Shown here: one piece after another, positions 1-64,000 of the stretch
Position numbering within the stretch: the stretch's first letter is position 1
How the letters are laid out: each line of letters starts with the position of its first letter
Virus record (IMG/VR): IMGVR_UViG_3300042868_003477
Span: 1,458-65,457 of that record
Direction: 5' to 3' (one strand)
DNA from: a virus
Lineage: Duplodnaviria; Caudoviricetes
DNA: 64,000 nucleotides
The notes under the pieces: model-generated
Databases searched by the model: none
What the model was told of the DNA's origin: nothing
Seen by the model: the letters and a program-made list of their open reading frames with translations, nothing else
Translations under genes and position numbers: made by a program

Positions 1-99
1 ATAGTTAAATGTGATGGTTATGAAACTGTATTTACTCCAGAATGGGTAATAGAAGAACATGAAAAATTACAAGCATTATTTAAATTTGCAAGATTATGA
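1..99 (+). CDS. 3' end of a hypothetical protein (starts before the window)
   Basis: Open frame from base 1 (IVKCDGYETVFTPEWVIEEHEKLQALFKFARL*); TGA overlaps the next ATG (ATGA). Confidence 0.6.
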   Translation: MVKCDGYETVFTPEWVIEEHEKLQALFKFARL

Positions 100-386
100 C
101 AACTGAAGAAAAATTAGTATCTATAAAAAGATTAGAAGCTTTTGGTTTTAGAGCATGCGGTGCTAATCCTGATTCTTATTTGTATTATTATAAAGAGATT
201 GAGATTAACTGTAATTACATAAAGCAGAGCAAGTCTGATATATGGTATTTAGATATAATACTCTCATTTGAAACTAATTTACAAATGATGTTTACAGATA
301 TTTATCGTGAAGATGACATTGATCCAGAAGCTATTTTAAATAGTGTAAAGAAACTTGAAGCAGCTGTAGAATTTATTGAGCTATGA
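96..386 (+). CDS. hypothetical protein
   Basis: 96-aa ORF with ATGA coupling on both sides. Confidence 0.75.
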   Translation: MTTEEKLVSIKRLEAFGFRACGANPDSYLYYYKEIEINCNYIKQSKSDIWYLDIILSFETNLQMMFTDIYREDDIDPEAILNSVKKLEAAVEFIEL

Positions 387-793
387 CAAAGAAAGAGAAA
401 AATGATTTAGGTAAATTTTGTAAACAAATCTGTAATGATCATTATGAACTTCTAAAAGATACTGATGGTAATATGAGTTATACTTTTAACTTATATGCTA
501 ATGGTTCTTATAATGGTCAATACAAGAAATTTATGTTTTATGCTGAGTTAAAACTTAATAAAGTATTAGGTTTAATTACTGCTGAAGAAGTAGAAAATGC
601 ATATAATATGATTATGTCTTCAGATGAAGATAACTTTTATATAGCTTACCAAATTATAAAACACTTTTTTAAAGAAAGACATAAAAAGTTTGGAGCTATC
701 ATGGATTATAAAGGTTATGACTATGCTAGAAATAATTACACAGAAGAAATCTTAAATCCAGAAGACTTCTTAACTAAATTACTAAACCGATGA
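383..793 (+). CDS. hypothetical protein containing the 'MxxSSDxxNxxIA' module
   Basis: 136-aa coupled ORF; EEVENAYNMIMSSDEDNFYIAYQII resembles segments of ORFs 10834 and 14825. Confidence 0.75.
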   Translation: MTKKEKNDLGKFCKQICNDHYELLKDTDGNMSYTFNLYANGSYNGQYKKFMFYAELKLNKVLGLITAEEVENAYNMIMSSDEDNFYIAYQIIKHFFKERHKKFGAIMDYKGYDYARNNYTEEILNPEDFLTKLLNR

Positions 794-1041
794 CAGAACA
801 AGAATTAATAGAATTAGGCTTTGAAAAAGTATCTGTTACAGATGATGAAAGCCAGAATGGATATGATTACTACTACTACCATAAAGAACTTTGTGATAAT
901 GTAGTTTTACATAGTGTAGATAGTGCAGAAGTTAAAGATGATGACTGGTATTTAAGATGTTGGGAGATTCCGGCAATAAGAATACATAGTAAATTACATT
1001 ATGCTGATTTTCTTGAGGTATTAAATAACATAACTTGTTAA
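790..1041 (+). CDS. hypothetical protein
   Basis: 83-aa coupled ORF with a common phage N-terminus (MTEQELIELGFEK). Confidence 0.75.
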   Translation: MTEQELIELGFEKVSVTDDESQNGYDYYYYHKELCDNVVLHSVDSAEVKDDDWYLRCWEIPAIRIHSKLHYADFLEVLNNITC

Positions 1042-1042
1042 T

Positions 1043-1396
1043 ATGCTATCAATTAAACTAATAAAAAAAGATGGTAAGCTAGGTTATTTAGATGAGAAAT
1101 CTAGATTAGCTTATATGGTCTATGCTGATAAATTAGTAGAAGGTCAAGTAATAGAAATGTATTTAGATTTTGCAGACGCAGATCACAGTAAAGCACAACT
1201 TGCAAAAGTACATGCTTGTATAAGAGAGTTAGCCAAAGAGTCTGGCTATACTTTTGATGAAATGAAATTAGTAATAAAACAAGCTTCAGGGCTTGAAAAT
1301 AAATCTTTTGCTGACTGTAGTAAAGATGAATTAATGCTAGCTATTCAAGCTTGCATACAAATTGGTAAAGAAAATTATAATTTTAATCTAGGGTAG
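1043..1396 (+). CDS. NinB/Orf-like recombination accessory protein (putative)
   Basis: S-x-x-Q...IRELAKESGYTFDEMK...KSFADCSKDEL pattern resembles the NinB/YbcN family. Confidence 0.5.
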   Translation: MLSIKLIKKDGKLGYLDEKSRLAYMVYADKLVEGQVIEMYLDFADADHSKAQLAKVHACIRELAKESGYTFDEMKLVIKQASGLENKSFADCSKDELMLAIQACIQIGKENYNFNLG

Positions 1397-1694
1397 GAGC
1401 AACATATCCTTCATCTCCTGGTTGAAGAATTTCTTTTTCTTGAAATAGATTATTACTTTTGGCTTCTTTTTCAATTTCAGCTAATAAAAGTCCAATAGTA
1501 TAGAAAGATCTTTGACCTTCATCAAGATCTTTATATTCTTTAGTCATAACTTCTTTTAGATACTGTTCTTTATCTGTACTATCAATTGTTTTAAACAAAT
1601 GTAATAATACAGCTTTAGTCATTAGATAATATGACTTATTTACTTTGATGTCTATGATAGCATCATCTTTTAGTTCTTTTACTGTAATTGGCAT
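1383..1694 (-). CDS. hypothetical protein, lone minus-strand gene in the replication arm
   Basis: 103-aa ATG ORF filling the gap between + strand genes; protein-like composition; upstream TAnnTTTG element. Confidence 0.75.
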   Translation of the reverse strand: MPITVKELKDDAIIDIKVNKSYYLMTKAVLLHLFKTIDSTDKEQYLKEVMTKEYKDLDEGQRSFYTIGLLLAEIEKEAKSNNLFQEKEILQPGDEGYVAPTLD

Positions 1695-1710
1695 TGTTAT
1701 TAATTTTTAA

Positions 1711-1718
1711 CAAAAATA
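1711..1718 (-). promoter_or_regulatory. Bacteroidetes sigma-70 -7 element (TATTTTTG) for the minus-strand gene
   Basis: Reverse complement of caaaaata matches TAnnTTTG, 16 nt upstream of the ATG at 1694; no well-spaced -33 element. Confidence 0.4.
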
Positions 1719-1726
1719 GAAAAAAT

Positions 1727-1966
1727 ATGAATCAAAAAATAGATCTTGAAGAGATTAAACAAAAATTGTTTACTATTTTAGAAGCTTCTGGTTGGAGTGC
1801 AATTCTTAAACCTTTTATATTTAGCGGAGACTTTGATAATATCTTAATAGAATTAGTAAAGCTATCTAATGAAGGTAAAAGATTTACTCCACCTTTAAAA
1901 CAAGTCTTTAGAGCATTTCAAGAATGTCCTTATGATGAACTTAAAGTAGTTGTAATGGGTCAGGAT
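1727..1966 (+). CDS. ung: uracil-DNA glycosylase (family 1), exon 1
   Basis: ATG at 1727; ...VFRAFQECPYDELKVVVMGQD ends inside the catalytic GQDPY motif; joins in frame to exon 2 (spliced product 237 aa). Confidence 0.92.
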
Positions 1967-1977
1967 TAAAAATAAAT

Positions 1978-2008
1978 TTTGATTATTAAAAAATAAGTTA
2001 TACCTTAG
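1978..2008 (+). promoter_or_regulatory. intron-internal Bacteroidetes-type promoter for the endonuclease
   Basis: TTTG (1978-1981), 19-nt spacer, TACCTTAG (2001-2008; one mismatch to TAnnTTTG), upstream of ATG 2027. Confidence 0.5.
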
Positions 2009-2026
2009 ACCATAAATACATGGTAT

Positions 2027-2605
2027 ATGGAACCTAGAAAAGCACCTTTAAGAAATTATAATTCAAAAAATAACACAAGACAATGTAAAAAATGTAATAA
2101 CTGGTTAGATTTATCTTTATTTAGTAGTAGAATTAGAATACCTAGTCCTTCTACAAAAGATGAATCTAAAAAAGTACCTACATTATATTACAGATCAGAA
2201 TGTAAAAAATGTTCTTTATTAACTATAAATATTGAAAAGTATTGTAGTCCTGAAAAAAAGAAAAGTTTACATAGAAAAGATCCAAGAACAATAATGTTAC
2301 AACATGCTAGAAAAAGAGCTTTAAAAAAAGGTTTAGCATTTAATATAGATAAATCTGATATAATAATACCAGATCTTTGTCCATTATTAAATATTCCATT
2401 GTTTGTTAATAATCAACATGTTGGTCCAAATAGTCCATCAATTGATAGAATTATATGTGAAAAAGGTTATGTAAAGGGTAATGTAATGGTAATTTCTGCA
2501 AAAGCTAATACAGCTAAGGGAAATTTATCATTTGAGGAATTAAACTTATTAATTAATAATTTAAAAAGGGTCCTGAATAAAGAGGAAGAATTGCTGGAAA
2601 GCTAA
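2027..2605 (+). CDS. intron-encoded His-Me finger (HNH-like) homing endonuclease with N-terminal Zn finger
   Basis: CKKC...ECKKC; CPLLNIPL...PSIDRI..KGYVKGNVMVISAKANTAK; 3' end overlaps the IGS and intron core. Confidence 0.85.
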   Translation: MEPRKAPLRNYNSKNNTRQCKKCNNWLDLSLFSSRIRIPSPSTKDESKKVPTLYYRSECKKCSLLTINIEKYCSPEKKKSLHRKDPRTIMLQHARKRALKKGLAFNIDKSDIIIPDLCPLLNIPLFVNNQHVGPNSPSIDRIICEKGYVKGNVMVISAKANTAKGNLSFEELNLLINNLKRVLNKEEELLES

Positions 2606-2765
2606 GTCAGAAATGATATGTCAATCAGCAGCCGAGCCTTGGGGAAGATCAAGGAAGGTTCAGAGACTAGGGACACTAAGGTGAGCCCAGAGCATCCTCC
2701 GCTTATAATAAAAATAAGTGATGATATAGTCCGATCCTCATGGAAACATGAGAAAATGTGGGTAG

Positions 2766-3239
2766 CCTTACCCTCAAATTAATGTAGCAGATGGTATTGC
2801 TTTTAGTTGTGGTAATACAAAAGAACTACAGCCTAGTCTAAGTTATATGCTTGAAGAAATAAACAGAACAGTCTATAGTGGACATCCTGGAAGTTTAGAT
2901 CCAGATCTAACTAGATGGTCTAATCAAGGTATACTTTTGCTTAATACAGCTTTAACTACTGAAGTAGGAAAAGTAGGTCAGCATTATGATATCTGGAAAC
3001 CGTTTTTAGCATATTTATTAGATCATCTAAATTGCAAACAATCAGGTCTTGTGTATATTTATATGGGAAAACAAGCTCAAGAATGGGCTGATTCAACAAA
3101 TGAAAATAATTTTAAGTTTATGATTAGTCATCCAGCAAGTGCTGCTTATAGAAAAGAAGCAAGATGGAATTCTGATAATGTATTTGTAAAAACTAAAGAA
3201 GTAGTAGATAAACAGTTTAATTATTCAATACATTGGTAA
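2766..3239 (+). CDS. ung: uracil-DNA glycosylase, exon 2
   Basis: PYPQINVADGIAFSC...LQPSL...WSNQGILLLNTALT...SHPASAAY motifs; in frame with the ORF track's 2847-3239. Confidence 0.92.
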   Translation, partial: PYPQINVADGIAFSCGNTKELQPSLSYMLEEINRTVYSGHPGSLDPDLTRWSNQGILLLNTALTTEVGKVGQHYDIWKPFLAYLLDHLNCKQSGLVYIYMGKQAQEWADSTNENNFKFMISHPASAAYRKEARWNSDNVFVKTKEVVDKQFNYSIHW

Positions 3240-3830
3240 ATGACAGAAATATTTAATAAACTTACAGAAGCAGATTTAACTCCAAATACATACTATGTAT
3301 TACATTGTATTAAGGAGAAACTAATTCCGGCTCCTTTTGTAAATAAAGAGCTTGAATGTAAAAGATTACAAACAGGTGGTTGGTTAAAAGATAACTTGCA
3401 ACTTACTACAAAAAGTTTTATCTTTATACAAGAAATCAACAGTTTCTTTAAGAAAACCAAGCCTAAAACAGCAACAGATTTAATGGGTCAAAACTTTAGT
3501 GATAAAATACAGGAGTATGTAGAAATATTTCCTAATAGGAAACTACCCTCTGGAAAATATGCAAGAGTTAATCCAAAAAATCTTGAACCTGGTTTTAAAT
3601 GGTTTTTTGAAATTTATGATTATGACTGGGATACTATCATAGCAGCTACTGAAAAGTATGTTGATGAGTTTAGTATTGCAAACTATAAATACATGAGAAA
3701 TTCACAATATTTTATTAGAAAACAGAACATTGATAAGTCAATTGAGTCTGATTTAGCTACATACTGTGAATTACTTAAATCAAATCCTGATGGGGAAGGA
3801 ATGTCTTATTTTAAAGAAAGAGTAGTATGA
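3240..3830 (+). CDS. putative replication initiator / helicase-loader-like protein
   Basis: 196-aa ORF just upstream of DnaB; helical C-terminal region (IIAATEKYV...YMRNSQYFI) of the type seen in phage replisome organisers; function inferred from context. Confidence 0.45.
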   Translation: MTEIFNKLTEADLTPNTYYVLHCIKEKLIPAPFVNKELECKRLQTGGWLKDNLQLTTKSFIFIQEINSFFKKTKPKTATDLMGQNFSDKIQEYVEIFPNRKLPSGKYARVNPKNLEPGFKWFFEIYDYDWDTIIAATEKYVDEFSIANYKYMRNSQYFIRKQNIDKSIESDLATYCELLKSNPDGEGMSYFKERVV

Positions 3831-4000
3831 AAGGATTGTTAATGATAATTGCCATAATTGGTAGTTTATTCGGGTATACAGTAGTGGATATGTTCATTAT
3901 AGAAATGCCTATTGGTAAATTTTTACTAATTGAATTGATAATTAGTCTTTTGCATTTGTTGTATAACCATGCAAAAAGTAAAATAATTTTAAATCTATAA
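3827..4000 (+). CDS. small membrane protein (57 aa, two hydrophobic segments)
   Basis: Not in the ORF track. MKGLLMIIAIIGSLFGYTVVDMFIIEMPIGKFLLIELIISLLHLLYNHAKSKIILNL*; ATGA-coupled upstream, ends 3 nt before dnaB. Confidence 0.7.
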   Translation: MKGLLMIIAIIGSLFGYTVVDMFIIEMPIGKFLLIELIISLLHLLYNHAKSKIILNL

Positions 4001-4003
4001 CAA

Positions 4004-5005
4004 ATGTCAGAATTATTTAATGGTGCCAGACCTTTATTACCTGTAAGTGAGAGAGATGCTTTAAGAAAAGCAATTCTAAAAATAAAAGCAAGAAGACAAG
4101 GAGAACTAAAGGCATTAGTCAGTGGATGGCCCAAATTTAATGATGCTTTTTGTGACGGATTAGAATGGAGAACTATCACCATAGTAGGTGCTAGACCGGG
4201 AACTGGTAAAACTTTATTCATGGAACAGTTGATTAGTGATATTATAGATCACAATCCTGAACAAGAATTTAGAATACTTAAGTTTCAGATGGAAATGGTT
4301 GATGAAACCAGCGGGGTAAGAAAATTAAGTCTGAATACAAGTTCTGATTACAATACATTAATGAGCAAGGGTGGAAATCTTGTTGACAAGGGTATTTATG
4401 ACAAGTGTGTGGATTACTATAATAAATCATCTAACAATGATTTTATTAATGTAGTTTATGATGCCTGTACAGTAGATGAAATGTGTGCCACAATCCATTA
4501 TGAAATGGAAAGATACAAAAAAGAAGATGGCACTTACACTAATATACTTGTAGGTATTGATCACTCAGCTCTGTTTAGAGTAGGTAGAGGACAAAAGGAT
4601 AAATTTGAGATGCTTAATGCTTTAGGTGAAGCTCTCACTATGATGAAAAAGAAATATCCTGTAGCTTTTATAGTGCTAAGCCAACTAAACAGAAACATAG
4701 ATGCTCCTGATAGACAAAGAGATGGAGAGTATGGAAATTATGTATTAGATTCTGATATATATGGGTCTGATGCTTTATTGCAACATGCTGATGTAGTTAT
4801 GGGTATTAATAAACCTTCTATTAGAAAGATTAGACAGTATGGACCAGAAAGATTTTTAATAAATGATGAAGATATTTTAGTATTTCACTTTTTAAAATCT
4901 AGAAATGGTACCACAAGGATAAGTTTCTTTAAACTTGATAGAACAACTATGAGGATTGTTGAAATAGACACACCAGCTCAAGCAACAAAAAAAATATCAA
5001 TTTAA
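4004..5005 (+). CDS. dnaB: DnaB-like replicative helicase (SF4 motor domain)
   Basis: Walker A GARPGTGKT, IDH, LSQLNR, SDALLQHADVV, KSRNG. Confidence 0.93.
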   Translation: MSELFNGARPLLPVSERDALRKAILKIKARRQGELKALVSGWPKFNDAFCDGLEWRTITIVGARPGTGKTLFMEQLISDIIDHNPEQEFRILKFQMEMVDETSGVRKLSLNTSSDYNTLMSKGGNLVDKGIYDKCVDYYNKSSNNDFINVVYDACTVDEMCATIHYEMERYKKEDGTYTNILVGIDHSALFRVGRGQKDKFEMLNALGEALTMMKKKYPVAFIVLSQLNRNIDAPDRQRDGEYGNYVLDSDIYGSDALLQHADVVMGINKPSIRKIRQYGPERFLINDEDILVFHFLKSRNGTTRISFFKLDRTTMRIVEIDTPAQATKKISI

Positions 5006-5014
5006 AGTAAAAAC

Positions 5015-5701
5015 ATGAACCTTAGAAAAGAAAAAGAAAAGGAGTTTTTCATGCATCAAATGCCTACATTTTTAAAATTAGGTATAGCAGATCCACTCTT
5101 TATTATTAAGACTGCTTTTTTCCAGAAAGGAAAATATGGTAGACAAGTTCAATTTTTTGAGTCTGAAATTGGTAAAGGAGAAGATATTTATCTTGAATTC
5201 TATGACAATGTAAATGATCAGTTAGGTAAACTAGTTGATATTAAACCATTTACAGAGGACAGACAATTATTTAAGTATAAGTATAATCCTTTTTACAATG
5301 AAGAATTAGAAACAAAAGAAGGAACTACAAGTAAAGGTGAGCCTTATACATTGTATACGGTTCCTGTATCAGAGTTAACTGCTATCTTACCTAATGGTAG
5401 TGAAGTTACCTATGCTGCTTATGAAAAAATGAAAGAGAATTCTCAACTAGAGATTCCAAAAGAACAGAGCTCATTATTTCCTGACTTTGAAAGACAGTAT
5501 CCAAAAACATTAGAAGATTCTGTACCTAGTTTTAAAGTAAGTGAAACTATAGCTCCTGTTAAACATGTAAGTGCAGATCCTATGGATACTACACTTAATG
5601 ACATTACTCTTAGAGATTTAGCAGCAATGTTATTCTTAACTCCTATTAGTAAAAATGCTGAGTTAAATGAATTAATAATCAAAGCAAAATCTAACTTATG
5701 A
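5015..5701 (+). CDS. hypothetical protein in the replication cluster
   Basis: 228-aa ORF; contains QSSLF (clamp-motif-like). Confidence 0.75.
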   Translation: MNLRKEKEKEFFMHQMPTFLKLGIADPLFIIKTAFFQKGKYGRQVQFFESEIGKGEDIYLEFYDNVNDQLGKLVDIKPFTEDRQLFKYKYNPFYNEELETKEGTTSKGEPYTLYTVPVSELTAILPNGSEVTYAAYEKMKENSQLEIPKEQSSLFPDFERQYPKTLEDSVPSFKVSETIAPVKHVSADPMDTTLNDITLRDLAAMLFLTPISKNAELNELIIKAKSNL

Positions 5702-6423
5702 GTTTTGTACTTCCAACAACAAAAATAAAAGCAGAATTGGTAAATCCCAAGAGAATTGTGATTTATTCCAAACCAAAGACTGGTAAAACATCAGCTTATG
5801 CTGGTCTTGATGATAATCTAATTATAGATTTAGAAAATGGTACTGATTATGTAGATGCTATGAAGATAAAAGTTAGTTCTTTACAAGAATTACTTGATGC
5901 TGGTAAAGCTATTAAAGCTGCTGGTAAACCTTACAAGTATGTAACTATTGATACCGTAACAGCATTAGAAGATATGATTATGCCACTTGCAGTAAAACTT
6001 TACAAAGCTACAAGCATGGGTAAAAACTTTGATGGTGATAATGTAACTACTCTAGCTAATGGTGCTGGATATTTATATATCCGTCAAGCATTTTTTCAGG
6101 TATTAGATTTTATTGATACTTTAGCACCCACAATTATTTTATCAGGTCATATTAAAGACAAAGTGGTAGATGATAAAGGTGAAATGGTTATGGCAGCAAA
6201 CATTGATTTGACTGGCAAAATTAAATCTCTTATCTGTGCTCAAGCTGATGCAATTGGCTACATGTATAGAAAAGGTAATAAAACTATTTTGAGTTTCAAA
6301 ACTACAGATGAGGTCACTTGCGGTGCAAGACCTGTACATCTTAGAAATGAAGAAGTAGTAGTAAGTGAAATGGTTGATGGAGTCCTTGCAGTAAACTGGG
6401 ACAAAGTTTTTGTAAACAATTAA
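5698..6423 (+). CDS. Sak4/AAA_24-like P-loop ATPase (recombination)
   Basis: YSKPKTGKT, IIDLENG, VTIDTVT, ILSGH, ADAIGYM. Confidence 0.8.
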   Translation: MSFVLPTTKIKAELVNPKRIVIYSKPKTGKTSAYAGLDDNLIIDLENGTDYVDAMKIKVSSLQELLDAGKAIKAAGKPYKYVTIDTVTALEDMIMPLAVKLYKATSMGKNFDGDNVTTLANGAGYLYIRQAFFQVLDFIDTLAPTIILSGHIKDKVVDDKGEMVMAANIDLTGKIKSLICAQADAIGYMYRKGNKTILSFKTTDEVTCGARPVHLRNEEVVVSEMVDGVLAVNWDKVFVNN

Positions 6424-6435
6424 AAATAAAATAAA

Positions 6436-7113
6436 ATGTCATTAAGTACAAAAGATTTAGCAACTGGTAATGGATTACCAAAAACAATTTCTCCAGGAAA
6501 TATTAAATTAAAAATCAATAGCTTAGAGCTTGAGGATTTTTCTTTCATTCCTGGTGCAATGCACTTACTATTACATACTGAAACAGAACCAATTGAAGGT
6601 TTTGATGGATTTATGATTGATAAAGATGATGCAAGCAAAGGTAATTATGCTGGTCAAATTGGTAAAGTAAAAGCAAGTCAATATGCTTATGCAGATGGTG
6701 AAACTAAATCTGGCATTAAAATTCAAAGAGATAAATCTTTATTGATTTTCTTGAAAACATTATCTAGTAACTTAGGAATCAGTGAATGGTTTGAAGGACA
6801 AGATGGTAAACATGAGACAATTGAAGATTTTGTTGCTGCTTTTAACAAGACAGCTCCATTTAAAGATATCTATCTTGAATTTTGTATTGCAGGTAAAGAA
6901 TATGTTGGTAAAACAGGTTATACAAACTATGACATGTATTTACCTAAAGCTGACAAAGGTAAGTATGCTTTTGGAAAAGATTCTTCTAAAGTTATTACTT
7001 ATGTTGAAGCATTACATGTAAAAAAGACAGAAGTAAAAGAAGTTAAAAACTTTGGTGATGATGATGATTTATCTGTACCAGGTAAAACTTCTACTGATTT
7101 TAGCTTAGACTAA
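6436..7113 (+). CDS. putative single-stranded DNA-binding protein
   Basis: Follows the Sak4-like gene; beta-rich body with acidic tail (GDDDDL...DFSLD); followed by a terminator. Confidence 0.55.
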   Translation: MSLSTKDLATGNGLPKTISPGNIKLKINSLELEDFSFIPGAMHLLLHTETEPIEGFDGFMIDKDDASKGNYAGQIGKVKASQYAYADGETKSGIKIQRDKSLLIFLKTLSSNLGISEWFEGQDGKHETIEDFVAAFNKTAPFKDIYLEFCIAGKEYVGKTGYTNYDMYLPKADKGKYAFGKDSSKVITYVEALHVKKTEVKEVKNFGDDDDLSVPGKTSTDFSLD

Positions 7114-7125
7114 TATTTATAGTCC

Positions 7126-7159
7126 AAGGGAGTCAGATATCATGTCTGACTCCTTTTTT
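7126..7159 (+). terminator. intrinsic terminator
   Basis: GGAGTCAGATA-tca-TGTCTGACTCC stem followed by a T run. Confidence 0.8.
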
Positions 7160-7171
7160 AATTCTAAGATT

Positions 7172-8152
7172 ATGATTTCAACTAAAAACATAGTTAATGA
7201 TTTAAACTGTATACCTAGAGAATGGGTGTTTGAATATTATCTGAATCTAAAAGAAAGACTATCTGGTCAAAATATTAAGATGTTGTCAGCATTTAATTCT
7301 AGTGATAAAGCACCATCAATGTTTATATATTATGATGCTGTAGCAAAATATTATAAGTTTAAAGACTTCTCATCAGGTTATAGTGGAGATCAAATTAGGT
7401 TAGTAGAACTCATGTTTAATTTATCTAGATCTCATGCTGTAGTTAAAGTTATGAAAGATTATGAGGACTATGTAAACTTAAATGGTAATGTTAAACTACC
7501 TGAGTTTAAAATACATGATAAGTATAAAGTTACTGATTTTGAAATGAGAACTTGGAACACTCTAGATGAAAAATACTGGTTTAGTTATAAAATTGGTTCT
7601 AAAATTCTAGAGAAATATAATGTAGTACCACTTAAGTTTTTTACTATGTCTAAAGAAGATTTAGATGGTAGTATAGCTTCATTTACTTTTAATAATCCAT
7701 ATACTTATGGTTACTTCAGAAATGATGGTAGTTTATATAAAATATATACACCAAAAAATACTGAAAAAAAGTTTATTAAAGTTGAGAATTACATTCAAGG
7801 TTTAGAACAGTTAAATTATGATTGCAAGTATCTGATGATTACATCTTCTCTTAAGGATCTAATGAGTTTTGTTAAGCTATCTATTAGTAATATTGAATGT
7901 ATTGCTCCAGACAGTGAAAACACTATGATTACTTCTGCAGTATTGAAAGACTTAAAAGCAAAATATGCTAAGATTATTTTATTATTTGATAATGATGATC
8001 CAGGTATTAATGCTGCTAAGAAATACAAAGACTTGTATGACTTTAATTATGTAGTTCTACCTTTAGAGAAAGATCTTTCTGATTCAGTTAAAATGCATGG
8101 TATAGATAAAGTTAGAGAAGTATTATTTCCATTATTAAAACAAACATTATGA
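7172..8152 (+). CDS. dnaG: DnaG-type (TOPRIM) primase
   Basis: FKDFSSG, ITSSLKD, APDSE, LFDNDDPG, EKDLSD. Start moved to ATG 7172 because ATG 7142 lies within the terminator stem. Confidence 0.85.
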   Translation: MISTKNIVNDLNCIPREWVFEYYLNLKERLSGQNIKMLSAFNSSDKAPSMFIYYDAVAKYYKFKDFSSGYSGDQIRLVELMFNLSRSHAVVKVMKDYEDYVNLNGNVKLPEFKIHDKYKVTDFEMRTWNTLDEKYWFSYKIGSKILEKYNVVPLKFFTMSKEDLDGSIASFTFNNPYTYGYFRNDGSLYKIYTPKNTEKKFIKVENYIQGLEQLNYDCKYLMITSSLKDLMSFVKLSISNIECIAPDSENTMITSAVLKDLKAKYAKIILLFDNDDPGINAAKKYKDLYDFNYVVLPLEKDLSDSVKMHGIDKVREVLFPLLKQTL

Positions 8153-8304
8153 AAAATCCTATGTATGATTATGTTTTTAGACATAGAATAACAAAAGCAA
8201 GATTAAGTTTTGAAAGTAGATCTATAGAAGAAGCAACAATAATACTTGCAAGAATGGTAAATAGTGTTGCAGATTGGGACATGAAAAGATATAGACACAA
8301 ATGA
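8149..8304 (+). CDS. small hypothetical protein (51 aa)
   Basis: Not in the ORF track; ATGA-coupled to the primase stop and to the next start; MKNPMYDYVFRHRITKARL... Confidence 0.6.
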   Translation: MKNPMYDYVFRHRITKARLSFESRSIEEATIILARMVNSVADWDMKRYRHK

Positions 8305-8726
8305 GTTGGATATATCAAGGTAAAGAGTTTAATGAATTGTGTATACCAGGACACGGTATTGGGTTTATCTACATTATGACTGCTATTATAGAAGGGAAAT
8401 CTGTTGCCTATATTGGTAAGAAGAATTTCTTTAGTAATAAAAAGAAACCTATGGGTAAGAAAGCTTTAGCATTAACTACAGATAAAAGACTGAAGAAATA
8501 TACTAGAGAATTAAAACCTGACTTCATGAACTATTACAGTAGTAATAAGATTCTAAAGGAAGCTCACAAAGCTAATATTGTAATTAAAAGGGAAATCCTA
8601 ATGATTTGTTATTCTGCAATGGAATTAACTTATCAAGAGGTAAAGCACCAGTTTAAATATGAAGTGCTTGAGAAAGAAGAGTATCTAAATGGAAATATAC
8701 TTGGCCGCTTCTTTAAAATAAAATAA
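8301..8726 (+). CDS. free-standing Seg-like GIY-YIG nuclease
   Basis: GFIY...YIGKK, YYSS, REIL, conserved E and YLNGNI. Confidence 0.7.
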   Translation: MSWIYQGKEFNELCIPGHGIGFIYIMTAIIEGKSVAYIGKKNFFSNKKKPMGKKALALTTDKRLKKYTRELKPDFMNYYSSNKILKEAHKANIVIKREILMICYSAMELTYQEVKHQFKYEVLEKEEYLNGNILGRFFKIK

Positions 8727-8727
8727 T

Positions 8728-8919
8728 ATGAGTAATGACAGACATATCTGGGAAGGTTGGACTGTAAATGATTTTATCAATGAGTTGGAAATAACATTTC
8801 CGTACCAAAATTTTAAGACAAAGGATGATGTTAAACAATGGTGTAAGTCTGAACAACCTTACTACAAAAAACACATTCCTGAAGTAGCAAAATATTTTAT
8901 TCAAAAAGCAAAATTATGA
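8728..8919 (+). CDS. hypothetical protein
   Basis: 63-aa ORF in the coupled run. Confidence 0.65.
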   Translation: MSNDRHIWEGWTVNDFINELEITFPYQNFKTKDDVKQWCKSEQPYYKKHIPEVAKYFIQKAKL

Positions 8920-9323
8920 CAGAAAATGAAATGACAGGCCTTCTTCTTAAGTTGGCTGATCTTGGTATTACTGGTGTTAAAGTACATTATGATGGTGGAG
9001 GAGACTCCGGTTCCATAGAAAGAATTGGATATACTAGAGTAAAGTGTGATACTCCAGAAGATGTAGATGATGAAGTAGATACTTGGGATGTAGAATCAAA
9101 TTTAGCTGATTTAGATTCAAGTGCTTATTCTTTAATTGAAGATTTTGCACAAGAAACTATTCTTAATGATATAGAAGACTGGTGGAATAATGAAGGTGGT
9201 TTTGGAGATTTATCTATATGTGTTCCTTCAGGAAAATACATTATTAATAATCATATAAATATTACTCACACTGAAGATTATACTCATGAAGGTAGTTTAT
9301 TAAATAAAACAGAAAATGACTGA
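8916..9323 (+). CDS. DUF6878-like acidic protein
   Basis: V.YDGGGDSGSIE and WWNNEGGFG motifs, recalled as DUF6878-like. Confidence 0.55.
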   Translation: MTENEMTGLLLKLADLGITGVKVHYDGGGDSGSIERIGYTRVKCDTPEDVDDEVDTWDVESNLADLDSSAYSLIEDFAQETILNDIEDWWNNEGGFGDLSICVPSGKYIINNHINITHTEDYTHEGSLLNKTEND

Positions 9324-9501
9324 AGAAAAAAAAGCTGATGAACTGTATAATTATGCACGTGTTCTACATGGAACTGAAAAAGCTAAAGAAGAAGCTTTAA
9401 ACACAGCTAAAGCAACTTATGCTTTAGCACCATTTAGAGATGGTAGAATGAAAGCTAGAAGTTACTGGGAAAGAGTTATTGAATATTTAAAAAAGAAGTA
9501 A
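9316..9501 (+). CDS. hypothetical protein
   Basis: 61-aa coupled ORF. Confidence 0.65.
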   Translation: MTEEKKADELYNYARVLHGTEKAKEEALNTAKATYALAPFRDGRMKARSYWERVIEYLKKK

Positions 9502-9668
9502 TGGAAGATTTTGAAGATTGGTTAGAGGACTTAGAGACTCAAACATTAACAGATGAATTAAAAAGAGAAATACTTGAAAAAGTAGAAATTTTATATGAAG
9601 ATTCTTATGGTTTAGGTTATGCTGAAGCAAATCATGAGATTATTGACCTTTTAACATCCAGGTTGTAA
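9501..9668 (+). CDS. small acidic hypothetical protein (55 aa)
   Basis: Not in the ORF track; TAATG coupling at both ends; MEDFEDWLEDLETQTLTDELKREILEKV... Confidence 0.65.
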   Translation: MEDFEDWLEDLETQTLTDELKREILEKVEILYEDSYGLGYAEANHEIIDLLTSRL

Positions 9669-10015
9669 TGGCACATCCTTTAGAACATTGTAAAACATCA
9701 GTAAGAAAATGGAAAGGTCAAGTATCTGATTATCAGGCTATTCATGAATGGTTAGATGAAACTAAAGCCTGGATTGGCCATAGTATGCATAGAATGTTCC
9801 GTCACCATAGTGAAGGTATATTTGAATGTGAAAGAGTATTTGGAAAGAGTTTCATAAATGCTGATGGTAAAACTGTATACACAAGATATGTTGCAGAACA
9901 GCATGTCAAAGAGGATTGCAACAATTACATTCCAACAGCAAAGGAATGGGTGGATATGATTGCAAGTGGTAAGCCTGAGAAATGGGCAATTAAAACACTA
10001 AAAATTGAAGACTAA
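9668..10015 (+). CDS. DUF6915-like His-rich protein
   Basis: MAHP..H..S.RKW.G...DY.AIH.W.D..K...HR..RHH.EGIF..E..FG...EQHVKED...IPT. Confidence 0.65.
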   Translation: MAHPLEHCKTSVRKWKGQVSDYQAIHEWLDETKAWIGHSMHRMFRHHSEGIFECERVFGKSFINADGKTVYTRYVAEQHVKEDCNNYIPTAKEWVDMIASGKPEKWAIKTLKIED

Positions 10016-10206
10016 TGGATAGAGTAGAACAAATTAAAGAAAAAGTAGAAGCTTTAGTTAATGAAGCTATAGAGCTGTTAGAAGCTAATTATGATATGGA
10101 TAGTGCTAAGTTTAATAATCCTGCATACATGACTATGATGGATTTAAACAGTGCCTTAATGGAACTAGATTGTTTAGATGATGAAGACTTAAAAATAGAA
10201 GACTAA
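10015..10206 (+). CDS. small acidic hypothetical protein
   Basis: 63-aa ORF flanked by junction repeats. Confidence 0.65.
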   Translation: MDRVEQIKEKVEALVNEAIELLEANYDMDSAKFNNPAYMTMMDLNSALMELDCLDDEDLKIED

Positions 10207-10526
10207 TGGAAAGTGTAAAAATTAATGACCAAAATATTAAAGTGGTCTTTTCAAATGAAAATGGGTCAGGTGAGTTACCTCTAGAAATGGGACTCCTACT
10301 AAGTAAAGAAGGAGATAAGAAAGTAATTACAGTTACTTTAGATCCAAAGTTAACTACAACTGAAGATTCTTTTATGGGAGCTGTTTATATGGATACTTTA
10401 AATATATTAATGAAAGTAAAAGAATCATTTGATAGTGGTGAGGGTTATCAAGGATTGCATATATTAACTAGAGCAGAGTATAAAGAATATGTAACAATAG
10501 TATTGGGACATAAACTTAAAGACTAA
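10206..10526 (+). CDS. hypothetical protein
   Basis: 106-aa TAATG-coupled ORF. Confidence 0.7.
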   Translation: MESVKINDQNIKVVFSNENGSGELPLEMGLLLSKEGDKKVITVTLDPKLTTTEDSFMGAVYMDTLNILMKVKESFDSGEGYQGLHILTRAEYKEYVTIVLGHKLKD

Positions 10527-10822
10527 TGGAAGACATAATACAAATAACACATGAAAGTTTGTTAGAAAATGACTGGAAATCTGATGATATAAAAAATCAG
10601 AAGTATAACCATGCTTTTTATCCAAATATAATATTATTTCTGACTAAGGATTATGGTATTGATAATAATTATATGATAAAGTTATTGTCAACACCGGATC
10701 GTGGAGAAACTGTAAGTTTAAATATAAACTGTATAACTATCAATGATTTAGCAGGACTTGCCCATTTATTTCATAAAGTAAGTGCTGTGGGTTTAATTAA
10801 AAGACTATTGATAAATTATTAA
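10526..10822 (+). CDS. hypothetical protein
   Basis: 98-aa TAATG-coupled ORF. Confidence 0.7.
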   Translation: MEDIIQITHESLLENDWKSDDIKNQKYNHAFYPNIILFLTKDYGIDNNYMIKLLSTPDRGETVSLNINCITINDLAGLAHLFHKVSAVGLIKRLLINY

Positions 10823-10833
10823 ATAGAAGACTG

Positions 10834-11235
10834 ATGAGTAAATTAAAATTTGACAAAGAAGAAACAAAGAATTTATTAAACATGCTAAAGTCAAGTGATT
10901 CTGAGAATCATACTATAGCATTCCAAGCATTGAATAATGCTGATCTTAAAAATTATAAAGGTGAGCTACTTGTATTATACAAGTTCTCTAAGTTAGGAAA
11001 AACAACTTGGGAAAAAGAAGCTCCTAAAGCATACAAAACACTTAGTAAAGATTCTATCTTCAGTGAAGAGGGATTAACTAGTGGTAAGTGTTTATCACTT
11101 ATGACTTCAAATAACTCTAGTAAAGATTCAATAGAATTGTTTTTAGAGAATTTTGTAGTAGACATGGTTGGATTCTTAGGACAACTAGGATACCCAGCTG
11201 ATAAATTTGACATAAATATTAAACTAAAAAACTAA
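10834..11235 (+). CDS. hypothetical protein with SSDxxN module, upstream of VWA/MoxR
   Basis: KEETKNLLNMLKSSDSENHTIAFQAL; coupled to the VWA gene. Confidence 0.75.
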   Translation: MSKLKFDKEETKNLLNMLKSSDSENHTIAFQALNNADLKNYKGELLVLYKFSKLGKTTWEKEAPKAYKTLSKDSIFSEEGLTSGKCLSLMTSNNSSKDSIELFLENFVVDMVGFLGQLGYPADKFDINIKLKN

Positions 11236-12539
11236 TGGACAAAGTTCAGAGTTTAAGTAAAGCAAGCAAAGACTTAATGTTGAAGGAGCCCTATTACGGG
11301 TTCTTTCTCATTATGTTGAATAAGCTTTGGGACAATAAGAGAGTACCAACAGCAGGAGTTAGTAAGAATGGTATTAATTATCAGCTTGCTATTAATTCTG
11401 ATTTTTGGGAAGAACTTAATGATGACCAAAGACTTGGAATTTTAAAACATGAATTGCTTCATATTGCATTTGGACATCTTACTACTTTCTTTAAGTTTAG
11501 TGATAGAAGATTAGCAAATGTTGCAATGGACATGGAGATTAATCAGTATATTGAAAGTTCTTGGCTTCCAGGAGGGGAATATTCTGCAGAAGAATATAAA
11601 ACTATTAAAGAAGCTGTAGAAACTGAAATAGCAGAAGCTAGAGAAAGAGATGCTCCTCAAGAAGAATTACTAGAGATTAGTAAAAAGCTTCCGGGTAGAG
11701 GTATTTTCATTGAGGACTATGAAGATATGAATCTAGATCTTAAAGCTGGTTGTAGATATTACTATGATAAACTTAAAGAGTTTAAAGATCAGAAAGACCA
11801 AAAGGGTACTTGTGGTAATGATGCAATGGATGAATTACTAGATAATATAGATTCTGGTAATGTTCCTGATCATAGTACTTGGGAAGACTTTGAAGATCTT
11901 ACTGAAGCTGAGCAAAAATTAATTGAAAAACAGTTACAGAAAGTATTATCTGATGCTAAAGAACAAACTGTTAAAAAGCGCGGTAATGTTCCTGGAGAGA
12001 TAGAAGGAGTAATTGTTATTGAAGAAATAGTAGCACCTAAATTTGACTGGAGAGGCTTCATTAGAAGATTTACTGGTGTAAGTACTAAAGTATTTACTAA
12101 GAAGATCAGAAGAAAGGAAAACAAGAGATTTGATGCTAATCCTGGTCTTAAAGTAAAGATGAGACAACATATGTTGTTGGCTATTGATACTTCAGGTTCT
12201 GTAAGTGATAATGAGCTTAGAGAATTTATGGGAGAGATGCATCATATTTATAAATGCGGTGTTGATATTACTGTTGTACAATGTGATACAAGTATCAGAT
12301 CAATTGAACCTTACAAAGGTAAATTTGAGATGTCTGTATTAGGCCGTGGAGGAACGGAATTTGATCCTGTCCTAGAATATTTTAATGAAAACCTGAAGAA
12401 ATATACTAGTCTTGTATATTTTACTGATGGTGAATGTAGTACATCTGTAAGACCAAAAGGAAATATCCTATGGGTTTTGTCAGAACAATCTTATATGAAT
12501 GAAAGTTTACCCGGTAAAGTAATTAAATTAGAACTATAA
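11235..12539 (+). CDS. DUF2201-type metallopeptidase-like + VWA domain protein
   Basis: HELLH (HExxH); MIDAS DTSGS; GRGGT; FTDG. Confidence 0.88.
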   Translation: MDKVQSLSKASKDLMLKEPYYGFFLIMLNKLWDNKRVPTAGVSKNGINYQLAINSDFWEELNDDQRLGILKHELLHIAFGHLTTFFKFSDRRLANVAMDMEINQYIESSWLPGGEYSAEEYKTIKEAVETEIAEARERDAPQEELLEISKKLPGRGIFIEDYEDMNLDLKAGCRYYYDKLKEFKDQKDQKGTCGNDAMDELLDNIDSGNVPDHSTWEDFEDLTEAEQKLIEKQLQKVLSDAKEQTVKKRGNVPGEIEGVIVIEEIVAPKFDWRGFIRRFTGVSTKVFTKKIRRKENKRFDANPGLKVKMRQHMLLAIDTSGSVSDNELREFMGEMHHIYKCGVDITVVQCDTSIRSIEPYKGKFEMSVLGRGGTEFDPVLEYFNENLKKYTSLVYFTDGECSTSVRPKGNILWVLSEQSYMNESLPGKVIKLEL

Positions 12540-12550
12540 AAAAGAAAAAG

Positions 12551-12970
12551 ATGAGTCAAGTACAATTAAATGTAGAAGAGTTAAAGAATTTTATTAAGCA
12601 CATGGTTGCTAATAACCAACACATCCAAGCTGAAGGTAAAGTTCCTGTAGCTGTAAATATTGAAGGTGATGCTGGTTTGGGTAAAACTTCTGCTATCATG
12701 CAGTTGGGTAAAGAAATGAATATGGAAGTTGTAAAACTGAATTTATCTCAGTTAGAAGAATTAGGTGACTTAGTAGGTTTTCCTGTAAAAGAATTTCAGA
12801 TATCAAATGCAGATGGTAAAACTACTTGGATTAATGAATCTCAGATATCTGCAGCAAGTGCTAAAGGATACAAAGTTGTAGCAAAGAGAATGTCACATGC
12901 TGCTCCTGAATGGATTCAAGGTAAAGGTGAAGGTGGTTTCTTAATCTTAGATGACTATACTCGTGCGGAT
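12551..12970 (+). CDS. MoxR-type AAA+ ATPase, exon 1
   Basis: Walker A GDAGLGKT, GDLVGFP, Walker B FLILDD, ending YTRAD at the splice site (spliced product 389 aa). Confidence 0.9.
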
Positions 12971-13014
12971 TAACAAAATATGCAGTCTAGTAGTGTTAGT
13001 GTGAATAATTTAAG

Positions 13015-13022
13015 TATCTTTG
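13015..13022 (+). promoter_or_regulatory. intron-internal -7 element TATCTTTG
   Basis: Perfect TAnnTTTG 4 nt before the endonuclease ATG (13027). Confidence 0.55.
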
Positions 13023-13026
13023 TGAT

Positions 13027-13776
13027 ATGGAAAAATTAAACACACAAACTCTTAAGACAGCATTAAAGAGTATAGGAATCTATAAAATTAAAATTAATGA
13101 TAAAGAGTACATTGGTAGCTCTTGTAATATTGGTCATAGATTAAAACACCACTTGTGGTCTCTTGAAAATTTAAAACATCATAATAGAACAATGCAAAAC
13201 TTATACAATAAGTATGGTAAAGAAGAAATTTACTTTACTATTGTAGAAACATGTTCTGATGATATTTTAATAGAAAGAGAAGCTTATTATATTAGTACAA
13301 TTAATCCTTATATAAATCACATATTAGATCCTCAAACTTTAGTTAGAGATAATGTGTATAAACAAAGGATAAGTGTAGCTAAGAAAAAAGCTTATGCAAA
13401 TGGTTTAAAACCTCATAATCTTAAAGCAGTACATAAATATTCACTTGACAAAGGTGAGTATTTAGAAAGTTTTGAATCTTTTACAGCTGCTGCTAAATCT
13501 ATTAATGCTAAAAGTATTAACGGTATAAAAGCAGTTTGTAAAGGTAAAACAACTTCTGCAGGAGGATTTATATGGAACTTTAACTTATATGAATATGTTC
13601 CTTATAGAATGAAAAAGTATAAGTTAGAACCAGTATTACAATATACTAATGATAATATTTTTATCAAAGAATGGGAGTCTATAACTGAAGCAAGTAATGA
13701 ACTTGGTATCTCTAATATTAATAGAGCAATATCTAAGAAATTAACTGCTGGAGGTTATAGATGGAAAAAAGCATAA
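13027..13776 (+). CDS. intron-encoded GIY-YIG homing endonuclease with two NUMOD1-like DNA-binding repeats
   Basis: GIYKI...YIGSS, HHN, ERE; repeats V.kY..dge.l..fES...Aa....I...ck.K..sAGGF.W. Confidence 0.9.
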   Translation: MEKLNTQTLKTALKSIGIYKIKINDKEYIGSSCNIGHRLKHHLWSLENLKHHNRTMQNLYNKYGKEEIYFTIVETCSDDILIEREAYYISTINPYINHILDPQTLVRDNVYKQRISVAKKKAYANGLKPHNLKAVHKYSLDKGEYLESFESFTAAAKSINAKSINGIKAVCKGKTTSAGGFIWNFNLYEYVPYRMKKYKLEPVLQYTNDNIFIKEWESITEASNELGISNINRAISKKLTAGGYRWKKA

Positions 13777-14018
13777 AGCGGATGGTCCGCAATAAATTCC
13801 GTGAATTCAGGGAAACTCCAGAGATGGACAATCCTGAGCCAAGCCTTATAGGAATATAAGGAAGGTGCAACGACTAGTGTATGGAGTCTAGAACAGACAG
13901 TAAAACACCAAGAGCGCGGAACACATAGAAATATGTGATGATATAGTCTGACCTGTAGATATAATCTAAAAGAAACTACAGAATCATAGGATAAAGAGCC
14001 TATGAGTTAACAATAATG

Positions 14019-14768
14019 CAACGCTTTATGCAAGCAACAATGGAAATCTTAGATAGACAAGAATATGTATCATGGAAACTACCTAAGAACTGGCATGTTA
14101 TCTTAACTACTAATCCAGACAATGGTGATTACAATGTAACTTCTTTGGATGTTGCTCAGAAGACAAGATTTATCTCTGTTGAGTTAAAATATGATTCTGA
14201 TGTATGGGCTAAGTGGGCAGAGAAAGCACAGATTGATGGTAGATGTATCAACTTTATGTTAATGCATCCAGAACTTGTAACTCAAAGAGTAAATCCAAGA
14301 TCTATTACTACATTCTTTAATGGTATTAGTTCTATTCCTAAGTTTGAAGATAGCTTACCTCTAATTCAAATGATTGGTGAGGGTTCTGTTGGTGTAGACT
14401 TTAGTTCTATGTTTACTATGTTCATTAACAACAAGTTAGACAAGATTATCTCACCTGAAGATACACTTACTAAAGATGAAGCATATGTAATGGGAGCTTT
14501 ATCCAATGCTGTAGGTAGAGATGATGACTTTAGAGCTGACATATCTAGTGTAATTGCAACAAGATTAATTAATTATTCATTAGTATTTGCAAACACTAAA
14601 CCTGTTCCTGCAGCTATGACTCAAAGATTAATCAAACTTACAACAGACTGTGATGCATTTACAGATGACCTTAGATATTATATTATCAAAGAGATTGTTA
14701 ATGGAAACAAAGTTAAGTTTGCTCCATTGATGCAGAACAAAGACGTGGTGAAGATGGCTGTTAAGTAA
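14019..14768 (+). CDS. MoxR-type AAA+ ATPase, exon 2
   Basis: ILTTNP (sensor 1), LDVAQKTRF (Arg finger), NPRS. Confidence 0.9.
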   Translation, partial: QRFMQATMEILDRQEYVSWKLPKNWHVILTTNPDNGDYNVTSLDVAQKTRFISVELKYDSDVWAKWAEKAQIDGRCINFMLMHPELVTQRVNPRSITTFFNGISSIPKFEDSLPLIQMIGEGSVGVDFSSMFTMFINNKLDKIISPEDTLTKDEAYVMGALSNAVGRDDDFRADISSVIATRLINYSLVFANTKPVPAAMTQRLIKLTTDCDAFTDDLRYYIIKEIVNGNKVKFAPLMQNKDVVKMAVK

Positions 14769-14787
14769 TTTAAGTATAAACAAATAT

Positions 14788-14812
14788 AAGGGGGGATAAT
14801 ACTCCCCTTTTT
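14788..14812 (+). terminator. intrinsic terminator
   Basis: AAGGGGGG-ataata-CTCCCCTT stem plus T run after the ATPase gene. Confidence 0.75.
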
Positions 14813-14824
14813 AAATTTTATTCT

Positions 14825-16114
14825 ATGAAAATGTATTTAAAACTTGAAGTTGATGCACATTCAACAGAGGTAGTTTTTAAATTAGAACCAATGTTTTGTT
14901 TAGATGATAGAAATGAACTATTATTAGAAAACAGAATTAATGAGTATTTACCAGCAAAAGGAGATAAACTTTATTTCTTAGATGGTGTAAATGTCCCAAG
15001 AATTAAGCTTAAAGATTTAGCTTTACAATATGGTATAAAAACAGTTAGAGATCTAAAAGATGCAACTCATATATTTGCTAGTAAGAACACACAAGCAAAA
15101 ATATGTGATGGAAATTGGATGTATTCACTAAGAACAGAAGATTTTAAAGCTATCTGTGATGATACTAATATCCGTATAGATGATAGATATAGAGAAAATA
15201 TTAGAGAAGCTTTAGAAAATTATACAGAAGATAGACTTCTATTTAATTATGAGATGGCTGGTCAAATAAGACATGGTGATAATGATGCATTATGTGAGCA
15301 TGCTGATAAAATTATCACATCAAATATGTACTATAGTGTTGATTCAGACTATATGAAGTTATCTGAAATAATTTCTACTAATGCTATATATGATGAGTCT
15401 GCAATCTTAAAACATATTAATGGTGATGATGCTACTATTATAGATGAAACTATGTATGAGCAAATACACCAAATGTTTGAAAGTTCTGATAAAGACAATC
15501 ATATCTTAGCAATGGAGATTATGGCTAATTCTAATTATACTGAATCTTTATTATATTTAGAAATGTTGTTTAAAGAACATAGTACTGCTATGGGTAACTG
15601 TCATACTAGAAATCATGTAAACTTTAAATCTTTAGTTAACTATCTAGGTAAAAACAAAACTTATTTAAGTACTAGTTTAGATGCTGTTGTAAGATCTCTT
15701 ATTGACAAGCAAGTAATTACAAAAGATATGATGGATGTTTTAATGCGAAGATATGCTGATGAAATTGCTGATGGTGGAGATTCAACTTATTTTAAAGTTA
15801 AAACTATAACTCTTCATGAAGATTTACTTAAGTCTCTGAATGTTAATTACACTTATCAACATGTTGAAGAGTTCACTCCAGAAGGTGATACAGAGCTGGT
15901 TGATGTGCAAAATGAATCTGCACAGGTAGAAGACATAGCTGATGAAGATATAGAAGATGCATTTACAGTAATTGAGAGAAATGAACTCAAGTCAGAGTTA
16001 ATAGCATTAGAAAAAGCAAATCCAGTTTCCGAATCTGAGTTAAATAAAGAATTAGAAGAATCACATAACCATAACATAACACAAACAAATGATACAGACT
16101 TTGATTGGTTCTGA
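14825..16114 (+). CDS. hypothetical protein: BRCT-like N-terminal region, SSDxxN module, acidic tail ending DFDWF
   Basis: LYFLDGVNVPRIKLKDLALQYGIKTVRDLKDATHIF resembles a BRCT beta-alpha-beta; QMFESSDKDNHILAMEIM. Confidence 0.6.
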   Translation: MKMYLKLEVDAHSTEVVFKLEPMFCLDDRNELLLENRINEYLPAKGDKLYFLDGVNVPRIKLKDLALQYGIKTVRDLKDATHIFASKNTQAKICDGNWMYSLRTEDFKAICDDTNIRIDDRYRENIREALENYTEDRLLFNYEMAGQIRHGDNDALCEHADKIITSNMYYSVDSDYMKLSEIISTNAIYDESAILKHINGDDATIIDETMYEQIHQMFESSDKDNHILAMEIMANSNYTESLLYLEMLFKEHSTAMGNCHTRNHVNFKSLVNYLGKNKTYLSTSLDAVVRSLIDKQVITKDMMDVLMRRYADEIADGGDSTYFKVKTITLHEDLLKSLNVNYTYQHVEEFTPEGDTELVDVQNESAQVEDIADEDIEDAFTVIERNELKSELIALEKANPVSESELNKELEESHNHNITQTNDTDFDWF

Positions 16115-17093
16115 TGAACTAGAGTTGTTTTATAAGAAGAAGTTTTATTTTAGTTATAGTGGTATTAATAAACTCTTGTTTTCACCAGGGTTATTTTATA
16201 ATCATTATATCTTAAATAATAGAGAAGATAGTACTGATACTCACTTAGTTGCAGGTAGAGTATTACACTGTCTTTTACTGGAGCCTGATAATTATGATAA
16301 GCAATTCATAACTATGCCAGGTAAGTTTCCAACAGATAGTCAGAAAAAAATTATTGATACCCTTTTCAAACAACATTTAGTTATTGGAAATGATACATTA
16401 GATTTATCTGATTACTCTAATGATATACTTACACAGTTAGTTACTAATAACTTATATCAAACACTTAAGACAGATCAGCAAAGACTAGACAAAGTTCTTA
16501 CAGAAGAAAACAAAGAATATTTTGAATTTCTTAAGAAAAGTTTAAATAAAACTGTAGTAGATCAGACAATATTGGATGGCTGCAATATTTCAGTTGAAAT
16601 ACTACGGCAGAATATTCAAGTAAGAGCTTTGTTACAATTAGATCCTGATGACCAAGATGATTCAGTAAAGGTTTATAATGAGTTGCATCTAAAAACTGAT
16701 ACTGAAACATTACCATTTGGTTTTCACGGAGTATTAGATAATGTAGTTGTTGATCACAATTCAAAAACTATCTTTATTAATGACTTAAAGACACTAGGTA
16801 AGTCAATACAAGATTTTCCAGATTCTGTTGAGTATTATAAATACTGGATTCAAGCAGTAATTTATGTTATGTTAGCAAAAAAAGAATTTGCAATTGACAA
16901 AGATTGGGCTGTTCAAGTTACTTTTATAGTAATTGATAAATACAATTTAGTTTACCCTTACCAAGTGTCTAAAGCAACACTAACTCAATGGGAGTCAAAT
17001 TTTGAAGAAGTAGTAAAAACTATTAAGTGGCACTATGAAAACAAAAGATATGACTTACCATATGAATTAGCATTAGGTAATGTAAAACTGTAA
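16089..17093 (+). CDS. PD-(D/E)XK exonuclease (RecB/Exo VIII-like)
   Basis: FSYSGI, GRVLHCLLLEP, GVLDNV...INDLKT, YWIQAVIY. Confidence 0.85.
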   Translation: MIQTLIGSDELELFYKKKFYFSYSGINKLLFSPGLFYNHYILNNREDSTDTHLVAGRVLHCLLLEPDNYDKQFITMPGKFPTDSQKKIIDTLFKQHLVIGNDTLDLSDYSNDILTQLVTNNLYQTLKTDQQRLDKVLTEENKEYFEFLKKSLNKTVVDQTILDGCNISVEILRQNIQVRALLQLDPDDQDDSVKVYNELHLKTDTETLPFGFHGVLDNVVVDHNSKTIFINDLKTLGKSIQDFPDSVEYYKYWIQAVIYVMLAKKEFAIDKDWAVQVTFIVIDKYNLVYPYQVSKATLTQWESNFEEVVKTIKWHYENKRYDLPYELALGNVKL

Positions 17094-17097
17094 AATT

Positions 17098-17673
17098 ATG
17101 GGTTTAAACGCGCTTTATACAAAGTACTTTCAAAAGTCTAAGATATTTTTATATCCTGTCTTAGATATTAAAAAGGGAACTAATGTTGTACCTTCTGAAA
17201 CTTATTTCAGTTGGAGTACAAGATATACTCCCGAGGATATGAAGCTAGTATGTGTTTATAATACACCTAATACACCAACCTTTTTGCATTTTGAGAAACA
17301 AATTCTCTTAAAGCATAACAGGTTGTGTGACTATTATAAGGTAGATAGTACAACTAGCATATATGTATTTGATTTTTCTGATTTAAAATCTGATTGGCAC
17401 CATGTATTAAATGGTGCTTATAGTAAAATCAATAGTAATCTAAAGCGCACAATACTAAGTTATTTCAAAGATAATACAGCAAATGTAATTTATATAACTA
17501 GCTATTTACATCCTGAAAAGTATTTTTCTGATTATGCAGATATATTGGCTGTAGATATAAAACTCCTTCAAGAAGTAGGAGAATTATGTAATAAACCTGA
17601 TATGGAAAAAGAAAAATTATTAATTGATGTGGAAAATCTTGAGTCAATTCAAGATTCTAAATTATCTTTGTAA
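17098..17673 (+). CDS. hypothetical protein
   Basis: 191-aa ORF directly after the nuclease. Confidence 0.75.
   Translation: MGLNALYTKYFQKSKIFLYPVLDIKKGTNVVPSETYFSWSTRYTPEDMKLVCVYNTPNTPTFLHFEKQILLKHNRLCDYYKVDSTTSIYVFDFSDLKSDWHHVLNGAYSKINSNLKRTILSYFKDNTANVIYITSYLHPEKYFSDYADILAVDIKLLQEVGELCNKPDMEKEKLLIDVENLESIQDSKLSL
17638..17670 (+). promoter_or_regulatory. Bacteroidetes sigma-70 promoter
   Basis: CTTG (17638-41), 21-nt spacer, TATCTTTG (17663-70), 15 nt before ATG 17686. Confidence 0.6.
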
Positions 17674-17685
17674 AAAAATCCAACA

Positions 17686-18075
17686 ATGAGTGAAAACACA
17701 ATGATGCTTGTTCAAGCTACATGGCAAGAAAAGCAAACTTTTAGAATGATTCCAATTGCGGATTCATGTCCTTATGTAGAATGTATCTTTGACCCTGAAA
17801 CTAAGGTCTTTGTCATCATTTCTAAGCAAACCAAACAGTCTTTGCATATGTTACCTAAGTTAGATGACAATGGTGATCCAATGCAGATTAAAACTCCAAG
17901 ACCTAATGGTAGAACTTTTAGAGAAGAAAGACACAAGATTGAAGTATTTCAAGAATTTTATGTAGAAGATAAATCTGCAGTAGAAGAACTGATTAAACTT
18001 TTTGCAGTTAATGTTAAAAAGTTTGATTATAAACAATTCTTGGGTTTACCAAGTAAAGAAGCTGCTAGTGAGTAG
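17686..18075 (+). CDS. hypothetical protein (apparently monocistronic)
   Basis: 129-aa ORF between a promoter and a terminator. Confidence 0.8.
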   Translation: MSENTMMLVQATWQEKQTFRMIPIADSCPYVECIFDPETKVFVIISKQTKQSLHMLPKLDDNGDPMQIKTPRPNGRTFREERHKIEVFQEFYVEDKSAVEELIKLFAVNVKKFDYKQFLGLPSKEAASE

Positions 18076-18092
18076 TTTTTAAATTAAACAGG

Positions 18093-18126
18093 AAAAGGGT
18101 AAGTAGAAATATTTACCCTTTTTTTT
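18093..18126 (+). terminator. intrinsic terminator
   Basis: AAAAGGGTAAGTA-gaaa-TATTTACCCTTTT plus T run. Confidence 0.85.
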
Positions 18127-18166
18127 ATTAACTTAAATAGGGGGAACAGCTTAACTGAACTATATT

Positions 18167-18361
18167 ATGGATATAAATAGTAAAGAATACCGTTTACATA
18201 AATTTAAATTTGGTAAATATAAAGGTTCAAGAATTAGTGAATTTTATGGTTTACAATATCTTGAATGGTTATATGAAAGTACTAAGTTAGATGATCAGAC
18301 TAGACAAGTAATTGGACTTAGAATTTATCAGTTAAGTAATCCTAAAAGTTATAAAATATGA
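18167..18361 (+). CDS. small FGKYKG-motif protein (DUF3820/ExoX C-terminal-like)
   Basis: FKFGKYKG.RI......YLEWL. Confidence 0.6.
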   Translation: MDINSKEYRLHKFKFGKYKGSRISEFYGLQYLEWLYESTKLDDQTRQVIGLRIYQLSNPKSYKI

Positions 18362-20256
18362 AAACACATTATGTGATGGATTATGAAACTTTATCTAATT
18401 GCTTTTTAGGTGTGTTTGAAAGTATCAAGTCTGAAGAAAGAAAGATATTTGTTATACATGAGTCTAGAAATGACTTAGAAATTTTTCTTGAGTTTTTAGC
18501 ACACAACATTCAGAACAATGAATGGCATGTTAGCTTCAATGGTCTTGGTTTTGACAGTCAAATTACTGAACATATACTTAGAAATGCTGGTATGCTTTCA
18601 TTTATGTCTAGTGAAGAGGTTGCTGAATGGATTTATGAAAAAGCTCAGGATGTAATTGATAGACAAAACAGAAGAGAATTCTTAGAGTTTAGTCCTAAAG
18701 ATTTACAGATACAACAAATTGATGTATTCAAACTAAATCATTGGGATAATCCTGCTAAAAGATCTAGTCTTAAATGGATACAGTATACTATGGATTGGAA
18801 GAATATCATAGATATGCCAATTCAACATTTTACTAAAATAACAGAAAGCCAGGTACCAGAAATTATTAATTATTGTATTAATGATGTTAGGTCTACTAAA
18901 GCTATTATGTTTCTAAGTAAGTCTCAAATTGAACTTAGAAGAACTCTTACTGAAGAATATGGTATTAATTTATTCTCAGCTTCTGAACCAAGAATATCTA
19001 AAGAACTCTTTTTACATTTCCTAAGTAAACATACTGGTATTAGAAAATATGATCTCAAGAATATGAGAACTCATAGACCTAAGATAGTTGTTAAAGATAT
19101 CATACTACCTTATATTGAATTTAAGACAGCACCATTTCAACATTTGCTATCTAAGTTTAATGATGTAGTTATATATCCGGGAGAAACTAAAGGTGGTTTT
19201 AAGTATTCTGTACAATATAAAGGAGTAAAAACAGACTATGGTTTAGGTGGTATTCATGGTGCACGTCCTTCTAGAGTTTATAATTCTGATAAAGACATGG
19301 TTATAATGACTAGTGATGTTACTAGTTTTTATCCTAATCTAGCAATTAGAAATAAATGGGCTCCAGGACATCTTCCACAAAAAGCATTTTGTGATTTGTA
19401 TGAATGGTTCTTTGAAGAAAGAAAGAAGATACCTAAGAAGGATCCTAAGAACTATGTATACAAGATTATCTTAAACTCAACCTATGGGTTAAGTAATGAT
19501 GAGAATAGTTTCTTATATGATCCTGAGTTTACTATGAGAATTACTATCAATGGTCAGCTAAGTCTTAGTATGTTATATGAGATGATTTGTGAAGAGATTC
19601 CTGGATCTATACCATTAATGCAGAATACAGATGGTCTTGAGACTTTAATTCCAAGAGAGTATGTAGAACAGTATATGGAAATTTGTGCACGGTGGGAAAA
19701 GATAACTAATCTACAGCTTGAGCATGACAAATATTCTAAGATAGTTCTTGGTGATGTAAACAACTATATAGCTGTTACTGAAGATGGTAAGTCTAAATGT
19801 AAAGGTAGATTTGAGTTTAAGGACTTAGCTCTTCATAAAAATAAGAGTTTTTTAATTATACCTAAAGCTTTACATGCATATTTTGTTGAAGGAATTCAAC
19901 CTGAAGATTTTCTTAAAGCTAACACAAATATCTTTGATTATTGTGGTGGTGTTAAAATTAAAGGTGATTGGAAATTTGTAGAACATAAAATAGAAAAGGG
20001 TGATCATATTACAAAGAATTTACAACATACTTTAAGATATTATATTTCTAAATCAGGAAGTAAAATACTTAAGGTTAATAGAAATGACAATAGACAAATT
20101 CAAATTGAGGCAGGTCCTTGGATGCAGACTTTGTATATTGATCATGAAGAAAAAAATATCTCTGAATATACTATCAACTATGATTATTATTTACAAAACA
20201 TAAGAAAAGAAATAGAAGGTTTAGAACCTAACTCACAACAATTAAAATTATTTTAA
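18358..20256 (+). CDS. polB: family B DNA polymerase
   Basis: Exo I DYE, Exo II FNGLGFD, Exo III YCINDV; Pol motifs DVTSFYPN, KIILNSTYG, NTDG; C-terminal QLKLF. Confidence 0.93.
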   Translation: MKTHYVMDYETLSNCFLGVFESIKSEERKIFVIHESRNDLEIFLEFLAHNIQNNEWHVSFNGLGFDSQITEHILRNAGMLSFMSSEEVAEWIYEKAQDVIDRQNRREFLEFSPKDLQIQQIDVFKLNHWDNPAKRSSLKWIQYTMDWKNIIDMPIQHFTKITESQVPEIINYCINDVRSTKAIMFLSKSQIELRRTLTEEYGINLFSASEPRISKELFLHFLSKHTGIRKYDLKNMRTHRPKIVVKDIILPYIEFKTAPFQHLLSKFNDVVIYPGETKGGFKYSVQYKGVKTDYGLGGIHGARPSRVYNSDKDMVIMTSDVTSFYPNLAIRNKWAPGHLPQKAFCDLYEWFFEERKKIPKKDPKNYVYKIILNSTYGLSNDENSFLYDPEFTMRITINGQLSLSMLYEMICEEIPGSIPLMQNTDGLETLIPREYVEQYMEICARWEKITNLQLEHDKYSKIVLGDVNNYIAVTEDGKSKCKGRFEFKDLALHKNKSFLIIPKALHAYFVEGIQPEDFLKANTNIFDYCGGVKIKGDWKFVEHKIEKGDHITKNLQHTLRYYISKSGSKILKVNRNDNRQIQIEAGPWMQTLYIDHEEKNISEYTINYDYYLQNIRKEIEGLEPNSQQLKLF

Positions 20257-21603
20257 ATGCCAAAGAAAATACAAAACACAACAAAGGCCACTTTAATTAG
20301 TGTGCCTTTACCAAATCATGCTGCTACTTACACTGTAATTAGCCACCAATTTGTAATAGATTATGCATTCCAATCTCTTGCTGCTGCAGGATTTGGAATT
20401 GTAGAAGAGGAGTACAGATGTACTGCTGATGGACAAATAGCTCAAGGAATTTATAAATTAAATTTTAATTCTGATCCTGAGTTGTCAATGATGTTTGCTT
20501 GGACAAACAGTTATAATAAACAAGTAAAGTTTAAATGTGTAATTGGTGCTTATATAAATGAAACAGGATCAGTAATGATTTCTGGTAATATAGGTAACTG
20601 GGTTAGAAAACACACTGGAACTGCAGATACTGAAGTAAAAGATACTATAGACCAATATGTGTCTAATGCACACATGTACTATACTCAATTATGTTCTGAT
20701 AAAGTTTCTATGGAAGCAATAATCTTAAATAAAAGAAGACAAGCTCAACTTTTAGGAGTATTATTTGCAGAGTATGAGATTCTTACTACTGAACAAGCTA
20801 GTATTATTAGAGAGCAAATGAAGAAACCAAAACAAGTATTTGCTAATACAGATAGTTTGTGGGCATTTTATAATTTTGTAACTAATGCGTTACAATATTC
20901 TCATCCTAAAACATGGTTAGAAGATCAAAGAATTTTACATTACTTTATTGGTACTATCTGTAATTTAAGTGCACCACCTCAACCCGTTAGTACACCAGTT
21001 CCAGATTTAAGTACACCACCTGAAGATTTAAGTGCACCAGTAGAAGAAGTAGATCCTTTATATGTTATTCCTAATCAGACTAATATCTTAGATCAGATTG
21101 CAGATTTAGAAGCAGATGAAATAGATGAAGATATTAGATATGCTGAAAATGATGACACCTATGATGACACCTATGATCAAAATGATGACACCTCTAAGAA
21201 TGATGACAATGAAGGTCCTTTTGATACAGGTATAGATTATGAAGAAGATTCAATAGTTGATCCATCTGACATAACTTTTCCAGAAGTTACTGTAGAAGAT
21301 GATTTACCTTTACCTAATGATACAGTTGTAACTTTTGAAGATGCTTTTGGTAATACATTTGAAGCTCCAATAGTTCCACATTGTGCTGGTCATGATGCTG
21401 AGACAGAAAAAGAAGAGTTCTTATCACTTACTCCTACAATAGCAGATATTGAAGAGTATGAAGAAGAACAAAAAAGAGAATTTATGGAACCTAGTGAAGC
21501 TAATTTAGATATTACTACTGAAGAAGTAGAAGATGACTTTGATTTAGATTTTACTAGTAATGAAACTGAAGAAGATAAGGATAATACTCCTGACTTTTTC
21601 TAA
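20257..21603 (+). CDS. DUF932-like domain protein with long acidic disordered tail
   Basis: YTVISH...NSYN...GAY...RKHTG...LWAFYNFVT pattern; C-terminal ~200 aa D/E-rich, ending PDFF. Confidence 0.6.
   Translation: MPKKIQNTTKATLISVPLPNHAATYTVISHQFVIDYAFQSLAAAGFGIVEEEYRCTADGQIAQGIYKLNFNSDPELSMMFAWTNSYNKQVKFKCVIGAYINETGSVMISGNIGNWVRKHTGTADTEVKDTIDQYVSNAHMYYTQLCSDKVSMEAIILNKRRQAQLLGVLFAEYEILTTEQASIIREQMKKPKQVFANTDSLWAFYNFVTNALQYSHPKTWLEDQRILHYFIGTICNLSAPPQPVSTPVPDLSTPPEDLSAPVEEVDPLYVIPNQTNILDQIADLEADEIDEDIRYAENDDTYDDTYDQNDDTSKNDDNEGPFDTGIDYEEDSIVDPSDITFPEVTVEDDLPLPNDTVVTFEDAFGNTFEAPIVPHCAGHDAETEKEEFLSLTPTIADIEEYEEEQKREFMEPSEANLDITTEEVEDDFDLDFTSNETEEDKDNTPDFF
20963..21193 (+). repeat. short in-frame repeats in the acidic tail
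   Basis: ATTTAAGT(G/A)CACCA x3 (20963, 21005, 21026); ATGATGACACCT x3 (21149, 21161, 21182). Confidence 0.75.
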
Positions 21604-21645
21604 AGATCCTTGCTTGAATAGGCTGGGTTAAACAAATAATCAATT

Positions 21646-21676
21646 AAGGGATGCAGAAATGTATCCCTTTTTTTTT
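21646..21676 (+). terminator. intrinsic terminator
   Basis: AAGGGATGCA-gaaa-TGTATCCCTT plus T run. Confidence 0.85.
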
Positions 21677-21687
21677 AATTTTACAAC

Positions 21688-22095
21688 ATGGAAAAACAAT
21701 TAAAGCAAGTTGAACAATTTCACACAGCATTTGGACAGAAAAATGGCACATGGCCTAAAAACTTAAATGCAGATGGATATGAACTTAGACATAGACTTAT
21801 GTCTGAAGAGAATGATGAATACTTAGATGCATGTGATGAAAATTCACTAGTAGAAATTGCTGATGCACTTGGTGATCAGTTATATATCTTATGTGGTACT
21901 ATTCTTAAACACGGTATGCAGCATATTATAGAAGAGGTATTTGATGAAATACAAGCAAGTAATATGAGTAAACTTGGTGAAGATGGTAAGCCTTTATTAA
22001 GAGAAGACGGTAAGATACTTAAAGGACCTGGATTTTTCAAACCAGATTTAACTAAGTTTATTAAAGTTGACACAGATGAATCCAATAGCATTTAA
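21688..22095 (+). CDS. MazG-like all-alpha NTP pyrophosphohydrolase (DR2231-like, probable dUTPase)
   Basis: EENDEY...EIADALGDQLY...SNMSKLGEDGKP..REDGKILKGP. Confidence 0.85.
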   Translation: MEKQLKQVEQFHTAFGQKNGTWPKNLNADGYELRHRLMSEENDEYLDACDENSLVEIADALGDQLYILCGTILKHGMQHIIEEVFDEIQASNMSKLGEDGKPLLREDGKILKGPGFFKPDLTKFIKVDTDESNSI

Positions 22096-22255
22096 GAAAG
22101 CAATGCTTGAAGCATACATGTCTGGAGCAGAAAGCATGTATTGTGGTTGTTATGAAAGACCAACAAAAGCAACAGCTAGAGATTGGTTTGATAATGAGTA
22201 TGGACAACAAGAGTCAGAAGAATGTGACTGTTGTGAAGAAGATGAAGAAGAATGA
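22076..22255 (+). CDS. small acidic Cys-containing hypothetical protein
   Basis: ATG 22076 in frame with the track ORF; CGC and CDCC motifs. Confidence 0.55.
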   Translation: MNPIAFKKAMLEAYMSGAESMYCGCYERPTKATARDWFDNEYGQQESEECDCCEEDEEE

Positions 22256-22587
22256 AATGGTATGTAATTAGAAATCCTCAATGGAAATATAATAATGAAG
22301 TTTCTGTATTAAAAAGAGGTTGGGGAAATGGTTATGTTGCTGTATCACCTACTCATCCTGCTTATAAAATGGACTATGATACATTATTGTATCCAATAGA
22401 GGTACATGGGGGATTAACTTATACTCAATTTGGAAATGGTGAAAATGCACCAAAAGATTGGTGGGTATTTGGATTTGATACAAGTCATTTTCAAGATAAT
22501 TTAGAAAACTGGCCTAAAGAAGCTGTAGAAGCTGAAACAAAAAGATTATTCTGTCAATTACTTGACATAGAATTGGGAGAACTTTAA
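22252..22587 (+). CDS. conserved phage hypothetical protein (GYV..HP...VHGGLTY...GFD..H family)
   Basis: NGYVAV..HP, EVHGGLTY, WVFGFDTSH. Confidence 0.7.
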   Translation: MKWYVIRNPQWKYNNEVSVLKRGWGNGYVAVSPTHPAYKMDYDTLLYPIEVHGGLTYTQFGNGENAPKDWWVFGFDTSHFQDNLENWPKEAVEAETKRLFCQLLDIELGEL

Positions 22588-22606
22588 AAGGTTCTCCCTT
22601 TTTTTT
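22575..22606 (+). terminator. terminator at the convergence of the two arms
   Basis: GGGAGAACTT...AGGTTCTCCC stem with T8 run; the upstream stop codon lies in the loop. Confidence 0.8.
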
Positions 22607-25600
22607 ATCTTAAGTTCTCAAAAATCTCTGCTTTTTTGATAGCCCATATAGGACCTGATTCCCATTCACCTGCAGGAGGTATAACATTTTTACCAGATAA
22701 GCCAAATATATTACCAATGTGATTCCATATTTTATAGCTACCTTCTTTTTGCCATGAATAAGGACCTACTTCTTGTTTATATATAGCTTTATCACTACCT
22801 GTTACTATAAGACCTAAATCTGTAACAATCTTAGAATATAAACTTAAAGTTGGACCTACTACAATAGATGATGTTTCTGTAAAATCTAACCATTCATCCA
22901 TACCTACACCTGGAATAGGAATAAAAGATTGATTTTCTCTTTGTACCATCATAAGCTGATATAATGCATGATTTGCTAACCAACCACCAGCACCATATCT
23001 TTCTTGTCTCATTCTCATTTTTTCAAATCTGTCTTCATCTCCTGGATCATAGTCAAATAAATAAGTAACAAGTAAACCTGTAAAAAATAACATCATGCCT
23101 TCTGTAACTACCTCATAAACTTGACCTTTTTCTTCTTTAGTCATTATTGGCCAGTAGTTTCTAGCATCTGTAATTAAATTTTTAGTTGTAGCTAAAAACT
23201 GTATATACTTACCTCTGTTAGCTTCATTTAAATCCCAATCCCAAACTTCACCGAATCTATTCTCTTTAGACATGTCAGCTTGATATCTAGATAAGAACAT
23301 ACCTGTACCAAATTTTCTAGAAAAAGTAAATACATCATATAACAAATATTTTTCTCCAATAGGACTATCTATTTTAGCCATAGTACCATTTAGTTTTTTA
23401 TTTGCTGAAGCCATTCTTCTTTTCATTTCATTAAACTTAGTGTTTCTTGAAATTACTAATGAGTCTCCTACATTTATTTGAGCACTAGGTTTTAAATTAT
23501 TTTTTTTAGCTAACTCATCCACAGACATATTGTATCTTTTTGCTAAAGTAGCAAGAGTGTCTCCAGCTTCAATAGTATGATCTAAGTTCTTAATACCATA
23601 TTCTGGATTAATTCCATCTTTTAGTTTTAATAAACCTTCTTTATCTGTTTCAAAAGCTTCAGCATATCTAATTTCTTTTGGTGTGCCATCTGGTTGTATT
23701 TGTTCAACTGTTTGAAACTCTAATAAACTAAATCCTATATCTAAAGATCCTTGTAATTCAGTTAATTTTCTATCTGAATATAACCAAGCAGCATTTAATA
23801 AATCTTTAACAGCAGTTCTTGATGCTGAATCTGTTGAATTTTTTTCTGCTTTACCTGGAGACATATCAAAAGCATCCATAACTTGTAAGTTAAGACTTTT
23901 TACACCTTTAGCATAAGCTCCTGTAGCAGCATATTCCATAACAGTTTTTGCAGAAGTAATTGTACCTCTAGCCATTGATGAAAAACTTATATGTTTACCT
24001 CCTGCTGCATAAATAAGCTTTTGAAAATCCATACCAAGTTTATTCTTTAATGTTGATACAGGATTCAATGAATAGAATGAAAATCTAGCATTAGACATTA
24101 AACCTCTAATTACTTTACTAATTTTTACATTATCTTGTTCCCATTCACTTACATTTTTACCATAGAAAGTTCTATCAATGTAGTCCTTAGCAAGTTGTAG
24201 TCTTTGATTATTACTTCTTTTTAAAAACATTGAAGCTCCATCCTTAGCTTTAGCAAGTACAGAACTTGCTACATCTAATCTATCTAAAGCATTATTAGGA
24301 TCAGCCAAAGTATTTAAGTAAGCATTAGCAATAGGCTCATATTCAATAAGAGCATTTTGTTTATCAAGAGAATAACCATAAGTCAATAATGATCTAAGAA
24401 TATCTGGAGATACATCATTTACATTCATTTTATATAAACCTCTTACAGGTACCCTTGATATTGGATTACCTTGTAAATCAGTTTTAATATATAGGTGTTT
24501 AGTATCAAAGTTAAGACCTCTTTCAGCATCATCATTAGCACTCATTACCCATGACTTTACATTACTTAAAATATCACTAGACTTGTCCTTAATGTCTTTC
24601 TTTAAATTAGTTGTAGCTAAATATTCTAAATTATCTTGTTTTCTGAATCTAGGAAAATCTAAATACATTCTTGAAGAATATGGTGATTCTTCTTGCATAG
24701 ATAAAGTATCTTTCTTTAATTTTTCTAATAACTTAAACTGAGCATTATTGGAAGCTTTTAATTGATAATATTTTTCATTCATATATTTACCATTAGCGGA
24801 GCCTACAGCAAATTCTTTAGGTAAAAAATTACCTTTATTATCTATATGAACACCAACTTCTAACTCAACCTTTTGAGTTTTAGGATTGTATCCGGTTTTA
24901 TATTGATCTTTTATTTTTGTATATGAATACTTAGCAATGGGTACTCCAGCTCTTTTAAACACTTCACCAGTTGAAGGATCTTTAATTTCTGTAGTTTTAT
25001 AATGTTCTGGATTTGTTGGTTTTGATACACTCCATACTTTTAATCTATAGTATTTAGATATATAACCACCAACACTAACATCATAGATTTCTCTTGAGTA
25101 ATGATTTCTATCAAACCATTCAGCAAATCTTGAGTTTTTAGCTTTAGCCTCTAGTAAGTTAGAAGAATTAATCCAAGACTCAGCATTATCAACATTAACT
25201 TCTTCTATTTTAAGATCACCTAAAGCTTTTGTAAAAGAAGTAATATAATAATCAGTAGCACTAGTTTCTGTTAAATCAGCTAACATTCTGTATAAGTTTC
25301 TAAGATAACTTATTTCTTCAGCTGCCATACCAAAAGCTTTTTTATTAGCTATTAATCCGCTATACTCAGCTTTTTCTTCAGGAGTCATCTCATTGAACTT
25401 GTTTTGAGCTATAATAGATTCCTCATAGTATCTTAACTTTTTAGCTTCTTCTTTTGTTAGTCCTGTCTTTTTATCAAATTGTTCTTGAGCATCTACTATT
25501 TCTAGTTCTATTTGCTTTAATCTTTTAATAGTATCTATACCTAGTTCAAGACCATTAGGTTCTCCATCTTTATCAGTTACCCTATTAACAATATTATATC

Positions 25601-28481
25601 TTTGCTCATATAGGTCTACTAGTTTTTTTGAGGTTTCAGATTCTTTTCCTTTTTCATTTATCTTTTTTATCTCTTCTAGTATTCCCTTTTTACTTTGATA
25701 ATATTCATCTGTATAAGCAATTTTTAGATTTTTATTAAAAAACTTTTCTAACTCTGCTTCATACTGATCCGGTGTTGCATCTTTAGTGACTCCTTTACCA
25801 GCTAATTCTACATTAATAAAGTGATCAAAATCTTGTTGGAATTTTTCATCATTAGTTATAGACTCATTAAACTTTCTTGATTGTTCTCTATGATATCTTC
25901 TTACTAATACTTTTTCTAATTCTACTCCTTGCTTGTATTTGCCATCATTGTCATAAAGATTATACAATTCATTATACTTAGTCTTAACATTTTCTGATGC
26001 AGTAAACTCTAGTAAATCATCTAACTCTGTAAACTCACTTGATGAGTTATAAGTTCTTAAGTCATCTAATGCAGATTTTCTCTCCATATAAGCTTCAAAA
26101 GCTATGTCTTTTGAAATAACTACATCTTTTTTTAATAATGGATTGTATACAGTATTGTCTTTTTTCCAAATATCTTGTACATCATATACTTCATCAGTAA
26201 ATCTACGGTTCATATACACTTTGTTAAAAGTATTTAATTCATCCATAGCTACTTTTATAGCATCTTTATCATTATTATCCTTAGCTTTTTTAAGATTAAA
26301 TTCTAATTTATCTTTATCAGCTCTCCAGTCTTTAAATTTATCTAGAAAAGAATATATTTCATATTCTTTAAACTCTCCATTCTCATCAACTTCACCAACT
26401 TTATCTACAAATAAAACCATTTCAGCTAATTGATTTGGACTATTAGCATTATACCCAACTGCATTTAAACTAGATTTTAAATTTTCAACTAGTTTCATTT
26501 GTTTCTGAAGTGTTGTAACTTCTTGATCAGAAAGTTTATCTCTCATAAACTGAGAGAAAGCTCCAAATAAGTCATTAACATTACCCATAGGGTTCAACAT
26601 AGCACCAGCTGCAGAAACATCTCTTACATGTCCTCTTAGATAAGCATCTACTGAAGCTTCAGTAATCTTATTAGCTTGATAATTTTTTATTGCATTATCT
26701 AGATATTTTTTTGTAGGTAAGGGTTTTGATAATAGATCATTAACATTTATATATTTTGTATCTTCTACATCTAATTTATCAAATAAAGCATTTGTAAATG
26801 TTTCTATCTCTTGTTCTGTATAACCTGATGATTTAAGTATTGTATTTATTTGTTCTTCTAGTTTTGACTTTACATTTTTTTGCATTGGTTCTCCAACTTT
26901 TACAAAAAACTTTTTCATAAAGTCTGCAGTCATATCAGCAGCTGTTTCAATATTATTTTCAATAACTGCTTTTATAGATAATATTTTTTTACTTAACTCA
27001 TTTGCTGGATCTAAACCTAAAATCTTACTAATATCTTTTAAGAATTTACTTTCTCTTTCCATAAACTCTTTAAAGTACTGGATTTTTTGGTTACCTTCTT
27101 CTGTTAAATGCTTGTTTGTTTTCTGTAACTCATTAAAAATGTTATTGATTTTTCTTGCAAACAATTCTAATTCACTAAGACTATTTATAAAAGATAAAGA
27201 TCTTAATTTTAAATCTTGTTCATTAAGTTGTAAAGCTTCAACTAACTTATCTAGCTCTTCATCTGTAAGTTCATCATTATTATTTTTATAACTACCAACA
27301 TAATCTTTTATGTTTTTGATTATATTAATACCATCTTTACCTAATTCTTCTCTTAACTTTTTTGGTGATGTTCTTAACTGTCCTAATTGGAAAGTCATTT
27401 CATCATGAAATCTATTAATAGCATTAACTAAATTTTTTGGCTCAATAGATTTAAGTTCTTTTAAAAAGTCATCAGTATCTTTTTTAAAATCAGCAAACAA
27501 ACTTGCTTGATAACTAAGATCTTCAATGACAAAGTCTTCATTTAACATCATATCTACTAATTCTTCTCTAGTAGTAGTAGTATCAAGCTTACTAAGATTT
27601 ACTTTATTTGTCAGAGCTTTAATTACTTTTTTTATTGCATATAATAAATTTTGTATAAACTTCTGAAATAAACTATCATCATCTTTAATACCTTTAAGTT
27701 TGTTATCAGCATCAATTTCCATTGCTGTTACAATAGCTTCCTCCATAAATCTAGGAGTACCTTCTTCTAACTCAGGATATCTTTCTTTTACAATAGCAAT
27801 TGCATTTTGTCCAGTAGTAGAACTAATCAATTGATCATATAAATTATTAAACAACTTAGGGTTTTGATAAGAAATACCCTTAATTAAGGGATGGGCAAAC
27901 TCATGCATTACATTGTTAGCTGTAAATCTACCAGATACAAAATAAACTTTATTCCCATAATAGAATGCAGATACATTAGGCGCATATGGTGTTGGACTAT
28001 TTTGTAATAGCACAGCAGCTTCAGACGGTGTAATTATTTGATAATCTACCTTAAAAGCTTTTTTAAACTTCTCACCTAGTCTATTAGCAATCTCAATATC
28101 TCTAGATTTATTTAACTGTTCTTTAGTAAAAAACATTTTAGTACCATTACTGTCAAATAAATATTCATCAGTATATTCTTCACCAGCTCTTTTAGCATCT
28201 TCTTTTTGAATCTCTTTTGCCTCATTCTCAGCCATTTGCATTTCTCTCAACTCTATCATGAGTTCACTCTCATAGTAATTATCTACTAATGTCTGTGGTA
28301 TATAGATATCATAATCAGGAGTATCTCCTCTTTCTAAATATATAACAGTATCTTCACCATACTTTTCATTTAAAGATTTTATATAGTTTCTAGCTTGTTC
28401 AGGATTCATAGATAAAGCTTTTCTAGCTTCATTATTAATCATCTCACTTAGAAAATCTTTAATAGCAATTTGACAAGGCAT
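22605..28481 (-). CDS. giant virion cargo protein with N-terminal zincin-like domain and inserted LysM domain
   Basis: HEFAH (27891-27905) with downstream EEA; LysM HTIEAGDTLATLAKRYNMSVDELAKKNNL...INVGDSLVI (~23452-23580); single Cys at residue 3. Confidence 0.85.
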   Translation of the reverse strand: MPCQIAIKDFLSEMINNEARKALSMNPEQARNYIKSLNEKYGEDTVIYLERGDTPDYDIYIPQTLVDNYYESELMIELREMQMAENEAKEIQKEDAKRAGEEYTDEYLFDSNGTKMFFTKEQLNKSRDIEIANRLGEKFKKAFKVDYQIITPSEAAVLLQNSPTPYAPNVSAFYYGNKVYFVSGRFTANNVMHEFAHPLIKGISYQNPKLFNNLYDQLISSTTGQNAIAIVKERYPELEEGTPRFMEEAIVTAMEIDADNKLKGIKDDDSLFQKFIQNLLYAIKKVIKALTNKVNLSKLDTTTTREELVDMMLNEDFVIEDLSYQASLFADFKKDTDDFLKELKSIEPKNLVNAINRFHDEMTFQLGQLRTSPKKLREELGKDGINIIKNIKDYVGSYKNNNDELTDEELDKLVEALQLNEQDLKLRSLSFINSLSELELFARKINNIFNELQKTNKHLTEEGNQKIQYFKEFMERESKFLKDISKILGLDPANELSKKILSIKAVIENNIETAADMTADFMKKFFVKVGEPMQKNVKSKLEEQINTILKSSGYTEQEIETFTNALFDKLDVEDTKYINVNDLLSKPLPTKKYLDNAIKNYQANKITEASVDAYLRGHVRDVSAAGAMLNPMGNVNDLFGAFSQFMRDKLSDQEVTTLQKQMKLVENLKSSLNAVGYNANSPNQLAEMVLFVDKVGEVDENGEFKEYEIYSFLDKFKDWRADKDKLEFNLKKAKDNNDKDAIKVAMDELNTFNKVYMNRRFTDEVYDVQDIWKKDNTVYNPLLKKDVVISKDIAFEAYMERKSALDDLRTYNSSSEFTELDDLLEFTASENVKTKYNELYNLYDNDGKYKQGVELEKVLVRRYHREQSRKFNESITNDEKFQQDFDHFINVELAGKGVTKDATPDQYEAELEKFFNKNLKIAYTDEYYQSKKGILEEIKKINEKGKESETSKKLVDLYEQRYNIVNRVTDKDGEPNGLELGIDTIKRLKQIELEIVDAQEQFDKKTGLTKEEAKKLRYYEESIIAQNKFNEMTPEEKAEYSGLIANKKAFGMAAEEISYLRNLYRMLADLTETSATDYYITSFTKALGDLKIEEVNVDNAESWINSSNLLEAKAKNSRFAEWFDRNHYSREIYDVSVGGYISKYYRLKVWSVSKPTNPEHYKTTEIKDPSTGEVFKRAGVPIAKYSYTKIKDQYKTGYNPKTQKVELEVGVHIDNKGNFLPKEFAVGSANGKYMNEKYYQLKASNNAQFKLLEKLKKDTLSMQEESPYSSRMYLDFPRFRKQDNLEYLATTNLKKDIKDKSSDILSNVKSWVMSANDDAERGLNFDTKHLYIKTDLQGNPISRVPVRGLYKMNVNDVSPDILRSLLTYGYSLDKQNALIEYEPIANAYLNTLADPNNALDRLDVASSVLAKAKDGASMFLKRSNNQRLQLAKDYIDRTFYGKNVSEWEQDNVKISKVIRGLMSNARFSFYSLNPVSTLKNKLGMDFQKLIYAAGGKHISFSSMARGTITSAKTVMEYAATGAYAKGVKSLNLQVMDAFDMSPGKAEKNSTDSASRTAVKDLLNAAWLYSDRKLTELQGSLDIGFSLLEFQTVEQIQPDGTPKEIRYAEAFETDKEGLLKLKDGINPEYGIKNLDHTIEAGDTLATLAKRYNMSVDELAKKNNLKPSAQINVGDSLVISRNTKFNEMKRRMASANKKLNGTMAKIDSPIGEKYLLYDVFTFSRKFGTGMFLSRYQADMSKENRFGEVWDWDLNEANRGKYIQFLATTKNLITDARNYWPIMTKEEKGQVYEVVTEGMMLFFTGLLVTYLFDYDPGDEDRFEKMRMRQERYGAGGWLANHALYQLMMVQRENQSFIPIPGVGMDEWLDFTETSSIVVGPTLSLYSKIVTDLGLIVTGSDKAIYKQEVGPYSWQKEGSYKIWNHIGNIFGLSGKNVIPPAGEWESGPIWAIKKAEIFENLR

Positions 28482-28495
28482 AATATTCTTTTATT

Positions 28496-28512
28496 TAAAT
28501 ATACTAATTTTT
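28496..28512 (-). promoter_or_regulatory. candidate late-promoter element AAATTAGTATATT
   Basis: Shared with the intergenic element at 54520-54535 (AAATTTAGTATATT). Confidence 0.35.
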
Positions 28513-31500
28513 ATTTACAACTAGATGAAGATCTTGGAATTCCTGGTAAACCTTCTGGTTTATTTTCATCAGATACTTCAGGTTGTATAGGCTCATCTCT
28601 TTTCATTTCTGGTGTCTCTGGTTCAGTCGGATCAGTTTCAGTTTCTTCAGAAGTTTCTTCAGCAAGAGGTCCTCCTGGAACTAAAGCTAATAATGCTTGA
28701 ATTTCTGGTGAATCTGCTGCTAATATTTCTGGAACTAATTCTTCTGATTGAACTCTTGATAAACCATTTCTATATAAAGTAGGTTCAGATACATAATTTT
28801 TAAATGCACCTTTTGAATCTATAAGTCTTTTATATATTAAATCTAAGGTAGCTCCATTTAAATTATTTGTCTTAAATATATCTGCAGCATTCTGCATTAC
28901 GCCTATATAATCTTCATAAGGCAATGCTTCAACAAAACCATACTTACTATAGCCAATACCATGTTGATAAATCATCATGTTTGGTAATAGACTGAATAAT
29001 TTACTTATTCTTTTATTATCTTCCTTGTCAGTTGATTTTACTACATCAATATTTGCAAGATCTTTAATGTTAGTATAGTAAACTTCTGCTAACTGTGGAT
29101 CCTTTAACATCTTGATATCATTAAGACTTAGTACAGATTCACCTGATTTAACTTTTGGTTTAGTTAATTGAGCAAGTATTGGATATTTGTTTTTTAAATT
29201 AGGAAATTCTTCTATCATATTAAGTACCATATCTGTATAGGAATTGTTTGGTAATCCCATTATGGCTTGTCTGTTAAAACTATTTATTAAAGCTCTTTGA
29301 TTCAGGTATTTTTCATAAGCTACTTTATTAGCTTGTTCTGGATCTTTATTATATTTTTTAGTAAGACTGACAAATTTTAAATAATCTTTGTTTGTTTCTA
29401 AAGATTCTATTGGATACAAAAATCTTTGATACTCTCTTTCAATAGAATATTTAAAATACATTGACTCATTAGCAAAGAGGTTGTCTTGTGCTCTAAAGCC
29501 TTGTAAACCAATTTGATTGTAAGCAGAAGAGTCTGTATTATCTCTTAGGTATAAACCTTCACTATATTCTTTACTTAATCTTTCTTTATCTATAAGTATA
29601 CTATCTGCAGTTACTTCAACACCATTTTTAACCCCAGTTTTTTCAATTACTTTTTTCTCTTTATATTCTGAAGGCATGCTTGTTACTTGACCATTTTCAT
29701 CAAGCATATTTGTCATGTAATTCTGGAATATATAATTTGGTATAGCATTTTTAAATTCAGTAATAAATCTTCTTGCACCATCTTGACCAGAACCAAACTT
29801 AGATGTAATACTAGCTTGTCTAGTTTTTATAGCATTGATAATATAATTAGTAACTGTAGCATTATTTCTTAATGGGAAAACAGGTACAATCATATCATTA
29901 ATTAACTGATTATCAAAGAAAGGTCCTAATATAGATTCCATTACTTTATCAACTAAACCTTTTGGTAATTTAGACATCTCTTTAGTTTCTTCTAAAGATA
30001 AGTTTCTATTGATTATTTCTTGTAAAGTTTTAGATGTTTTTGTGTCAGGATTAGACTGCATTTTTAATGTTGTAAATCCTTTAGACATTTTTTCTAGTTC
30101 AATAAAATGCAAGAACATAGCTTTAGCATATTCTCTATTTTCAGGATTAGATAAATTTCTGTCTTTAATTACAGCCATCATCTTATCATAATCAAAATTA
30201 CCATCTTTTTCTAGTATACCACTATTAACTACAGTTGTAGTAACAGCATTATAATAACCAGAATTAGATACAAGACTTTTCTTACCTTTTTTTAGACCAA
30301 ATTTATTTAAAGTATTTTCAGCAGCTTGCCATTTAGTTGCTGTTTCTTTAAAATCTTGTGGTATTTTTTTAGTTAATTTAGCATAAGCACTACCAATTAA
30401 CCTTTGTTCTTTTGTATAATCTCTTACAAGAGGATTTGATACAAAAGCAATTGCTAATTCTTTTGGTACACCTGCTTTAAGTAAAAATGTAATCATAGGT
30501 ACTGTTTCATAGTTACCCTGAATAAAAGATATCCAAGCGTCTTTTTCAACATCCACGGCACCATTCATAAACTGAGAATATAAGTCTGCAATTTTATCTA
30601 CACCAAAGACATCATCTGTACCTGAAAGAGAAACAGCACCTTCTGTTGTTTCATTATGTGGTAAAAACAATCTTACATTATAATCTTCATCAGTATCTAC
30701 ATATCTATTTAATTGGTCATCAAAAGTTGAAGCCTTATAAGTCTTTGGTAAAGAAGCACCTACTGAATTAAATATTGGGTGCAAAGAGTTTTCTACTGCT
30801 AACATACCTAATACATTTTTACCAACCATATTTACATCATGTTTATGTAAATTGTAAGCTGCTTCAAGTATTCTACTAGGACTAATAACCTTTTGTCCTT
30901 TTAAACCTTTTTTAGTATTCTTATCATGTGTGTTTTTAAATCTGTTGTACTCAATTACATCATCCTGTAATTCATCAGCAAGATCATCTTTTAATAAGTA
31001 TGTATCATTTGGTCTAACTAAGTTAGCATAGTTATCTGGTAACTCTAATATACCTTTGATAGATTGAATTAATTCATTCTCTAAGGCAGCTTTTTGAGTT
31101 TTGATAATATTTACTGCTGTTTTTTTTCCGGCTTCAGTTTGATTAAGCTCTTTTACTTTAGTTGCTACAGCTTGGTTTGACATACCAGATTCTACAAACT
31201 TACCAAAACTATCAATAGTAGGCATGAATGTAGTTAATTTATCAACGTCAAAGTCACCCCCTGATTTTGCAACAATCTCTGTAGGAGGAATAATAATATT
31301 ACCTGCAGCAGGATCTAGAAATTCATATACTTCCATAAACTCCATTGAGTTTAATCCTTGTACTGGAATCCTTACAGCTGATAGAGTAACAGATTTTCTA
31401 TGGTTACCTTTATCTAACCATACATCATCTTTAATCATATCATTAAGTCTAGCTCTTGTACCAATTACTTCACCATCATTATGTTTAAGTTTTAGTAAGT

Positions 31501-34500
31501 TATAGAAATCTCCTTGTAAAGCAATAGCTATTTTCATAGCACTAGTCTTACCGTCTGTTGTTTCATTATTATAAAAAGGTAAGTTATTAGTACCCATGTA
31601 TTTTCTAACATCAGCTTCTGTAGAATTCTTAAACTTACGATCCCATAAACCATTAGACATAGTACTAGATACTTGTACTAAAGCTTCACCTTTTACTTTT
31701 TGTTTAATTAATCTTTTCTCAACAAGAGAAACCAAGATCTTTTCAATTTCATCAGCTTTTAAATGTAAAGACAAGTCTGTTTTTAAAGACTTATCTCTAT
31801 TTAAACCAACTAGTTGAATTAAGTGTTCAGGTAAATCTTTTCTATCTAGTTCAGCTTGTACTACATCCAAGAAATTATCTAAGTTACCAGAATACTTTTT
31901 AGTTTCTGGATTATACTCATAACCAATTTCATTTAGTAATTCAAGTTTAAGAATATTACTATAGCCTTTTACAGCTGTTTCATATCTTTTAACTGCAGGC
32001 TCATTCTTAGAATTAATAATCTCACCATTACGGTACATATCCCCAAGAATCAACTTTCTTAACTGAGTAGCAAATACAGTTTTACCTTTATATTTATTAG
32101 GTACACTAGTAACATTCTTAAGATATTCTAAATGAACAACATTTGGAGTAAATTTAATATCTTTCTTAAGTGACTTTTGTTCTGAGTCATCATAAATTTT
32201 ATCTGGTTTACCATTAGATGTAACACTACCTACTTTAGAACCTGTTTGAAAAGTAACATATTGAACTCCTGATTTCATCATTTGTTCATGTAAAGATTGT
32301 AAATCTGAATCTCTAACTACAGATGGAATAAGTGGAGCTAATGCAAATTTATGCATTGCTGTTATTGGTAAACCTGTTAATCTAGTTTCACCAATTTTAC
32401 TAGCTAATGGACCAAAGTTTTGTGCTTTTAATACAGGAAACATTTCTGTAACATCTCCTGCAGAAATATCTAAACCTTCTACTACTTTTTGAAATAATAT
32501 TTCTTGAGCATTAGACCAATTGTTTTGTAAAATATTTAATGTACGGTATCCATCAAAAGTGATAAAGCCTTGACCATCACCTTCTTCCATACCAGTAAAT
32601 TTTTTAACTTCTTTTGCTACTCTTCTATCAATTTCTGCTTTAGATACGTTAGTCTTAGCATATCTTTTTTCATAGTCAGCTCTAAGACCTTTTTCAATCT
32701 GATTTACATATACAGAGTCTCTTTCAATATCTTGAAGTATAGCTGTAGTGTAAGTACCATCATAACTAATAGGTTGAATATCATCATTTTTTAATGAAGC
32801 TGCATAAGATGTATTTGCTACATAATCATTGATAAATCTTTGAGCATCTTTATCTGTTCTATAACCAGGACCTCCAGAAGTAGAACCTGTATTTCTTTTA
32901 TGCATCTCTTCTTTATCATGGTTATACTGTACAAAGTCTCCATAAAATAAAATACCCATTTCAAAATTATGAATCCATGCATTGTAAGTATAAGCTTCAA
33001 TAAGAGTTTTTTCTATTTCTTCTTCAGTTTTATCTGATTTTTTAAATCTTTCATATAAATCTGGACTTAAGTATTTTGATTCTGAAAATAAACTATAGTT
33101 TAATTCAGTTTGATCTTTAAAAGATTCTTTAACATTTGCTCTAATTCTATCCATTATTCCTTTTGGATTAGTAGAAACAAAAGTTTTTAAATCAAAATTT
33201 GTTTTTTCTTCAATAGCTTTGTCTATAGCAGCATATATTTCTTCTTTAACAGAGCTTGATAATAAGTCATCAAATATTGTAAAGACTTCACCAGCCATTT
33301 TACCATCTCCTATCTTTCTATTATAGCCTGCATAGTTTTTATACTCATCTTTATTCTGTCTAAATCTAAATATTCTATCAGCTTCTCCTTCCATATAAGG
33401 AAGTATATGTGCTTTTAATGCATATTCTCCAGCAGTATTTTTGTCAAACATATCAATGTCAACCCATAACTGATTATCATCACCTTTCTTTCCAGGTTGT
33501 GGAACAACACCACCATCAACATAAGCACCAAATGAAGATGACTTAGATGCATGTCTCATGAATTCTTGAACACCACCCTTAAGCATAGTGTTTATTTCTT
33601 GAAGCATTTTACTATTAACATCTAAAGAAGTTGTATTTTTTCCTTCAGCAGAAATGTTTGCATCATATTGAGTACCAGAATCCATAAATAACTTTAAAGA
33701 CTTGTTTTGTCTTTTTAGTTGTTGTGAACTATTAACATCAAATAGTGATCTTATAACACCAAGCTTTTTAGTATATGAATTAATAGTAGGATCTAAATAA
33801 GACATGTAACTTAGTGAGTCATCTGTCCATAAATCAGAAAGTTTTTTTGCAGCATTTAAACCATACACTTGTTTACTAATTGAATGATTATCAATATGTT
33901 CAAATACTAAATTTCTTTCTGCATTAAATACTCCAAAGTTAGAACCTTCAGAACCATATCTTACTTGTAATTCAGCAAGGTTGTTAAGTTGTGTCTTTTG
34001 GTTTATTACACCCTTACCAGCTATTCCTTCTGGAATACCTTTTATAAACATACCAACAGGATCTGTTTTAAATTCATTAATTACAGTTCTAACATTATAT
34101 GGTGTAGTACTTAATTTTTCTTTTGAATGCATTTCACTAATAGCATCAAATAGATAAGGTAAACCAAATTTCTCAATAGCTTTAGTATCTTTTTTAAGAA
34201 CAGACTTGATAATAGGATTATCATCTAGACTTATACCTATAGCTCTAGCAAAATCAAAAGATTGAGCCTCATCTAAAGTGCCCTTAGTGTTTGAAAAGGT
34301 TGATACTACTTTTTCTAAATTTAAAGTAGGAATATTATCCTTACCAATTCTATCTACAAATGTATTTTTAGTATCTCCTTTAAACTTATCTTGAAAAGTT
34401 TTTATAGCATTGCTTGCATCTATTGAAGCATCTGTTACTGCTACACTAAAATCATATACTGGAGTATCTGATTCTGTAACAACAGGTATTGGATTACCAT

Positions 34501-37500
34501 TCTTATCTAATTGGTTACTCATTTGAGGAGTACCAAATATAGTTAACTGTATATATGGTACACGCGGTTTGTTAAAGTCTTGCCAAAAAGAAGTAGTTAT
34601 CTTAAATTCAAAAATATTATTACTTGTATTTGGATTAGGCAACTTACTTAATAGTTGTTTAAATACAGGGACAGATACACTTTCTTCAATAATAGCATCA
34701 TACATGTCTTTTGGATCTTGTAGACCACTCAGTGTTCTTACTGTGTTATTCCAAGTACTTCTAAAATCAGCAAGTTTTTTGAAACCTAACTCATTATATT
34801 CAAACTGACCTTTATCATTTACAGCATGTAAACTTTTTAAAAGATATAAAGTTTCTTTACCAGCAAGTTCAATTAAAGACTTATCTCCTACTTTCTTATC
34901 ACCATATCTTTCAGTTTCTGTACCAGCAGATGGATTAAATAAATTACCTTCTTCATCTAATTCTAGATTAATATACTTCTGACGGATTAAATCAAAAGAA
35001 CTATTTAGTACATGATATGCTACAGTACCACTATCAGTATTACCATAGTTATCAATACCTGCTTGTAATATTCTTATTCTATTGTTTAATAAATCTTTTT
35101 TTATTTCAGTCTCTTCTGTTTCTTCTGTATTTTCTAATTTATTTAAATCTTCTTTGAGTGACTTTAACTTAGCTGTAAGTTTAATTTTTATAAATTTATA
35201 TAGAGGTTCTCTATTTCTAGAATCAAGTAATATACCTAATGATTTAGATTTATCATTACTAACACTATTCTGTTCATCAACAAGATCTGATATTAAAGAG
35301 TCCATACTTTCCTTAAGTAAGTTAGAGTCTTGTCTATTTAATACTTGTACATCTTGTGTTCCTGGTTCAACAATACCTGAATTTCTTTCAAGAACATCAA
35401 ACATTACATTATCCACAAGAGGTGTATAGTTATTTAAGTCTTTACCTAAGTATAACTTATCAAACATTTCAGCAACAGTTCCTATCTCAGTTACATCAGT
35501 AACAGAACCTTTACCAAATAGTGATTTAATAAAGTTTAATATTCTTCTGAATAAACTATTTTGTTTAGGGCTATTTTTTTTTGCTTTTGGATTTTTAGCA
35601 TAAGTTCTAAAATCTTCAGCTAGTATTTCTTCTATCTCAAAGAATGTTTTATTACCACCAAGTCTACCTTGTACTTCTTTATACAAAGCTTTTTTCTCTG
35701 CTTTAGTTAAGAATAACTGTGTGAATCCGTGCCAAGCTTCATGATATACATCAACCATTGAACCTTTCTTAGCTAACTCAATTGTACCTAAGTTACCATT
35801 AAGAACGGAACCATGTTTTATAAACCTAGCATATGCATTAGAGTTGACTATGTTTGCTACTTGTTTTAAATCAATGTATTTATTTAAAGGAGAATTACCC
35901 CACCATTTCTTAGCTTCATCAATTTGTTCTTGACTAACATCTGATGGTAAGTTTTCAGATCTATAAAAGAATATATCTCCAGCTCCATCCTCTTCAGGAG
36001 AAGGTGTATTGTCTGGAGCAATAATATTATTTATTTCTGCTTCAATTTCTTCTATAGATTTTTTAACAACTGGTTTTGTAGTAAAGTCTTTTGTAGCTCT
36101 AACATAACCAATATTCTTATTTCCTATTCTTACTTGAACTGGATCTTTAAATACATCTCCTTGTTCTGTTATGATATTTGGTACTAAATGTAAAGTAGCT
36201 TCTTGTGTTAAATCTTCTTCAGTTATATTTTGTTCTTTATTATAAAACTCTACTACGTTACCTTTTTTAGTAGTCAGTTCCCATCTTGTTCTTGAACTAG
36301 CAGGTTTTGAAATAATTCCTTTTAAAGGATAACCTTCTTTTAAAAGTTCAACAACTCTTTCTTTTGTTTCAATAACTCCTAAAGTAGGAGATTGCTCATC
36401 TTCTGGTACCTGGTTTTCAAAAAAGTCATCTCTTATAATTTCTGTTTCATCTTCCTCAGCTTCATTAATCTGCTTAGTTATTTCATTTGGTAAAGCAAAA
36501 TACATATAACTATTAAAACTTCTACTTTTAACATCTAGATTAATAAACAGCTTAGTATTAGGTAGTGTGCTTAACAAAATAGAATAAGAAGAATAAAAAT
36601 CATCAATAGTATTAGTATCAAGATTATAATCTTGGTATTGCATATTCTTTAACAAAGCTGCATTATAAGTCATCTTAGCAGAAAAGTATTTACCATCTTT
36701 ACCTGATGCATTTTTTAATGCATTATATATTTCTTCTTGAGCAGTTGATGATTCTAAATTAACAGTAGTAAATTTACTAGCATAACCTTCTTGATATGAA
36801 GTTGGTGAATATGAAAATACTAGTGTATCTGTATTAGGTAAATATGACAACACATGTTTTCTTGTTGCATCTGATGCTTTCTCTGATAAAAACTGTGTAA
36901 CAAAATCATATCTATCATTCTTAGATATATTAGGATTTACTAAAACAGCAGCAATTTTTTTAATTAAATCATCTGTTAAATTAGGTCTATCAATTTTATA
37001 TTCAGAACCTTTTAATTGTATAACAGCTTCACCTTTAGAAAAACTAGAACGTCCAGACTTAATAGTAGTTATAGTTGACATAACATATTCTGGATTATCT
37101 ACTATCTCTGAAAGTGTAGATAGATTAATAGCTTTTGGAGCATACTCACTAATTCCATTACTTATATCAGTAATGTTTACTAATGGAGTTTCACCTTTTA
37201 ATAAACTTTGTTTAAAATCATATAACTCTTTAAACTCTTGTTGTTGTGTTTTATAAATATCTTTTACTAGTTCTTCATATGCCTCTTTTGATAATTCATT
37301 TTTTCTATTAATAGCATCTGCAATAGCACGGGGACTTAATATAGTATCAGTTTTACCATATATATCAGTTACTCTATATCCTTTACTGTCTTTTCTTACT
37401 TCTCTTAAAAATTGGTAAACTAATTTACCACCATCTTCCATAGTAGAAATATCTCCATTTTCTGAAAAATAAACTGGCTGACCACCTTGATCAGTCATTA

Positions 37501-38260
37501 TCATTAAGAATAACTCATCAGGAGTAGTAACATTAGCTTGAGCTTTATTTATTTTATTTAAATACAAAGCTCTATTTAATAACCTAGCTGTAGATTTATC
37601 TAACATCTCTGCTGGAATATCTGACAATCTAATTGGTTTTAGATTAAGCTTTTTATTTTGATACATAATACTTTTTAAAGAAGCATTATTATCCATATTA
37701 GCTTTAATAGCTTTTAAAGTATTATATATAACTTTTCTACTACTGTCTAATGTTTCTAATTGTTCAGCATTGTTAGGATCTACTTGTAAAAATTCTTGAA
37801 AAGTTGTAGATATAGCTGAGTAAGGTTTATAGTCTAAAGGATCTTTTACTATATCATCTCCTGTCTTCTCTTCAATAACAAATGCTTTTTCTTCAGTCTT
37901 TGCAATTAACTCTGCTTTAACTGCAGGATTAGAAATAGGATCAAAATATTTAACTACATTATTTAAACCTTGATCTTCATTTTTAAAAGATTTAATTAAA
38001 GGTCTTAAATTATCTGTTTTAATATCTAAATCTCCAAGAGAAGGTCTGAATGAAGCTGTACCAATTAAAGTAGGAATTTGTTGTAAAAACTTAGCTGCTG
38101 TGTCGGCATCTTTTGCTCCAGCTATTTTATTAAATAGATCTGTCATATAAGTTTTAGTGTCAAACTCAACACCTTTTTTTATACTATCAATCATGTGACC
38201 ATACACATGAGCATATAATTTTTCAATCTGAGATTGGCTTAAAGCACAAGTAATTTTCAT
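28511..38260 (-). CDS. virion-packaged single-subunit two-barrel RNA polymerase (crAss/phi14:2 gp66-type) with zincin-like domain
   Basis: RIPVQG, GGDFDVDKL (31241-31255), DGQGFIT, VDVEKD; HEAWH (35729-35743) plus EEILAEDF; Cys only at residues 5 and 3248. Confidence 0.9.
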   Translation of the reverse strand: MKITCALSQSQIEKLYAHVYGHMIDSIKKGVEFDTKTYMTDLFNKIAGAKDADTAAKFLQQIPTLIGTASFRPSLGDLDIKTDNLRPLIKSFKNEDQGLNNVVKYFDPISNPAVKAELIAKTEEKAFVIEEKTGDDIVKDPLDYKPYSAISTTFQEFLQVDPNNAEQLETLDSSRKVIYNTLKAIKANMDNNASLKSIMYQNKKLNLKPIRLSDIPAEMLDKSTARLLNRALYLNKINKAQANVTTPDELFLMIMTDQGGQPVYFSENGDISTMEDGGKLVYQFLREVRKDSKGYRVTDIYGKTDTILSPRAIADAINRKNELSKEAYEELVKDIYKTQQQEFKELYDFKQSLLKGETPLVNITDISNGISEYAPKAINLSTLSEIVDNPEYVMSTITTIKSGRSSFSKGEAVIQLKGSEYKIDRPNLTDDLIKKIAAVLVNPNISKNDRYDFVTQFLSEKASDATRKHVLSYLPNTDTLVFSYSPTSYQEGYASKFTTVNLESSTAQEEIYNALKNASGKDGKYFSAKMTYNAALLKNMQYQDYNLDTNTIDDFYSSYSILLSTLPNTKLFINLDVKSRSFNSYMYFALPNEITKQINEAEEDETEIIRDDFFENQVPEDEQSPTLGVIETKERVVELLKEGYPLKGIISKPASSRTRWELTTKKGNVVEFYNKEQNITEEDLTQEATLHLVPNIITEQGDVFKDPVQVRIGNKNIGYVRATKDFTTKPVVKKSIEEIEAEINNIIAPDNTPSPEEDGAGDIFFYRSENLPSDVSQEQIDEAKKWWGNSPLNKYIDLKQVANIVNSNAYARFIKHGSVLNGNLGTIELAKKGSMVDVYHEAWHGFTQLFLTKAEKKALYKEVQGRLGGNKTFFEIEEILAEDFRTYAKNPKAKKNSPKQNSLFRRILNFIKSLFGKGSVTDVTEIGTVAEMFDKLYLGKDLNNYTPLVDNVMFDVLERNSGIVEPGTQDVQVLNRQDSNLLKESMDSLISDLVDEQNSVSNDKSKSLGILLDSRNREPLYKFIKIKLTAKLKSLKEDLNKLENTEETEETEIKKDLLNNRIRILQAGIDNYGNTDSGTVAYHVLNSSFDLIRQKYINLELDEEGNLFNPSAGTETERYGDKKVGDKSLIELAGKETLYLLKSLHAVNDKGQFEYNELGFKKLADFRSTWNNTVRTLSGLQDPKDMYDAIIEESVSVPVFKQLLSKLPNPNTSNNIFEFKITTSFWQDFNKPRVPYIQLTIFGTPQMSNQLDKNGNPIPVVTESDTPVYDFSVAVTDASIDASNAIKTFQDKFKGDTKNTFVDRIGKDNIPTLNLEKVVSTFSNTKGTLDEAQSFDFARAIGISLDDNPIIKSVLKKDTKAIEKFGLPYLFDAISEMHSKEKLSTTPYNVRTVINEFKTDPVGMFIKGIPEGIAGKGVINQKTQLNNLAELQVRYGSEGSNFGVFNAERNLVFEHIDNHSISKQVYGLNAAKKLSDLWTDDSLSYMSYLDPTINSYTKKLGVIRSLFDVNSSQQLKRQNKSLKLFMDSGTQYDANISAEGKNTTSLDVNSKMLQEINTMLKGGVQEFMRHASKSSSFGAYVDGGVVPQPGKKGDDNQLWVDIDMFDKNTAGEYALKAHILPYMEGEADRIFRFRQNKDEYKNYAGYNRKIGDGKMAGEVFTIFDDLLSSSVKEEIYAAIDKAIEEKTNFDLKTFVSTNPKGIMDRIRANVKESFKDQTELNYSLFSESKYLSPDLYERFKKSDKTEEEIEKTLIEAYTYNAWIHNFEMGILFYGDFVQYNHDKEEMHKRNTGSTSGGPGYRTDKDAQRFINDYVANTSYAASLKNDDIQPISYDGTYTTAILQDIERDSVYVNQIEKGLRADYEKRYAKTNVSKAEIDRRVAKEVKKFTGMEEGDGQGFITFDGYRTLNILQNNWSNAQEILFQKVVEGLDISAGDVTEMFPVLKAQNFGPLASKIGETRLTGLPITAMHKFALAPLIPSVVRDSDLQSLHEQMMKSGVQYVTFQTGSKVGSVTSNGKPDKIYDDSEQKSLKKDIKFTPNVVHLEYLKNVTSVPNKYKGKTVFATQLRKLILGDMYRNGEIINSKNEPAVKRYETAVKGYSNILKLELLNEIGYEYNPETKKYSGNLDNFLDVVQAELDRKDLPEHLIQLVGLNRDKSLKTDLSLHLKADEIEKILVSLVEKRLIKQKVKGEALVQVSSTMSNGLWDRKFKNSTEADVRKYMGTNNLPFYNNETTDGKTSAMKIAIALQGDFYNLLKLKHNDGEVIGTRARLNDMIKDDVWLDKGNHRKSVTLSAVRIPVQGLNSMEFMEVYEFLDPAAGNIIIPPTEIVAKSGGDFDVDKLTTFMPTIDSFGKFVESGMSNQAVATKVKELNQTEAGKKTAVNIIKTQKAALENELIQSIKGILELPDNYANLVRPNDTYLLKDDLADELQDDVIEYNRFKNTHDKNTKKGLKGQKVISPSRILEAAYNLHKHDVNMVGKNVLGMLAVENSLHPIFNSVGASLPKTYKASTFDDQLNRYVDTDEDYNVRLFLPHNETTEGAVSLSGTDDVFGVDKIADLYSQFMNGAVDVEKDAWISFIQGNYETVPMITFLLKAGVPKELAIAFVSNPLVRDYTKEQRLIGSAYAKLTKKIPQDFKETATKWQAAENTLNKFGLKKGKKSLVSNSGYYNAVTTTVVNSGILEKDGNFDYDKMMAVIKDRNLSNPENREYAKAMFLHFIELEKMSKGFTTLKMQSNPDTKTSKTLQEIINRNLSLEETKEMSKLPKGLVDKVMESILGPFFDNQLINDMIVPVFPLRNNATVTNYIINAIKTRQASITSKFGSGQDGARRFITEFKNAIPNYIFQNYMTNMLDENGQVTSMPSEYKEKKVIEKTGVKNGVEVTADSILIDKERLSKEYSEGLYLRDNTDSSAYNQIGLQGFRAQDNLFANESMYFKYSIEREYQRFLYPIESLETNKDYLKFVSLTKKYNKDPEQANKVAYEKYLNQRALINSFNRQAIMGLPNNSYTDMVLNMIEEFPNLKNKYPILAQLTKPKVKSGESVLSLNDIKMLKDPQLAEVYYTNIKDLANIDVVKSTDKEDNKRISKLFSLLPNMMIYQHGIGYSKYGFVEALPYEDYIGVMQNAADIFKTNNLNGATLDLIYKRLIDSKGAFKNYVSEPTLYRNGLSRVQSEELVPEILAADSPEIQALLALVPGGPLAEETSEETETDPTEPETPEMKRDEPIQPEVSDENKPEGLPGIPRSSSSCK

Positions 38261-38263
38261 ATC

Positions 38264-41200
38264 TTAACAATCTAAATCATCTAATAATTCTTTATCTAAG
38301 GTATCTGTTGTTTTGTTCATAGATGCCTTTTCAATTCTATCTAACTCTCCGTCTTTATTTTGTATTAAGCCTTCAATAAGATCTATTGATTTATCTACCA
38401 TAGATTTTTCTGCTGATGTGGTAGGTGTTTCTGTTGGATTAGTTGCTCCCATTATTACTTCTTTAAGATTAAATAAAAGATTTAAATTATTAAAACTTAT
38501 TTCTTGTTTTGCAGAAGTACCTAGATTAGAGACAGTTACAGTTTTTGCAACTTCATTTATTGACTCTATAATTACTGTATCATTTTCCTTAGCAAATACT
38601 TCATTTGTAGGTGTAAAGATAGTAGTTTTTGCAACAAATTGAGAATCCTTTTGTAAAGATGTTGGTACAATTTTTATAGCATTGTTATCAATGTCTTGTT
38701 TTTTAGCCATCATCAATTCAGACATTTTCTCTAAATTATCAAAAGCAATATTTCCTTCAATTACCTTACTCTCTAATAAGTCTTTAAGAGCTAATAAGCC
38801 ATCCATGTCATTGACTTTATCTAATTCTTTTTGGAAATCAGTTAAATCAAATTCAGTTTCTGGACTAATATAAGCATTGTCTATATCAGGACTTTCTGTT
38901 GGAGAAGCAGTATCATCAGAAGACTCTGCATCAGTAGGTACTACTGAAGCTGGTTCTACTACTATAGAACTTAATGGTGCATTAGGCATTGGTATAATAG
39001 AGTTAATTCTATCTTGTACATCAGCTTTACTTAATGCAATTAAGAAATCAGAAGATAACAAAGTTGGACTAGTTGGTTTACCAGCAGATGTTATTCTACC
39101 TGTTTCTTTTTCTCTTGTCATTTGAACTGGTAATAAAGCTATGTTAGGATTAACACCAATCATTCTATTTAATAGATTAGCATATGCAGTTTGTTGTAAC
39201 TGATAATCCTCCATCTTAGAATTAGCATTGTTCTTTTTCTTAAAGTTATCCCACTTAGATTTCTCACCAGTCTTAACATCCACAATAGTAATGTTACCTG
39301 AAGTATCAGCTACAAGTAAATCTATTTCTCCTGCAATCTTTAATTCTTTGTCAAATACTCTAATACCTTGAGAAACAACATATATCTCACCATTGTCAAC
39401 TCTTTTCTTAAGAGCTGTTAAGAAACCTTTTTCTCCAAATAAATCATCAAATGCTTCTTGCGTAATATTTTTTTCATTGAATTCAATTGGTTTATCTCCT
39501 TCAAATAATCTTTTGATTTGCTCATCTATGTAGTTACCAGAGATTCTAGACTCTTCATAAGTTTTTTCAGATACTACTTGCTGTATTTTGTTTAGTAAAT
39601 CTTCACTTGTTAGCTTAGATTCTGTTGTATATAATTCATCAGTAAGTTCTTGTTGTAACTCATTATATGTAAACTCACTAAAGCCAGATAAACTTCTACT
39701 TCTAAGTTCTTGAATGAACTCATTAATATTAATTCCTGTTAAAGGAGTACTACCAATAGTTAAGTAAAAAGCAGTAGCTACATCTTTAGCATTAGTATAT
39801 TCATACTTATCTCCTTTTAACTCTTGGATTACTCTTGTTACTCTTTTATAGACTTCACCATCAATCATATAACCAGCAGGAGATTGTTCAATTTCTCCTT
39901 GCTTATCTTTTAATTCTTGTATCTTGTTAATAGCTTCCTGTAGCTCAGGAGTCATTCCTTTTTTAGCTCTGGTTGCAATTAACTTTTCTAGATCATTAAC
40001 AACTATAGTATAGTTATTTTTGTTGGCAATGTCTTCTGCTGTAGGTTCTTTAATAGCATTAATATCTTTGATTAATGTATTTAACCTTCTTTGGAATACT
40101 CTTAATTGAGGTAAACTTTTAGTACTAGTGTCAATTTGTTTACCTTGATAAACAAACTTAAAATCTTCTTTTTCACCTAGTTCTTTGGTTGTCTCTTCTA
40201 GTTTTAAAGATTTATTGTAATCTTCAATTATTTGTTTAGCTTCTCTATCTGATTGTAAAAACTTAATGAATACATTCCTCATCTTTTCAGCATCAAAACC
40301 TAGTTCTATATCTTCTTCCTCTGTAAGTTTTGATAAATATTTTTTATCAAATAACTCATAGAGTTTATTATATAGTACTGGATCCATATCTTCTGGTGCA
40401 GTATCACTAGATACTATAACAGGTTCTTTAGATGTAGGTGCTTCTGCTTTTCTATTATTAAAATCATTAATTATTTGCTCTCTATATCTTTCAAACTTTT
40501 CTTCTATAGGTTTAACTAACTCTGGATCTGGTTCTTCTCTTAATGTGTATACTCTTGCTTTAGTAAATTCTATTGCAGCTGTAGTAGGATCAAATTCAGC
40601 ACCTTCTTTTGAGTCTAATCTAAGAGTGCCGTCCGTATCCATATAAAATATTAATGGAAATTCTCCACCATATTCTACTTCAGCAAAAGAATCAGGTACC
40701 ATAATCTCTGGTAACTTAGTAAATGGAATATCTAAACCATCTTTAGATTCTAAAGTATCAATAGTTTTTTCTACTTCTTTTTTAGGTAAAGCATCAAGAG
40801 CTTCTTGTTTTTGTTCTTCAAGTTTATCTAATAGTCTTTTTAATTCAGCATCTAAACTCTCAGGTAAATTAGTAGTAGGCTCATCTTTTATTTCAGAAGC
40901 TTGTTCAAACAACATATAATACTCTTCATACTGTTCTGTTCCTTCAGGAATAATCATTTTTGATTCATGATCATAGAACTCAGAAGGTGGGGTACCATCT
41001 TTTTTCCAAGCTTCAAAGTCTTCTAAGCTAATATAAATACCTTTGTTTGCAAGAGCATTTAACAAAGCATTATCAACTACAATTCCAAATTCATCTTTAA
41101 CTATTTTTTCATAGATAGAACCTCTTCTAGCATACAAATCCTTCATCCATTTTCTATTTCTATCTACTAAGTCTAAAAATCCTCCTGGATCATGTAAAAG

Positions 41201-44104
41201 ATTTACATATTTCATTATCTGTTTAGCTTCTGAATCTAGTTTTTGATGGTCAGCTAATAAATTAAAAGACTCATCTAAATTTTTATCAAATACAAAGTCA
41301 TCACTAAGACCTGCAATAGTTTTTAAATAATCTCTGTAAGCTCCTTCATATTCAGAAAACTTTTCTATTTTGTTATCTTCTGTAAAGTCTCCAAAAAATT
41401 TATTTAATACTTCATCTACTTCTTCATCAGTTACAGGAACATCACCTTTTTCTTTTTGCAATTCTTCTTTTACAAGACCTGCTTTTTCATATCTATTAAA
41501 AAAGTTTCTGTACTTAGCTGTAGACTCTGCCAATTTTTCTAAAGCTCCTAGTTTTCTTTTTTTCTTTTCAAGATCTTCTCTAGTTCTTTCATCAAGTTCT
41601 AAACCATCAATTACCTTTACTTGATCTTTTAATAAAGCTATTTCATTTTTTAACTTACCATAATCAAATAACACTTCTGCATCTGATTGAGTCATGTTTT
41701 TAAATGGTTTTTTTGTTATGAAATTTTGTAATACATCTGCTTTTCTCTGCATAGTATAGTCAAAAGTCTCTCCAAAATAAACAGCATTTTCTGTAGCTTT
41801 ATTCCAAGCATGATGTAATGCTACAGCATCTTCATACTCAGGTGTATTTTTTGGAGGTAAATTTTCTTGAGTAATGGGATTAGGAAATTTTTCATTATAA
41901 AAATTATATCTTTTCTCAATACTTTTAGTTTTGTTTATTACATCATCTATCTTAGTAAGATATTTTTCTCCTTCACCTTTTGGTATGTTTGGAATATTTT
42001 CTTCTAACTCAGCAGGTGTTAATTGTTTCAAGTCTTCTAACTTAACTCTAAACATATCTAAGCCACCTTTTTGAATTAAGGTATCCATTTGTTTTAGAAA
42101 AGCTTCATCTGTAGCATCTATTGCTTCTTTTTTACTGCCTGTTTCTTTAACTCCAGCTACTAAGTCTTGAACACCATAATTAAAAGGTCTAGCATTTAAG
42201 AATTCATTTATATCAATAGAATTTAGATTACTAACTAAATTCTCCATTATAGCCGTTTTTTGTTGTTTAAACTCTCTGTAACCTTCTTTGTTAAACAGTT
42301 TATTATAACCTGTTGATAAAAACTCTACACTGTTATTAATAGGAGAAGCTATAGCCCCCATTGCAAAACCAGAAGCAAATGTTTCAAAACCTCTACCAGT
42401 TAACTGATTTCTTGCTTCTTCTTTAAAAAAATCTAATTTAGATTTATTAGCTAAGCTGTCTACAGCTTTAGAATATATATTTGATTTAAGAGCTGGACTA
42501 TCAAATGTATCTGTATAATATTTTTCATTAGCTCCTGATACAATTTCTTGCATACTTTCTTGAACACCTTCAGAGAAGTTTCCTTTAAAGTAGCCAACAG
42601 TATTTTTAGCAGATTTATATATAGGTTGTCTACCCCAATCTTTTACATAATTAATAAAATTATTTTTCTTAAAATTAAATTCTTTTTTACCTTGATCATA
42701 TACTACAGAACCTAGTTTACCAAATTTACCACTAGATACTTGTTGAAGTTCTTTAGCTGTATTTCTCATAAAGCTAGGTATACCACCTTTAGGACCAACT
42801 ATATTTGGAAATGTAATTGCATTACTTGCATATATTAAAGCTGTATTCCATTTAAGTGTACTTAATGATGCTTCTTTAGATTGTTTAAACATATCATATT
42901 GAACATCATTATCAGGAGCTTTACCGTTATCTCTATAGTATTTATTATAAAGGTTATCATATACTTGATTTTCATTCATCCCGGCTTCTAGTCTAGCCTC
43001 AGATAGAGCCATGTTTATACTTCTTACATCTTTATAAAAACCTCCTGCTGTTTTATAAGCTTTAGCAAGGTTTGTTAAATTATATAATTGATCACCTTTT
43101 TTTACAGTTTCACCAAGACCTTTTACAGCATAAGCTGTATTTTGAAAAGGACTTAAAGAACCTGTACCAGTTCTTTTAGCTGCTTCCCAAAACTTTCTAG
43201 CATTAGACACACTTTCTACACTTTTTAAAGTTGTGTTTACAGCCTTATAACCATCTACAGCCATGTCAATTCCTTTAACGGCTCTAGCTGTATTTTTTAA
43301 GAAATTAGCTGATGTTAAAAAGAAACTTCCTCCTAATGTTTCAGGGGCAAGTAATACACCAAGTGCTTCTTCAGTAATAGCTTCTGCCATAATACCTGCA
43401 GAATAACCAAAGTTCATTACTAAATTATTTGTAAATCCAAAGACTCCTCCTTTACTAGATTGACCAATAGCTGCTGCACTAGTATAAGCTTCAGCATCTT
43501 CAAGATCACTAGAAGTAAAGTCTCCTTGAAGCATTTTACCCATACTTTTCCAACCACTTCCAAAACCTCTACCAAATAAAGGTATGAAAGAATGTTTCAT
43601 CATTCTAGAAAAGTCATCTACTTTACTAGTTCTAGAGTTAAATAAAGCTTCATTATCTCTTAGTGGTGAGAAACCTATCTTATCAAAAGCTTCTTGTCCA
43701 TATGCATTATATCTTTTATAAAAAGCATTACCATCAGGACCAGCATCATAAGAATATATTTTTGCATAACTATTAGTATCCTGATTACTTTGTACCTTAG
43801 CTTGGATATCACTACGCAAAGCATTCTTAATATCTTGAAAATTAGCATTTTTAGGTACTCCTGTTTTATTAGGAGGTTGCTGTACTAATGTTTTTCTTAC
43901 ATTTTGTTGAGGCTGACTTAAACTATCTAAGCCAGGTAATGTAGGAAAAAATCTATCTTGTGAAGGAAAGTTTATTTTAGGTGTAGAAATCTTATCTCCT
44001 TCAAAAGCTGCTAAACCTTTACTATCAATTGTAGGAGCATTAATTCTACCATACTCTGGTCCTAAAGGATCTAAAGAATTAAAACCATCATTAGTACTTG
44101 CCAT
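38264..44104 (-). CDS. giant virion cargo protein with C-terminal PD-(D/E)XK nuclease domain
   Basis: Start at ATG 44104 (MASTND); Gly/Ala-rich amphipathic N-terminal region; IAGEIDLLV...IVDVKTG...YQLQQTAYANLL; only Cys is the last residue. Confidence 0.85.
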   Translation of the reverse strand: MASTNDGFNSLDPLGPEYGRINAPTIDSKGLAAFEGDKISTPKINFPSQDRFFPTLPGLDSLSQPQQNVRKTLVQQPPNKTGVPKNANFQDIKNALRSDIQAKVQSNQDTNSYAKIYSYDAGPDGNAFYKRYNAYGQEAFDKIGFSPLRDNEALFNSRTSKVDDFSRMMKHSFIPLFGRGFGSGWKSMGKMLQGDFTSSDLEDAEAYTSAAAIGQSSKGGVFGFTNNLVMNFGYSAGIMAEAITEEALGVLLAPETLGGSFFLTSANFLKNTARAVKGIDMAVDGYKAVNTTLKSVESVSNARKFWEAAKRTGTGSLSPFQNTAYAVKGLGETVKKGDQLYNLTNLAKAYKTAGGFYKDVRSINMALSEARLEAGMNENQVYDNLYNKYYRDNGKAPDNDVQYDMFKQSKEASLSTLKWNTALIYASNAITFPNIVGPKGGIPSFMRNTAKELQQVSSGKFGKLGSVVYDQGKKEFNFKKNNFINYVKDWGRQPIYKSAKNTVGYFKGNFSEGVQESMQEIVSGANEKYYTDTFDSPALKSNIYSKAVDSLANKSKLDFFKEEARNQLTGRGFETFASGFAMGAIASPINNSVEFLSTGYNKLFNKEGYREFKQQKTAIMENLVSNLNSIDINEFLNARPFNYGVQDLVAGVKETGSKKEAIDATDEAFLKQMDTLIQKGGLDMFRVKLEDLKQLTPAELEENIPNIPKGEGEKYLTKIDDVINKTKSIEKRYNFYNEKFPNPITQENLPPKNTPEYEDAVALHHAWNKATENAVYFGETFDYTMQRKADVLQNFITKKPFKNMTQSDAEVLFDYGKLKNEIALLKDQVKVIDGLELDERTREDLEKKKRKLGALEKLAESTAKYRNFFNRYEKAGLVKEELQKEKGDVPVTDEEVDEVLNKFFGDFTEDNKIEKFSEYEGAYRDYLKTIAGLSDDFVFDKNLDESFNLLADHQKLDSEAKQIMKYVNLLHDPGGFLDLVDRNRKWMKDLYARRGSIYEKIVKDEFGIVVDNALLNALANKGIYISLEDFEAWKKDGTPPSEFYDHESKMIIPEGTEQYEEYYMLFEQASEIKDEPTTNLPESLDAELKRLLDKLEEQKQEALDALPKKEVEKTIDTLESKDGLDIPFTKLPEIMVPDSFAEVEYGGEFPLIFYMDTDGTLRLDSKEGAEFDPTTAAIEFTKARVYTLREEPDPELVKPIEEKFERYREQIINDFNNRKAEAPTSKEPVIVSSDTAPEDMDPVLYNKLYELFDKKYLSKLTEEEDIELGFDAEKMRNVFIKFLQSDREAKQIIEDYNKSLKLEETTKELGEKEDFKFVYQGKQIDTSTKSLPQLRVFQRRLNTLIKDINAIKEPTAEDIANKNNYTIVVNDLEKLIATRAKKGMTPELQEAINKIQELKDKQGEIEQSPAGYMIDGEVYKRVTRVIQELKGDKYEYTNAKDVATAFYLTIGSTPLTGININEFIQELRSRSLSGFSEFTYNELQQELTDELYTTESKLTSEDLLNKIQQVVSEKTYEESRISGNYIDEQIKRLFEGDKPIEFNEKNITQEAFDDLFGEKGFLTALKKRVDNGEIYVVSQGIRVFDKELKIAGEIDLLVADTSGNITIVDVKTGEKSKWDNFKKKNNANSKMEDYQLQQTAYANLLNRMIGVNPNIALLPVQMTREKETGRITSAGKPTSPTLLSSDFLIALSKADVQDRINSIIPMPNAPLSSIVVEPASVVPTDAESSDDTASPTESPDIDNAYISPETEFDLTDFQKELDKVNDMDGLLALKDLLESKVIEGNIAFDNLEKMSELMMAKKQDIDNNAIKIVPTSLQKDSQFVAKTTIFTPTNEVFAKENDTVIIESINEVAKTVTVSNLGTSAKQEISFNNLNLLFNLKEVIMGATNPTETPTTSAEKSMVDKSIDLIEGLIQNKDGELDRIEKASMNKTTDTLDKELLDDLDC

Positions 44105-47100
44105 TTTGTAATTGTGTATTAAGGTTATTAATTTTTGGAGTATAATCTGTAGCAAATTCTTTTCTGATTCTTTCTAAATTATTGCCATGATAAGTAGTAT
44201 TGTTATAATCTGTTATCATTTCATATTTACCTTCTTCAGGATTCCATAAAGGATAATTCATAGAGACATTATAATCACCGGTTCCAATTTTATTTTTTTC
44301 AATTTGTAATTTATAATTTGGATTAGCTGGATCACTATAAGTATAAGAACCATAATAATCTACATAAGATGCTAATGGTGAATTGAAAGAACTAGTATAT
44401 AAATCATTAGATAATTCTTTAGAATCTGCAATATATGATATACCATTTTTCATAATAAGGTTATATTGTTCTGTTGATATTATACCAGGTGTGGTAAGAT
44501 CACCATCTTTATTTTTATTATAAACATAACCTTTTAACCATTCAGAATCAGGATAAATTATCATAGCAGCTTTATTTACACTACCACCAGCTATAGGTGC
44601 TACCCCAATTTTAAAGTTACCCATCTTAGTTTTAGGTTTCATCATCTCAGCTCTAATAGCATTTAATATAGAAATACCAGCATCATTTCTAAAACCTTCT
44701 TCAGCTCTTTTATCAAAAGCTGTTTTACTAATACCATCAAATGTAACACGGTTTTTATTTGTGCTACCCCAATCTATTTTTTCAATATCTCTAACTAATT
44801 GACCAAACTGAATATTTCCTTTTGTATGTACTGCTTTAGGATTAACAAATGTACCTGTGACACCTGATGTAAATAATCCAGTACCAGTCATTTCACCTAG
44901 TTGATCTAAACCTGGTAAAGGATTAGATGTTTTTGATACTTTATTTGAAGAATAAACTTTACCAGCTTCTCTAACCATTTCATCATAATCTCTTGCAACA
45001 GAATTTATTTCAACTAAATTAGTACCACCAATTGCTTTTTGAATGTCTCTCTTTTTTTCTAATAATTCTTGTACTCTTGGGTCTGACTTAGCTCTTTTTG
45101 TAGCAGCAGCATATTCTACTAAATTTTTTGAAGTACCAGTCATATACTCATCATAGATATTACTTAATTTGCTACTAACATCTTTTAATTGAATAAGCTT
45201 AATATTTCTATCAGATGATTTGCTTTTATTTGCGCCTTTTGTTAAAGAGTTTACATATTCTTCTTTAGTATTTAAATTACCATCAGTATCATATAAGTGT
45301 CTAGCTTTTTCACCAAACTTTCTTACAACTTCATTTTCTACAATTTTACCAGATTCTTTTAAAAAATCTTTATTTGCTTTTAAGTAATTAGTATAGTCTG
45401 AAAAGTTTATTGCAGATTGTTTATAATTATCATATTCTTGACCTTGAAAACCACTTAGTTGACCATTTTGACTAATCCAAGTACTCATTTTATTTCTAAT
45501 CTGTGCTAAGTCTTTAGTACCAATTTCAGATGTAATAAAACCATAACTATTAGAACCATTTAATTTTTCAGAGAATTTATCTAAACTAATATTTTTAAAT
45601 CTACTATAACCTAAAATCTCAGTAGCCTGAGCTTTAGTCATAGTACCTTGTTTCATAAATTTTTGAATCAAAGCAACTGTGTTTGATAAATAAGGAGTTG
45701 CATATTGATCAGTTCTCATTCTTGCAATTTTGGAACTAACTTCTTTTAGATTTAATCTATCTGTTGATGTACCTTTATCATTAGGTATTACAAAAGTATC
45801 ATTCAAACCTTCAATAGGAATTACTTGTCCATTTTCATCAATACGGTGAGTACCTGCTTCAAGTCTAGCTTTGTTAATCATATTTTTTTCATCACCTGCA
45901 TTTCTAATTCTTGCAGCTCTTTCTAAACCAGCATTTCTTGCAGATATTTGTTGCATACTATACTTATGTTTATCAGCAAGTACAGCATAAGGATTTGCAT
46001 CAATGTCTTGTTTAGCATCTTTGTAAGCAAATATATTGGCAGCTTCATCTAAATCTTTCTGCATTAGCATACTAGCCATACCATTATCTACTTTATATCT
46101 TAAAGATTTAATATCTCCATAAGGATTTTGAAAACCAGTTGAAGTAGTAACAGTTTTTGATTGATCACCATTGATCATTTCATTATCTTGCTCTGCTCTA
46201 CTTAGTACTTTATCATTAATACCTTTATTAGTAGTATAAGCTTTTAGTAAATCATCTATTTCTTTAGTGCCTTTACCTTCTTCTTTTTGTTTTTCTAAGT
46301 CTTTTATTTTTTTATCATAAGCTGTAGAAACATCTTTTAACTGATTATATCTTTGTACAGCTCTATCTTTTAATACAGTAAAACTATCTTCTAGATACTT
46401 CATTTCAGCTTTTTCTTTGTCACCGCCAAACTGAGCTGCATTACTATAAGCATAATCTTTTCTATTTACAAAAGACTGAGTTTTATATACAGCTTGTATA
46501 CCTGGATCAGAACCTAATTGAGATTCAAATAGTTTTTGTAAAGGTTCAATTAATTGTTCACCATTTTTAGTCTTAACAATCCATTTACCTTCTTGTGCAC
46601 CACCTTCATGACTAAAGTCTACTGTTTCAATTGATAAGCCTGCATCTTTAGCTAATTTTTGTGCTTCTTTTATAGTATTAACATAAGGAGTATATTGAAC
46701 ATTACCAAAAGACATAGCATCTGAAGAAGAAGCAGTTTTAAATTCATCCTTCATGTAATCCATTTCTCTTAAACCAACATCCCAATACTTAGCTCTTTGC
46801 TTATCATCATAAGCTCCTTTATAGGATTGAGCCATCCCATATTGATTGTTAAAGTTTTTAGTCCAAGCCATATCTTTCATTAATCCTTTATCTTCATAAA
46901 AAGGTTTAAAGATTTGTGTAGCTTGAGTAACATTTTGCTCTAATGATAAATCTAATTGAGATACTCTTTTAAGTTGAAACTCAACATTATTTAAATAATC
47001 ATCTTTCTTTTTAATATTATCATCTCTAGTAAGATCAGCATTAAAGTACTGACCATACATTTTATTTAAAGCCTTCCAGTTAGTATCATATTGCGTTTGT

Positions 47101-47195
47101 TTAGTCTGCAATACATTACCATAAAAATTTAAATCTGGTTGAAAAGGTTGCAACTGAGGTATAAAGTCTGTCACATTTTGTAAATACGTGGCCAT
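44091..47195 (-). CDS. virion cargo/ejection protein
   Basis: 1034-aa Cys-free ORF in the cargo block; N-terminus with QPFQPDLNFY and a coiled segment. Confidence 0.75.
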   Translation of the reverse strand: MATYLQNVTDFIPQLQPFQPDLNFYGNVLQTKQTQYDTNWKALNKMYGQYFNADLTRDDNIKKKDDYLNNVEFQLKRVSQLDLSLEQNVTQATQIFKPFYEDKGLMKDMAWTKNFNNQYGMAQSYKGAYDDKQRAKYWDVGLREMDYMKDEFKTASSSDAMSFGNVQYTPYVNTIKEAQKLAKDAGLSIETVDFSHEGGAQEGKWIVKTKNGEQLIEPLQKLFESQLGSDPGIQAVYKTQSFVNRKDYAYSNAAQFGGDKEKAEMKYLEDSFTVLKDRAVQRYNQLKDVSTAYDKKIKDLEKQKEEGKGTKEIDDLLKAYTTNKGINDKVLSRAEQDNEMINGDQSKTVTTSTGFQNPYGDIKSLRYKVDNGMASMLMQKDLDEAANIFAYKDAKQDIDANPYAVLADKHKYSMQQISARNAGLERAARIRNAGDEKNMINKARLEAGTHRIDENGQVIPIEGLNDTFVIPNDKGTSTDRLNLKEVSSKIARMRTDQYATPYLSNTVALIQKFMKQGTMTKAQATEILGYSRFKNISLDKFSEKLNGSNSYGFITSEIGTKDLAQIRNKMSTWISQNGQLSGFQGQEYDNYKQSAINFSDYTNYLKANKDFLKESGKIVENEVVRKFGEKARHLYDTDGNLNTKEEYVNSLTKGANKSKSSDRNIKLIQLKDVSSKLSNIYDEYMTGTSKNLVEYAAATKRAKSDPRVQELLEKKRDIQKAIGGTNLVEINSVARDYDEMVREAGKVYSSNKVSKTSNPLPGLDQLGEMTGTGLFTSGVTGTFVNPKAVHTKGNIQFGQLVRDIEKIDWGSTNKNRVTFDGISKTAFDKRAEEGFRNDAGISILNAIRAEMMKPKTKMGNFKIGVAPIAGGSVNKAAMIIYPDSEWLKGYVYNKNKDGDLTTPGIISTEQYNLIMKNGISYIADSKELSNDLYTSSFNSPLASYVDYYGSYTYSDPANPNYKLQIEKNKIGTGDYNVSMNYPLWNPEEGKYEMITDYNNTTYHGNNLERIRKEFATDYTPKINNLNTQLQNGKY

Positions 47196-47197
47196 GA

Positions 47198-47692
47198 TTA
47201 TTTAAAATTTAAATTTGCATATATTCCTACATATAATGCTGCAGCTGCATCATATGCTTTTGCTGCCTCAATTTCTGTAATATATCTTTTAGTTAATACT
47301 CTTTTACCATTTACCATTAGTTGAGCATTCCATTTATTTCTTGCTTTATCATAAGTAACCCCTAAGTATTTAGATGAACTGTTTTTGTGAGAAGAAGTAT
47401 TTCTATTATTTTCTGCTTTAGTACAAATTCTTAAATTACTTTTTTGATTGTTTAAAGAATTACCATCTATATGATCTACAACTAAATTAGAATCATTACA
47501 TCTCATAATTACTCTATGTAAAAAAACTTCATATTTTACTCCTGATTTTAATATACTTTTCTTTTTAGATCTTTTTACATAAAATTTATTTTTAATAAAT
47601 ACAGCATTCCAATTCCATTGGCTTAACCAATAATAATCTTCATCATCTACTGTTGTATAAATGTTATTACCTAAATATAAATCCTTTGCCAT
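47198..47692 (-). CDS. free-standing HNH-AP2 homing endonuclease
   Basis: LHRVIM, VDHIDGNSLNNQKSNLR, SKYLGV...KWNAQ...EAAKAYDAAA...ANLNF. Confidence 0.9.
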   Translation of the reverse strand: MAKDLYLGNNIYTTVDDEDYYWLSQWNWNAVFIKNKFYVKRSKKKSILKSGVKYEVFLHRVIMRCNDSNLVVDHIDGNSLNNQKSNLRICTKAENNRNTSSHKNSSSKYLGVTYDKARNKWNAQLMVNGKRVLTKRYITEIEAAKAYDAAAALYVGIYANLNFK

Positions 47693-47714
47693 GTATTATT
47701 TCTTATTGTTGTAA

Positions 47715-47756
47715 AACTATTAAAATTTTATAAGTTTATTAAACTTAAAATGTTTA
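47715..47756 (-). promoter_or_regulatory. candidate late promoter/operator (17-bp near-palindrome plus AT-rich element)
   Basis: TAAACTT-aaa-ATGTTTA at 47740-47756 plus an extra half-site at 47731; same layout as 54520-54563. Confidence 0.4.
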
Positions 47757-49937
47757 GAGTAAGTATGGAAAAATATTATCAGTATATACAAAGCCTCCAT
47801 TTGCAAAGATTGCTCCTCCTAATTTTTTACCAAATTTAATATCTAAAAGTTTTTGCTGGATTTTTGGATCATAACCAGAGATGCTATCTACATATTCTTC
47901 TGCTGTCATTTCATCTTCACCTGGTGTAACTGTTTTATCAGTTGGTGTATATGCTACCATACCACCTGTACTAGGATCAACTTGATAATTAGGATACATT
48001 TGATTCATAGCATCAGTCTTAGCTCTGTTAGTTAAAGCAGTATTATATGCTTGACGCATATTAGCTCTACCAGCTGTTTTAGCATTTTGAAACTGTTGAT
48101 TAGCAATTGTATTTTTATCATAAACTCTATTAGCCATTTGTTGGTTCAGCATCTGTTCTTGATTTCTTATACCAACTTGTTGTCCTTCAAACTGATTAGC
48201 AATGTTAACATTTTGATTGTTAATATTAGATAATGTATTAGCAGCACTTTCAGCACCTTGTCCTTGTATAGCAGATAATCTAGCATTTAAAGCTTGTGGT
48301 CCAGCAAATTGTGCAGCTGCATCAGAAGCAATGCTTGCTTGTTCTGATTGTGCAGCAAGTTCTCTTGTAGGATCTAAGAATGTAGGTCTTGGTTCTTCAA
48401 GATCAACTCTTGCTTCCCAAGGCATTTCTTTTTGAACACCCATAAGTTCTCCAAAAGCACCCATAGTATTTACAGTATCTTGTAACCACCACTTAGGATT
48501 TTGTCTAGGAGGTGCACCAGCAACTTGTTCATTAACTATTTCATCTTCACCACACATACAATCTTCATCAGTCTCAATTTCAAATACAGATACTTCACCT
48601 GTTTCAGGATCTGTACATTCACATTTCTTTTTACCTGGAATTGTTTCTTCTACTGGTTTTTCTTTTAATTCAAATGCTTCAAGTGTATCATCTCCTGATT
48701 TAGCAATATTTTCACAACCTGTAAATTTACTTATAGCTGAAGCATGTATATGACCTGCTGTTGCTACTTCTGCAGCTGTATAACCTTTAAGATCTCCGTT
48801 TTTCATTCTGTTACAAATACCTTTTTCTACAGCAGCAGCATTTGAGGGATCATAAGGATGTGTTCTGTGAGCTTTTTTTAATGCGGCTTTTTGAGCAGCT
48901 TCAGCTGCACTACCTCTTAATCCAATCTTCTTACCATCTCTTTCAACTACAATTACATCATCATCAAACTTGTCTACTTGCTTAGCTTTATGTTTAGTAG
49001 GATCATATTCTTTTTCAAGCTGTTCTTTAGATTTCTTTTTTCTTGGTGTTTCACCTGCTTTGGCATATGTTGGAATACCACCATACTTCATTTCATTTGG
49101 ATCATTATAGAAAGGCATATCATAACCACCCATTTCCATACCATACATAGCCATTGGAGAAGCACCCATTTCTTCAGGCATCTCTTCAGACATTTCTTGT
49201 GGTTGTGCAACTGGTTCACCGTTAGGCATGTTCATTGGCATTTCTTCAGAAGGACCTTCTGCTTCTTCACCTTGTGACATTTGTTCTTCAGGATTGCTTT
49301 GTTCTGGTGCTTCTTCTTTTGGTATAAGATCTTCTTCTGCTATACCCATAGCTTCCATATAAGGTTTAGCTATAACTGGAATACCTTGAGGAAATCCTTT
49401 TTTACTTTCTTGAGCTAAAGCTAAGGCTCCTAATTTAATAGTGTAATTCTTAATCATCATCTCAGCAGTTTTTCTTGCTAACTTATCTGAGTTAGGATCT
49501 TGAAGAAGTGCTCTATATTTATTTAAGTCATACTTTTTAGAAAGCTCTGCTGGTGTATAAGATTTATTATTCTTTACACCAAACATTTTAAGTATAGAAG
49601 GGTCTTTAATAATCATAGATTTAGTATCACTGAATATGAAACTATCATCTGGAAGATTAAGTGGAACTCCACCATTGGTATGTCTAGGTCCTTTTATATC
49701 ATAGAAAGAAGGCATGCTACTACCATCAATATTACCTATTACAGTTTCACCACCTTCAGCCTCCAAGTTAGCTTCTTCTCTAGGAACAGCTTTTAAAGTT
49801 TTAGAAACTTTCATATTAGGCTCACCTATATATGCATTGTAGTCAGCACCACCCATTGATGGAACATCATTTACTAAACCACCTCTAACTTGGTAACCTG
49901 TTCTAGCTTGTGGCAATTTTTTAATTCTTACTTTCAT
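47754..49937 (-). CDS. virion cargo protein with GG motifs and GxxHxxGG domain
   Basis: NLEAEGGE...GPRHTNGGV...FIFSD domain of crAss-like cargo proteins; Q/N-rich C-terminal coil; N-terminal MKVRI. Confidence 0.75.
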   Translation of the reverse strand: MKVRIKKLPQARTGYQVRGGLVNDVPSMGGADYNAYIGEPNMKVSKTLKAVPREEANLEAEGGETVIGNIDGSSMPSFYDIKGPRHTNGGVPLNLPDDSFIFSDTKSMIIKDPSILKMFGVKNNKSYTPAELSKKYDLNKYRALLQDPNSDKLARKTAEMMIKNYTIKLGALALAQESKKGFPQGIPVIAKPYMEAMGIAEEDLIPKEEAPEQSNPEEQMSQGEEAEGPSEEMPMNMPNGEPVAQPQEMSEEMPEEMGASPMAMYGMEMGGYDMPFYNDPNEMKYGGIPTYAKAGETPRKKKSKEQLEKEYDPTKHKAKQVDKFDDDVIVVERDGKKIGLRGSAAEAAQKAALKKAHRTHPYDPSNAAAVEKGICNRMKNGDLKGYTAAEVATAGHIHASAISKFTGCENIAKSGDDTLEAFELKEKPVEETIPGKKKCECTDPETGEVSVFEIETDEDCMCGEDEIVNEQVAGAPPRQNPKWWLQDTVNTMGAFGELMGVQKEMPWEARVDLEEPRPTFLDPTRELAAQSEQASIASDAAAQFAGPQALNARLSAIQGQGAESAANTLSNINNQNVNIANQFEGQQVGIRNQEQMLNQQMANRVYDKNTIANQQFQNAKTAGRANMRQAYNTALTNRAKTDAMNQMYPNYQVDPSTGGMVAYTPTDKTVTPGEDEMTAEEYVDSISGYDPKIQQKLLDIKFGKKLGGAIFANGGFVYTDNIFPYLL

Positions 49938-49946
49938 GGTTTCTTA

Positions 49947-52900
49947 TTATAAATATTCTACTTCACCTCCATTAGCAAGGAAATCTGCTAACTCTTCTTC
50001 TGTCATGTCAACTTCTTCATCTTCATAGTAGTCATTCATAGCACCACCATATTGAGCAGATCTACTTCCCCAGGTTTGACCTTGATCATTTGGTCTATAT
50101 AATCCTGTATTAGTATCATAATCACCACGGTCTCTGCTTGGATCTGAAGCATACAGATTATCAGCTGTAAGATTTTCAAATCTTTTACTATTTTGTTTAT
50201 TATTTGTAAATCTGTTTAACATTCCAGTAGCTCCTCTTACTCCAGCATTTAGTGTAGCTAATGATCCTTCAGGATCTATTTCCCACATGTTTTTAGTTTT
50301 AAAATCCATAGAGAAATTACCTGGAGTAGCTTGGTATTCTTTCTTAGCTTGATCACTAGAGAGCTGTGCTTTATCCATTTTAATTTCTTCAGGTTGTTTC
50401 TGAGTATTAACAGGAACTTTTTCATTAAAGCTTTGTTGATCATTCCAAAAGTTAGTAGGTTGTAAACCTTGTATACCTTCATTAAGAGTAAGCATATCTA
50501 CATTAGACATACCTACTAATGCAGGATTATCTGTATATGTAACTGGAGAATTTCCACCACCTGTAAATCTACTAAGATCACCACCCATTTGTTTAAAAGG
50601 ATTTTTAAAAGGATTTTGTGTAAGTGTTCCTACTGGATTTTTAGCAAGATTTTCTAATCTCTTTTTCTTTTCTGCTTTTCTTTCTTGTAAAGCATCCCAT
50701 TGCCAAGTTTCAGGATTTCTTTCTTTTTGATTGGCATTAAAACCTATTGCATCATAATATTCTTGTTTTTGTTTATCATAACCAGCTTCTATTTTTTCTA
50801 TATTAGCCATTTCTTTATCAAATGAAGCTTGATCAATTTTACCTTCTTGTAGTAATTTTGTAATCATACCTCTATTTTCTCTTAAAGCATTTCTAGGTTT
50901 GTCAAAATTTTCAACTGTATATGTATTCCTCATATCAGCTACTTCTTTATCAGTAGGATTAAGATTAACATTATTACCTCTTTGTTCTCTTTCTTTTATT
51001 GTTTTTTCTCTAGAAATTTTTTGATTATTTAAAGCTTCATCTAATCTTCTTTGAGCTTCTTCAGAAGTAGCTCTTTGAACAGGTTGATTCTTTTGAACAG
51101 ATTGTCTATTAGTATTTACTTGTCTATTATTTTGTCTATTATTTTGTCTGTTATTTCTATTAGTTTTTATTTGATCTGCCCATTCTCCCCATTTAGAATA
51201 CATACCACCTTTACCATCTCTACCAGTTAAGACTTCTTCACCTGGTATAACATCATCTTCTGGTTGATATTCTTCTGGTACACTAAATAACTTTCTAGGA
51301 TCATTATAAGAATCATAATCTTCATTTTTAGTAAAAGAATTTTCAATAGGTTCTTCAGTAGTATTATCAGGATTATCCATCATACTTGTAGCAAAAGGTC
51401 TTTGACCTAATTCATTTTGAGGAGAACTCTGTAATATTTTTTGAGACTTTTGTTCTTCAATCATTTTATTATAAGCTTCTTGCTCAGAAGTTAAAGCATT
51501 TCCAATTGGATCTTTAAAGGCACTTGGTACATTTGAACCATCAAGCTCTTGTTTAGCTGGTGCTGATACAAATGGACTTAATGCTTCTAATGAAGAAGGT
51601 GACTTTTGAGAAGGTTTAAGATAATCTTTAACAGAATTAGTTTCTAGTTTTTCTTCATCTCTAATTGGATGATCTAATGGGAAACCTGCATAAGGATCTA
51701 AGTTAGCATCAGATGCACTTAAGTTTTGTTTTTCTCCTCTAGCTAATTCTCTAGCAGTTCTTCTTTCACCTCTTCTGATAGCACCAGTTGCACCAGCACC
51801 TAACCCTTCAGTATTAGAAAAAGTTTTTCCAGCACCAGTTGTTTGAGCACCAGGTGTAGTACCTTGACCAGGTAATGTAATCAAGTTTTGTTTTCTTGGA
51901 TCCATTTGCTGGTTACCATAGTTAATGGTATACTTCTTAGGTCTACCAAACATACCTGACTTAGTAACATCAATTGATTGTACTTGTGTATTAGGTCCAA
52001 AACCCATACCAGGTATATTAGCTCCACTTAGTTTATCATAAGGACCTCTTCTCATTTGAGCCCATGAACCTCTATTGGTTGCTATGTTAGCGGGAAACAA
52101 ACTACCAAAAGCATTGAATCCATTATAACCTACATTAGCATAAGGGTTATATTGTTGATTTTGCTTTTGCATATACTCTTTTTCCCATTTTTCTTTTTCT
52201 TTAGCAAGTTTAGCTTCATAATCTTCCGTTTGATTACCAAATTTAACACCAGATTTTTCACCCATGGACCATACATCTGCACTAGGTAAATCATCTCTTA
52301 ATGACATACTGTTTGCATCTCCTACTCTTTTTTTATAATCATCAAAAAGTGATTTAGAATAAAAACCTTTATTTGTATTTTCATCAGTTTCACCTTTATC
52401 TGCATAAGTAGTTAATCCACCATATTGAAAATATGGATCAGAAGTATCTTTAGAATATACATCATCTATGTCAGCTTGATCTATGTCATTACCACCATAA
52501 ATAAACTTGTATAAATCTGGATTTTCAGAATCTACAAAACCACCAAATGGATAATTAGAGTCTCCACCATATTGTTTTTTATTTTTATCTATATATTTTT
52601 TTACAGATGAATTATTAAAACTTGGTAAGTCTGGTAAGTAATTATAAAGTTCTGATAAATTTTCAGCAGCATTTTGTCTATTTTCAGAAGCAGATCTATT
52701 AAATACATTTTTTTCTACAGGAGCATTAGGAAATTCTAACCAATCACCAAGACCACCAGTTTCTTTATCTACAGGAGCAACTGTATTTTTTTCTAGATTA
52801 TTAAAAGGTATTGTATTCTTTTTAGTTATTTTACCTACAGGTTGCGTTTGAGCAGTATGATTTTTAGGATCTCCTTTAAATTTTATATAAGAACCATCAT

Positions 52901-54503
52901 TAGCTTTTCTATAATAGTAACCTTTATTATTTGGTAAAGTGACATATTCAGAACTTTTATTTTCTCCAGCTTCTAATCTAGCAAGGTTACCTTCATTACC
53001 TACATTAAAATATTGTTCTTTTTTAGGATCAAAATACCTCCATTTATCATTTGTTCTTTGATATGTATATGAAGAACCTGGTAAACCTTGTAAATAAAGA
53101 TCATTTTGTTTTTTCTTTTCTCTTGTAGCTTCACTATTATTTACTACAGCATCTGTAGCTTCATCATTTACTTGTGTTGCTTTTCTTTCACCATTAGATC
53201 CAGTGTTTTCTTGAACATTACTAGCTGTACTTCCAGGTGTAGTATTTGAAGCTGCAGCATCACTAGATTTATTAGTAGCTGTATTACCCGGAGTATTAGC
53301 TGCTACTTCTTTAGTAGCTTCATTATTAACTACTTTAGCTACTTCTTCTGTAATAATTCTACCTTTTGTTTTACCTCCTTTTTTAGTTGTTTGACCATAA
53401 CCATAAAAACCAGCACCCATACCAGGAAAGCCCATACCAGGCATAACACTTGGCATACCAAATTCCATAGAGTATTCTTTAGGTCTACCAAATAAACCAG
53501 ATCTTCTTACATCCATTTTAGTAACAGGAGGCATACCATTTCCAAAGCCAAAACCTCTAGGCATTTTAGGTCTTCCAAATAACCCTCTTCTCATAGGTAT
53601 TTGAGCACCCATTTGAGCTTGATTAATTTGATTTTGATCTTGATCAAATATGTTACCTGTAGATTGAGAAAACAATGCTAAGTGATGCATTGGATTTTCA
53701 AAATCTTGTCCTTGGTAAATATTTGGATCTCCACCTTGTTGAGCCATAGGATACTGTTGCATCTGTTGTTGCTGTTGCATCATTTGATCAAACTGTTGTT
53801 CAGCTTGTTCTTTAGCTTTAGCTTGTGCAGAAGTATTTTGTAATGTACCAATAAAAGCTTGTAACTTATTTTTTCTAAAATCAGCTCCTATAGGATCACT
53901 GTCATTAGTTTTTGCTTGCTCAGTACCACCTGCTTGTTTTTTAATTAAAGATACCTTTTGTTTAACAAAAGCATTTTTAGCTTTTTTATAAGAACCTCCA
54001 TGTCTCATAACTAAATCAGAAGCAAAGGCATCTTCATCACTATAGTCTTCTTCTTCATCTTCTGCAACTACATCATTAGCAATATCATTATTTACATCAT
54101 CACCATAAAAGTCTTCTTCTATTTCTTGTACTGGCTCTGATTCTTCACCTGTATATTGATCTTCAGTTTCATCTTCTTCAACTTCATCTTCTGCTTCTGC
54201 ATCTCTTTGACTTTCTAATGAAGAATATATTTGCTCATAAAATTGATCAATAGACATAGGATCTAAACCTGAACTGTTAGCTATTTTCATAACAGTTTCT
54301 TCTTTAGGTCTTCCATTTGAAATGTCACTAATTATCATTTGAGATAATTGATCTTCATTAGACTCTTCTGTTTCTTGAGGATAACCCATTACATTAGGAT
54401 CAGGCATACCACCTTCTTGAGCTTTTTGTATAAAGCTGCTTAGTTTATTTATAACTTTCCCTTGACCGTCTGGTGCTTTATAAATTCTGACTTTCTTTTT
54501 CAT
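49947..54503 (-). CDS. low-complexity virion cargo protein (candidate polyprotein) with many xxxGG motifs
   Basis: 1518 aa, Cys-free, largely disordered composition; AQEGG, MRHGG, KQAGG, AQQGG, KQYGG, FQYGG, KQMGG, AQYGG. Confidence 0.75.
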   Translation of the reverse strand: MKKKVRIYKAPDGQGKVINKLSSFIQKAQEGGMPDPNVMGYPQETEESNEDQLSQMIISDISNGRPKEETVMKIANSSGLDPMSIDQFYEQIYSSLESQRDAEAEDEVEEDETEDQYTGEESEPVQEIEEDFYGDDVNNDIANDVVAEDEEEDYSDEDAFASDLVMRHGGSYKKAKNAFVKQKVSLIKKQAGGTEQAKTNDSDPIGADFRKNKLQAFIGTLQNTSAQAKAKEQAEQQFDQMMQQQQQMQQYPMAQQGGDPNIYQGQDFENPMHHLALFSQSTGNIFDQDQNQINQAQMGAQIPMRRGLFGRPKMPRGFGFGNGMPPVTKMDVRRSGLFGRPKEYSMEFGMPSVMPGMGFPGMGAGFYGYGQTTKKGGKTKGRIITEEVAKVVNNEATKEVAANTPGNTATNKSSDAAASNTTPGSTASNVQENTGSNGERKATQVNDEATDAVVNNSEATREKKKQNDLYLQGLPGSSYTYQRTNDKWRYFDPKKEQYFNVGNEGNLARLEAGENKSSEYVTLPNNKGYYYRKANDGSYIKFKGDPKNHTAQTQPVGKITKKNTIPFNNLEKNTVAPVDKETGGLGDWLEFPNAPVEKNVFNRSASENRQNAAENLSELYNYLPDLPSFNNSSVKKYIDKNKKQYGGDSNYPFGGFVDSENPDLYKFIYGGNDIDQADIDDVYSKDTSDPYFQYGGLTTYADKGETDENTNKGFYSKSLFDDYKKRVGDANSMSLRDDLPSADVWSMGEKSGVKFGNQTEDYEAKLAKEKEKWEKEYMQKQNQQYNPYANVGYNGFNAFGSLFPANIATNRGSWAQMRRGPYDKLSGANIPGMGFGPNTQVQSIDVTKSGMFGRPKKYTINYGNQQMDPRKQNLITLPGQGTTPGAQTTGAGKTFSNTEGLGAGATGAIRRGERRTARELARGEKQNLSASDANLDPYAGFPLDHPIRDEEKLETNSVKDYLKPSQKSPSSLEALSPFVSAPAKQELDGSNVPSAFKDPIGNALTSEQEAYNKMIEEQKSQKILQSSPQNELGQRPFATSMMDNPDNTTEEPIENSFTKNEDYDSYNDPRKLFSVPEEYQPEDDVIPGEEVLTGRDGKGGMYSKWGEWADQIKTNRNNRQNNRQNNRQVNTNRQSVQKNQPVQRATSEEAQRRLDEALNNQKISREKTIKEREQRGNNVNLNPTDKEVADMRNTYTVENFDKPRNALRENRGMITKLLQEGKIDQASFDKEMANIEKIEAGYDKQKQEYYDAIGFNANQKERNPETWQWDALQERKAEKKKRLENLAKNPVGTLTQNPFKNPFKQMGGDLSRFTGGGNSPVTYTDNPALVGMSNVDMLTLNEGIQGLQPTNFWNDQQSFNEKVPVNTQKQPEEIKMDKAQLSSDQAKKEYQATPGNFSMDFKTKNMWEIDPEGSLATLNAGVRGATGMLNRFTNNKQNSKRFENLTADNLYASDPSRDRGDYDTNTGLYRPNDQGQTWGSRSAQYGGAMNDYYEDEEVDMTEEELADFLANGGEVEYL
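51119..51156 (-). repeat. 12-nt tandem repeat encoding (NNRQ)x3
   Basis: ttgtctattatt units visible on the + strand. Confidence 0.7.
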
Positions 54504-54519
54504 ATAAATAGTTATATTA

Positions 54520-54563
54520 TAATATACTAAATTTTAAATTAATACCTAAACTTGATAAGTTTA
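54520..54563 (-). promoter_or_regulatory. candidate late promoter/operator
   Basis: Perfect inverted repeat TAAACTT-gat-AAGTTTA (54547-54563) followed on the minus strand by AAAATTTAGTATATT. Confidence 0.4.
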
Positions 54564-56363
54564 TATTAATTCAATTACATAGCCTTGTTTTCTTAATTGT
54601 TCAATTTCCTTATCTGTTAACTCTGTTTCCATTACATTAGGTTGACCACCTAATTTTTTATTAATAGGTATATTTCTTAATAAATTTACAGCATCAATTG
54701 TTTTAGATGCTTTTAAAGGATTGTCAACATACTGTTTTTCTTTATCCATTAACCCTTGCATAGATTTACTTAGCCAGAATGGATTTTCAATTCTATTTAA
54801 TACATTGCTAACGGTCCGAGAACTTGAAGGTATCTTTGTATAAGGTATAAGGTCCATACCTGTAGTTACTGTTTTATCTAAAAAGTTTGCAGCATTTTCT
54901 CTTGTTGGATTATTTTTTAAAGTATTAAATTTATCATACAAGGCAGGAGTACTTAAAACAGCTGCAGCAGCAGCTTTTGATTTTAAAATATTATTAAGAG
55001 TTAAGTTTTTAGCAGCTGCCTGAAGTAAAGGATTACTTTGTTGTGTAGCATTTACTAAAGCAGCATTAGGTGCATCTAAAGCTTGATTAAAAGCTTTTAA
55101 AAAAGATTTAGAATCTTTTGTTACTTGTTTTACTTTAGGCATTAAATACTGAGCACCTTTAATAAACATTTTACTTCTACCCATACCAGTCATGTCTTCA
55201 GCTAATCCAGGAGTACCTGCTACGGGAGCAGGTAAAAATTCATTATATGGATTACCTCTATCTGTAATACCTATATCATAAGCAAGTGTCCTACCTATTT
55301 TTTCTAAAAAGTTTTTCTTATCCCAATCTTGTTTAGCTTTTCTATACTCAGCTACAGTTTCTCTAGGTGCATCTTTATTCATCTTAGGAGCTATTTGATT
55401 ATCAGGCTTATTATCAAAAGCTTTATTCATTTCTTTTGTAGTTAAATCTTCTACAGCAGATTCCCATTCACCATCATCATAGTCTCCATAGTTATCTCTT
55501 TGACTAGCTAACTTCTTTAAGTTTTCTTGTACTTTATCTTTATATTTAGTATAATTATCTTTACCTTCTACTCCAAAGTTTTTATCAAAGTTTTCTTGTC
55601 TTTTTTTATCTTCTGGAGATAATTTTTTTACAGTAGTATTTTGATTAGTATTTTGATAATTTAAATTTGGAGCTTCATCATTAGCTCTTCTCCAATCAGA
55701 ATTATCTTTTTTTACTTTTGCTGATTCAACTATTTTCTTTTGAGTTGTTCTCATAATTTTTTTCCAAGGATCATCACTACTGGCTCCTCCTTTTTGATAT
55801 TCTAAAGTAGGTATAGAAATATCTTCAACTATGTATCCACCATCTTTATATGCTTGGATTTCTTCATCAGTTAATTCTGTTTCAATATAGTCTTCATCTT
55901 GTTCACCACCATCTTGATAATACTTAGCTTTTGGATCAAATACTTTTCTTCTTTTATCCTTTGGTTTTTTAAATAGATAATTCTCAGTAAATAATCTATT
56001 AGTGGCATCTAAACTTCTAGAGTATGCTTTAGATGCTAAACCTTTATTACTAGGTTTTGGCATAGGAACTAATCCTTTCATATAACCTCCTCTTTTCATT
56101 TGTGGATATTCATCTACATAGTCTGCTTCTGGAAAGTTATATTCTTGACCTGGTTGCATCATCTGTGGTTGACCTACGTTAGGTTGAGCCCATACAGGAT
56201 AAGGAACACCTTGCATAGTAATATCATTACCTGGTATTCTTGTATTTTGTCCTGGATGTGCCCATTGACCCATAGGATCATAAATGATGTCTCTAGACTT
56301 AGAAGGAGCTTTTGCTTTGTTAAGCCCTCTTGTAGCTTGGGATAAAACTTTTTTATTACTCAT
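54561..56363 (-). CDS. virion cargo protein with GG motifs and duplicated ELTDxEI module
   Basis: ITMQGVPYPV...PGQEYNFP..VDEYP module; MKRGG, YQDGG, YQKGG, KKLGG; two ETELTDxEI..G(G)Y.(V/I)E copies. Confidence 0.75.
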   Translation of the reverse strand: MSNKKVLSQATRGLNKAKAPSKSRDIIYDPMGQWAHPGQNTRIPGNDITMQGVPYPVWAQPNVGQPQMMQPGQEYNFPEADYVDEYPQMKRGGYMKGLVPMPKPSNKGLASKAYSRSLDATNRLFTENYLFKKPKDKRRKVFDPKAKYYQDGGEQDEDYIETELTDEEIQAYKDGGYIVEDISIPTLEYQKGGASSDDPWKKIMRTTQKKIVESAKVKKDNSDWRRANDEAPNLNYQNTNQNTTVKKLSPEDKKRQENFDKNFGVEGKDNYTKYKDKVQENLKKLASQRDNYGDYDDGEWESAVEDLTTKEMNKAFDNKPDNQIAPKMNKDAPRETVAEYRKAKQDWDKKNFLEKIGRTLAYDIGITDRGNPYNEFLPAPVAGTPGLAEDMTGMGRSKMFIKGAQYLMPKVKQVTKDSKSFLKAFNQALDAPNAALVNATQQSNPLLQAAAKNLTLNNILKSKAAAAAVLSTPALYDKFNTLKNNPTRENAANFLDKTVTTGMDLIPYTKIPSSSRTVSNVLNRIENPFWLSKSMQGLMDKEKQYVDNPLKASKTIDAVNLLRNIPINKKLGGQPNVMETELTDKEIEQLRKQGYVIELI

Positions 56364-59300
56364 TATCTAAGAGATATTTGATTTTTAGAATTAATTAATT
56401 TTAGTATCATGTTTATATTACCTGATATATCTTTTCTTAAATATAAGAAATTTAAATAATTTCTGAATTTTTTTCTTTGCAATTGAACTTTTACAGCATC
56501 TAAGTTATTAGGATTAAGAATTTTAACATAACCATTAGGTTCTGTATTCCATAAATATTCTTGAGTATAATTACCTAGTAATTCAGTAGTACCTGGTACA
56601 AGCGGTCCTGTAGGAGGATAAGTAGAACCAATAGGAAATTCTCCACGGTCTTTAGTAATATCCCAGAACTGATTGAATCTATATTTATTCTCTTCTTTAG
56701 AAAATAAAATATCAAAACCAACAGATGCAGGTAAGTTAGGTTCAACAATAATTGAGTTGTTTAATTTAGGGTACTGTAGACTTAAAGTAATATTATTTTT
56801 TGGAAAGATGTTTAAGTTTAAATATCCAGAAACTTGTTCCATATTATAAACCACAGCTTTATCAAAATTAAAATCTAATACTTGAAATTGATCTACACAG
56901 TTATTAGGACTTCTTTTATAACATTCTAAAATGTATTCTACAGATTTTAATGTTGTAACACTTTGTCCGGTTGCAACTGGTACTTCAACTTCAAAAGGAT
57001 AATTTTTACCATAGTAATTACAATAAGCATCACATGCATAGTTATGTTTCCAGCCTGTATTATTTTTTGTAGTTAAAAAATATCCTTTAGTAGGTATAAC
57101 AAGATCAGGATGCCAGTCATGGAAACTAATCCAGAATTCATTCTTGGGGTCATAACTTATTGTCCAAGAAGCATCTTTAAATACAGCATTCTCTTCTAGC
57201 TTATATCTAGCACTCATGTTAATAGAACCATCTGGATTCTTAATAACAAAGAAGTCTCCTTGACCTTTTCTTAAAGTTACACCATTTACAATAGTTTTTC
57301 CCACTGTAACTAATGGTATGTATTCTAATTTACCTATATACTCTTCTCTTACTTCATAATCTTTTTTAGCAAAATATAATATAGAGTTTGTATTATCATA
57401 TACAGTTTGAATACCTATACCTGCTACTGGATTATCTTGCCAAGGATAGTCTGGAAAGTGTACTGTAAATTTATAAGATAAGAATAAATTAAACCACCAT
57501 TTTAAACCTATTTGTGAAATTTCTTTTAAACCTTCACCATAACTAAATATTTTACCTTGATTCTCAGACACATAGAATAATCCTGCAGGAGTATTAGATA
57601 TAGATAATCTATTTTGAGATGAACCATACTCATAAGGTTTATCAGCATTACTTACTGATTGACCTGGTTGAGAAAATAATCCACCATCTCCAATAGTAAT
57701 CTTAGTAGCTAAATCTGTCTGAAGTGTATCAACACCTTGGAACATCTGTGGACTATCGTTCTTAAATGTTATAAATAAACCTGACTTGTTAATTGATTTA
57801 ACACCAGATATTTGAGATTTAAACTCTCTATAGTTATTAGCCAAATATATAAACCAAGAATCTTTAAATGACTCATCTTGTTGTTGTAAAGAATAATATA
57901 TTCTATCTGGATAATAAGTATAACATAACTTAGCAACTTCAGGATCATAATATCTAGATTGTAAATTACCTGATGAAAAATATTGATTATATAACTTACT
58001 GATACTTAATGAGTAATCATATCTATACCAGTTACCTCTTGTAATATTTTCAGGATCTATATCAAACATTCTTGTTAAAGAAGTATAGTTATATGGGTTA
58101 TAGTTCTTTTCCCATTCATAGTCTCCAGCAATTCTAAAATCTACAAGTACATCAGACTCTACAAAGAAGTCTCTTACTGAAGAACATGCTAAATAGAAAT
58201 TAGCTTCTTTTGCTCTAAATACTCCTGGATAATTTACTTGATTAGGTTCTGTTTCATAATCATATTGATCATAATCTAGTCTATAAAATCTAGAAGGTAA
58301 CACACCAGCACCTGGTGTAGGATTTGAAAAGTTAGAAGGAGCTAACTCTGATATATCAAATGCTTTTGAATTAACAAAGAATCTTGGTCTTGGTATCATT
58401 TGATGAGTTTGATAGTTAAATTCAAAACCATCTGGTTGACCAAACAACCAATCATAAAAATAGAACATTGAATTTTTTTCAGTATATCTATTTACAAAAG
58501 TGTCACCGCCAAATAATATAGGAGTGGACTTAATTTTTTTAATCTTTATGTAAGTATTATCACAAGGAACATTTGATTGAAAAGATAAAGTATCATAATC
58601 AAATTTTTGTTCACAAGGTGTTATTGTAATTTGTTTAATACCTTTTAATTGACCATATTGATTTCTTATTCTAACTTTAAGACCTGCATAGTGACTAGCA
58701 ATAGGCATATCAAAATTAACATCTACTTGATCAAAAGTTGGAGCATCTACTCCTGAAGTAGTAATTATATTTAAAGAACTAGAATTTACTAAACCATTTT
58801 GAACTATATGACCAAGTGTTGTTAATGATTGATCTACATAACTTACACCAGTTGGTTCAGTAATATAGTTTGGACCTATCACTCCATTTTGATAAAAGCT
58901 TTGGGGAACATTTGGTCCACCAGAAGTTCTTACTACTACAGTATCTGATCTTTTAAGATTATTAATACTATAATTAAAAAAACCTGTATTTTGAATGTTT
59001 TGATAAGAAGGTACTTGTTGTATATTATCTCTTATGTAAAAACTATCATTAATCTTAAATCTATACAAACCATTAGTTGCATTATTCTTTCTCATATCTC
59101 CATAGAAGCCATGTGCTATCATTTGTAATGCAAATTGATCAAATGGTATTAAAGCTCTAATTAAATCAATTGTTACATTGGCCCCTTCTGAAAAATAATA
59201 TAGTAATTGATTAGCTGCTTGTGCAAAACCAATAGGTCCTAAGTATGCAAAATCAGGAACTGTTTGTGTATAAGAATCACCCGATACACTTGCACCACCT

Positions 59301-61942
59301 ACTGAAATTGGATACGTCATAAAACCTGCTAGTGTATTATTTATAGTAGTTAAATTAGGTGTAAGACCAGTAAAAGCTGAAGCTAATGCATCAACAAAAG
59401 AAGCACCTGAATTAAAGTAAGAATTTAATGCTCCATTATAACCTACTGCAAAAGGTATTGGTGGTATAATTGGTGCAGGTAAAACAAAAGGGAATGTTGT
59501 ATATGCTTGTTGTGCAAGTCCAGCACCTGTTAATTGAGCAAGATAACCAGGGTCTGTTGGAGAAGGACCTCCAGCAGCGTAACCAGGAGAAGTATAATTA
59601 GGAGAATTAATTGAGATCTTACCACTCATAGATATTATGGCTTCTATTAGACCACCTAAGAAAGCTGGTATTAAAGCTAAGTCAGCAATTAACTTAAACT
59701 GAGGATGTTTGTTAGGTTCTATAAATTGTTGATTACTAGTACCTCTTAAGTATCCATATAGTTTTAATTCAGTAGATGATAAGAATGGTGTATTAAACAT
59801 AGTATCCGGAGAATGGAAACTTACCATATCTAATGGAACTCTTTGATCTAATACTTTATCATTGTATTTAACACCATCATCTGTATCTGGTATTCTAATA
59901 TAAGGATCCATAAATGGTCTATTATGATCATTTCCGGTACCTGTATTATAAAAACCATTAATAGTATTAAAAGGATAGTTAGCATACAAGCCTGTAGTAC
60001 GAGCTGTATTATTTTGTACTTGTCCTTGTACTTCATATGTTCTAAAGTTATTTAACATACCTTTAGCAATAATAGACTTGTTCCCTTCTCGGGAACCTCT
60101 TAATATTTCATAACCTACTATACCTGGAATATCATTACCATCATTATCTTTTGGATATGAAATATTTTCAAAGTATACTCCCATTAATCTAATCTTTAAT
60201 TCATTAGGTTTATAAGCAGAAGCAGTTTTAAAATGATTAGTAACTGACGGAACAACTGTATTTCCTGGATCTGTCATATTATCTGGAAACTTATGATGTC
60301 TAATATTTAAACCACATAAATCATATTCATATGAAGATTTAGGTAATCCTGTTATAGGATCAATAGGAACTCCTGTCCAACAATAATTACTAGAATTCCA
60401 TATATCAGGTCTATTATCTGGATATTCTTCAGTAGATTGCCAATAGGCCATATCACCAACCCCAACAATTTTACCTCCATCATTAAGTATAGTATTTACT
60501 AAAGGATTTGGTACAAGATCAACTGAAGCTGTATTAGTTACTTCAAATATTTTATCATCTATTGTTAATGCATTAGTAGTTGTATCTTGAGAATATTCCC
60601 AAGTAGTACTATTAATTTGTTTAGGAGCTCTTCCTGGAATATGATATGATGCAGACTTATCCCCTGTATCATAAACCCAACGGATAAAGAAGGTATATAC
60701 TTCATCTCTTAAATAATTTCCTTTACCGCCTCCTTTTACATAATAATCTGCAGGATATTCTACTGAAGCCCACTTAGCTTTAATAAGATTAGCTAATGGT
60801 TGATAATTAAAATCAAACTTAGATGTAGGACCTACTCTTAACAAGTAATTGTTTACTTCAGTCATTTGATCTGATTTTTCAATAACAGGAGTTTGTATTG
60901 GTAAAAATCTTAAAGGAACAGATACAGTATCTTCTTTAATTTGATCAAGAGCAATTCTATTTGTTTTTGTAGAATAAATTCCTATTTGTTTTGCTACAGT
61001 ACCTTGATTAATATTTTGTACTACTACTAATACAAACTCTTCAAAGTTTGAATCATCAGCTTCTATATCAATTGTTAATGATCCTTGTAAATCATTTGGA
61101 TACCAAATAGGTTGTGTATTGCTTGGAGAAAAATAGTCAGTTACTTTTTGTCCTTTAATTGTATAAGCAATTGTAGCAAAGTAAGTACCATTTCTTAAAG
61201 TACCTCCTTGATTACCTAAAGACATTTTAAGACATGGTGTTTTTACTAGTCTTGCTAATCTTGTATGATCACAATCTAAAATATTTAAAAGAGATGTAAA
61301 AACACAGTCTGTACTATTTGAAACTTTTTCTTTCCATTGAACACCTGGCCATAGTAGTTGTTGTGTACCATTAGAATAGAAGTTCATTGTAGTTGAACCT
61401 CCTCCTAACCAAGTATAATCTGAAGTAGGCCAAGTTTGCGGATCCCCTACATTTAAATATCTATCTGGATTTAAACCATCAGCCCAATATACTTGCCATG
61501 TGCAATCTTCTTTTTCTCTTGATGCTCCTGATATAAGATATCTTTTGTCAAAACCTAAACAGGCATCTTGTACAATAGGTCTATATGTACATTGATTTTC
61601 TTCAAATAAACCTATCTCAGACATTCTAGGTTGTCCAGAAATATTATGACCTGCTGTAAATATTAACCATTTATCTGAAAACATTTGAATAGCACCCATT
61701 ATATGTCTAGTAACAACAGCATTAACACCAGTAGTTGGCATAGTACTTCCTGTAGTAAAACATAAAAAGTTAGCAGCTTCATTAGATAATGTACCTAAGT
61801 CTCCTTCAAATGTATTATTTACTGCATTACGAGCATGTGACCACATACCTTCTTGTACATAAGAAGGATCTGAATCTTTATTAAGGCCTTTTATAAAACT
61901 GTTGTTAACAGTTTGACCCGTGTTTTGAATATCCTTTGCCAT
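56363..61942 (-). CDS. tail muzzle / tail-stabilisation protein (P22 gp10-like)
   Basis: N-terminal F.KGLNKDSDP...W.HARN...G.LSNE; GGDTFVNRY; WTISY...WISFHDWHPD; beta-rich 1859 aa directly after the ring proteins. Confidence 0.8.
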   Translation of the reverse strand: MAKDIQNTGQTVNNSFIKGLNKDSDPSYVQEGMWSHARNAVNNTFEGDLGTLSNEAANFLCFTTGSTMPTTGVNAVVTRHIMGAIQMFSDKWLIFTAGHNISGQPRMSEIGLFEENQCTYRPIVQDACLGFDKRYLISGASREKEDCTWQVYWADGLNPDRYLNVGDPQTWPTSDYTWLGGGSTTMNFYSNGTQQLLWPGVQWKEKVSNSTDCVFTSLLNILDCDHTRLARLVKTPCLKMSLGNQGGTLRNGTYFATIAYTIKGQKVTDYFSPSNTQPIWYPNDLQGSLTIDIEADDSNFEEFVLVVVQNINQGTVAKQIGIYSTKTNRIALDQIKEDTVSVPLRFLPIQTPVIEKSDQMTEVNNYLLRVGPTSKFDFNYQPLANLIKAKWASVEYPADYYVKGGGKGNYLRDEVYTFFIRWVYDTGDKSASYHIPGRAPKQINSTTWEYSQDTTTNALTIDDKIFEVTNTASVDLVPNPLVNTILNDGGKIVGVGDMAYWQSTEEYPDNRPDIWNSSNYCWTGVPIDPITGLPKSSYEYDLCGLNIRHHKFPDNMTDPGNTVVPSVTNHFKTASAYKPNELKIRLMGVYFENISYPKDNDGNDIPGIVGYEILRGSREGNKSIIAKGMLNNFRTYEVQGQVQNNTARTTGLYANYPFNTINGFYNTGTGNDHNRPFMDPYIRIPDTDDGVKYNDKVLDQRVPLDMVSFHSPDTMFNTPFLSSTELKLYGYLRGTSNQQFIEPNKHPQFKLIADLALIPAFLGGLIEAIISMSGKISINSPNYTSPGYAAGGPSPTDPGYLAQLTGAGLAQQAYTTFPFVLPAPIIPPIPFAVGYNGALNSYFNSGASFVDALASAFTGLTPNLTTINNTLAGFMTYPISVGGASVSGDSYTQTVPDFAYLGPIGFAQAANQLLYYFSEGANVTIDLIRALIPFDQFALQMIAHGFYGDMRKNNATNGLYRFKINDSFYIRDNIQQVPSYQNIQNTGFFNYSINNLKRSDTVVVRTSGGPNVPQSFYQNGVIGPNYITEPTGVSYVDQSLTTLGHIVQNGLVNSSSLNIITTSGVDAPTFDQVDVNFDMPIASHYAGLKVRIRNQYGQLKGIKQITITPCEQKFDYDTLSFQSNVPCDNTYIKIKKIKSTPILFGGDTFVNRYTEKNSMFYFYDWLFGQPDGFEFNYQTHQMIPRPRFFVNSKAFDISELAPSNFSNPTPGAGVLPSRFYRLDYDQYDYETEPNQVNYPGVFRAKEANFYLACSSVRDFFVESDVLVDFRIAGDYEWEKNYNPYNYTSLTRMFDIDPENITRGNWYRYDYSLSISKLYNQYFSSGNLQSRYYDPEVAKLCYTYYPDRIYYSLQQQDESFKDSWFIYLANNYREFKSQISGVKSINKSGLFITFKNDSPQMFQGVDTLQTDLATKITIGDGGLFSQPGQSVSNADKPYEYGSSQNRLSISNTPAGLFYVSENQGKIFSYGEGLKEISQIGLKWWFNLFLSYKFTVHFPDYPWQDNPVAGIGIQTVYDNTNSILYFAKKDYEVREEYIGKLEYIPLVTVGKTIVNGVTLRKGQGDFFVIKNPDGSINMSARYKLEENAVFKDASWTISYDPKNEFWISFHDWHPDLVIPTKGYFLTTKNNTGWKHNYACDAYCNYYGKNYPFEVEVPVATGQSVTTLKSVEYILECYKRSPNNCVDQFQVLDFNFDKAVVYNMEQVSGYLNLNIFPKNNITLSLQYPKLNNSIIVEPNLPASVGFDILFSKEENKYRFNQFWDITKDRGEFPIGSTYPPTGPLVPGTTELLGNYTQEYLWNTEPNGYVKILNPNNLDAVKVQLQRKKFRNYLNFLYLRKDISGNINMILKLINSKNQISLR

Positions 61943-62988
61943 TATCTTACATTAGTATTTGACATTGCTCTGTATAAACTATTGTTAGGAGAATAACTTT
62001 TAAACATGTCATAGTATTTACTATACTGTGCTCTTCTATTAGTCCACCATAGTTTTTCCATTTCTTTAAAGTTTGGAGTATTAACCAAACTTAATGCATT
62101 ATTTCTTGCAGTTTTAGTTCTTTGTTCTACTAGTTGCATTCTTTGAGCTACATCTTCACCATTTAAAAATAGGTTTTCCATAATTCTTTGTTTTAATGCA
62201 TACTCATAATATTCATTAAGAAGATCATGATCTGGAACAAGTAGTTCTCCATTCTCATTAGTCATTTCTCCTTGATAGTTTAAGTATACACGACCTGTTT
62301 CAAAATTAGTAAAAAGAAAACCTCCTTTAAGCCAACCTTCATCTCTAGTATTATAGTGTATATTTGGACAGTCACAATGTATTTCTTGTGATTGTCTCAT
62401 TCTTAAAGGTCTAAGATTTCTAAAAGTTCTTGTAGCACCTGTTCTTACTATTTGAATTAACTCATACTTATCTCCTTTACAGTTCATAAATACTCTTGGT
62501 CTAATACAAGTATCTCCATAAGGACTGTTAGGATCAAATTCTGTAGGAATATAATTTTGAGGAGGTCTTACACTACCTTCACAAGCTGCTGTGTTATTAC
62601 ATGGATTATGATTACATGTTGAACAGTTTACTGTTGGAATAGCACATGTGTCTACGGTAGCAGGGACTTCTACATAAGGTACTTCTTGTATATTAGTTCC
62701 TCCAGCCATTCCATCATAACCTACATTCTCTGTGTATTCACCACAAATTAATGCATGGTTAAATACATAAAAATCATCTGGTAACTTTACTCTACCATGA
62801 CATACTTCTAATACAACCTCTCTAGTTTGATTAATTCTTAAACCCAAGTCATAATTAATTTTTTTAACTAACTTAATTAATTGTTGGGGCTCAATCATAT
62901 TCTCAAGAGCAAATGTATTTAAGTCAATAGTAACATCTTCCAGCAACTGGTCAAATGTTCTATAGCGGAGTGTATAATTAAAATCCAT
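61942..62988 (-). CDS. tail ring / tubular protein (P22 gp4-like)
   Basis: KLPDDF, F.TNFETGRVYLNY.G...ENGELLVPD...YYEYAL; position before the muzzle gene. Confidence 0.7.
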   Translation of the reverse strand: MDFNYTLRYRTFDQLLEDVTIDLNTFALENMIEPQQLIKLVKKINYDLGLRINQTREVVLEVCHGRVKLPDDFYVFNHALICGEYTENVGYDGMAGGTNIQEVPYVEVPATVDTCAIPTVNCSTCNHNPCNNTAACEGSVRPPQNYIPTEFDPNSPYGDTCIRPRVFMNCKGDKYELIQIVRTGATRTFRNLRPLRMRQSQEIHCDCPNIHYNTRDEGWLKGGFLFTNFETGRVYLNYQGEMTNENGELLVPDHDLLNEYYEYALKQRIMENLFLNGEDVAQRMQLVEQRTKTARNNALSLVNTPNFKEMEKLWWTNRRAQYSKYYDMFKSYSPNNSLYRAMSNTNVR

Positions 62989-63650
62989 TATCTTAAAGTA
63001 TTTTGACCATCATCAGGACCATCTGTTGGTATCTGTAAAGTCATAGTTAATTCTTTTATTACAAATTGTTCTACCTCAGAAAATAAATATTCAGGTAAAA
63101 CAAAAGCATCATCTTGTCTAAGAGTACATGGATCTGTATCACATGTCTCTAAAACACCATCAAAGATTGCTTCAATTCTAATGGCATCCCAATCAATATT
63201 AGGACAGTAAATGTATCCATTAAGATACCAGAAGTAAGGTCTTTTATTATATTTAAATGTAGTAGACTTAGTTATAGATATCCAAGTTCCCGGATCTGTA
63301 CGGAACATTTCTATAGAACCATCTATAGAAGATGTAGTACGGATAATAGGACCAAACATACCGTTTAGTATATTAGGTAATTTATCTTTAGATCTTTTAA
63401 AGTAACATTCTGAGTAAACACCAACACAACCAGCTTCAACTTTGTCTACATCTATAAGTTCTACATAAGGTAGTACTTTAAAGATCTGACTCATCTTCAT
63501 TAACCTGAATTGATTGTCTTCTCTTTTAATTAAAGTCTGAGCATATTTTATCAGAGAAAAGTAAATAGTTCTATCAGTTAAGAAAGGATCTTCCTTAACA
63601 GCTTTAAGTGTATTTCTTACTCTTGATATTGCTTCTCCTATTGTTGTCAT
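62988..63650 (-). CDS. tail ring protein
   Basis: MTTIGEAISRVRN..K...D..LTDR.IY N-terminal helices; YFWYLNGYIY; structural context. Confidence 0.65.
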   Translation of the reverse strand: MTTIGEAISRVRNTLKAVKEDPFLTDRTIYFSLIKYAQTLIKREDNQFRLMKMSQIFKVLPYVELIDVDKVEAGCVGVYSECYFKRSKDKLPNILNGMFGPIIRTTSSIDGSIEMFRTDPGTWISITKSTTFKYNKRPYFWYLNGYIYCPNIDWDAIRIEAIFDGVLETCDTDPCTLRQDDAFVLPEYLFSEVEQFVIKELTMTLQIPTDGPDDGQNTLR

Positions 63651-64000
63651 AAGTCAAATTCATTATATGTTTCCAAAGCCTTGTTTGTTTTCTTTTGCAT
63701 AAAATCTCTATAAGATGCTTTAGTTACTTCTTTGTTATATTGAGAATGTAATCTTACTGTTGGATCAACTGCAATATACATTTGCCAATTCTCAGAGTAA
63801 GTCTTAGCTACCGTTCTTTTAAAGTTTCTACAAGCTGTAAATCCCCAAAACTCTCTATTCTGTATTTTTATTTTTGGAGCAAAACTGCTATAAAAAATCT
63901 TAGCTAATTTACCATCAGATTCCCAATTTTTATTAGACACTTTTACTCCATACTTATGTGACTTAGCAAAGTCAACATTTTCTTTTTTACTTTGGTGACA
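63647..64000 (-). CDS. IHF/HU-like protein of crAss-like tail module (5' end beyond window)
   Basis: Frame is open from base 64000 (CHQSKKENVDFAKSHKYGVKVSNKNWESDG...FTACRNFKRTVAK); position upstream of the ring genes. Confidence 0.55.
   Translation of the reverse strand, partial: CHQSKKENVDFAKSHKYGVKVSNKNWESDGKLAKIFYSSFAPKIKIQNREFWGFTACRNFKRTVAKTYSENWQMYIAVDPTVRLHSQYNKEVTKASYRDFMQKKTNKALETYNEFDL

Follow-up and report, generated by a model that had tools for sequence, protein, structure and literature searches.

Single facing cysteines at the ends of giant crassvirus cargo proteins suggest a disulfide-linked thread

The three giant proteins C, B and A of the RNA-polymerase module encoded in the window (the whole stretch of 64,000 nucleotides that was analysed, from the Caudoviricetes record IMGVR_UViG_3300042868_003477) contain together four cysteines in 7153 residues, and each of these is located next to a protein end that faces a neighbouring product of the module. 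The best reading of this arrangement is that tail-to-head inter-protein disulfides probably join C, B and A; we infer the disulfide itself, its timing and its purpose from the sequences and from a predicted complex. The original prediction had interpreted the three cargo proteins as linked end to end, and this interpretation is supported by the present analysis. The features of the region are the following.

44091..47195, minus strand: gene D, a 1034-aa Cys-free protein directly upstream of C, used as internal control (D/C junction without Cys)
38264..44104, minus strand: gene C, a 1946-aa cargo protein (open reading frame; PHROG exonuclease, Pfam PDDEXK_1), proposed first link of the chain
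39107..39616, minus strand: PD-(D/E)XK nuclease domain of C, residues 1497-1666 (PF12705, E 3.3e-6)
38267..38347, minus strand: C-terminal segment of C, approximately residues 1920-1946, which docks on the head of B in the predicted complex (interface 174-200 of the 200-aa piece, including 197-200)
38267..38269, minus strand: TGT codon of Cys1946, the last residue and sole Cys of C (translation)
28511..38260, minus strand: gene B, a 3249-aa virion RNA polymerase (crAss-type two-barrel RNAP, gp66/gp50 homologue, identified by tblastn and by DFDVD), proposed middle link
38186..38260, minus strand: N-terminal segment of B, residues 1-25, held by the tail of C in the predicted complex (interface 1-7, 9-18, 20-22, 24-25)
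38246..38248, minus strand: TGT codon of Cys5 of B (translation)
31241..31255, minus strand: DFDVD catalytic motif of B (DFDxD type), residue 2336, kept in the RNAP alignment A1
28517..28519, minus strand: TGT codon of Cys3248, the penultimate residue of B (translation)
22605..28481, minus strand: gene A, a 1958-aa cargo protein with HExxH (zincin-like) and LysM, proposed last link
28473..28475, minus strand: TGT codon of Cys3, the sole Cys of A (translation)
23451..23579, minus strand: LysM domain of A, residues 1635-1677 (PF01476, E 4.7e-11)

On the basis of their sequences, C, B and A are the RNAP module of a crAss-like phage, composed of a DFDxD RNAP flanked by two giant partners, a zincin-type one on the downstream side and another upstream, in the neighbourhood of tail and cargo genes. 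A tblastn search matched B with cr108_1 (E 5e-21), phi14:2 g066 (9e-9) and crAss001 gp50 (1e-8). C is the counterpart of crAss001 gp47 and phi14:2 g067 by position and Cys pattern, and A corresponds to phi14:2 g065 and crAss001 gp49. These proteins of phi14:2 (gp65, gp66 and gp67) and PhiCrAss001 (gp47, gp49 and gp50), homologues or positional equivalents of A, B and C, display the identical Cys pattern, and the module gene order in the window is that of phi14:2. The HExxH motif of A is found at residue 193, and its N-terminal domain gave an HMM match at residues 43-252. The labels that had been given to the three proteins thus hold, namely a PD-(D/E)XK nuclease for C, LysM and HExxH for A, and DFDxD with the gp66/gp50 match for B. 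A muzzle-like 1859-aa structural protein is encoded upstream of the module. Like D, the ORFs at 49947-54503 (1518 aa) and 54561-56363 (600 aa) contain zero Cys. Pfam and PHROGs gave no match for B, D or the Cys-free proteins of 1518 and 600 aa, and when the phage collection was searched with the region by megablast, no match was obtained. The ATG at 44104 was used as the start of C. A longer TTG start is possible (44155), but the ATG agrees with the start of the L003 homologue and the choice leaves the Cys count unchanged. Virion packaging and ejection are documented by mass spectrometry for the phi14:2 and crAss001 homologues only (record annotation and accessible text of PMC10172136).

B contains two Cys in 3249 aa, Cys5 and Cys3248, and all four codons of the module are TGT. 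The ORFs and codons were re-derived, and every Cys position, coordinate and length of the original prediction was correct. The remaining ORFs of the window contain 119 Cys in 10,024 residues (1.19%, a background that leaves out six Cys-free or near-Cys-free cargo ORFs), so that about 80 Cys would be expected in C, B and A. Their Cys frequency is therefore far under that of the rest of the window, a feature of Cys-suppressed ejection proteins. The probability that four randomly placed Cys all fall at most five residues from the four inner termini is about 6e-11. No thioredoxin-like protein was detected among the ten small or Cys-bearing ORFs of the window that were scanned.

Relatives were collected as 160 IMG/VR loci gathered with patterns derived from the window, in which the clade of the window is over-represented. 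A facing Cys pair is present in 130 of the 135 unique junction rows that they provide (80 loci and the window), among the last 1-10 residues of the upstream protein and at position 3-11 of the downstream protein. The five exceptions consist of two miscalled starts or frameshifts (a frameshift in L024; a start miscall in L048, where the true N-terminus is MKVTC) and three that fall outside the module (in L032, an unrelated ORF that lies 1851 nt downstream, and two rows at L088 upstream of its single-gene module). The proteins of all the junction rows together possess 267 terminal versus 23 internal Cys in 448,463 residues. Alignments of the termini, where the mean identity is 19-24%, reveal that Cys1946 of C is the sole invariant column of the last 200 aa and Cys5 of B the sole invariant column of the first 200 aa (55 homologues aligned in each case). 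At the other junction, where 56 unique B-type proteins and 56 unique downstream proteins were aligned, Cys3248 (last 200 aa of the former) and Cys3 (first 200 aa of the latter) are each the sole column conserved in at least 90% of sequences. The outer ends behave differently: a Cys at most 12 residues from either side of the D/C junction was found in none of 50 unique cases from relatives, none of 35 complete C proteins has an N-terminal Cys, and the C-terminal Cys is absent in 32 of 34 complete last proteins, the other two being at a locus edge. Judged from these sequences, the facing Cys pairing is not chance. Cys depletion is not absolute, since the Suoliviridae cr130_1 and cr7_1 have many internal Cys.

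Families beyond the IMG/VR loci were covered by 13 named genomes, with the start codon re-read in two (crAss002 gp33 and bajarodcaudo CDS 89). In all thirteen, fused forms included, the number of Cys pairs equals the number of gene boundaries. Three genes and two pairs are found in phi14:2, crAss001, cr128_1 and cr85_1, as in the window. C and B are fused, with one pair, in cr118_1, cr50_1, cr1_1, cr130_1, cr7_1, Fpv3 and cr108_1. The fused C+B of cr118_1, cr50_1, cr1_1 and Fpv3 keeps its C-terminal Cys and has no N-terminal Cys. In crAss002, B and A are fused and one pair is present, the C-type gene having its Cys at the C-terminus and the fused B+A at the N-terminus only. Among the IMG/VR loci, L015, L019, L022, L077, L078, L085 and L086 have four or five genes with three or four pairs, and the single gene of L088 is without terminal Cys. 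The terminal Cys had been predicted to be conserved, paired and to follow splits and fusions, and this is borne out in full by the 130 paired junctions and by the equality of pairs and boundaries. The C-type gene of crAss001, cr128_1, cr85_1 and the bajarodcaudo virus is encoded on the opposite strand yet retains its C-terminal Cys, which argues for a signal at the protein level and not for a DNA junction motif.

Whether a split site is a non-Cys position when it is internal was considered residue for residue, and the alignments give only partial support. Only the C-terminal half of the 252-aa middle piece of L022 aligns, to the C-terminal end of the L017 B, and the first piece of L085 aligns to residues 929-1281 of the unsplit, Cys-free C of L083. 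By BLAST of split versus unsplit A proteins, the split regions did not align, and HMMs built from alignments A2 and A3 gave no match in the named phages. An open-ended ORF of L013 (>5687 aa) was dropped as a candidate B+A fusion; the B end and A start of L012 gave no BLAST match.

The C/B junction was submitted to complex prediction, with our own alignments as input and an output without coordinates. The last 200 aa of C and the first 200 aa of B obtained a score of 0.84 against 0.18 for the best control; 58 of 80 solved complexes attain that mark, as do 2 of 110 mismatched pairs. The runs share at least 56% of contacts and the partner pLDDT is at least 62. In this model the tail of C is predicted to lie on the head of B, and, judging by the interface lists and helix register, the two Cys would be close to each other. 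No solved complex resembling the C/B joint was found when the PDB was searched by sequence. Summed over a junction, the stub lengths have a median of 4 residues (range 2-14), as would suit a thread that is nearly linear.

Because termini are usually under less constraint than the interior, the pattern could result from chance or tolerated drift, Cys being purged from the folded interior and left at floppy ends. The probability of this is practically negligible: the Cys is constant while neighbouring residues vary freely, terminal Cys number 267 against 23 internal ones, and the outer module ends and the termini of D are devoid of it. The tight spacing of the genes in the window (3 and 29 nt) and the almost exclusive use of TGT would suit Cys codons that are a by-product of a nucleotide-level junction signal (translational coupling, promoter, terminator) or of the start-codon context, with no protein role. 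This is very improbable, as the pair is kept when the C-type gene is inverted, the genes may overlap by 32 nt or be as much as 540 nt apart, the Cys offsets vary too, homologous sites are sometimes TGC instead of TGT, and the equally tight D/C junction lacks Cys in all 50 cases; a TGT bias is moreover expected at about 30% GC. A third explanation accepts the protein role and changes the partners, the terminal Cys forming homodimers, or B being closed N-to-C on itself with C bonded to A. Cys counts alone do leave the partners unfixed in three-gene modules, and each protein is presumed to be packaged in several copies, "for example, 6 copies" (PMC10172136). Two-gene modules, however, offer the junction partner only: the fused C+B proteins have a C-terminal Cys and no N-terminal one, and in crAss002 the Cys are on the two facing ends. 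Homodimers would also leave unexplained the joint gain of Cys on both sides of every boundary and its absence from the outer ends and from D/C, and the model puts the tail of C on the head of B. We consider these arrangements quite unlikely.

The facing Cys could finally be free thiols at a docking joint, engaged in a shared metal ion, a thioether, an NOS bridge or a transient thioester and not in a disulfide. The pairing statistics and the docking model need only that the thiols meet and do not specify the bond type; this reading is nonetheless unlikely. Zn or Fe would be poorly held by two thiolates alone, a second conserved ligand is absent, and the Cys is the sole strongly conserved residue of the terminal alignments. 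A site for Zn or another metal at the joint, with three or four conserved Cys/His ligands, was looked for and a single Cys per terminus was found. A metal site is unlikely, given one Cys per end and a His at most 12 residues away in no more than 5 of the 130 junctions. In a split intein, an N-fragment of about 100 aa that starts with Cys ends the first protein, and in the second a C-fragment of at least some 35 aa precedes the +1 Cys. Split inteins or trans-splicing were rejected, the Cys being 1-10 residues from the C-terminus and 3-11 from the N-terminus, which leaves no room, and being the only conserved residue. Against a disulfide can be counted the assembly of virions in a reducing cytoplasm and the anoxic gut habitat of these phages, as well as the structure paper on crAss001, whose accessible text does not mention cargo disulfides (PMC10172136). 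Counted in its favour, PhiCrAss001 virions hold inter-subunit disulfides: those of the gp57 dimer and of the tail hubs with R1/R2 show that Cys which meet inside crassvirus particles do oxidise (PMC10172136). These structural disulfides staple fixed parts, whereas the proposed bonds would join mobile, ejected proteins end to end.

In the disulfide reading, C, B and A would form a packaged and ejected module purged of Cys like other ejected phage proteins, a single Cys being spared a few residues at most from every terminus that meets another protein of the module. The C-terminal tail of each protein would dock on the N-terminal head of its successor and the two thiols would then oxidise, in the virion or in the periplasm, to give a linear covalent thread, C-S-S-B-S-S-A, whose side stubs add up to about four residues. 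For PhiCrAss001 the thread would have about 0.69 MDa (gp47 262.5, gp50 276.9 and gp49 154.5 kDa). Such a thread would achieve with disulfides what some crassviruses achieve by encoding the module as one fused polyprotein. Only a covalent link would survive the partial unfolding needed for passage through the tail channel, and the pieces would therefore stay together, in order, during ejection, until the reducing cytoplasm freed them. Stoichiometry, ejection order and release on reduction are possible uses of the link. More generally, and here we judge the chances evenly balanced, the RNAP module of Crassvirales and related Bacteroidota phages would be a functional polyprotein whose separately encoded pieces are linked again, tail to head, through one terminal disulfide at each joint: a redox-cleavable thread of about 0.7-0.8 MDa that passes the tail in fixed order and frees active enzymes in the reducing cytoplasm, and whose genes can be cut and fused freely if each new boundary gains a Cys pair.

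In AB-type translocated proteins, two chains joined by an interchain disulfide travel through a narrow pore together, after which reductants of the cytosol cleave the bond, and in mucins and von Willebrand factor terminal Cys give linear end-to-end disulfide chains. These proteins are unrelated and belong to another setting, so the analogy is one of mechanism only; here the chains would be separately encoded phage proteins. N4-like phages (N4 gp50; DEV gp71/72/73) are alike in that a giant virion RNAP and its companions are ejected and almost Cys-free. The N4 virion RNAP has a T7-like fold, unrelated to that of the crAss enzyme. The latter fold is two-barrel (10.1101/2020.03.07.982082). The absence of Cys from N4-type ejected proteins, on which the original prediction was premised, is in print, and its published rationale is the oxidising periplasm that these proteins cross (PMC11445570). 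The accessible text of that DEV paper describes essentially no Cys and no terminal pattern, whereas the crassvirus module has one Cys per facing end. In the accessible text of the preprint on the crAss-like RNAP, 'cys' and 'disulfide' occur 0 times (10.1101/2020.03.07.982082), and in that of the crAss001 atlas 'cysteine' occurs 0 times and the disulfide passages all concern the tail and portal vertex (PMC10172136). No description of terminal Cys in crassvirus cargo was found in the literature searched, with subscription-only papers and supplements outside its reach.

Crassviruses are the most abundant phages of the human gut, and how several very large proteins pass through their narrow tail is the open question addressed here. 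According to the accessible text of the crAss001 atlas, the exit order "is likely to be controlled" by how the proteins are packed and how they interact with one another (PMC10172136). A conserved covalent link that can be read from sequence is a concrete and cheaply testable hypothesis, and a disulfide link would account for the free interchange of split and fused gene forms. The terminal Cys pattern is also a practical annotation rule, having corrected the starts of crAss002 gp33, bajarodcaudo CDS 89 and L048 and exposed the L024 frameshift. If the link is real, infectivity is predicted to depend on the redox state.

The region 22605-44104 of the window is filled by three large minus-strand ORFs, named C, B and A in gene order:

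38264-44104, minus strand: C, 1946 aa from ATG; the sole Cys is the last residue
28511-38260, minus strand: B, the virion RNA polymerase (RNAP), 3249 aa; Cys5 and Cys3248 (penultimate residue)
22605-28481, minus strand: A, 1958 aa; the sole Cys is Cys3

The four Cys codons, all TGT, lie exactly where the original prediction had placed them. The other ORFs of the window contain 119 Cys in 10,024 residues (1.19%) and about 80 Cys are expected in A, B and C together. Cys is entirely absent from a 1518-aa protein, a 600-aa protein and D (1034 aa, 44091-47195, directly upstream of C), all in the same strand block. For four Cys placed at random, the probability that every one falls at most 5 residues from an inner terminus is about 6e-11. 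The observation is confirmed and lies far beyond chance.

B contains the motif DFDVD at residue 2336 and matches the crAss-like virion RNAPs of cr108_1, crAss001 (gp50) and phi14:2 (g066) with 22-26% identity (tblastn). C contains a PD-(D/E)XK nuclease domain, and A contains LysM and the zincin motif HExxH at residue 193. A muzzle-like structural protein of 1859 aa and further virion proteins are encoded upstream of the module, and replication genes are on the plus strand. The region has no megablast match in the phage collection; the window represents a distant, uncultured crAss-like phage.

Two other genes lie among the Cys-free cargo genes. A 164-aa protein of homing-endonuclease type (HNH_3 and AP2; 47198-47692, minus strand) is inserted between them. 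A 727-aa protein (47754-49937, minus strand) displays a cluster of six Cys at residues 375-462, of which 439/441 and 460/462 form CxC pairs; between 4 and 12 internal Cys occur in the homologues from relatives. Neither Pfam nor PHROGs gave a match for this protein, which may bind metal and stay in the virion rather than being ejected.

The same four Cys are present in three IMG/VR relatives at 50-60% identity, where the flanking residues differ. A profile of the RNAP catalytic region recovered 80 loci from IMG/VR (29-73% identity); being gathered with window-derived patterns, this sample favours the window's clade, and p-crAssphage is not among the genomes compared. Plus-strand ORFs were called from their first ATG with a minimum of 200 aa, and every successive pair was taken as a junction, giving 135 unique rows after removal of duplicates and addition of the window. 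A junction was scored as paired when the final 12 residues of the upstream protein and the initial 12 of the downstream protein each contained Cys, as was the case in 130 of the 135. The C-terminal Cys is the last residue in 57 junctions, the second from the end in 35, the third in 26 and the fourth to tenth in 12; the N-terminal Cys is at position 3 (52 junctions), 4 (36), 5 (33), 6 (7), 8 (1) or 11 (1). The exceptions are two junctions upstream of the lone giant gene of locus L088, one with an unrelated downstream ORF 1851 nt away (L032), one with a miscalled start (L048, MKVTC after the second Met) and one in which the RNAP gene has a frameshift or an assembly error some 60 codons from its start (L024, 4790-5000), where the true N-terminus MVNC is visible. 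This last error was detected because the called ORF missed the expected N-terminal Cys.

The 204 unique proteins (448,463 residues) contain 267 Cys in the terminal zones and 23 elsewhere (0.005%). In alignments of 55 homologues, the terminal Cys is the sole invariant column in the last 200 residues of C (mean column identity 19%), as is Cys5 in the first 200 residues of B (24%). For the 56 unique pairs formed by the end of B and the next protein, the terminal Cys is on each side the sole column conserved at 90% or more.

As a control, D was used as the seed of a second scan, which yielded 80 loci spanning the D/C boundary. Neither D nor C contains internal Cys there, and the two genes are neighbours that often overlap. 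No Cys occurs on either side of this junction in 50 of 50 unique cases. All 35 complete C proteins have the C-terminal Cys and none an N-terminal one. Of 34 complete last-in-chain proteins, 32 have no C-terminal Cys; the remaining two stop where the fetched locus stops, and another gene may come next. The Cys therefore mark only the inner boundaries of the C-B-A module.

Gene organisation of the module and terminal Cys (negative numbers count from the C-terminus)
Three genes; phi14:2: g067 Cys is the last residue; g066 Cys3 and penultimate; g065 Cys3; otherwise Cys-free
Three genes, C-type on opposite strand; crAss001, cr128_1, cr85_1, bajarodcaudo virus 1: gp47-type -3/-4; RNAP N-terminal 3-5, C-terminal -1 to -9; gp49-type Cys5
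C+B fused; cr118_1, cr50_1, cr1_1, cr130_1, cr7_1, Fpv3, cr108_1: N-terminal Cys absent; one pair at the remaining boundary
B+A fused; crAss002: gp32 Cys at -2; gp33 without C-terminal Cys
Four or five genes; L015, L019, L022-L024, L042, L077, L078, L081, L085, L086: each additional boundary has a pair
One gene; L088, 5002-aa giant: terminal Cys absent

The C+B fusions are inferred from the position of DFDxD, which is about 1700-1950 residues deeper in the protein than it is in unfused RNAPs. In crAss002 gp33, the annotated start puts Cys at residue 35 and the internal Met33 gives MSC. L085 encodes a five-protein chain, and the L088 giant has no chain partners. From this pattern, the number of pairs equals the number of gene boundaries, and the two pairs behave as independent units, which excludes B closing on itself as the conserved role. 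Covalent continuity is shown to be compatible with function. The original prediction had proposed that tail-to-head disulfides tie C, B and A end to end; all its comparative expectations (terminal Cys conserved, paired, and following gene splits and fusions) were borne out.

Other features of these loci were observed. Steigviridae RNAPs, unlike those of the window's clade, retain one or two internal Cys in corresponding positions (crAss001 gp50 1334; cr128_1 1366/1439; cr85_1 1331/1404; bajarodcaudo virus 1 1341/1414). In cr130_1 and cr7_1, reading the annotated cargo CDSs with table 11 gives 11-148 in-frame stops, a sign of stop-codon recoding. These proteins contain far more internal Cys than other lineages and still keep the terminal pair. 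An endonuclease gene (CDS 91) splits the RNAP gene of bajarodcaudo virus 1 (16905-25088 of its locus), and a 290-nt gap (21797-22088) followed by a TTG-start continuation splits that of cr108_1; these inserts look like introns or similar elements. Across the clade, B is highly modular in its C-terminal part (lengths 3192-5256 aa). In the L088 giant (3713-18721), the RNAP region is joined to a Dda/PIF1-type helicase and there is an ART-PolyVal match below cut-off, and the fused protein of cr118_1 also has a helicase at its end. Fpv3 gp30 (598 aa, gp45/46-type position) has its sole Cys at residue 5; in crAss002 the sole Cys of gp30 is at -8, as is a Cys of the muzzle-type gp29. Such Cys may be due to chance or may form additional terminal links that do not belong to the RNAP module.

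Complex prediction was run, with own alignments, on the C-terminal 200 aa of C and the N-terminal 200 aa of B. The pair scored 0.84, against 0.18 for the best of three controls; the modelling proposed for the terminal pairs, run for this one, supports binding as a prediction. Of 80 solved complexes 58 reach the score mark, as do 2 of 110 mismatched pairs; these counts are only rough here since own alignments were used. The runs share at least 56% of contacts, with partner pLDDT of at least 62. The confident interface is predicted between residues 174-200 of the C piece and residues 1-25, 37-74 and 93-108 of B, and takes in the Cys-bearing ends (197-200 and 1-7). The best-defined contacts (190 with 18/21/22; 194 with 11/14/15/17/18) indicate that the two ends would pack as antiparallel helices, and if this register continued, residue 200 would come close to residues 4-8. 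Searching PDB sequences gave 6VR4, which contains gp66 alone, and matches at chance level, but no comparable solved complex; the model is therefore unlikely to reproduce a known structure.

With the comparative predictions that held and this docking model, we regard a tail-to-head disulfide between the facing ends as moderately probable. The facing thiols of neighbours would bond, with one disulfide per joint. Such a bond could arise in the released virion or in the host periplasm, and its reduction in the cytoplasm may be what frees or activates the polymerase. Reducible interchain disulfides occur in translocated AB-type proteins and end-to-end disulfide polymers in mucins, both as analogies only. 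The remaining probability falls to another chemistry at the same joint or to bonds between these Cys and other partners. Each end offers one Cys and no other conserved residue, and His occurs within 12 residues of the joint in only 5 of 130 junctions. This makes a metal site unlikely and a disulfide the simplest way to join two lone thiols. A signal at the DNA level or chance has a very low probability; the pair persists where the C-type gene is on the opposite strand, which excludes a junction signal in the DNA.

In cr108_1, cr128_1 and bajarodcaudo virus 1, annotated genes of thioredoxin type lie within a few kb of the RNAP block and may be linked to the redox chemistry of the cargo; none was found among ten window ORFs scanned.

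We found no description of the terminal-Cys pattern in crassvirus cargo in the full texts searched. The words "cys" and "disulfide" are both absent from the text of the phi14:2 preprint (10.1101/2020.03.07.982082). In the main text of the crAss001 atlas (PMC10172136), "cysteine" does not occur and all seven mentions of "disulfide" concern structural parts. The inter-subunit disulfides described in its text (gp57 47-47 and 25-88; tail hubs with R1/R2) are among the nearest known things to the proposed joints. In the text of PMC11445570, Cys is suppressed in N4-like ejected proteins, which is tied to passage through the oxidising periplasm; these Cys-free N4-type proteins are also among the nearest known counterparts, and the crassvirus module follows their rule except at its joints.

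The atlas text argues that constrictions below 50 Å require the cargo to unfold partly in order to pass. The stubs beyond the Cys have a median of four residues in total per joint, so a disulfide would yield an almost linear chain, and we suggest that the terminal placement of the Cys is required for this reason. The LysM and zincin domains suggest a role of A at the cell wall, and because of this A could be the first to leave from the thread.

Follow-up and report, generated by a model that had tools for sequence, protein, structure and literature searches.

The window, a stretch of 64,000 nt whose positions are used as coordinates throughout, is a fragment of a crAss-like phage in which three cargo genes lie behind the muzzle gene and carry a pair of conserved motifs at their breaks, i.e., an acidic module at the C-terminus of the upstream protein and a basic K-V-R-I motif at the N-terminus of the next one. 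We propose that these motifs are docking elements that would rejoin the pieces of a split C1-type cargo protein, a reading to which we attach about an even chance. The question that it addresses is how podovirus-like phages store many large proteins and eject them in order via a narrow channel, and a conserved terminal motif pair at the junctions of cargo genes provides a concrete and testable hypothesis in this regard.

The muzzle gene (56363..61942, minus strand) encodes a protein of 1859 aa that matches the Pfam family crAss_MUZ (PF25731; E 3.8e-30) as well as PHROG families of virion structural proteins. The three cargo genes are located directly downstream of it and on the same strand, as a gp45-like cargo gene would be. 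Cargo gene 1 (P0001; 600 aa; 54561..56363, minus strand) contains two acidic modules and lacks a K-V-R-I start, cargo gene 2 (P0002; 1518 aa; 49947..54503, minus strand) is mostly of low complexity, and cargo gene 3 (P0003; 727 aa; 47754..49937, minus strand) begins 9 nt past the stop of gene 2. A 57-nt spacer (54504..54560, minus strand) separates genes 1 and 2, with a 6-bp hairpin directly after the stop and an AT-rich box; 52 gene 1/2 spacers of relatives, of 54–62 nt, align with a strong consensus. P0001, P0002, and P0003 matched no Pfam-A or PHROG family and none of the described docking-domain families, and a tblastn search with P0002 against phage records gave no match. Nor was any description of the motifs found in the literature searched.

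Motif profiles made from relatives only were used to scan 7238 six-frame segments of the window and, in addition, 56 related loci. Their matches in the window are exactly five sites, all of them on the minus strand and with independent E-values of 2e-12 to 8e-11: an internal acidic module at residues 154–182 of P0001 (55818..55904; profile C1, 43.8 bits, i-E 5e-12), a C-terminal acidic module at residues 572–600 of the same protein (54564..54650; profile C1, 40.0 bits), the basic N-terminal motif at residues 1–22 of gene 2 (54438..54503; profile N2, 41.5 bits), a C-terminal acidic module at residues 1489–1518 of gene 2 (49950..50039; profile C2, 45.4 bits), and the basic N-terminal motif at residues 1–22 of gene 3 (49872..49937; profile N3, 45.4 bits). 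The rest of the window did not give any motif-profile score above 5.1 bits, and the scan rules out chance or composition as the source of the motifs. The initial annotation had described a module at the end of the 600-aa protein and an internal copy of it, a module ending the 1518-aa protein, and a shared basic start on the 1518- and 727-aa proteins, and each of these elements was recovered in its place on the minus strand. Glycine pairs flank the modules, and the enrichment of GG is mild (z 1.6–2.4).

The ends of the putative chain are bare, that is, gene 1 has no start motif and gene 3 has no canonical module. Neither the N-terminus of gene 1 nor the large downstream proteins of 1034, 1963, 3249, and 1958 aa gave a motif-profile match, and the motifs are not a terminal peptide repeated on every packaged cargo, the matches being limited to cargo genes 1–3. 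This distribution bears on the main rival to docking, according to which the motifs are independent terminal anchors, each one binding a component of the virion (portal, ring, muzzle, DNA, or scaffold) and not the other motif, and are adjacent only via the conserved gene order. We consider this rival possible, though rather doubtful. Passages of the crAss001 paper offer a precedent for it, reporting that gp45 attaches through separate short segments to the portal wing, to the ring proteins R1/R2, and probably to the muzzle (PMC10172136). However, a general cargo signal would be expected on all the cargo, and gene 1 lacks the start motif while neither motif occurs in the four large proteins encoded downstream.

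Both motifs are conserved across about 250 related viral loci. The start motif forms the first residues in every matched locus and the C2 module ends 0–2 residues from the stop. With the exceptions given below, one element closes a polypeptide at its very C-terminus and the other opens, at the very N-terminus, the polypeptide encoded next. In five near-complete relatives, the end of gene 2 is the sole strong match of the C2 profile (E 1e-15 to 1e-21), and there are two weak matches besides, in the same frame. The codons for the conserved glycines and for K-V-R-I vary synonymously, and thus, selection acts on the protein and not on an RNA or ribosome-binding signal; this variation rules out nucleotide-level signals such as a Shine-Dalgarno sequence in the GG codons or an A-rich initiation region.

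Gene 1 carries one to three modules, mostly internal, and modules outnumber start motifs. In relatives, the internal copies amount to 31 distinct ones, and about half of the internal copies precede a conserved stretch that contains proline. By eye, the stretch after internal modules resembles the start of the extra gene present in two loci (L035 and L021). The proline-containing stretch, together with the glycine pairs beside the modules, would suit a signal for proteolytic maturation, in which a head-maturation protease would recognize or cleave the module together with the sequence following it, and the mature ends arising at internal copies would be identical to those at the gene boundaries. 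This explanation appears highly improbable to us, given that the protein-terminal module, with nothing to be cleaved from, is yet the best-conserved copy, that no protease was identified within the window, that the GG pairs are only mildly enriched, and that the basic N-terminal motif would be left unexplained. The fact that internal copies are common also agrees with independent anchoring.

The initial annotation had suggested a genomic test of docking, namely that a gene ending in the module should be followed by one starting with the basic motif. The gene 2/3 junction bears this out, since 105 of the 109 distinct junctions contain both motifs, two contain both in a degraded form, two contain the module only, and none contains the start motif only. 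These counts were obtained with a regular expression for 101 junctions and by eye for the other eight, because the most distant lineage scores low with the profiles of the window clade. With the gene-3 domain as marker, an unbiased scan yielded 76 distinct split junctions, where a variant of the module ends the upstream gene in all 76 and the basic motif starts the downstream gene in 75. L085 and L107 lack the final strand and have also lost V-R-I, and in L149 and L233 the start motif is absent and the acidic strand is no longer acidic, the module itself persisting; a module without a start motif, as in the latter two loci, is what independent anchors would allow. The adjacency of the motifs is largely inherited together with the gene order.

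In 108 of the 109 distinct junctions, genes 2 and 3 lie 1–11 nt apart. Such a spacing suits coupled translation, and it can be read in favor of the motifs being a relic of gene fission that marks the cuts in an ancestral single gene and serves expression or assembly timing only, i.e., translational coupling or co-translational assembly of the neighbors without a lasting link in the virion. The fused forms that occur in several lineages agree with this explanation as well. We nevertheless find it improbable. A signal at the nucleotide level is ruled out, since the conserved codons vary synonymously; the genes at the gene 1/2 junction are separated by a conserved 57-nt spacer and do not form a coupled overlap, yet this junction usually shows the same motif pair; and the residues conserved over 109 junctions, about 25 on one side of the break and about 10 on the opposite side, need a function at the protein level.

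If the two strands were in contact, as docking would have it, their changes might be coupled. The only three gene 2/3 junctions with a K in the acidic strand are also the only three whose basic strand has Q where R/K stands otherwise. The joint alterations in L085/L107 and L149/L233 are further coupled changes at this junction. A tree-aware analysis of covariation over 103 rows provided only five independent contrasts, in which the partner changed in the same way in two to three, in the opposite way in none, and not at all in two to three; the sign test (p 0.25–0.5) is not significant because there are too few independent events. Coupled strand changes are unexpected for independent anchors, yet they would fit if both strands adjoined on one third partner.

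At the gene 1/2 junction, the adjacency test succeeded only in part: 50 of 71 distinct junctions carry both motifs, 12 carry neither, and 9 carry the start motif alone. In these nine, an intact start motif follows an upstream gene without a terminal module, whose end is of about six kinds, one of them a truncated module without the final strand. A start motif without a terminal module upstream is again in agreement with independent anchors. In view of the internal copies and of the nine exceptions, the pairing is not strictly end-to-end.

Further results that fit docking elements at chain breaks come from loci in which the gene order has been disturbed, and from the bare ends of the chain. The motif pair is kept in Leptolyngbya phage Lbo-JY46, a cyanophage whose muzzle shares 25% identity, and in the MARVRI lineage. 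The search around the distant homologue P0137 returned fused or partial loci only, and a degenerate DNA pattern then located the P0137 lineage. Two loci, L035 and L021, contain an inserted gene that is bordered by its own module-to-motif junction. In a permuted lineage, the domain normally found after the start motif has moved to the C-terminus of the third protein, and the start motif, in two tandem copies, stays N-terminal beside the module. The start motif therein follows the module and not its usual domain, which argues against independent anchors.

The fused forms point in the same direction. At least eight fusions of genes 2 and 3, among the 150 representatives listed, start with the gene-2 motif and have the gene-3 domain at residues 617–1004, and their joint contains neither the module nor K-V-R-I. 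In four other fused forms and in L215, K-V-R-I is also absent at the joint; forms such as L215 and P0135 lack the start motif. The disappearance of both motifs in the gene 2/3 fusions does not fit independent anchors, as the fused protein still needs packaging. These fusions are, however, weaker evidence than they look, because a single gene-fusing deletion removes both neighboring motifs.

The structure predictions describe the motifs as parts that do not fold alone. For the internal module with its flanks, AlphaFold2 with a 28-row alignment gave a short helix only (mean pLDDT 58.9) and no compact fold. The label beta-alpha-beta of the initial annotation was therefore not confirmed, as the model shows no autonomous fold of this kind and the internal copy is a lone helix of low confidence. 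The start of gene 3 is disordered in the monomer model (residues 1–40, pLDDT <50). That neither motif folds alone would be expected if each one folded upon a larger partner, as independent anchors could do. A complex prediction for the gene 2/3 pair only, with residues 1–200 of gene 3 (20-row alignment) and the C-terminal 45 residues of gene 2 (41-row alignment), run without controls, gave scores of 0.05 and 0.06, the mark being 0.32; these bear neither for nor against binding.

Behind its disordered start, gene 3 is predicted to contain a folded domain (49338..49805, minus strand; AlphaFold2 pLDDT 70–90). The profile of this domain matched 1763 representative proteins (clusters), and against PDB sequences it gave nothing at E up to 1. 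The best PDB match of its predicted structure by both methods is a weak one, chain M of 7qog, which ranks first in Foldseek (E 0.39) and aligns over 89 residues in VIA-align (Z 4.7, rmsd 4.7, 20% identity). Chain M of 7qog is the C1 protein of crAss001, gp45 (Bayfield et al., 2023; PMC10172136). A BLASTP comparison of gp45 with P0003 and P0002 gave no significant match. These weak structural scores suggest that gene 3 may be homologous to gp45.

Taking these data together, we propose the following model of the joint. The three genes after the muzzle gene would encode virion cargo (ejection) proteins that jointly are the counterpart of gp45, the C1 cargo protein that is a single chain in crAss001, here split into several polypeptides. 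At the breaks, the acidic module would run from a short strand through an amphipathic helix and a glycine turn to a last strand in which acidic and hydrophobic residues alternate, and the downstream protein would open with a basic strand in which basic residues alternate with hydrophobic ones (K-V-R-I-K). This last acidic strand would pair with the basic start, both packing against the helix, which would rejoin the pieces non-covalently and head-to-tail from gene 1 to gene 2 to gene 3. Inside the capsid, the portal wing would hold the folded domain of gene 3, with genes 1 and 2 reaching into the tail. With gene 3 at the portal and genes 1 and 2 in the tail, the pieces would exit the virion in gene order. 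As a tentative extension of this model, it is possible that the cargo of crAss-like phages is a head-to-tail train of separate polypeptides and not a collection of loose proteins, held by two-strand-plus-helix joints that the acidic end of one and the basic start of the next would form, to which terminal cysteines may add links further down the operon.

If this were true, the order of the genes would write the order in which the proteins thread through the portal and the tail into the host, and genes could be inserted, split, fused, or permuted provided that the joint is kept. The train arrangement would hold for a very large group of crAss-like phages. It would also explain why the genes after the muzzle gene vary in length and number alongside constant ends, and it would supply an annotation rule for the otherwise unannotatable low-complexity genes found at this location.

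The closest known counterpart is gp45 of crAss001, which is described in the structural paper as a single chain spanning the tail barrel and the capsid; the same source considers that packing and interactions among the cargo proteins probably determine the order of ejection (PMC10172136). Like gp45, the cargo is encoded right after the muzzle gene, contains long, glycine-rich regions of low complexity, and has a compact domain whose top match, a weak one (Z 4.7), comprises the portal-wing-bound residues 425–552 of gp45. The proposed chain would rebuild its single tail-to-capsid topology; unlike gp45, which is one polypeptide, the equivalent here is spread over three genes, every break having its terminal motifs. 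The gp45 protein itself has a basic N-terminus and one module-like stretch past its portal-bound domain. This N-terminal basic stretch is loosely similar although the gene located upstream is that of the muzzle, which counts against docking.

The docking domains of PKS and NRPS systems are short elements that complement each other across subunits, one at the C-terminus of a subunit and its partner at the N-terminus of the following one; the gene order matches the subunit order, and the elements are dispensable upon subunit fusion. The motifs described here resemble them in being complementary and terminal, in following the gene order, and in being absent from fused forms. They differ in that no homology was found, in that the partners are ejected structural proteins and not enzymes, in that the module also occurs internally, and in that their binding is a proposal. 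The comparison with PKS/NRPS subunits drawn in the initial annotation is an analogy of logic only, as no Pfam family was matched.

The cargo-loading peptides of encapsulins and the capsid targeting sequence of T4 are carried by each cargo protein and attach it to the shell or to a scaffold. They share with the motifs of this work the form of short conserved terminal peptides on proteins inside an HK97-fold shell. Unlike them, our motifs are missing from the first and last ends of the chain and from the large polymerase-like proteins, and are lost on fusion.

Finally, the virion RNA polymerase gp50 of N4-like phages is depicted as a set of loosely connected units for which a stepwise passage through the narrow tail channel has been proposed (PMC13434306). 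Both cases would involve large, virion-packaged ejection proteins organized as beads on a string, with the difference that the string of N4 is one covalent chain, whereas here it would be made of separate polypeptides joined by their terminal motifs.

The virion genes of the window, which has a G+C content of about 30% and comes from a virus record of 65 kb with an estimated completeness of 55%, form a single long minus-strand run between 63.9 and 22.6 kb. This run includes the gene of a muzzle protein of 1859 aa (56363-61942, minus strand; Pfam crassvirus muzzle family PF25731, E 3.8e-30), whose closest kin among named phages are found, at about 25% identity, in Cellulophaga and Flavobacterium phages, in a Leptolyngbya phage and in a gut crAss-like phage. 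Cargo genes 1, 2 and 3 (encoding P0001, of 600 aa, P0002, of 1518 aa, and P0003, of 727 aa) follow directly, and neither Pfam nor PHROG contains a family for any of them. According to the available text on crAss001 (PMC10172136), the genes after its muzzle gene encode the packaged and ejected cargo proteins C1 (gp45) and C2 (gp46), and then polymerase-associated giant proteins; the position of this cargo, right after the muzzle gene, is exactly that of P0001, P0002 and P0003.

The same block encodes a 1963-aa protein with a PD-(D/E)XK nuclease domain (38264-44155, minus strand) and a 1958-aa protein with a LysM domain (22605-28481, minus strand). A cysteine lies among the last or first few residues of the giant downstream proteins (38264-44155, 28511-38260 and 22605-28481, all minus strand), as it does in phages phi17:2 and Lbo-JY46 and in gp47 of crAss001 (loci L059, L060 and L058). 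They correspond to the putative terminal-Cys chain that the initial annotation mentions. An HNH homing-endonuclease gene is inserted between gene 3 and the gene of a 1034-aa protein (47198-47692, minus strand), and the related locus L050 has one at the corresponding place of its cargo block (19627-20124). In locus L141, a GIY-YIG/NUMOD3 homing-endonuclease gene (3418-4137) follows the muzzle gene, and the C-terminal residues of its product are identical to those of the muzzle protein. Cargo gene 1 begins with a SET methyltransferase domain (PF00856) in L029 (15403-16002; E 3.5e-8) and L042 (15499-16098; E 1.6e-6) and, judged by eye, in L027 and L053; in these relatives an enzyme domain is carried on an ejected protein.

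The initial annotation had noticed that P0001 and P0002 end in an acidic module and that the gene following each one opens with a basic K-V-R-I start motif, and all the strings quoted for P0001-P0003, the internal copy in P0001 included, are present in the window. With the muzzle protein we fetched 56 related viral loci and listed their downstream genes, and four small profiles were built from the relatives only, i.e., C1 and C2 for the ends of genes 1 and 2, and N2 and N3 for the starts of genes 2 and 3. A scan of 7238 six-frame segments from the window and the 56 loci yielded five matches in the window, of 40-45 bits each, and nothing else of note there: both modules of P0001 (at residues 154-182 and 572-600; minus strand), the C-terminal end of P0002, and the N-termini of P0002 and P0003. 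The C2 profile was also run on five relatives with a completeness of 96-100%; it had a single strong match in each, with E from 1e-15 to 1e-21 at the end of gene 2, and the 2 further weak matches were both in the same frame. The codons of a conserved glycine pair and of K-V-R-I vary synonymously among relatives, and therefore the constraint acts on the protein. The end motifs are confirmed as a family-wide feature. Glycine pairs, in most cases preceded by an aromatic residue or glutamine, border the modules and recur across P0001-P0003 and gp45 of crAss001, with a modest enrichment over shuffled sequence (z 1.6-2.4). P0002 (49947-54503) also carries three copies of a short motif, G-L/M-F-G-R-P-K followed by a tyrosine-containing stretch (residues ~305-345 and 830-845).

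For a sampling independent of the motifs, viral contigs were searched with a nonapeptide conserved in the gene-3 domain. In the resulting 113 loci, a module variant ends the upstream gene in 76/76 distinct split junctions and a basic alternating motif opens the downstream gene in 75 of them. All loci pooled, 228 sites of the domain, of which 214 are split, 6 fused and 8 undecidable, collapse to 109 distinct gene 2/3 junctions, 101 of which were parsed for both motifs by a regular expression and 8 classed by eye. The proposed adjacency of module and K-V-R-I stood at this junction, where both motifs are present in 105 cases, both degraded in two (L085, L107), the module alone in two (L149, L233) and the start motif alone in none. 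It fared less well at the gene 1/2 junction, counted from profile scores with an 8-bit cut that under-scores distant lineages: 50 of the 71 distinct junctions have both motifs, 12 neither, none the module alone, but nine the start motif alone. These nine represent about six kinds, and in some of their ends the module is reduced to its first half.

The start motif is at the extreme N-terminus in every locus, and 0-2 residues separate the C2 module from the stop codon in every locus, with the start of gene 3 a few bases further. That the motifs are a processing signal is, in our judgment, highly improbable. The chain ends are bare, since the start motif never occurs on gene 1 and the C-terminus of gene 3 is of a different type. 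In some distant gene-3 homologues with a basic start (P0111, P0132, P0137, P0150, P0152) the C-terminus is the first module half, M-T/S-x-E-E-L-E-A-x-L, which would permit further chaining or self-association.

Rearrangements respect the motif pair. Where an extra gene is present (L035, L021), a module variant ends its upstream neighbour and a basic motif opens it, and in L035 it closes with a C1 module ahead of gene 2. In a permuted lineage, the gene-3 protein opens with two tandem basic motifs directly behind a gene with the C2 module at its end, and the domain usually found behind the start motif is now at the far C-terminus; the gene-2 homologue of this lineage (L266, 4529-5995) has the G-L/M-F-G-R-P-K motif as well. 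The pair is also retained in distant lineages: a canonical module closes the upstream gene in the MARVRI lineage, and Leptolyngbya phage Lbo-JY46 has both motifs at one junction and neither at the adjoining one. Cellulophaga phage phi17:2 has neither motif. A second conserved junction type, present in other lineages (L141, 4137-5330; L147, 1-700), joins an upstream end G-G-(E)-W-L-D-N plus two residues to a gene opening with M-T-K-(D/E)-E-I-L; it may be common for these cargo genes to have matched ends.

The gene-3 domain family gave 1763 matches at E up to 0.001, and among the best 150 representatives we found eight fusions that open with the gene-2 start motif and whose gene-3 domain lies at residues 617-1004. 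In all eight the joint is devoid of both module and K-V-R-I, and the other fused forms (P0121, P0135, P0139, P0155, L215) also lack K-V-R-I ahead of the domain. A single deletion fusing neighbouring genes would remove both motifs mechanically. That the motifs are a relic of gene fission or have a role in expression seems improbable to us; the synonymous codon variation places the constraint on the protein. The 57-nt spacer between genes 1 and 2 (54504-54560, minus strand), strongly conserved in 52 relatives, has a 6-bp hairpin right behind the stop codon, followed by an AT-rich box. This 14-nt box has one exact copy in the window, and a one-mismatch copy (28498-28511, minus strand) lies in the short gap ahead of the gene of the 1958-aa protein; at 2 mismatches, the total match count was not above chance. 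This spacer may act as a phage promoter or combine a terminator with a promoter.

The few changes in the final strand of the module go with changes in the basic strand of the start motif. Only three junctions have lysine at the second polar position of the final strand, and these same three alone have glutamine for arginine/lysine in the basic strand; in L149/L233 the basic start is absent and the acidic residues are gone from the final strand, and in L085/L107 the final strand is absent and V-R-I is lost. In a tree-aware test (gene-3 domain tree, 103 rows, 5 independent contrasts), the partner trait moved in the same direction in 2-3 contrasts, in the opposite one in 0 and was unmoved in 2-3 (sign test p 0.25-0.5). 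This covariation is suggestive, short of significance, and the motif adjacency is mostly inherited.

The initial annotation had proposed that the acidic end of one protein captures the start of the next one, as in PKS/NRPS subunits. This interpretation is supported in part. The comparative pattern is that expected of docking elements at chain breaks, but the exceptions are real, and a putative direct contact between module and basic start is, in our judgment, about as likely as not. The modules of gene 1 number one to three and are mainly internal (31 distinct internal copies), so that docking, if any, is not strictly end-to-end, or the modules have further partners. That each motif is anchored independently to virion parts is possible, if somewhat doubtful. 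The beta-alpha-beta fold suggested for the module was not borne out for the isolated element, since AlphaFold2 modelled an internal copy as a lone short helix (mean pLDDT 58.9).

In the AlphaFold2 model of gene 3, residues 1-40 are disordered and residues 45-200 have pLDDT 70-90. The top PDB match of the latter stretch is the portal-bound domain of gp45 (7qog chain M), first of 350,542 chains in Foldseek (E 0.39) and first of 164 in VIA-align (Z 4.7, rmsd 4.7, 89 residues aligned, 20% identity); sequence methods showed no similarity of gene 3 to gp45. As described in the available text of PMC10172136, one gp45 chain places a helix on the tail ring proteins, and one of its domains sits within the capsid on the portal wing. 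The structural match is a weak but position-consistent sign that gene 3 is the counterpart of the half of C1 on the capsid side, and genes 1-2 that of its tail-side half. Such a split C1 would require a joint immediately ahead of the portal-bound domain, which is where the C2 module ends one protein and K-V-R-I opens the next. As a point against docking, the N-terminus of gp45 has a loosely similar basic stretch, though no module-bearing gene precedes it, and a module-like stretch lies behind its portal-bound domain. We found no description of the module or the start motif in the literature searched, and the nearest known concepts, as far as the available texts describe them, are C1 of crAss001, a single chain, and the vRNAP of N4 with its beads-on-a-string form.
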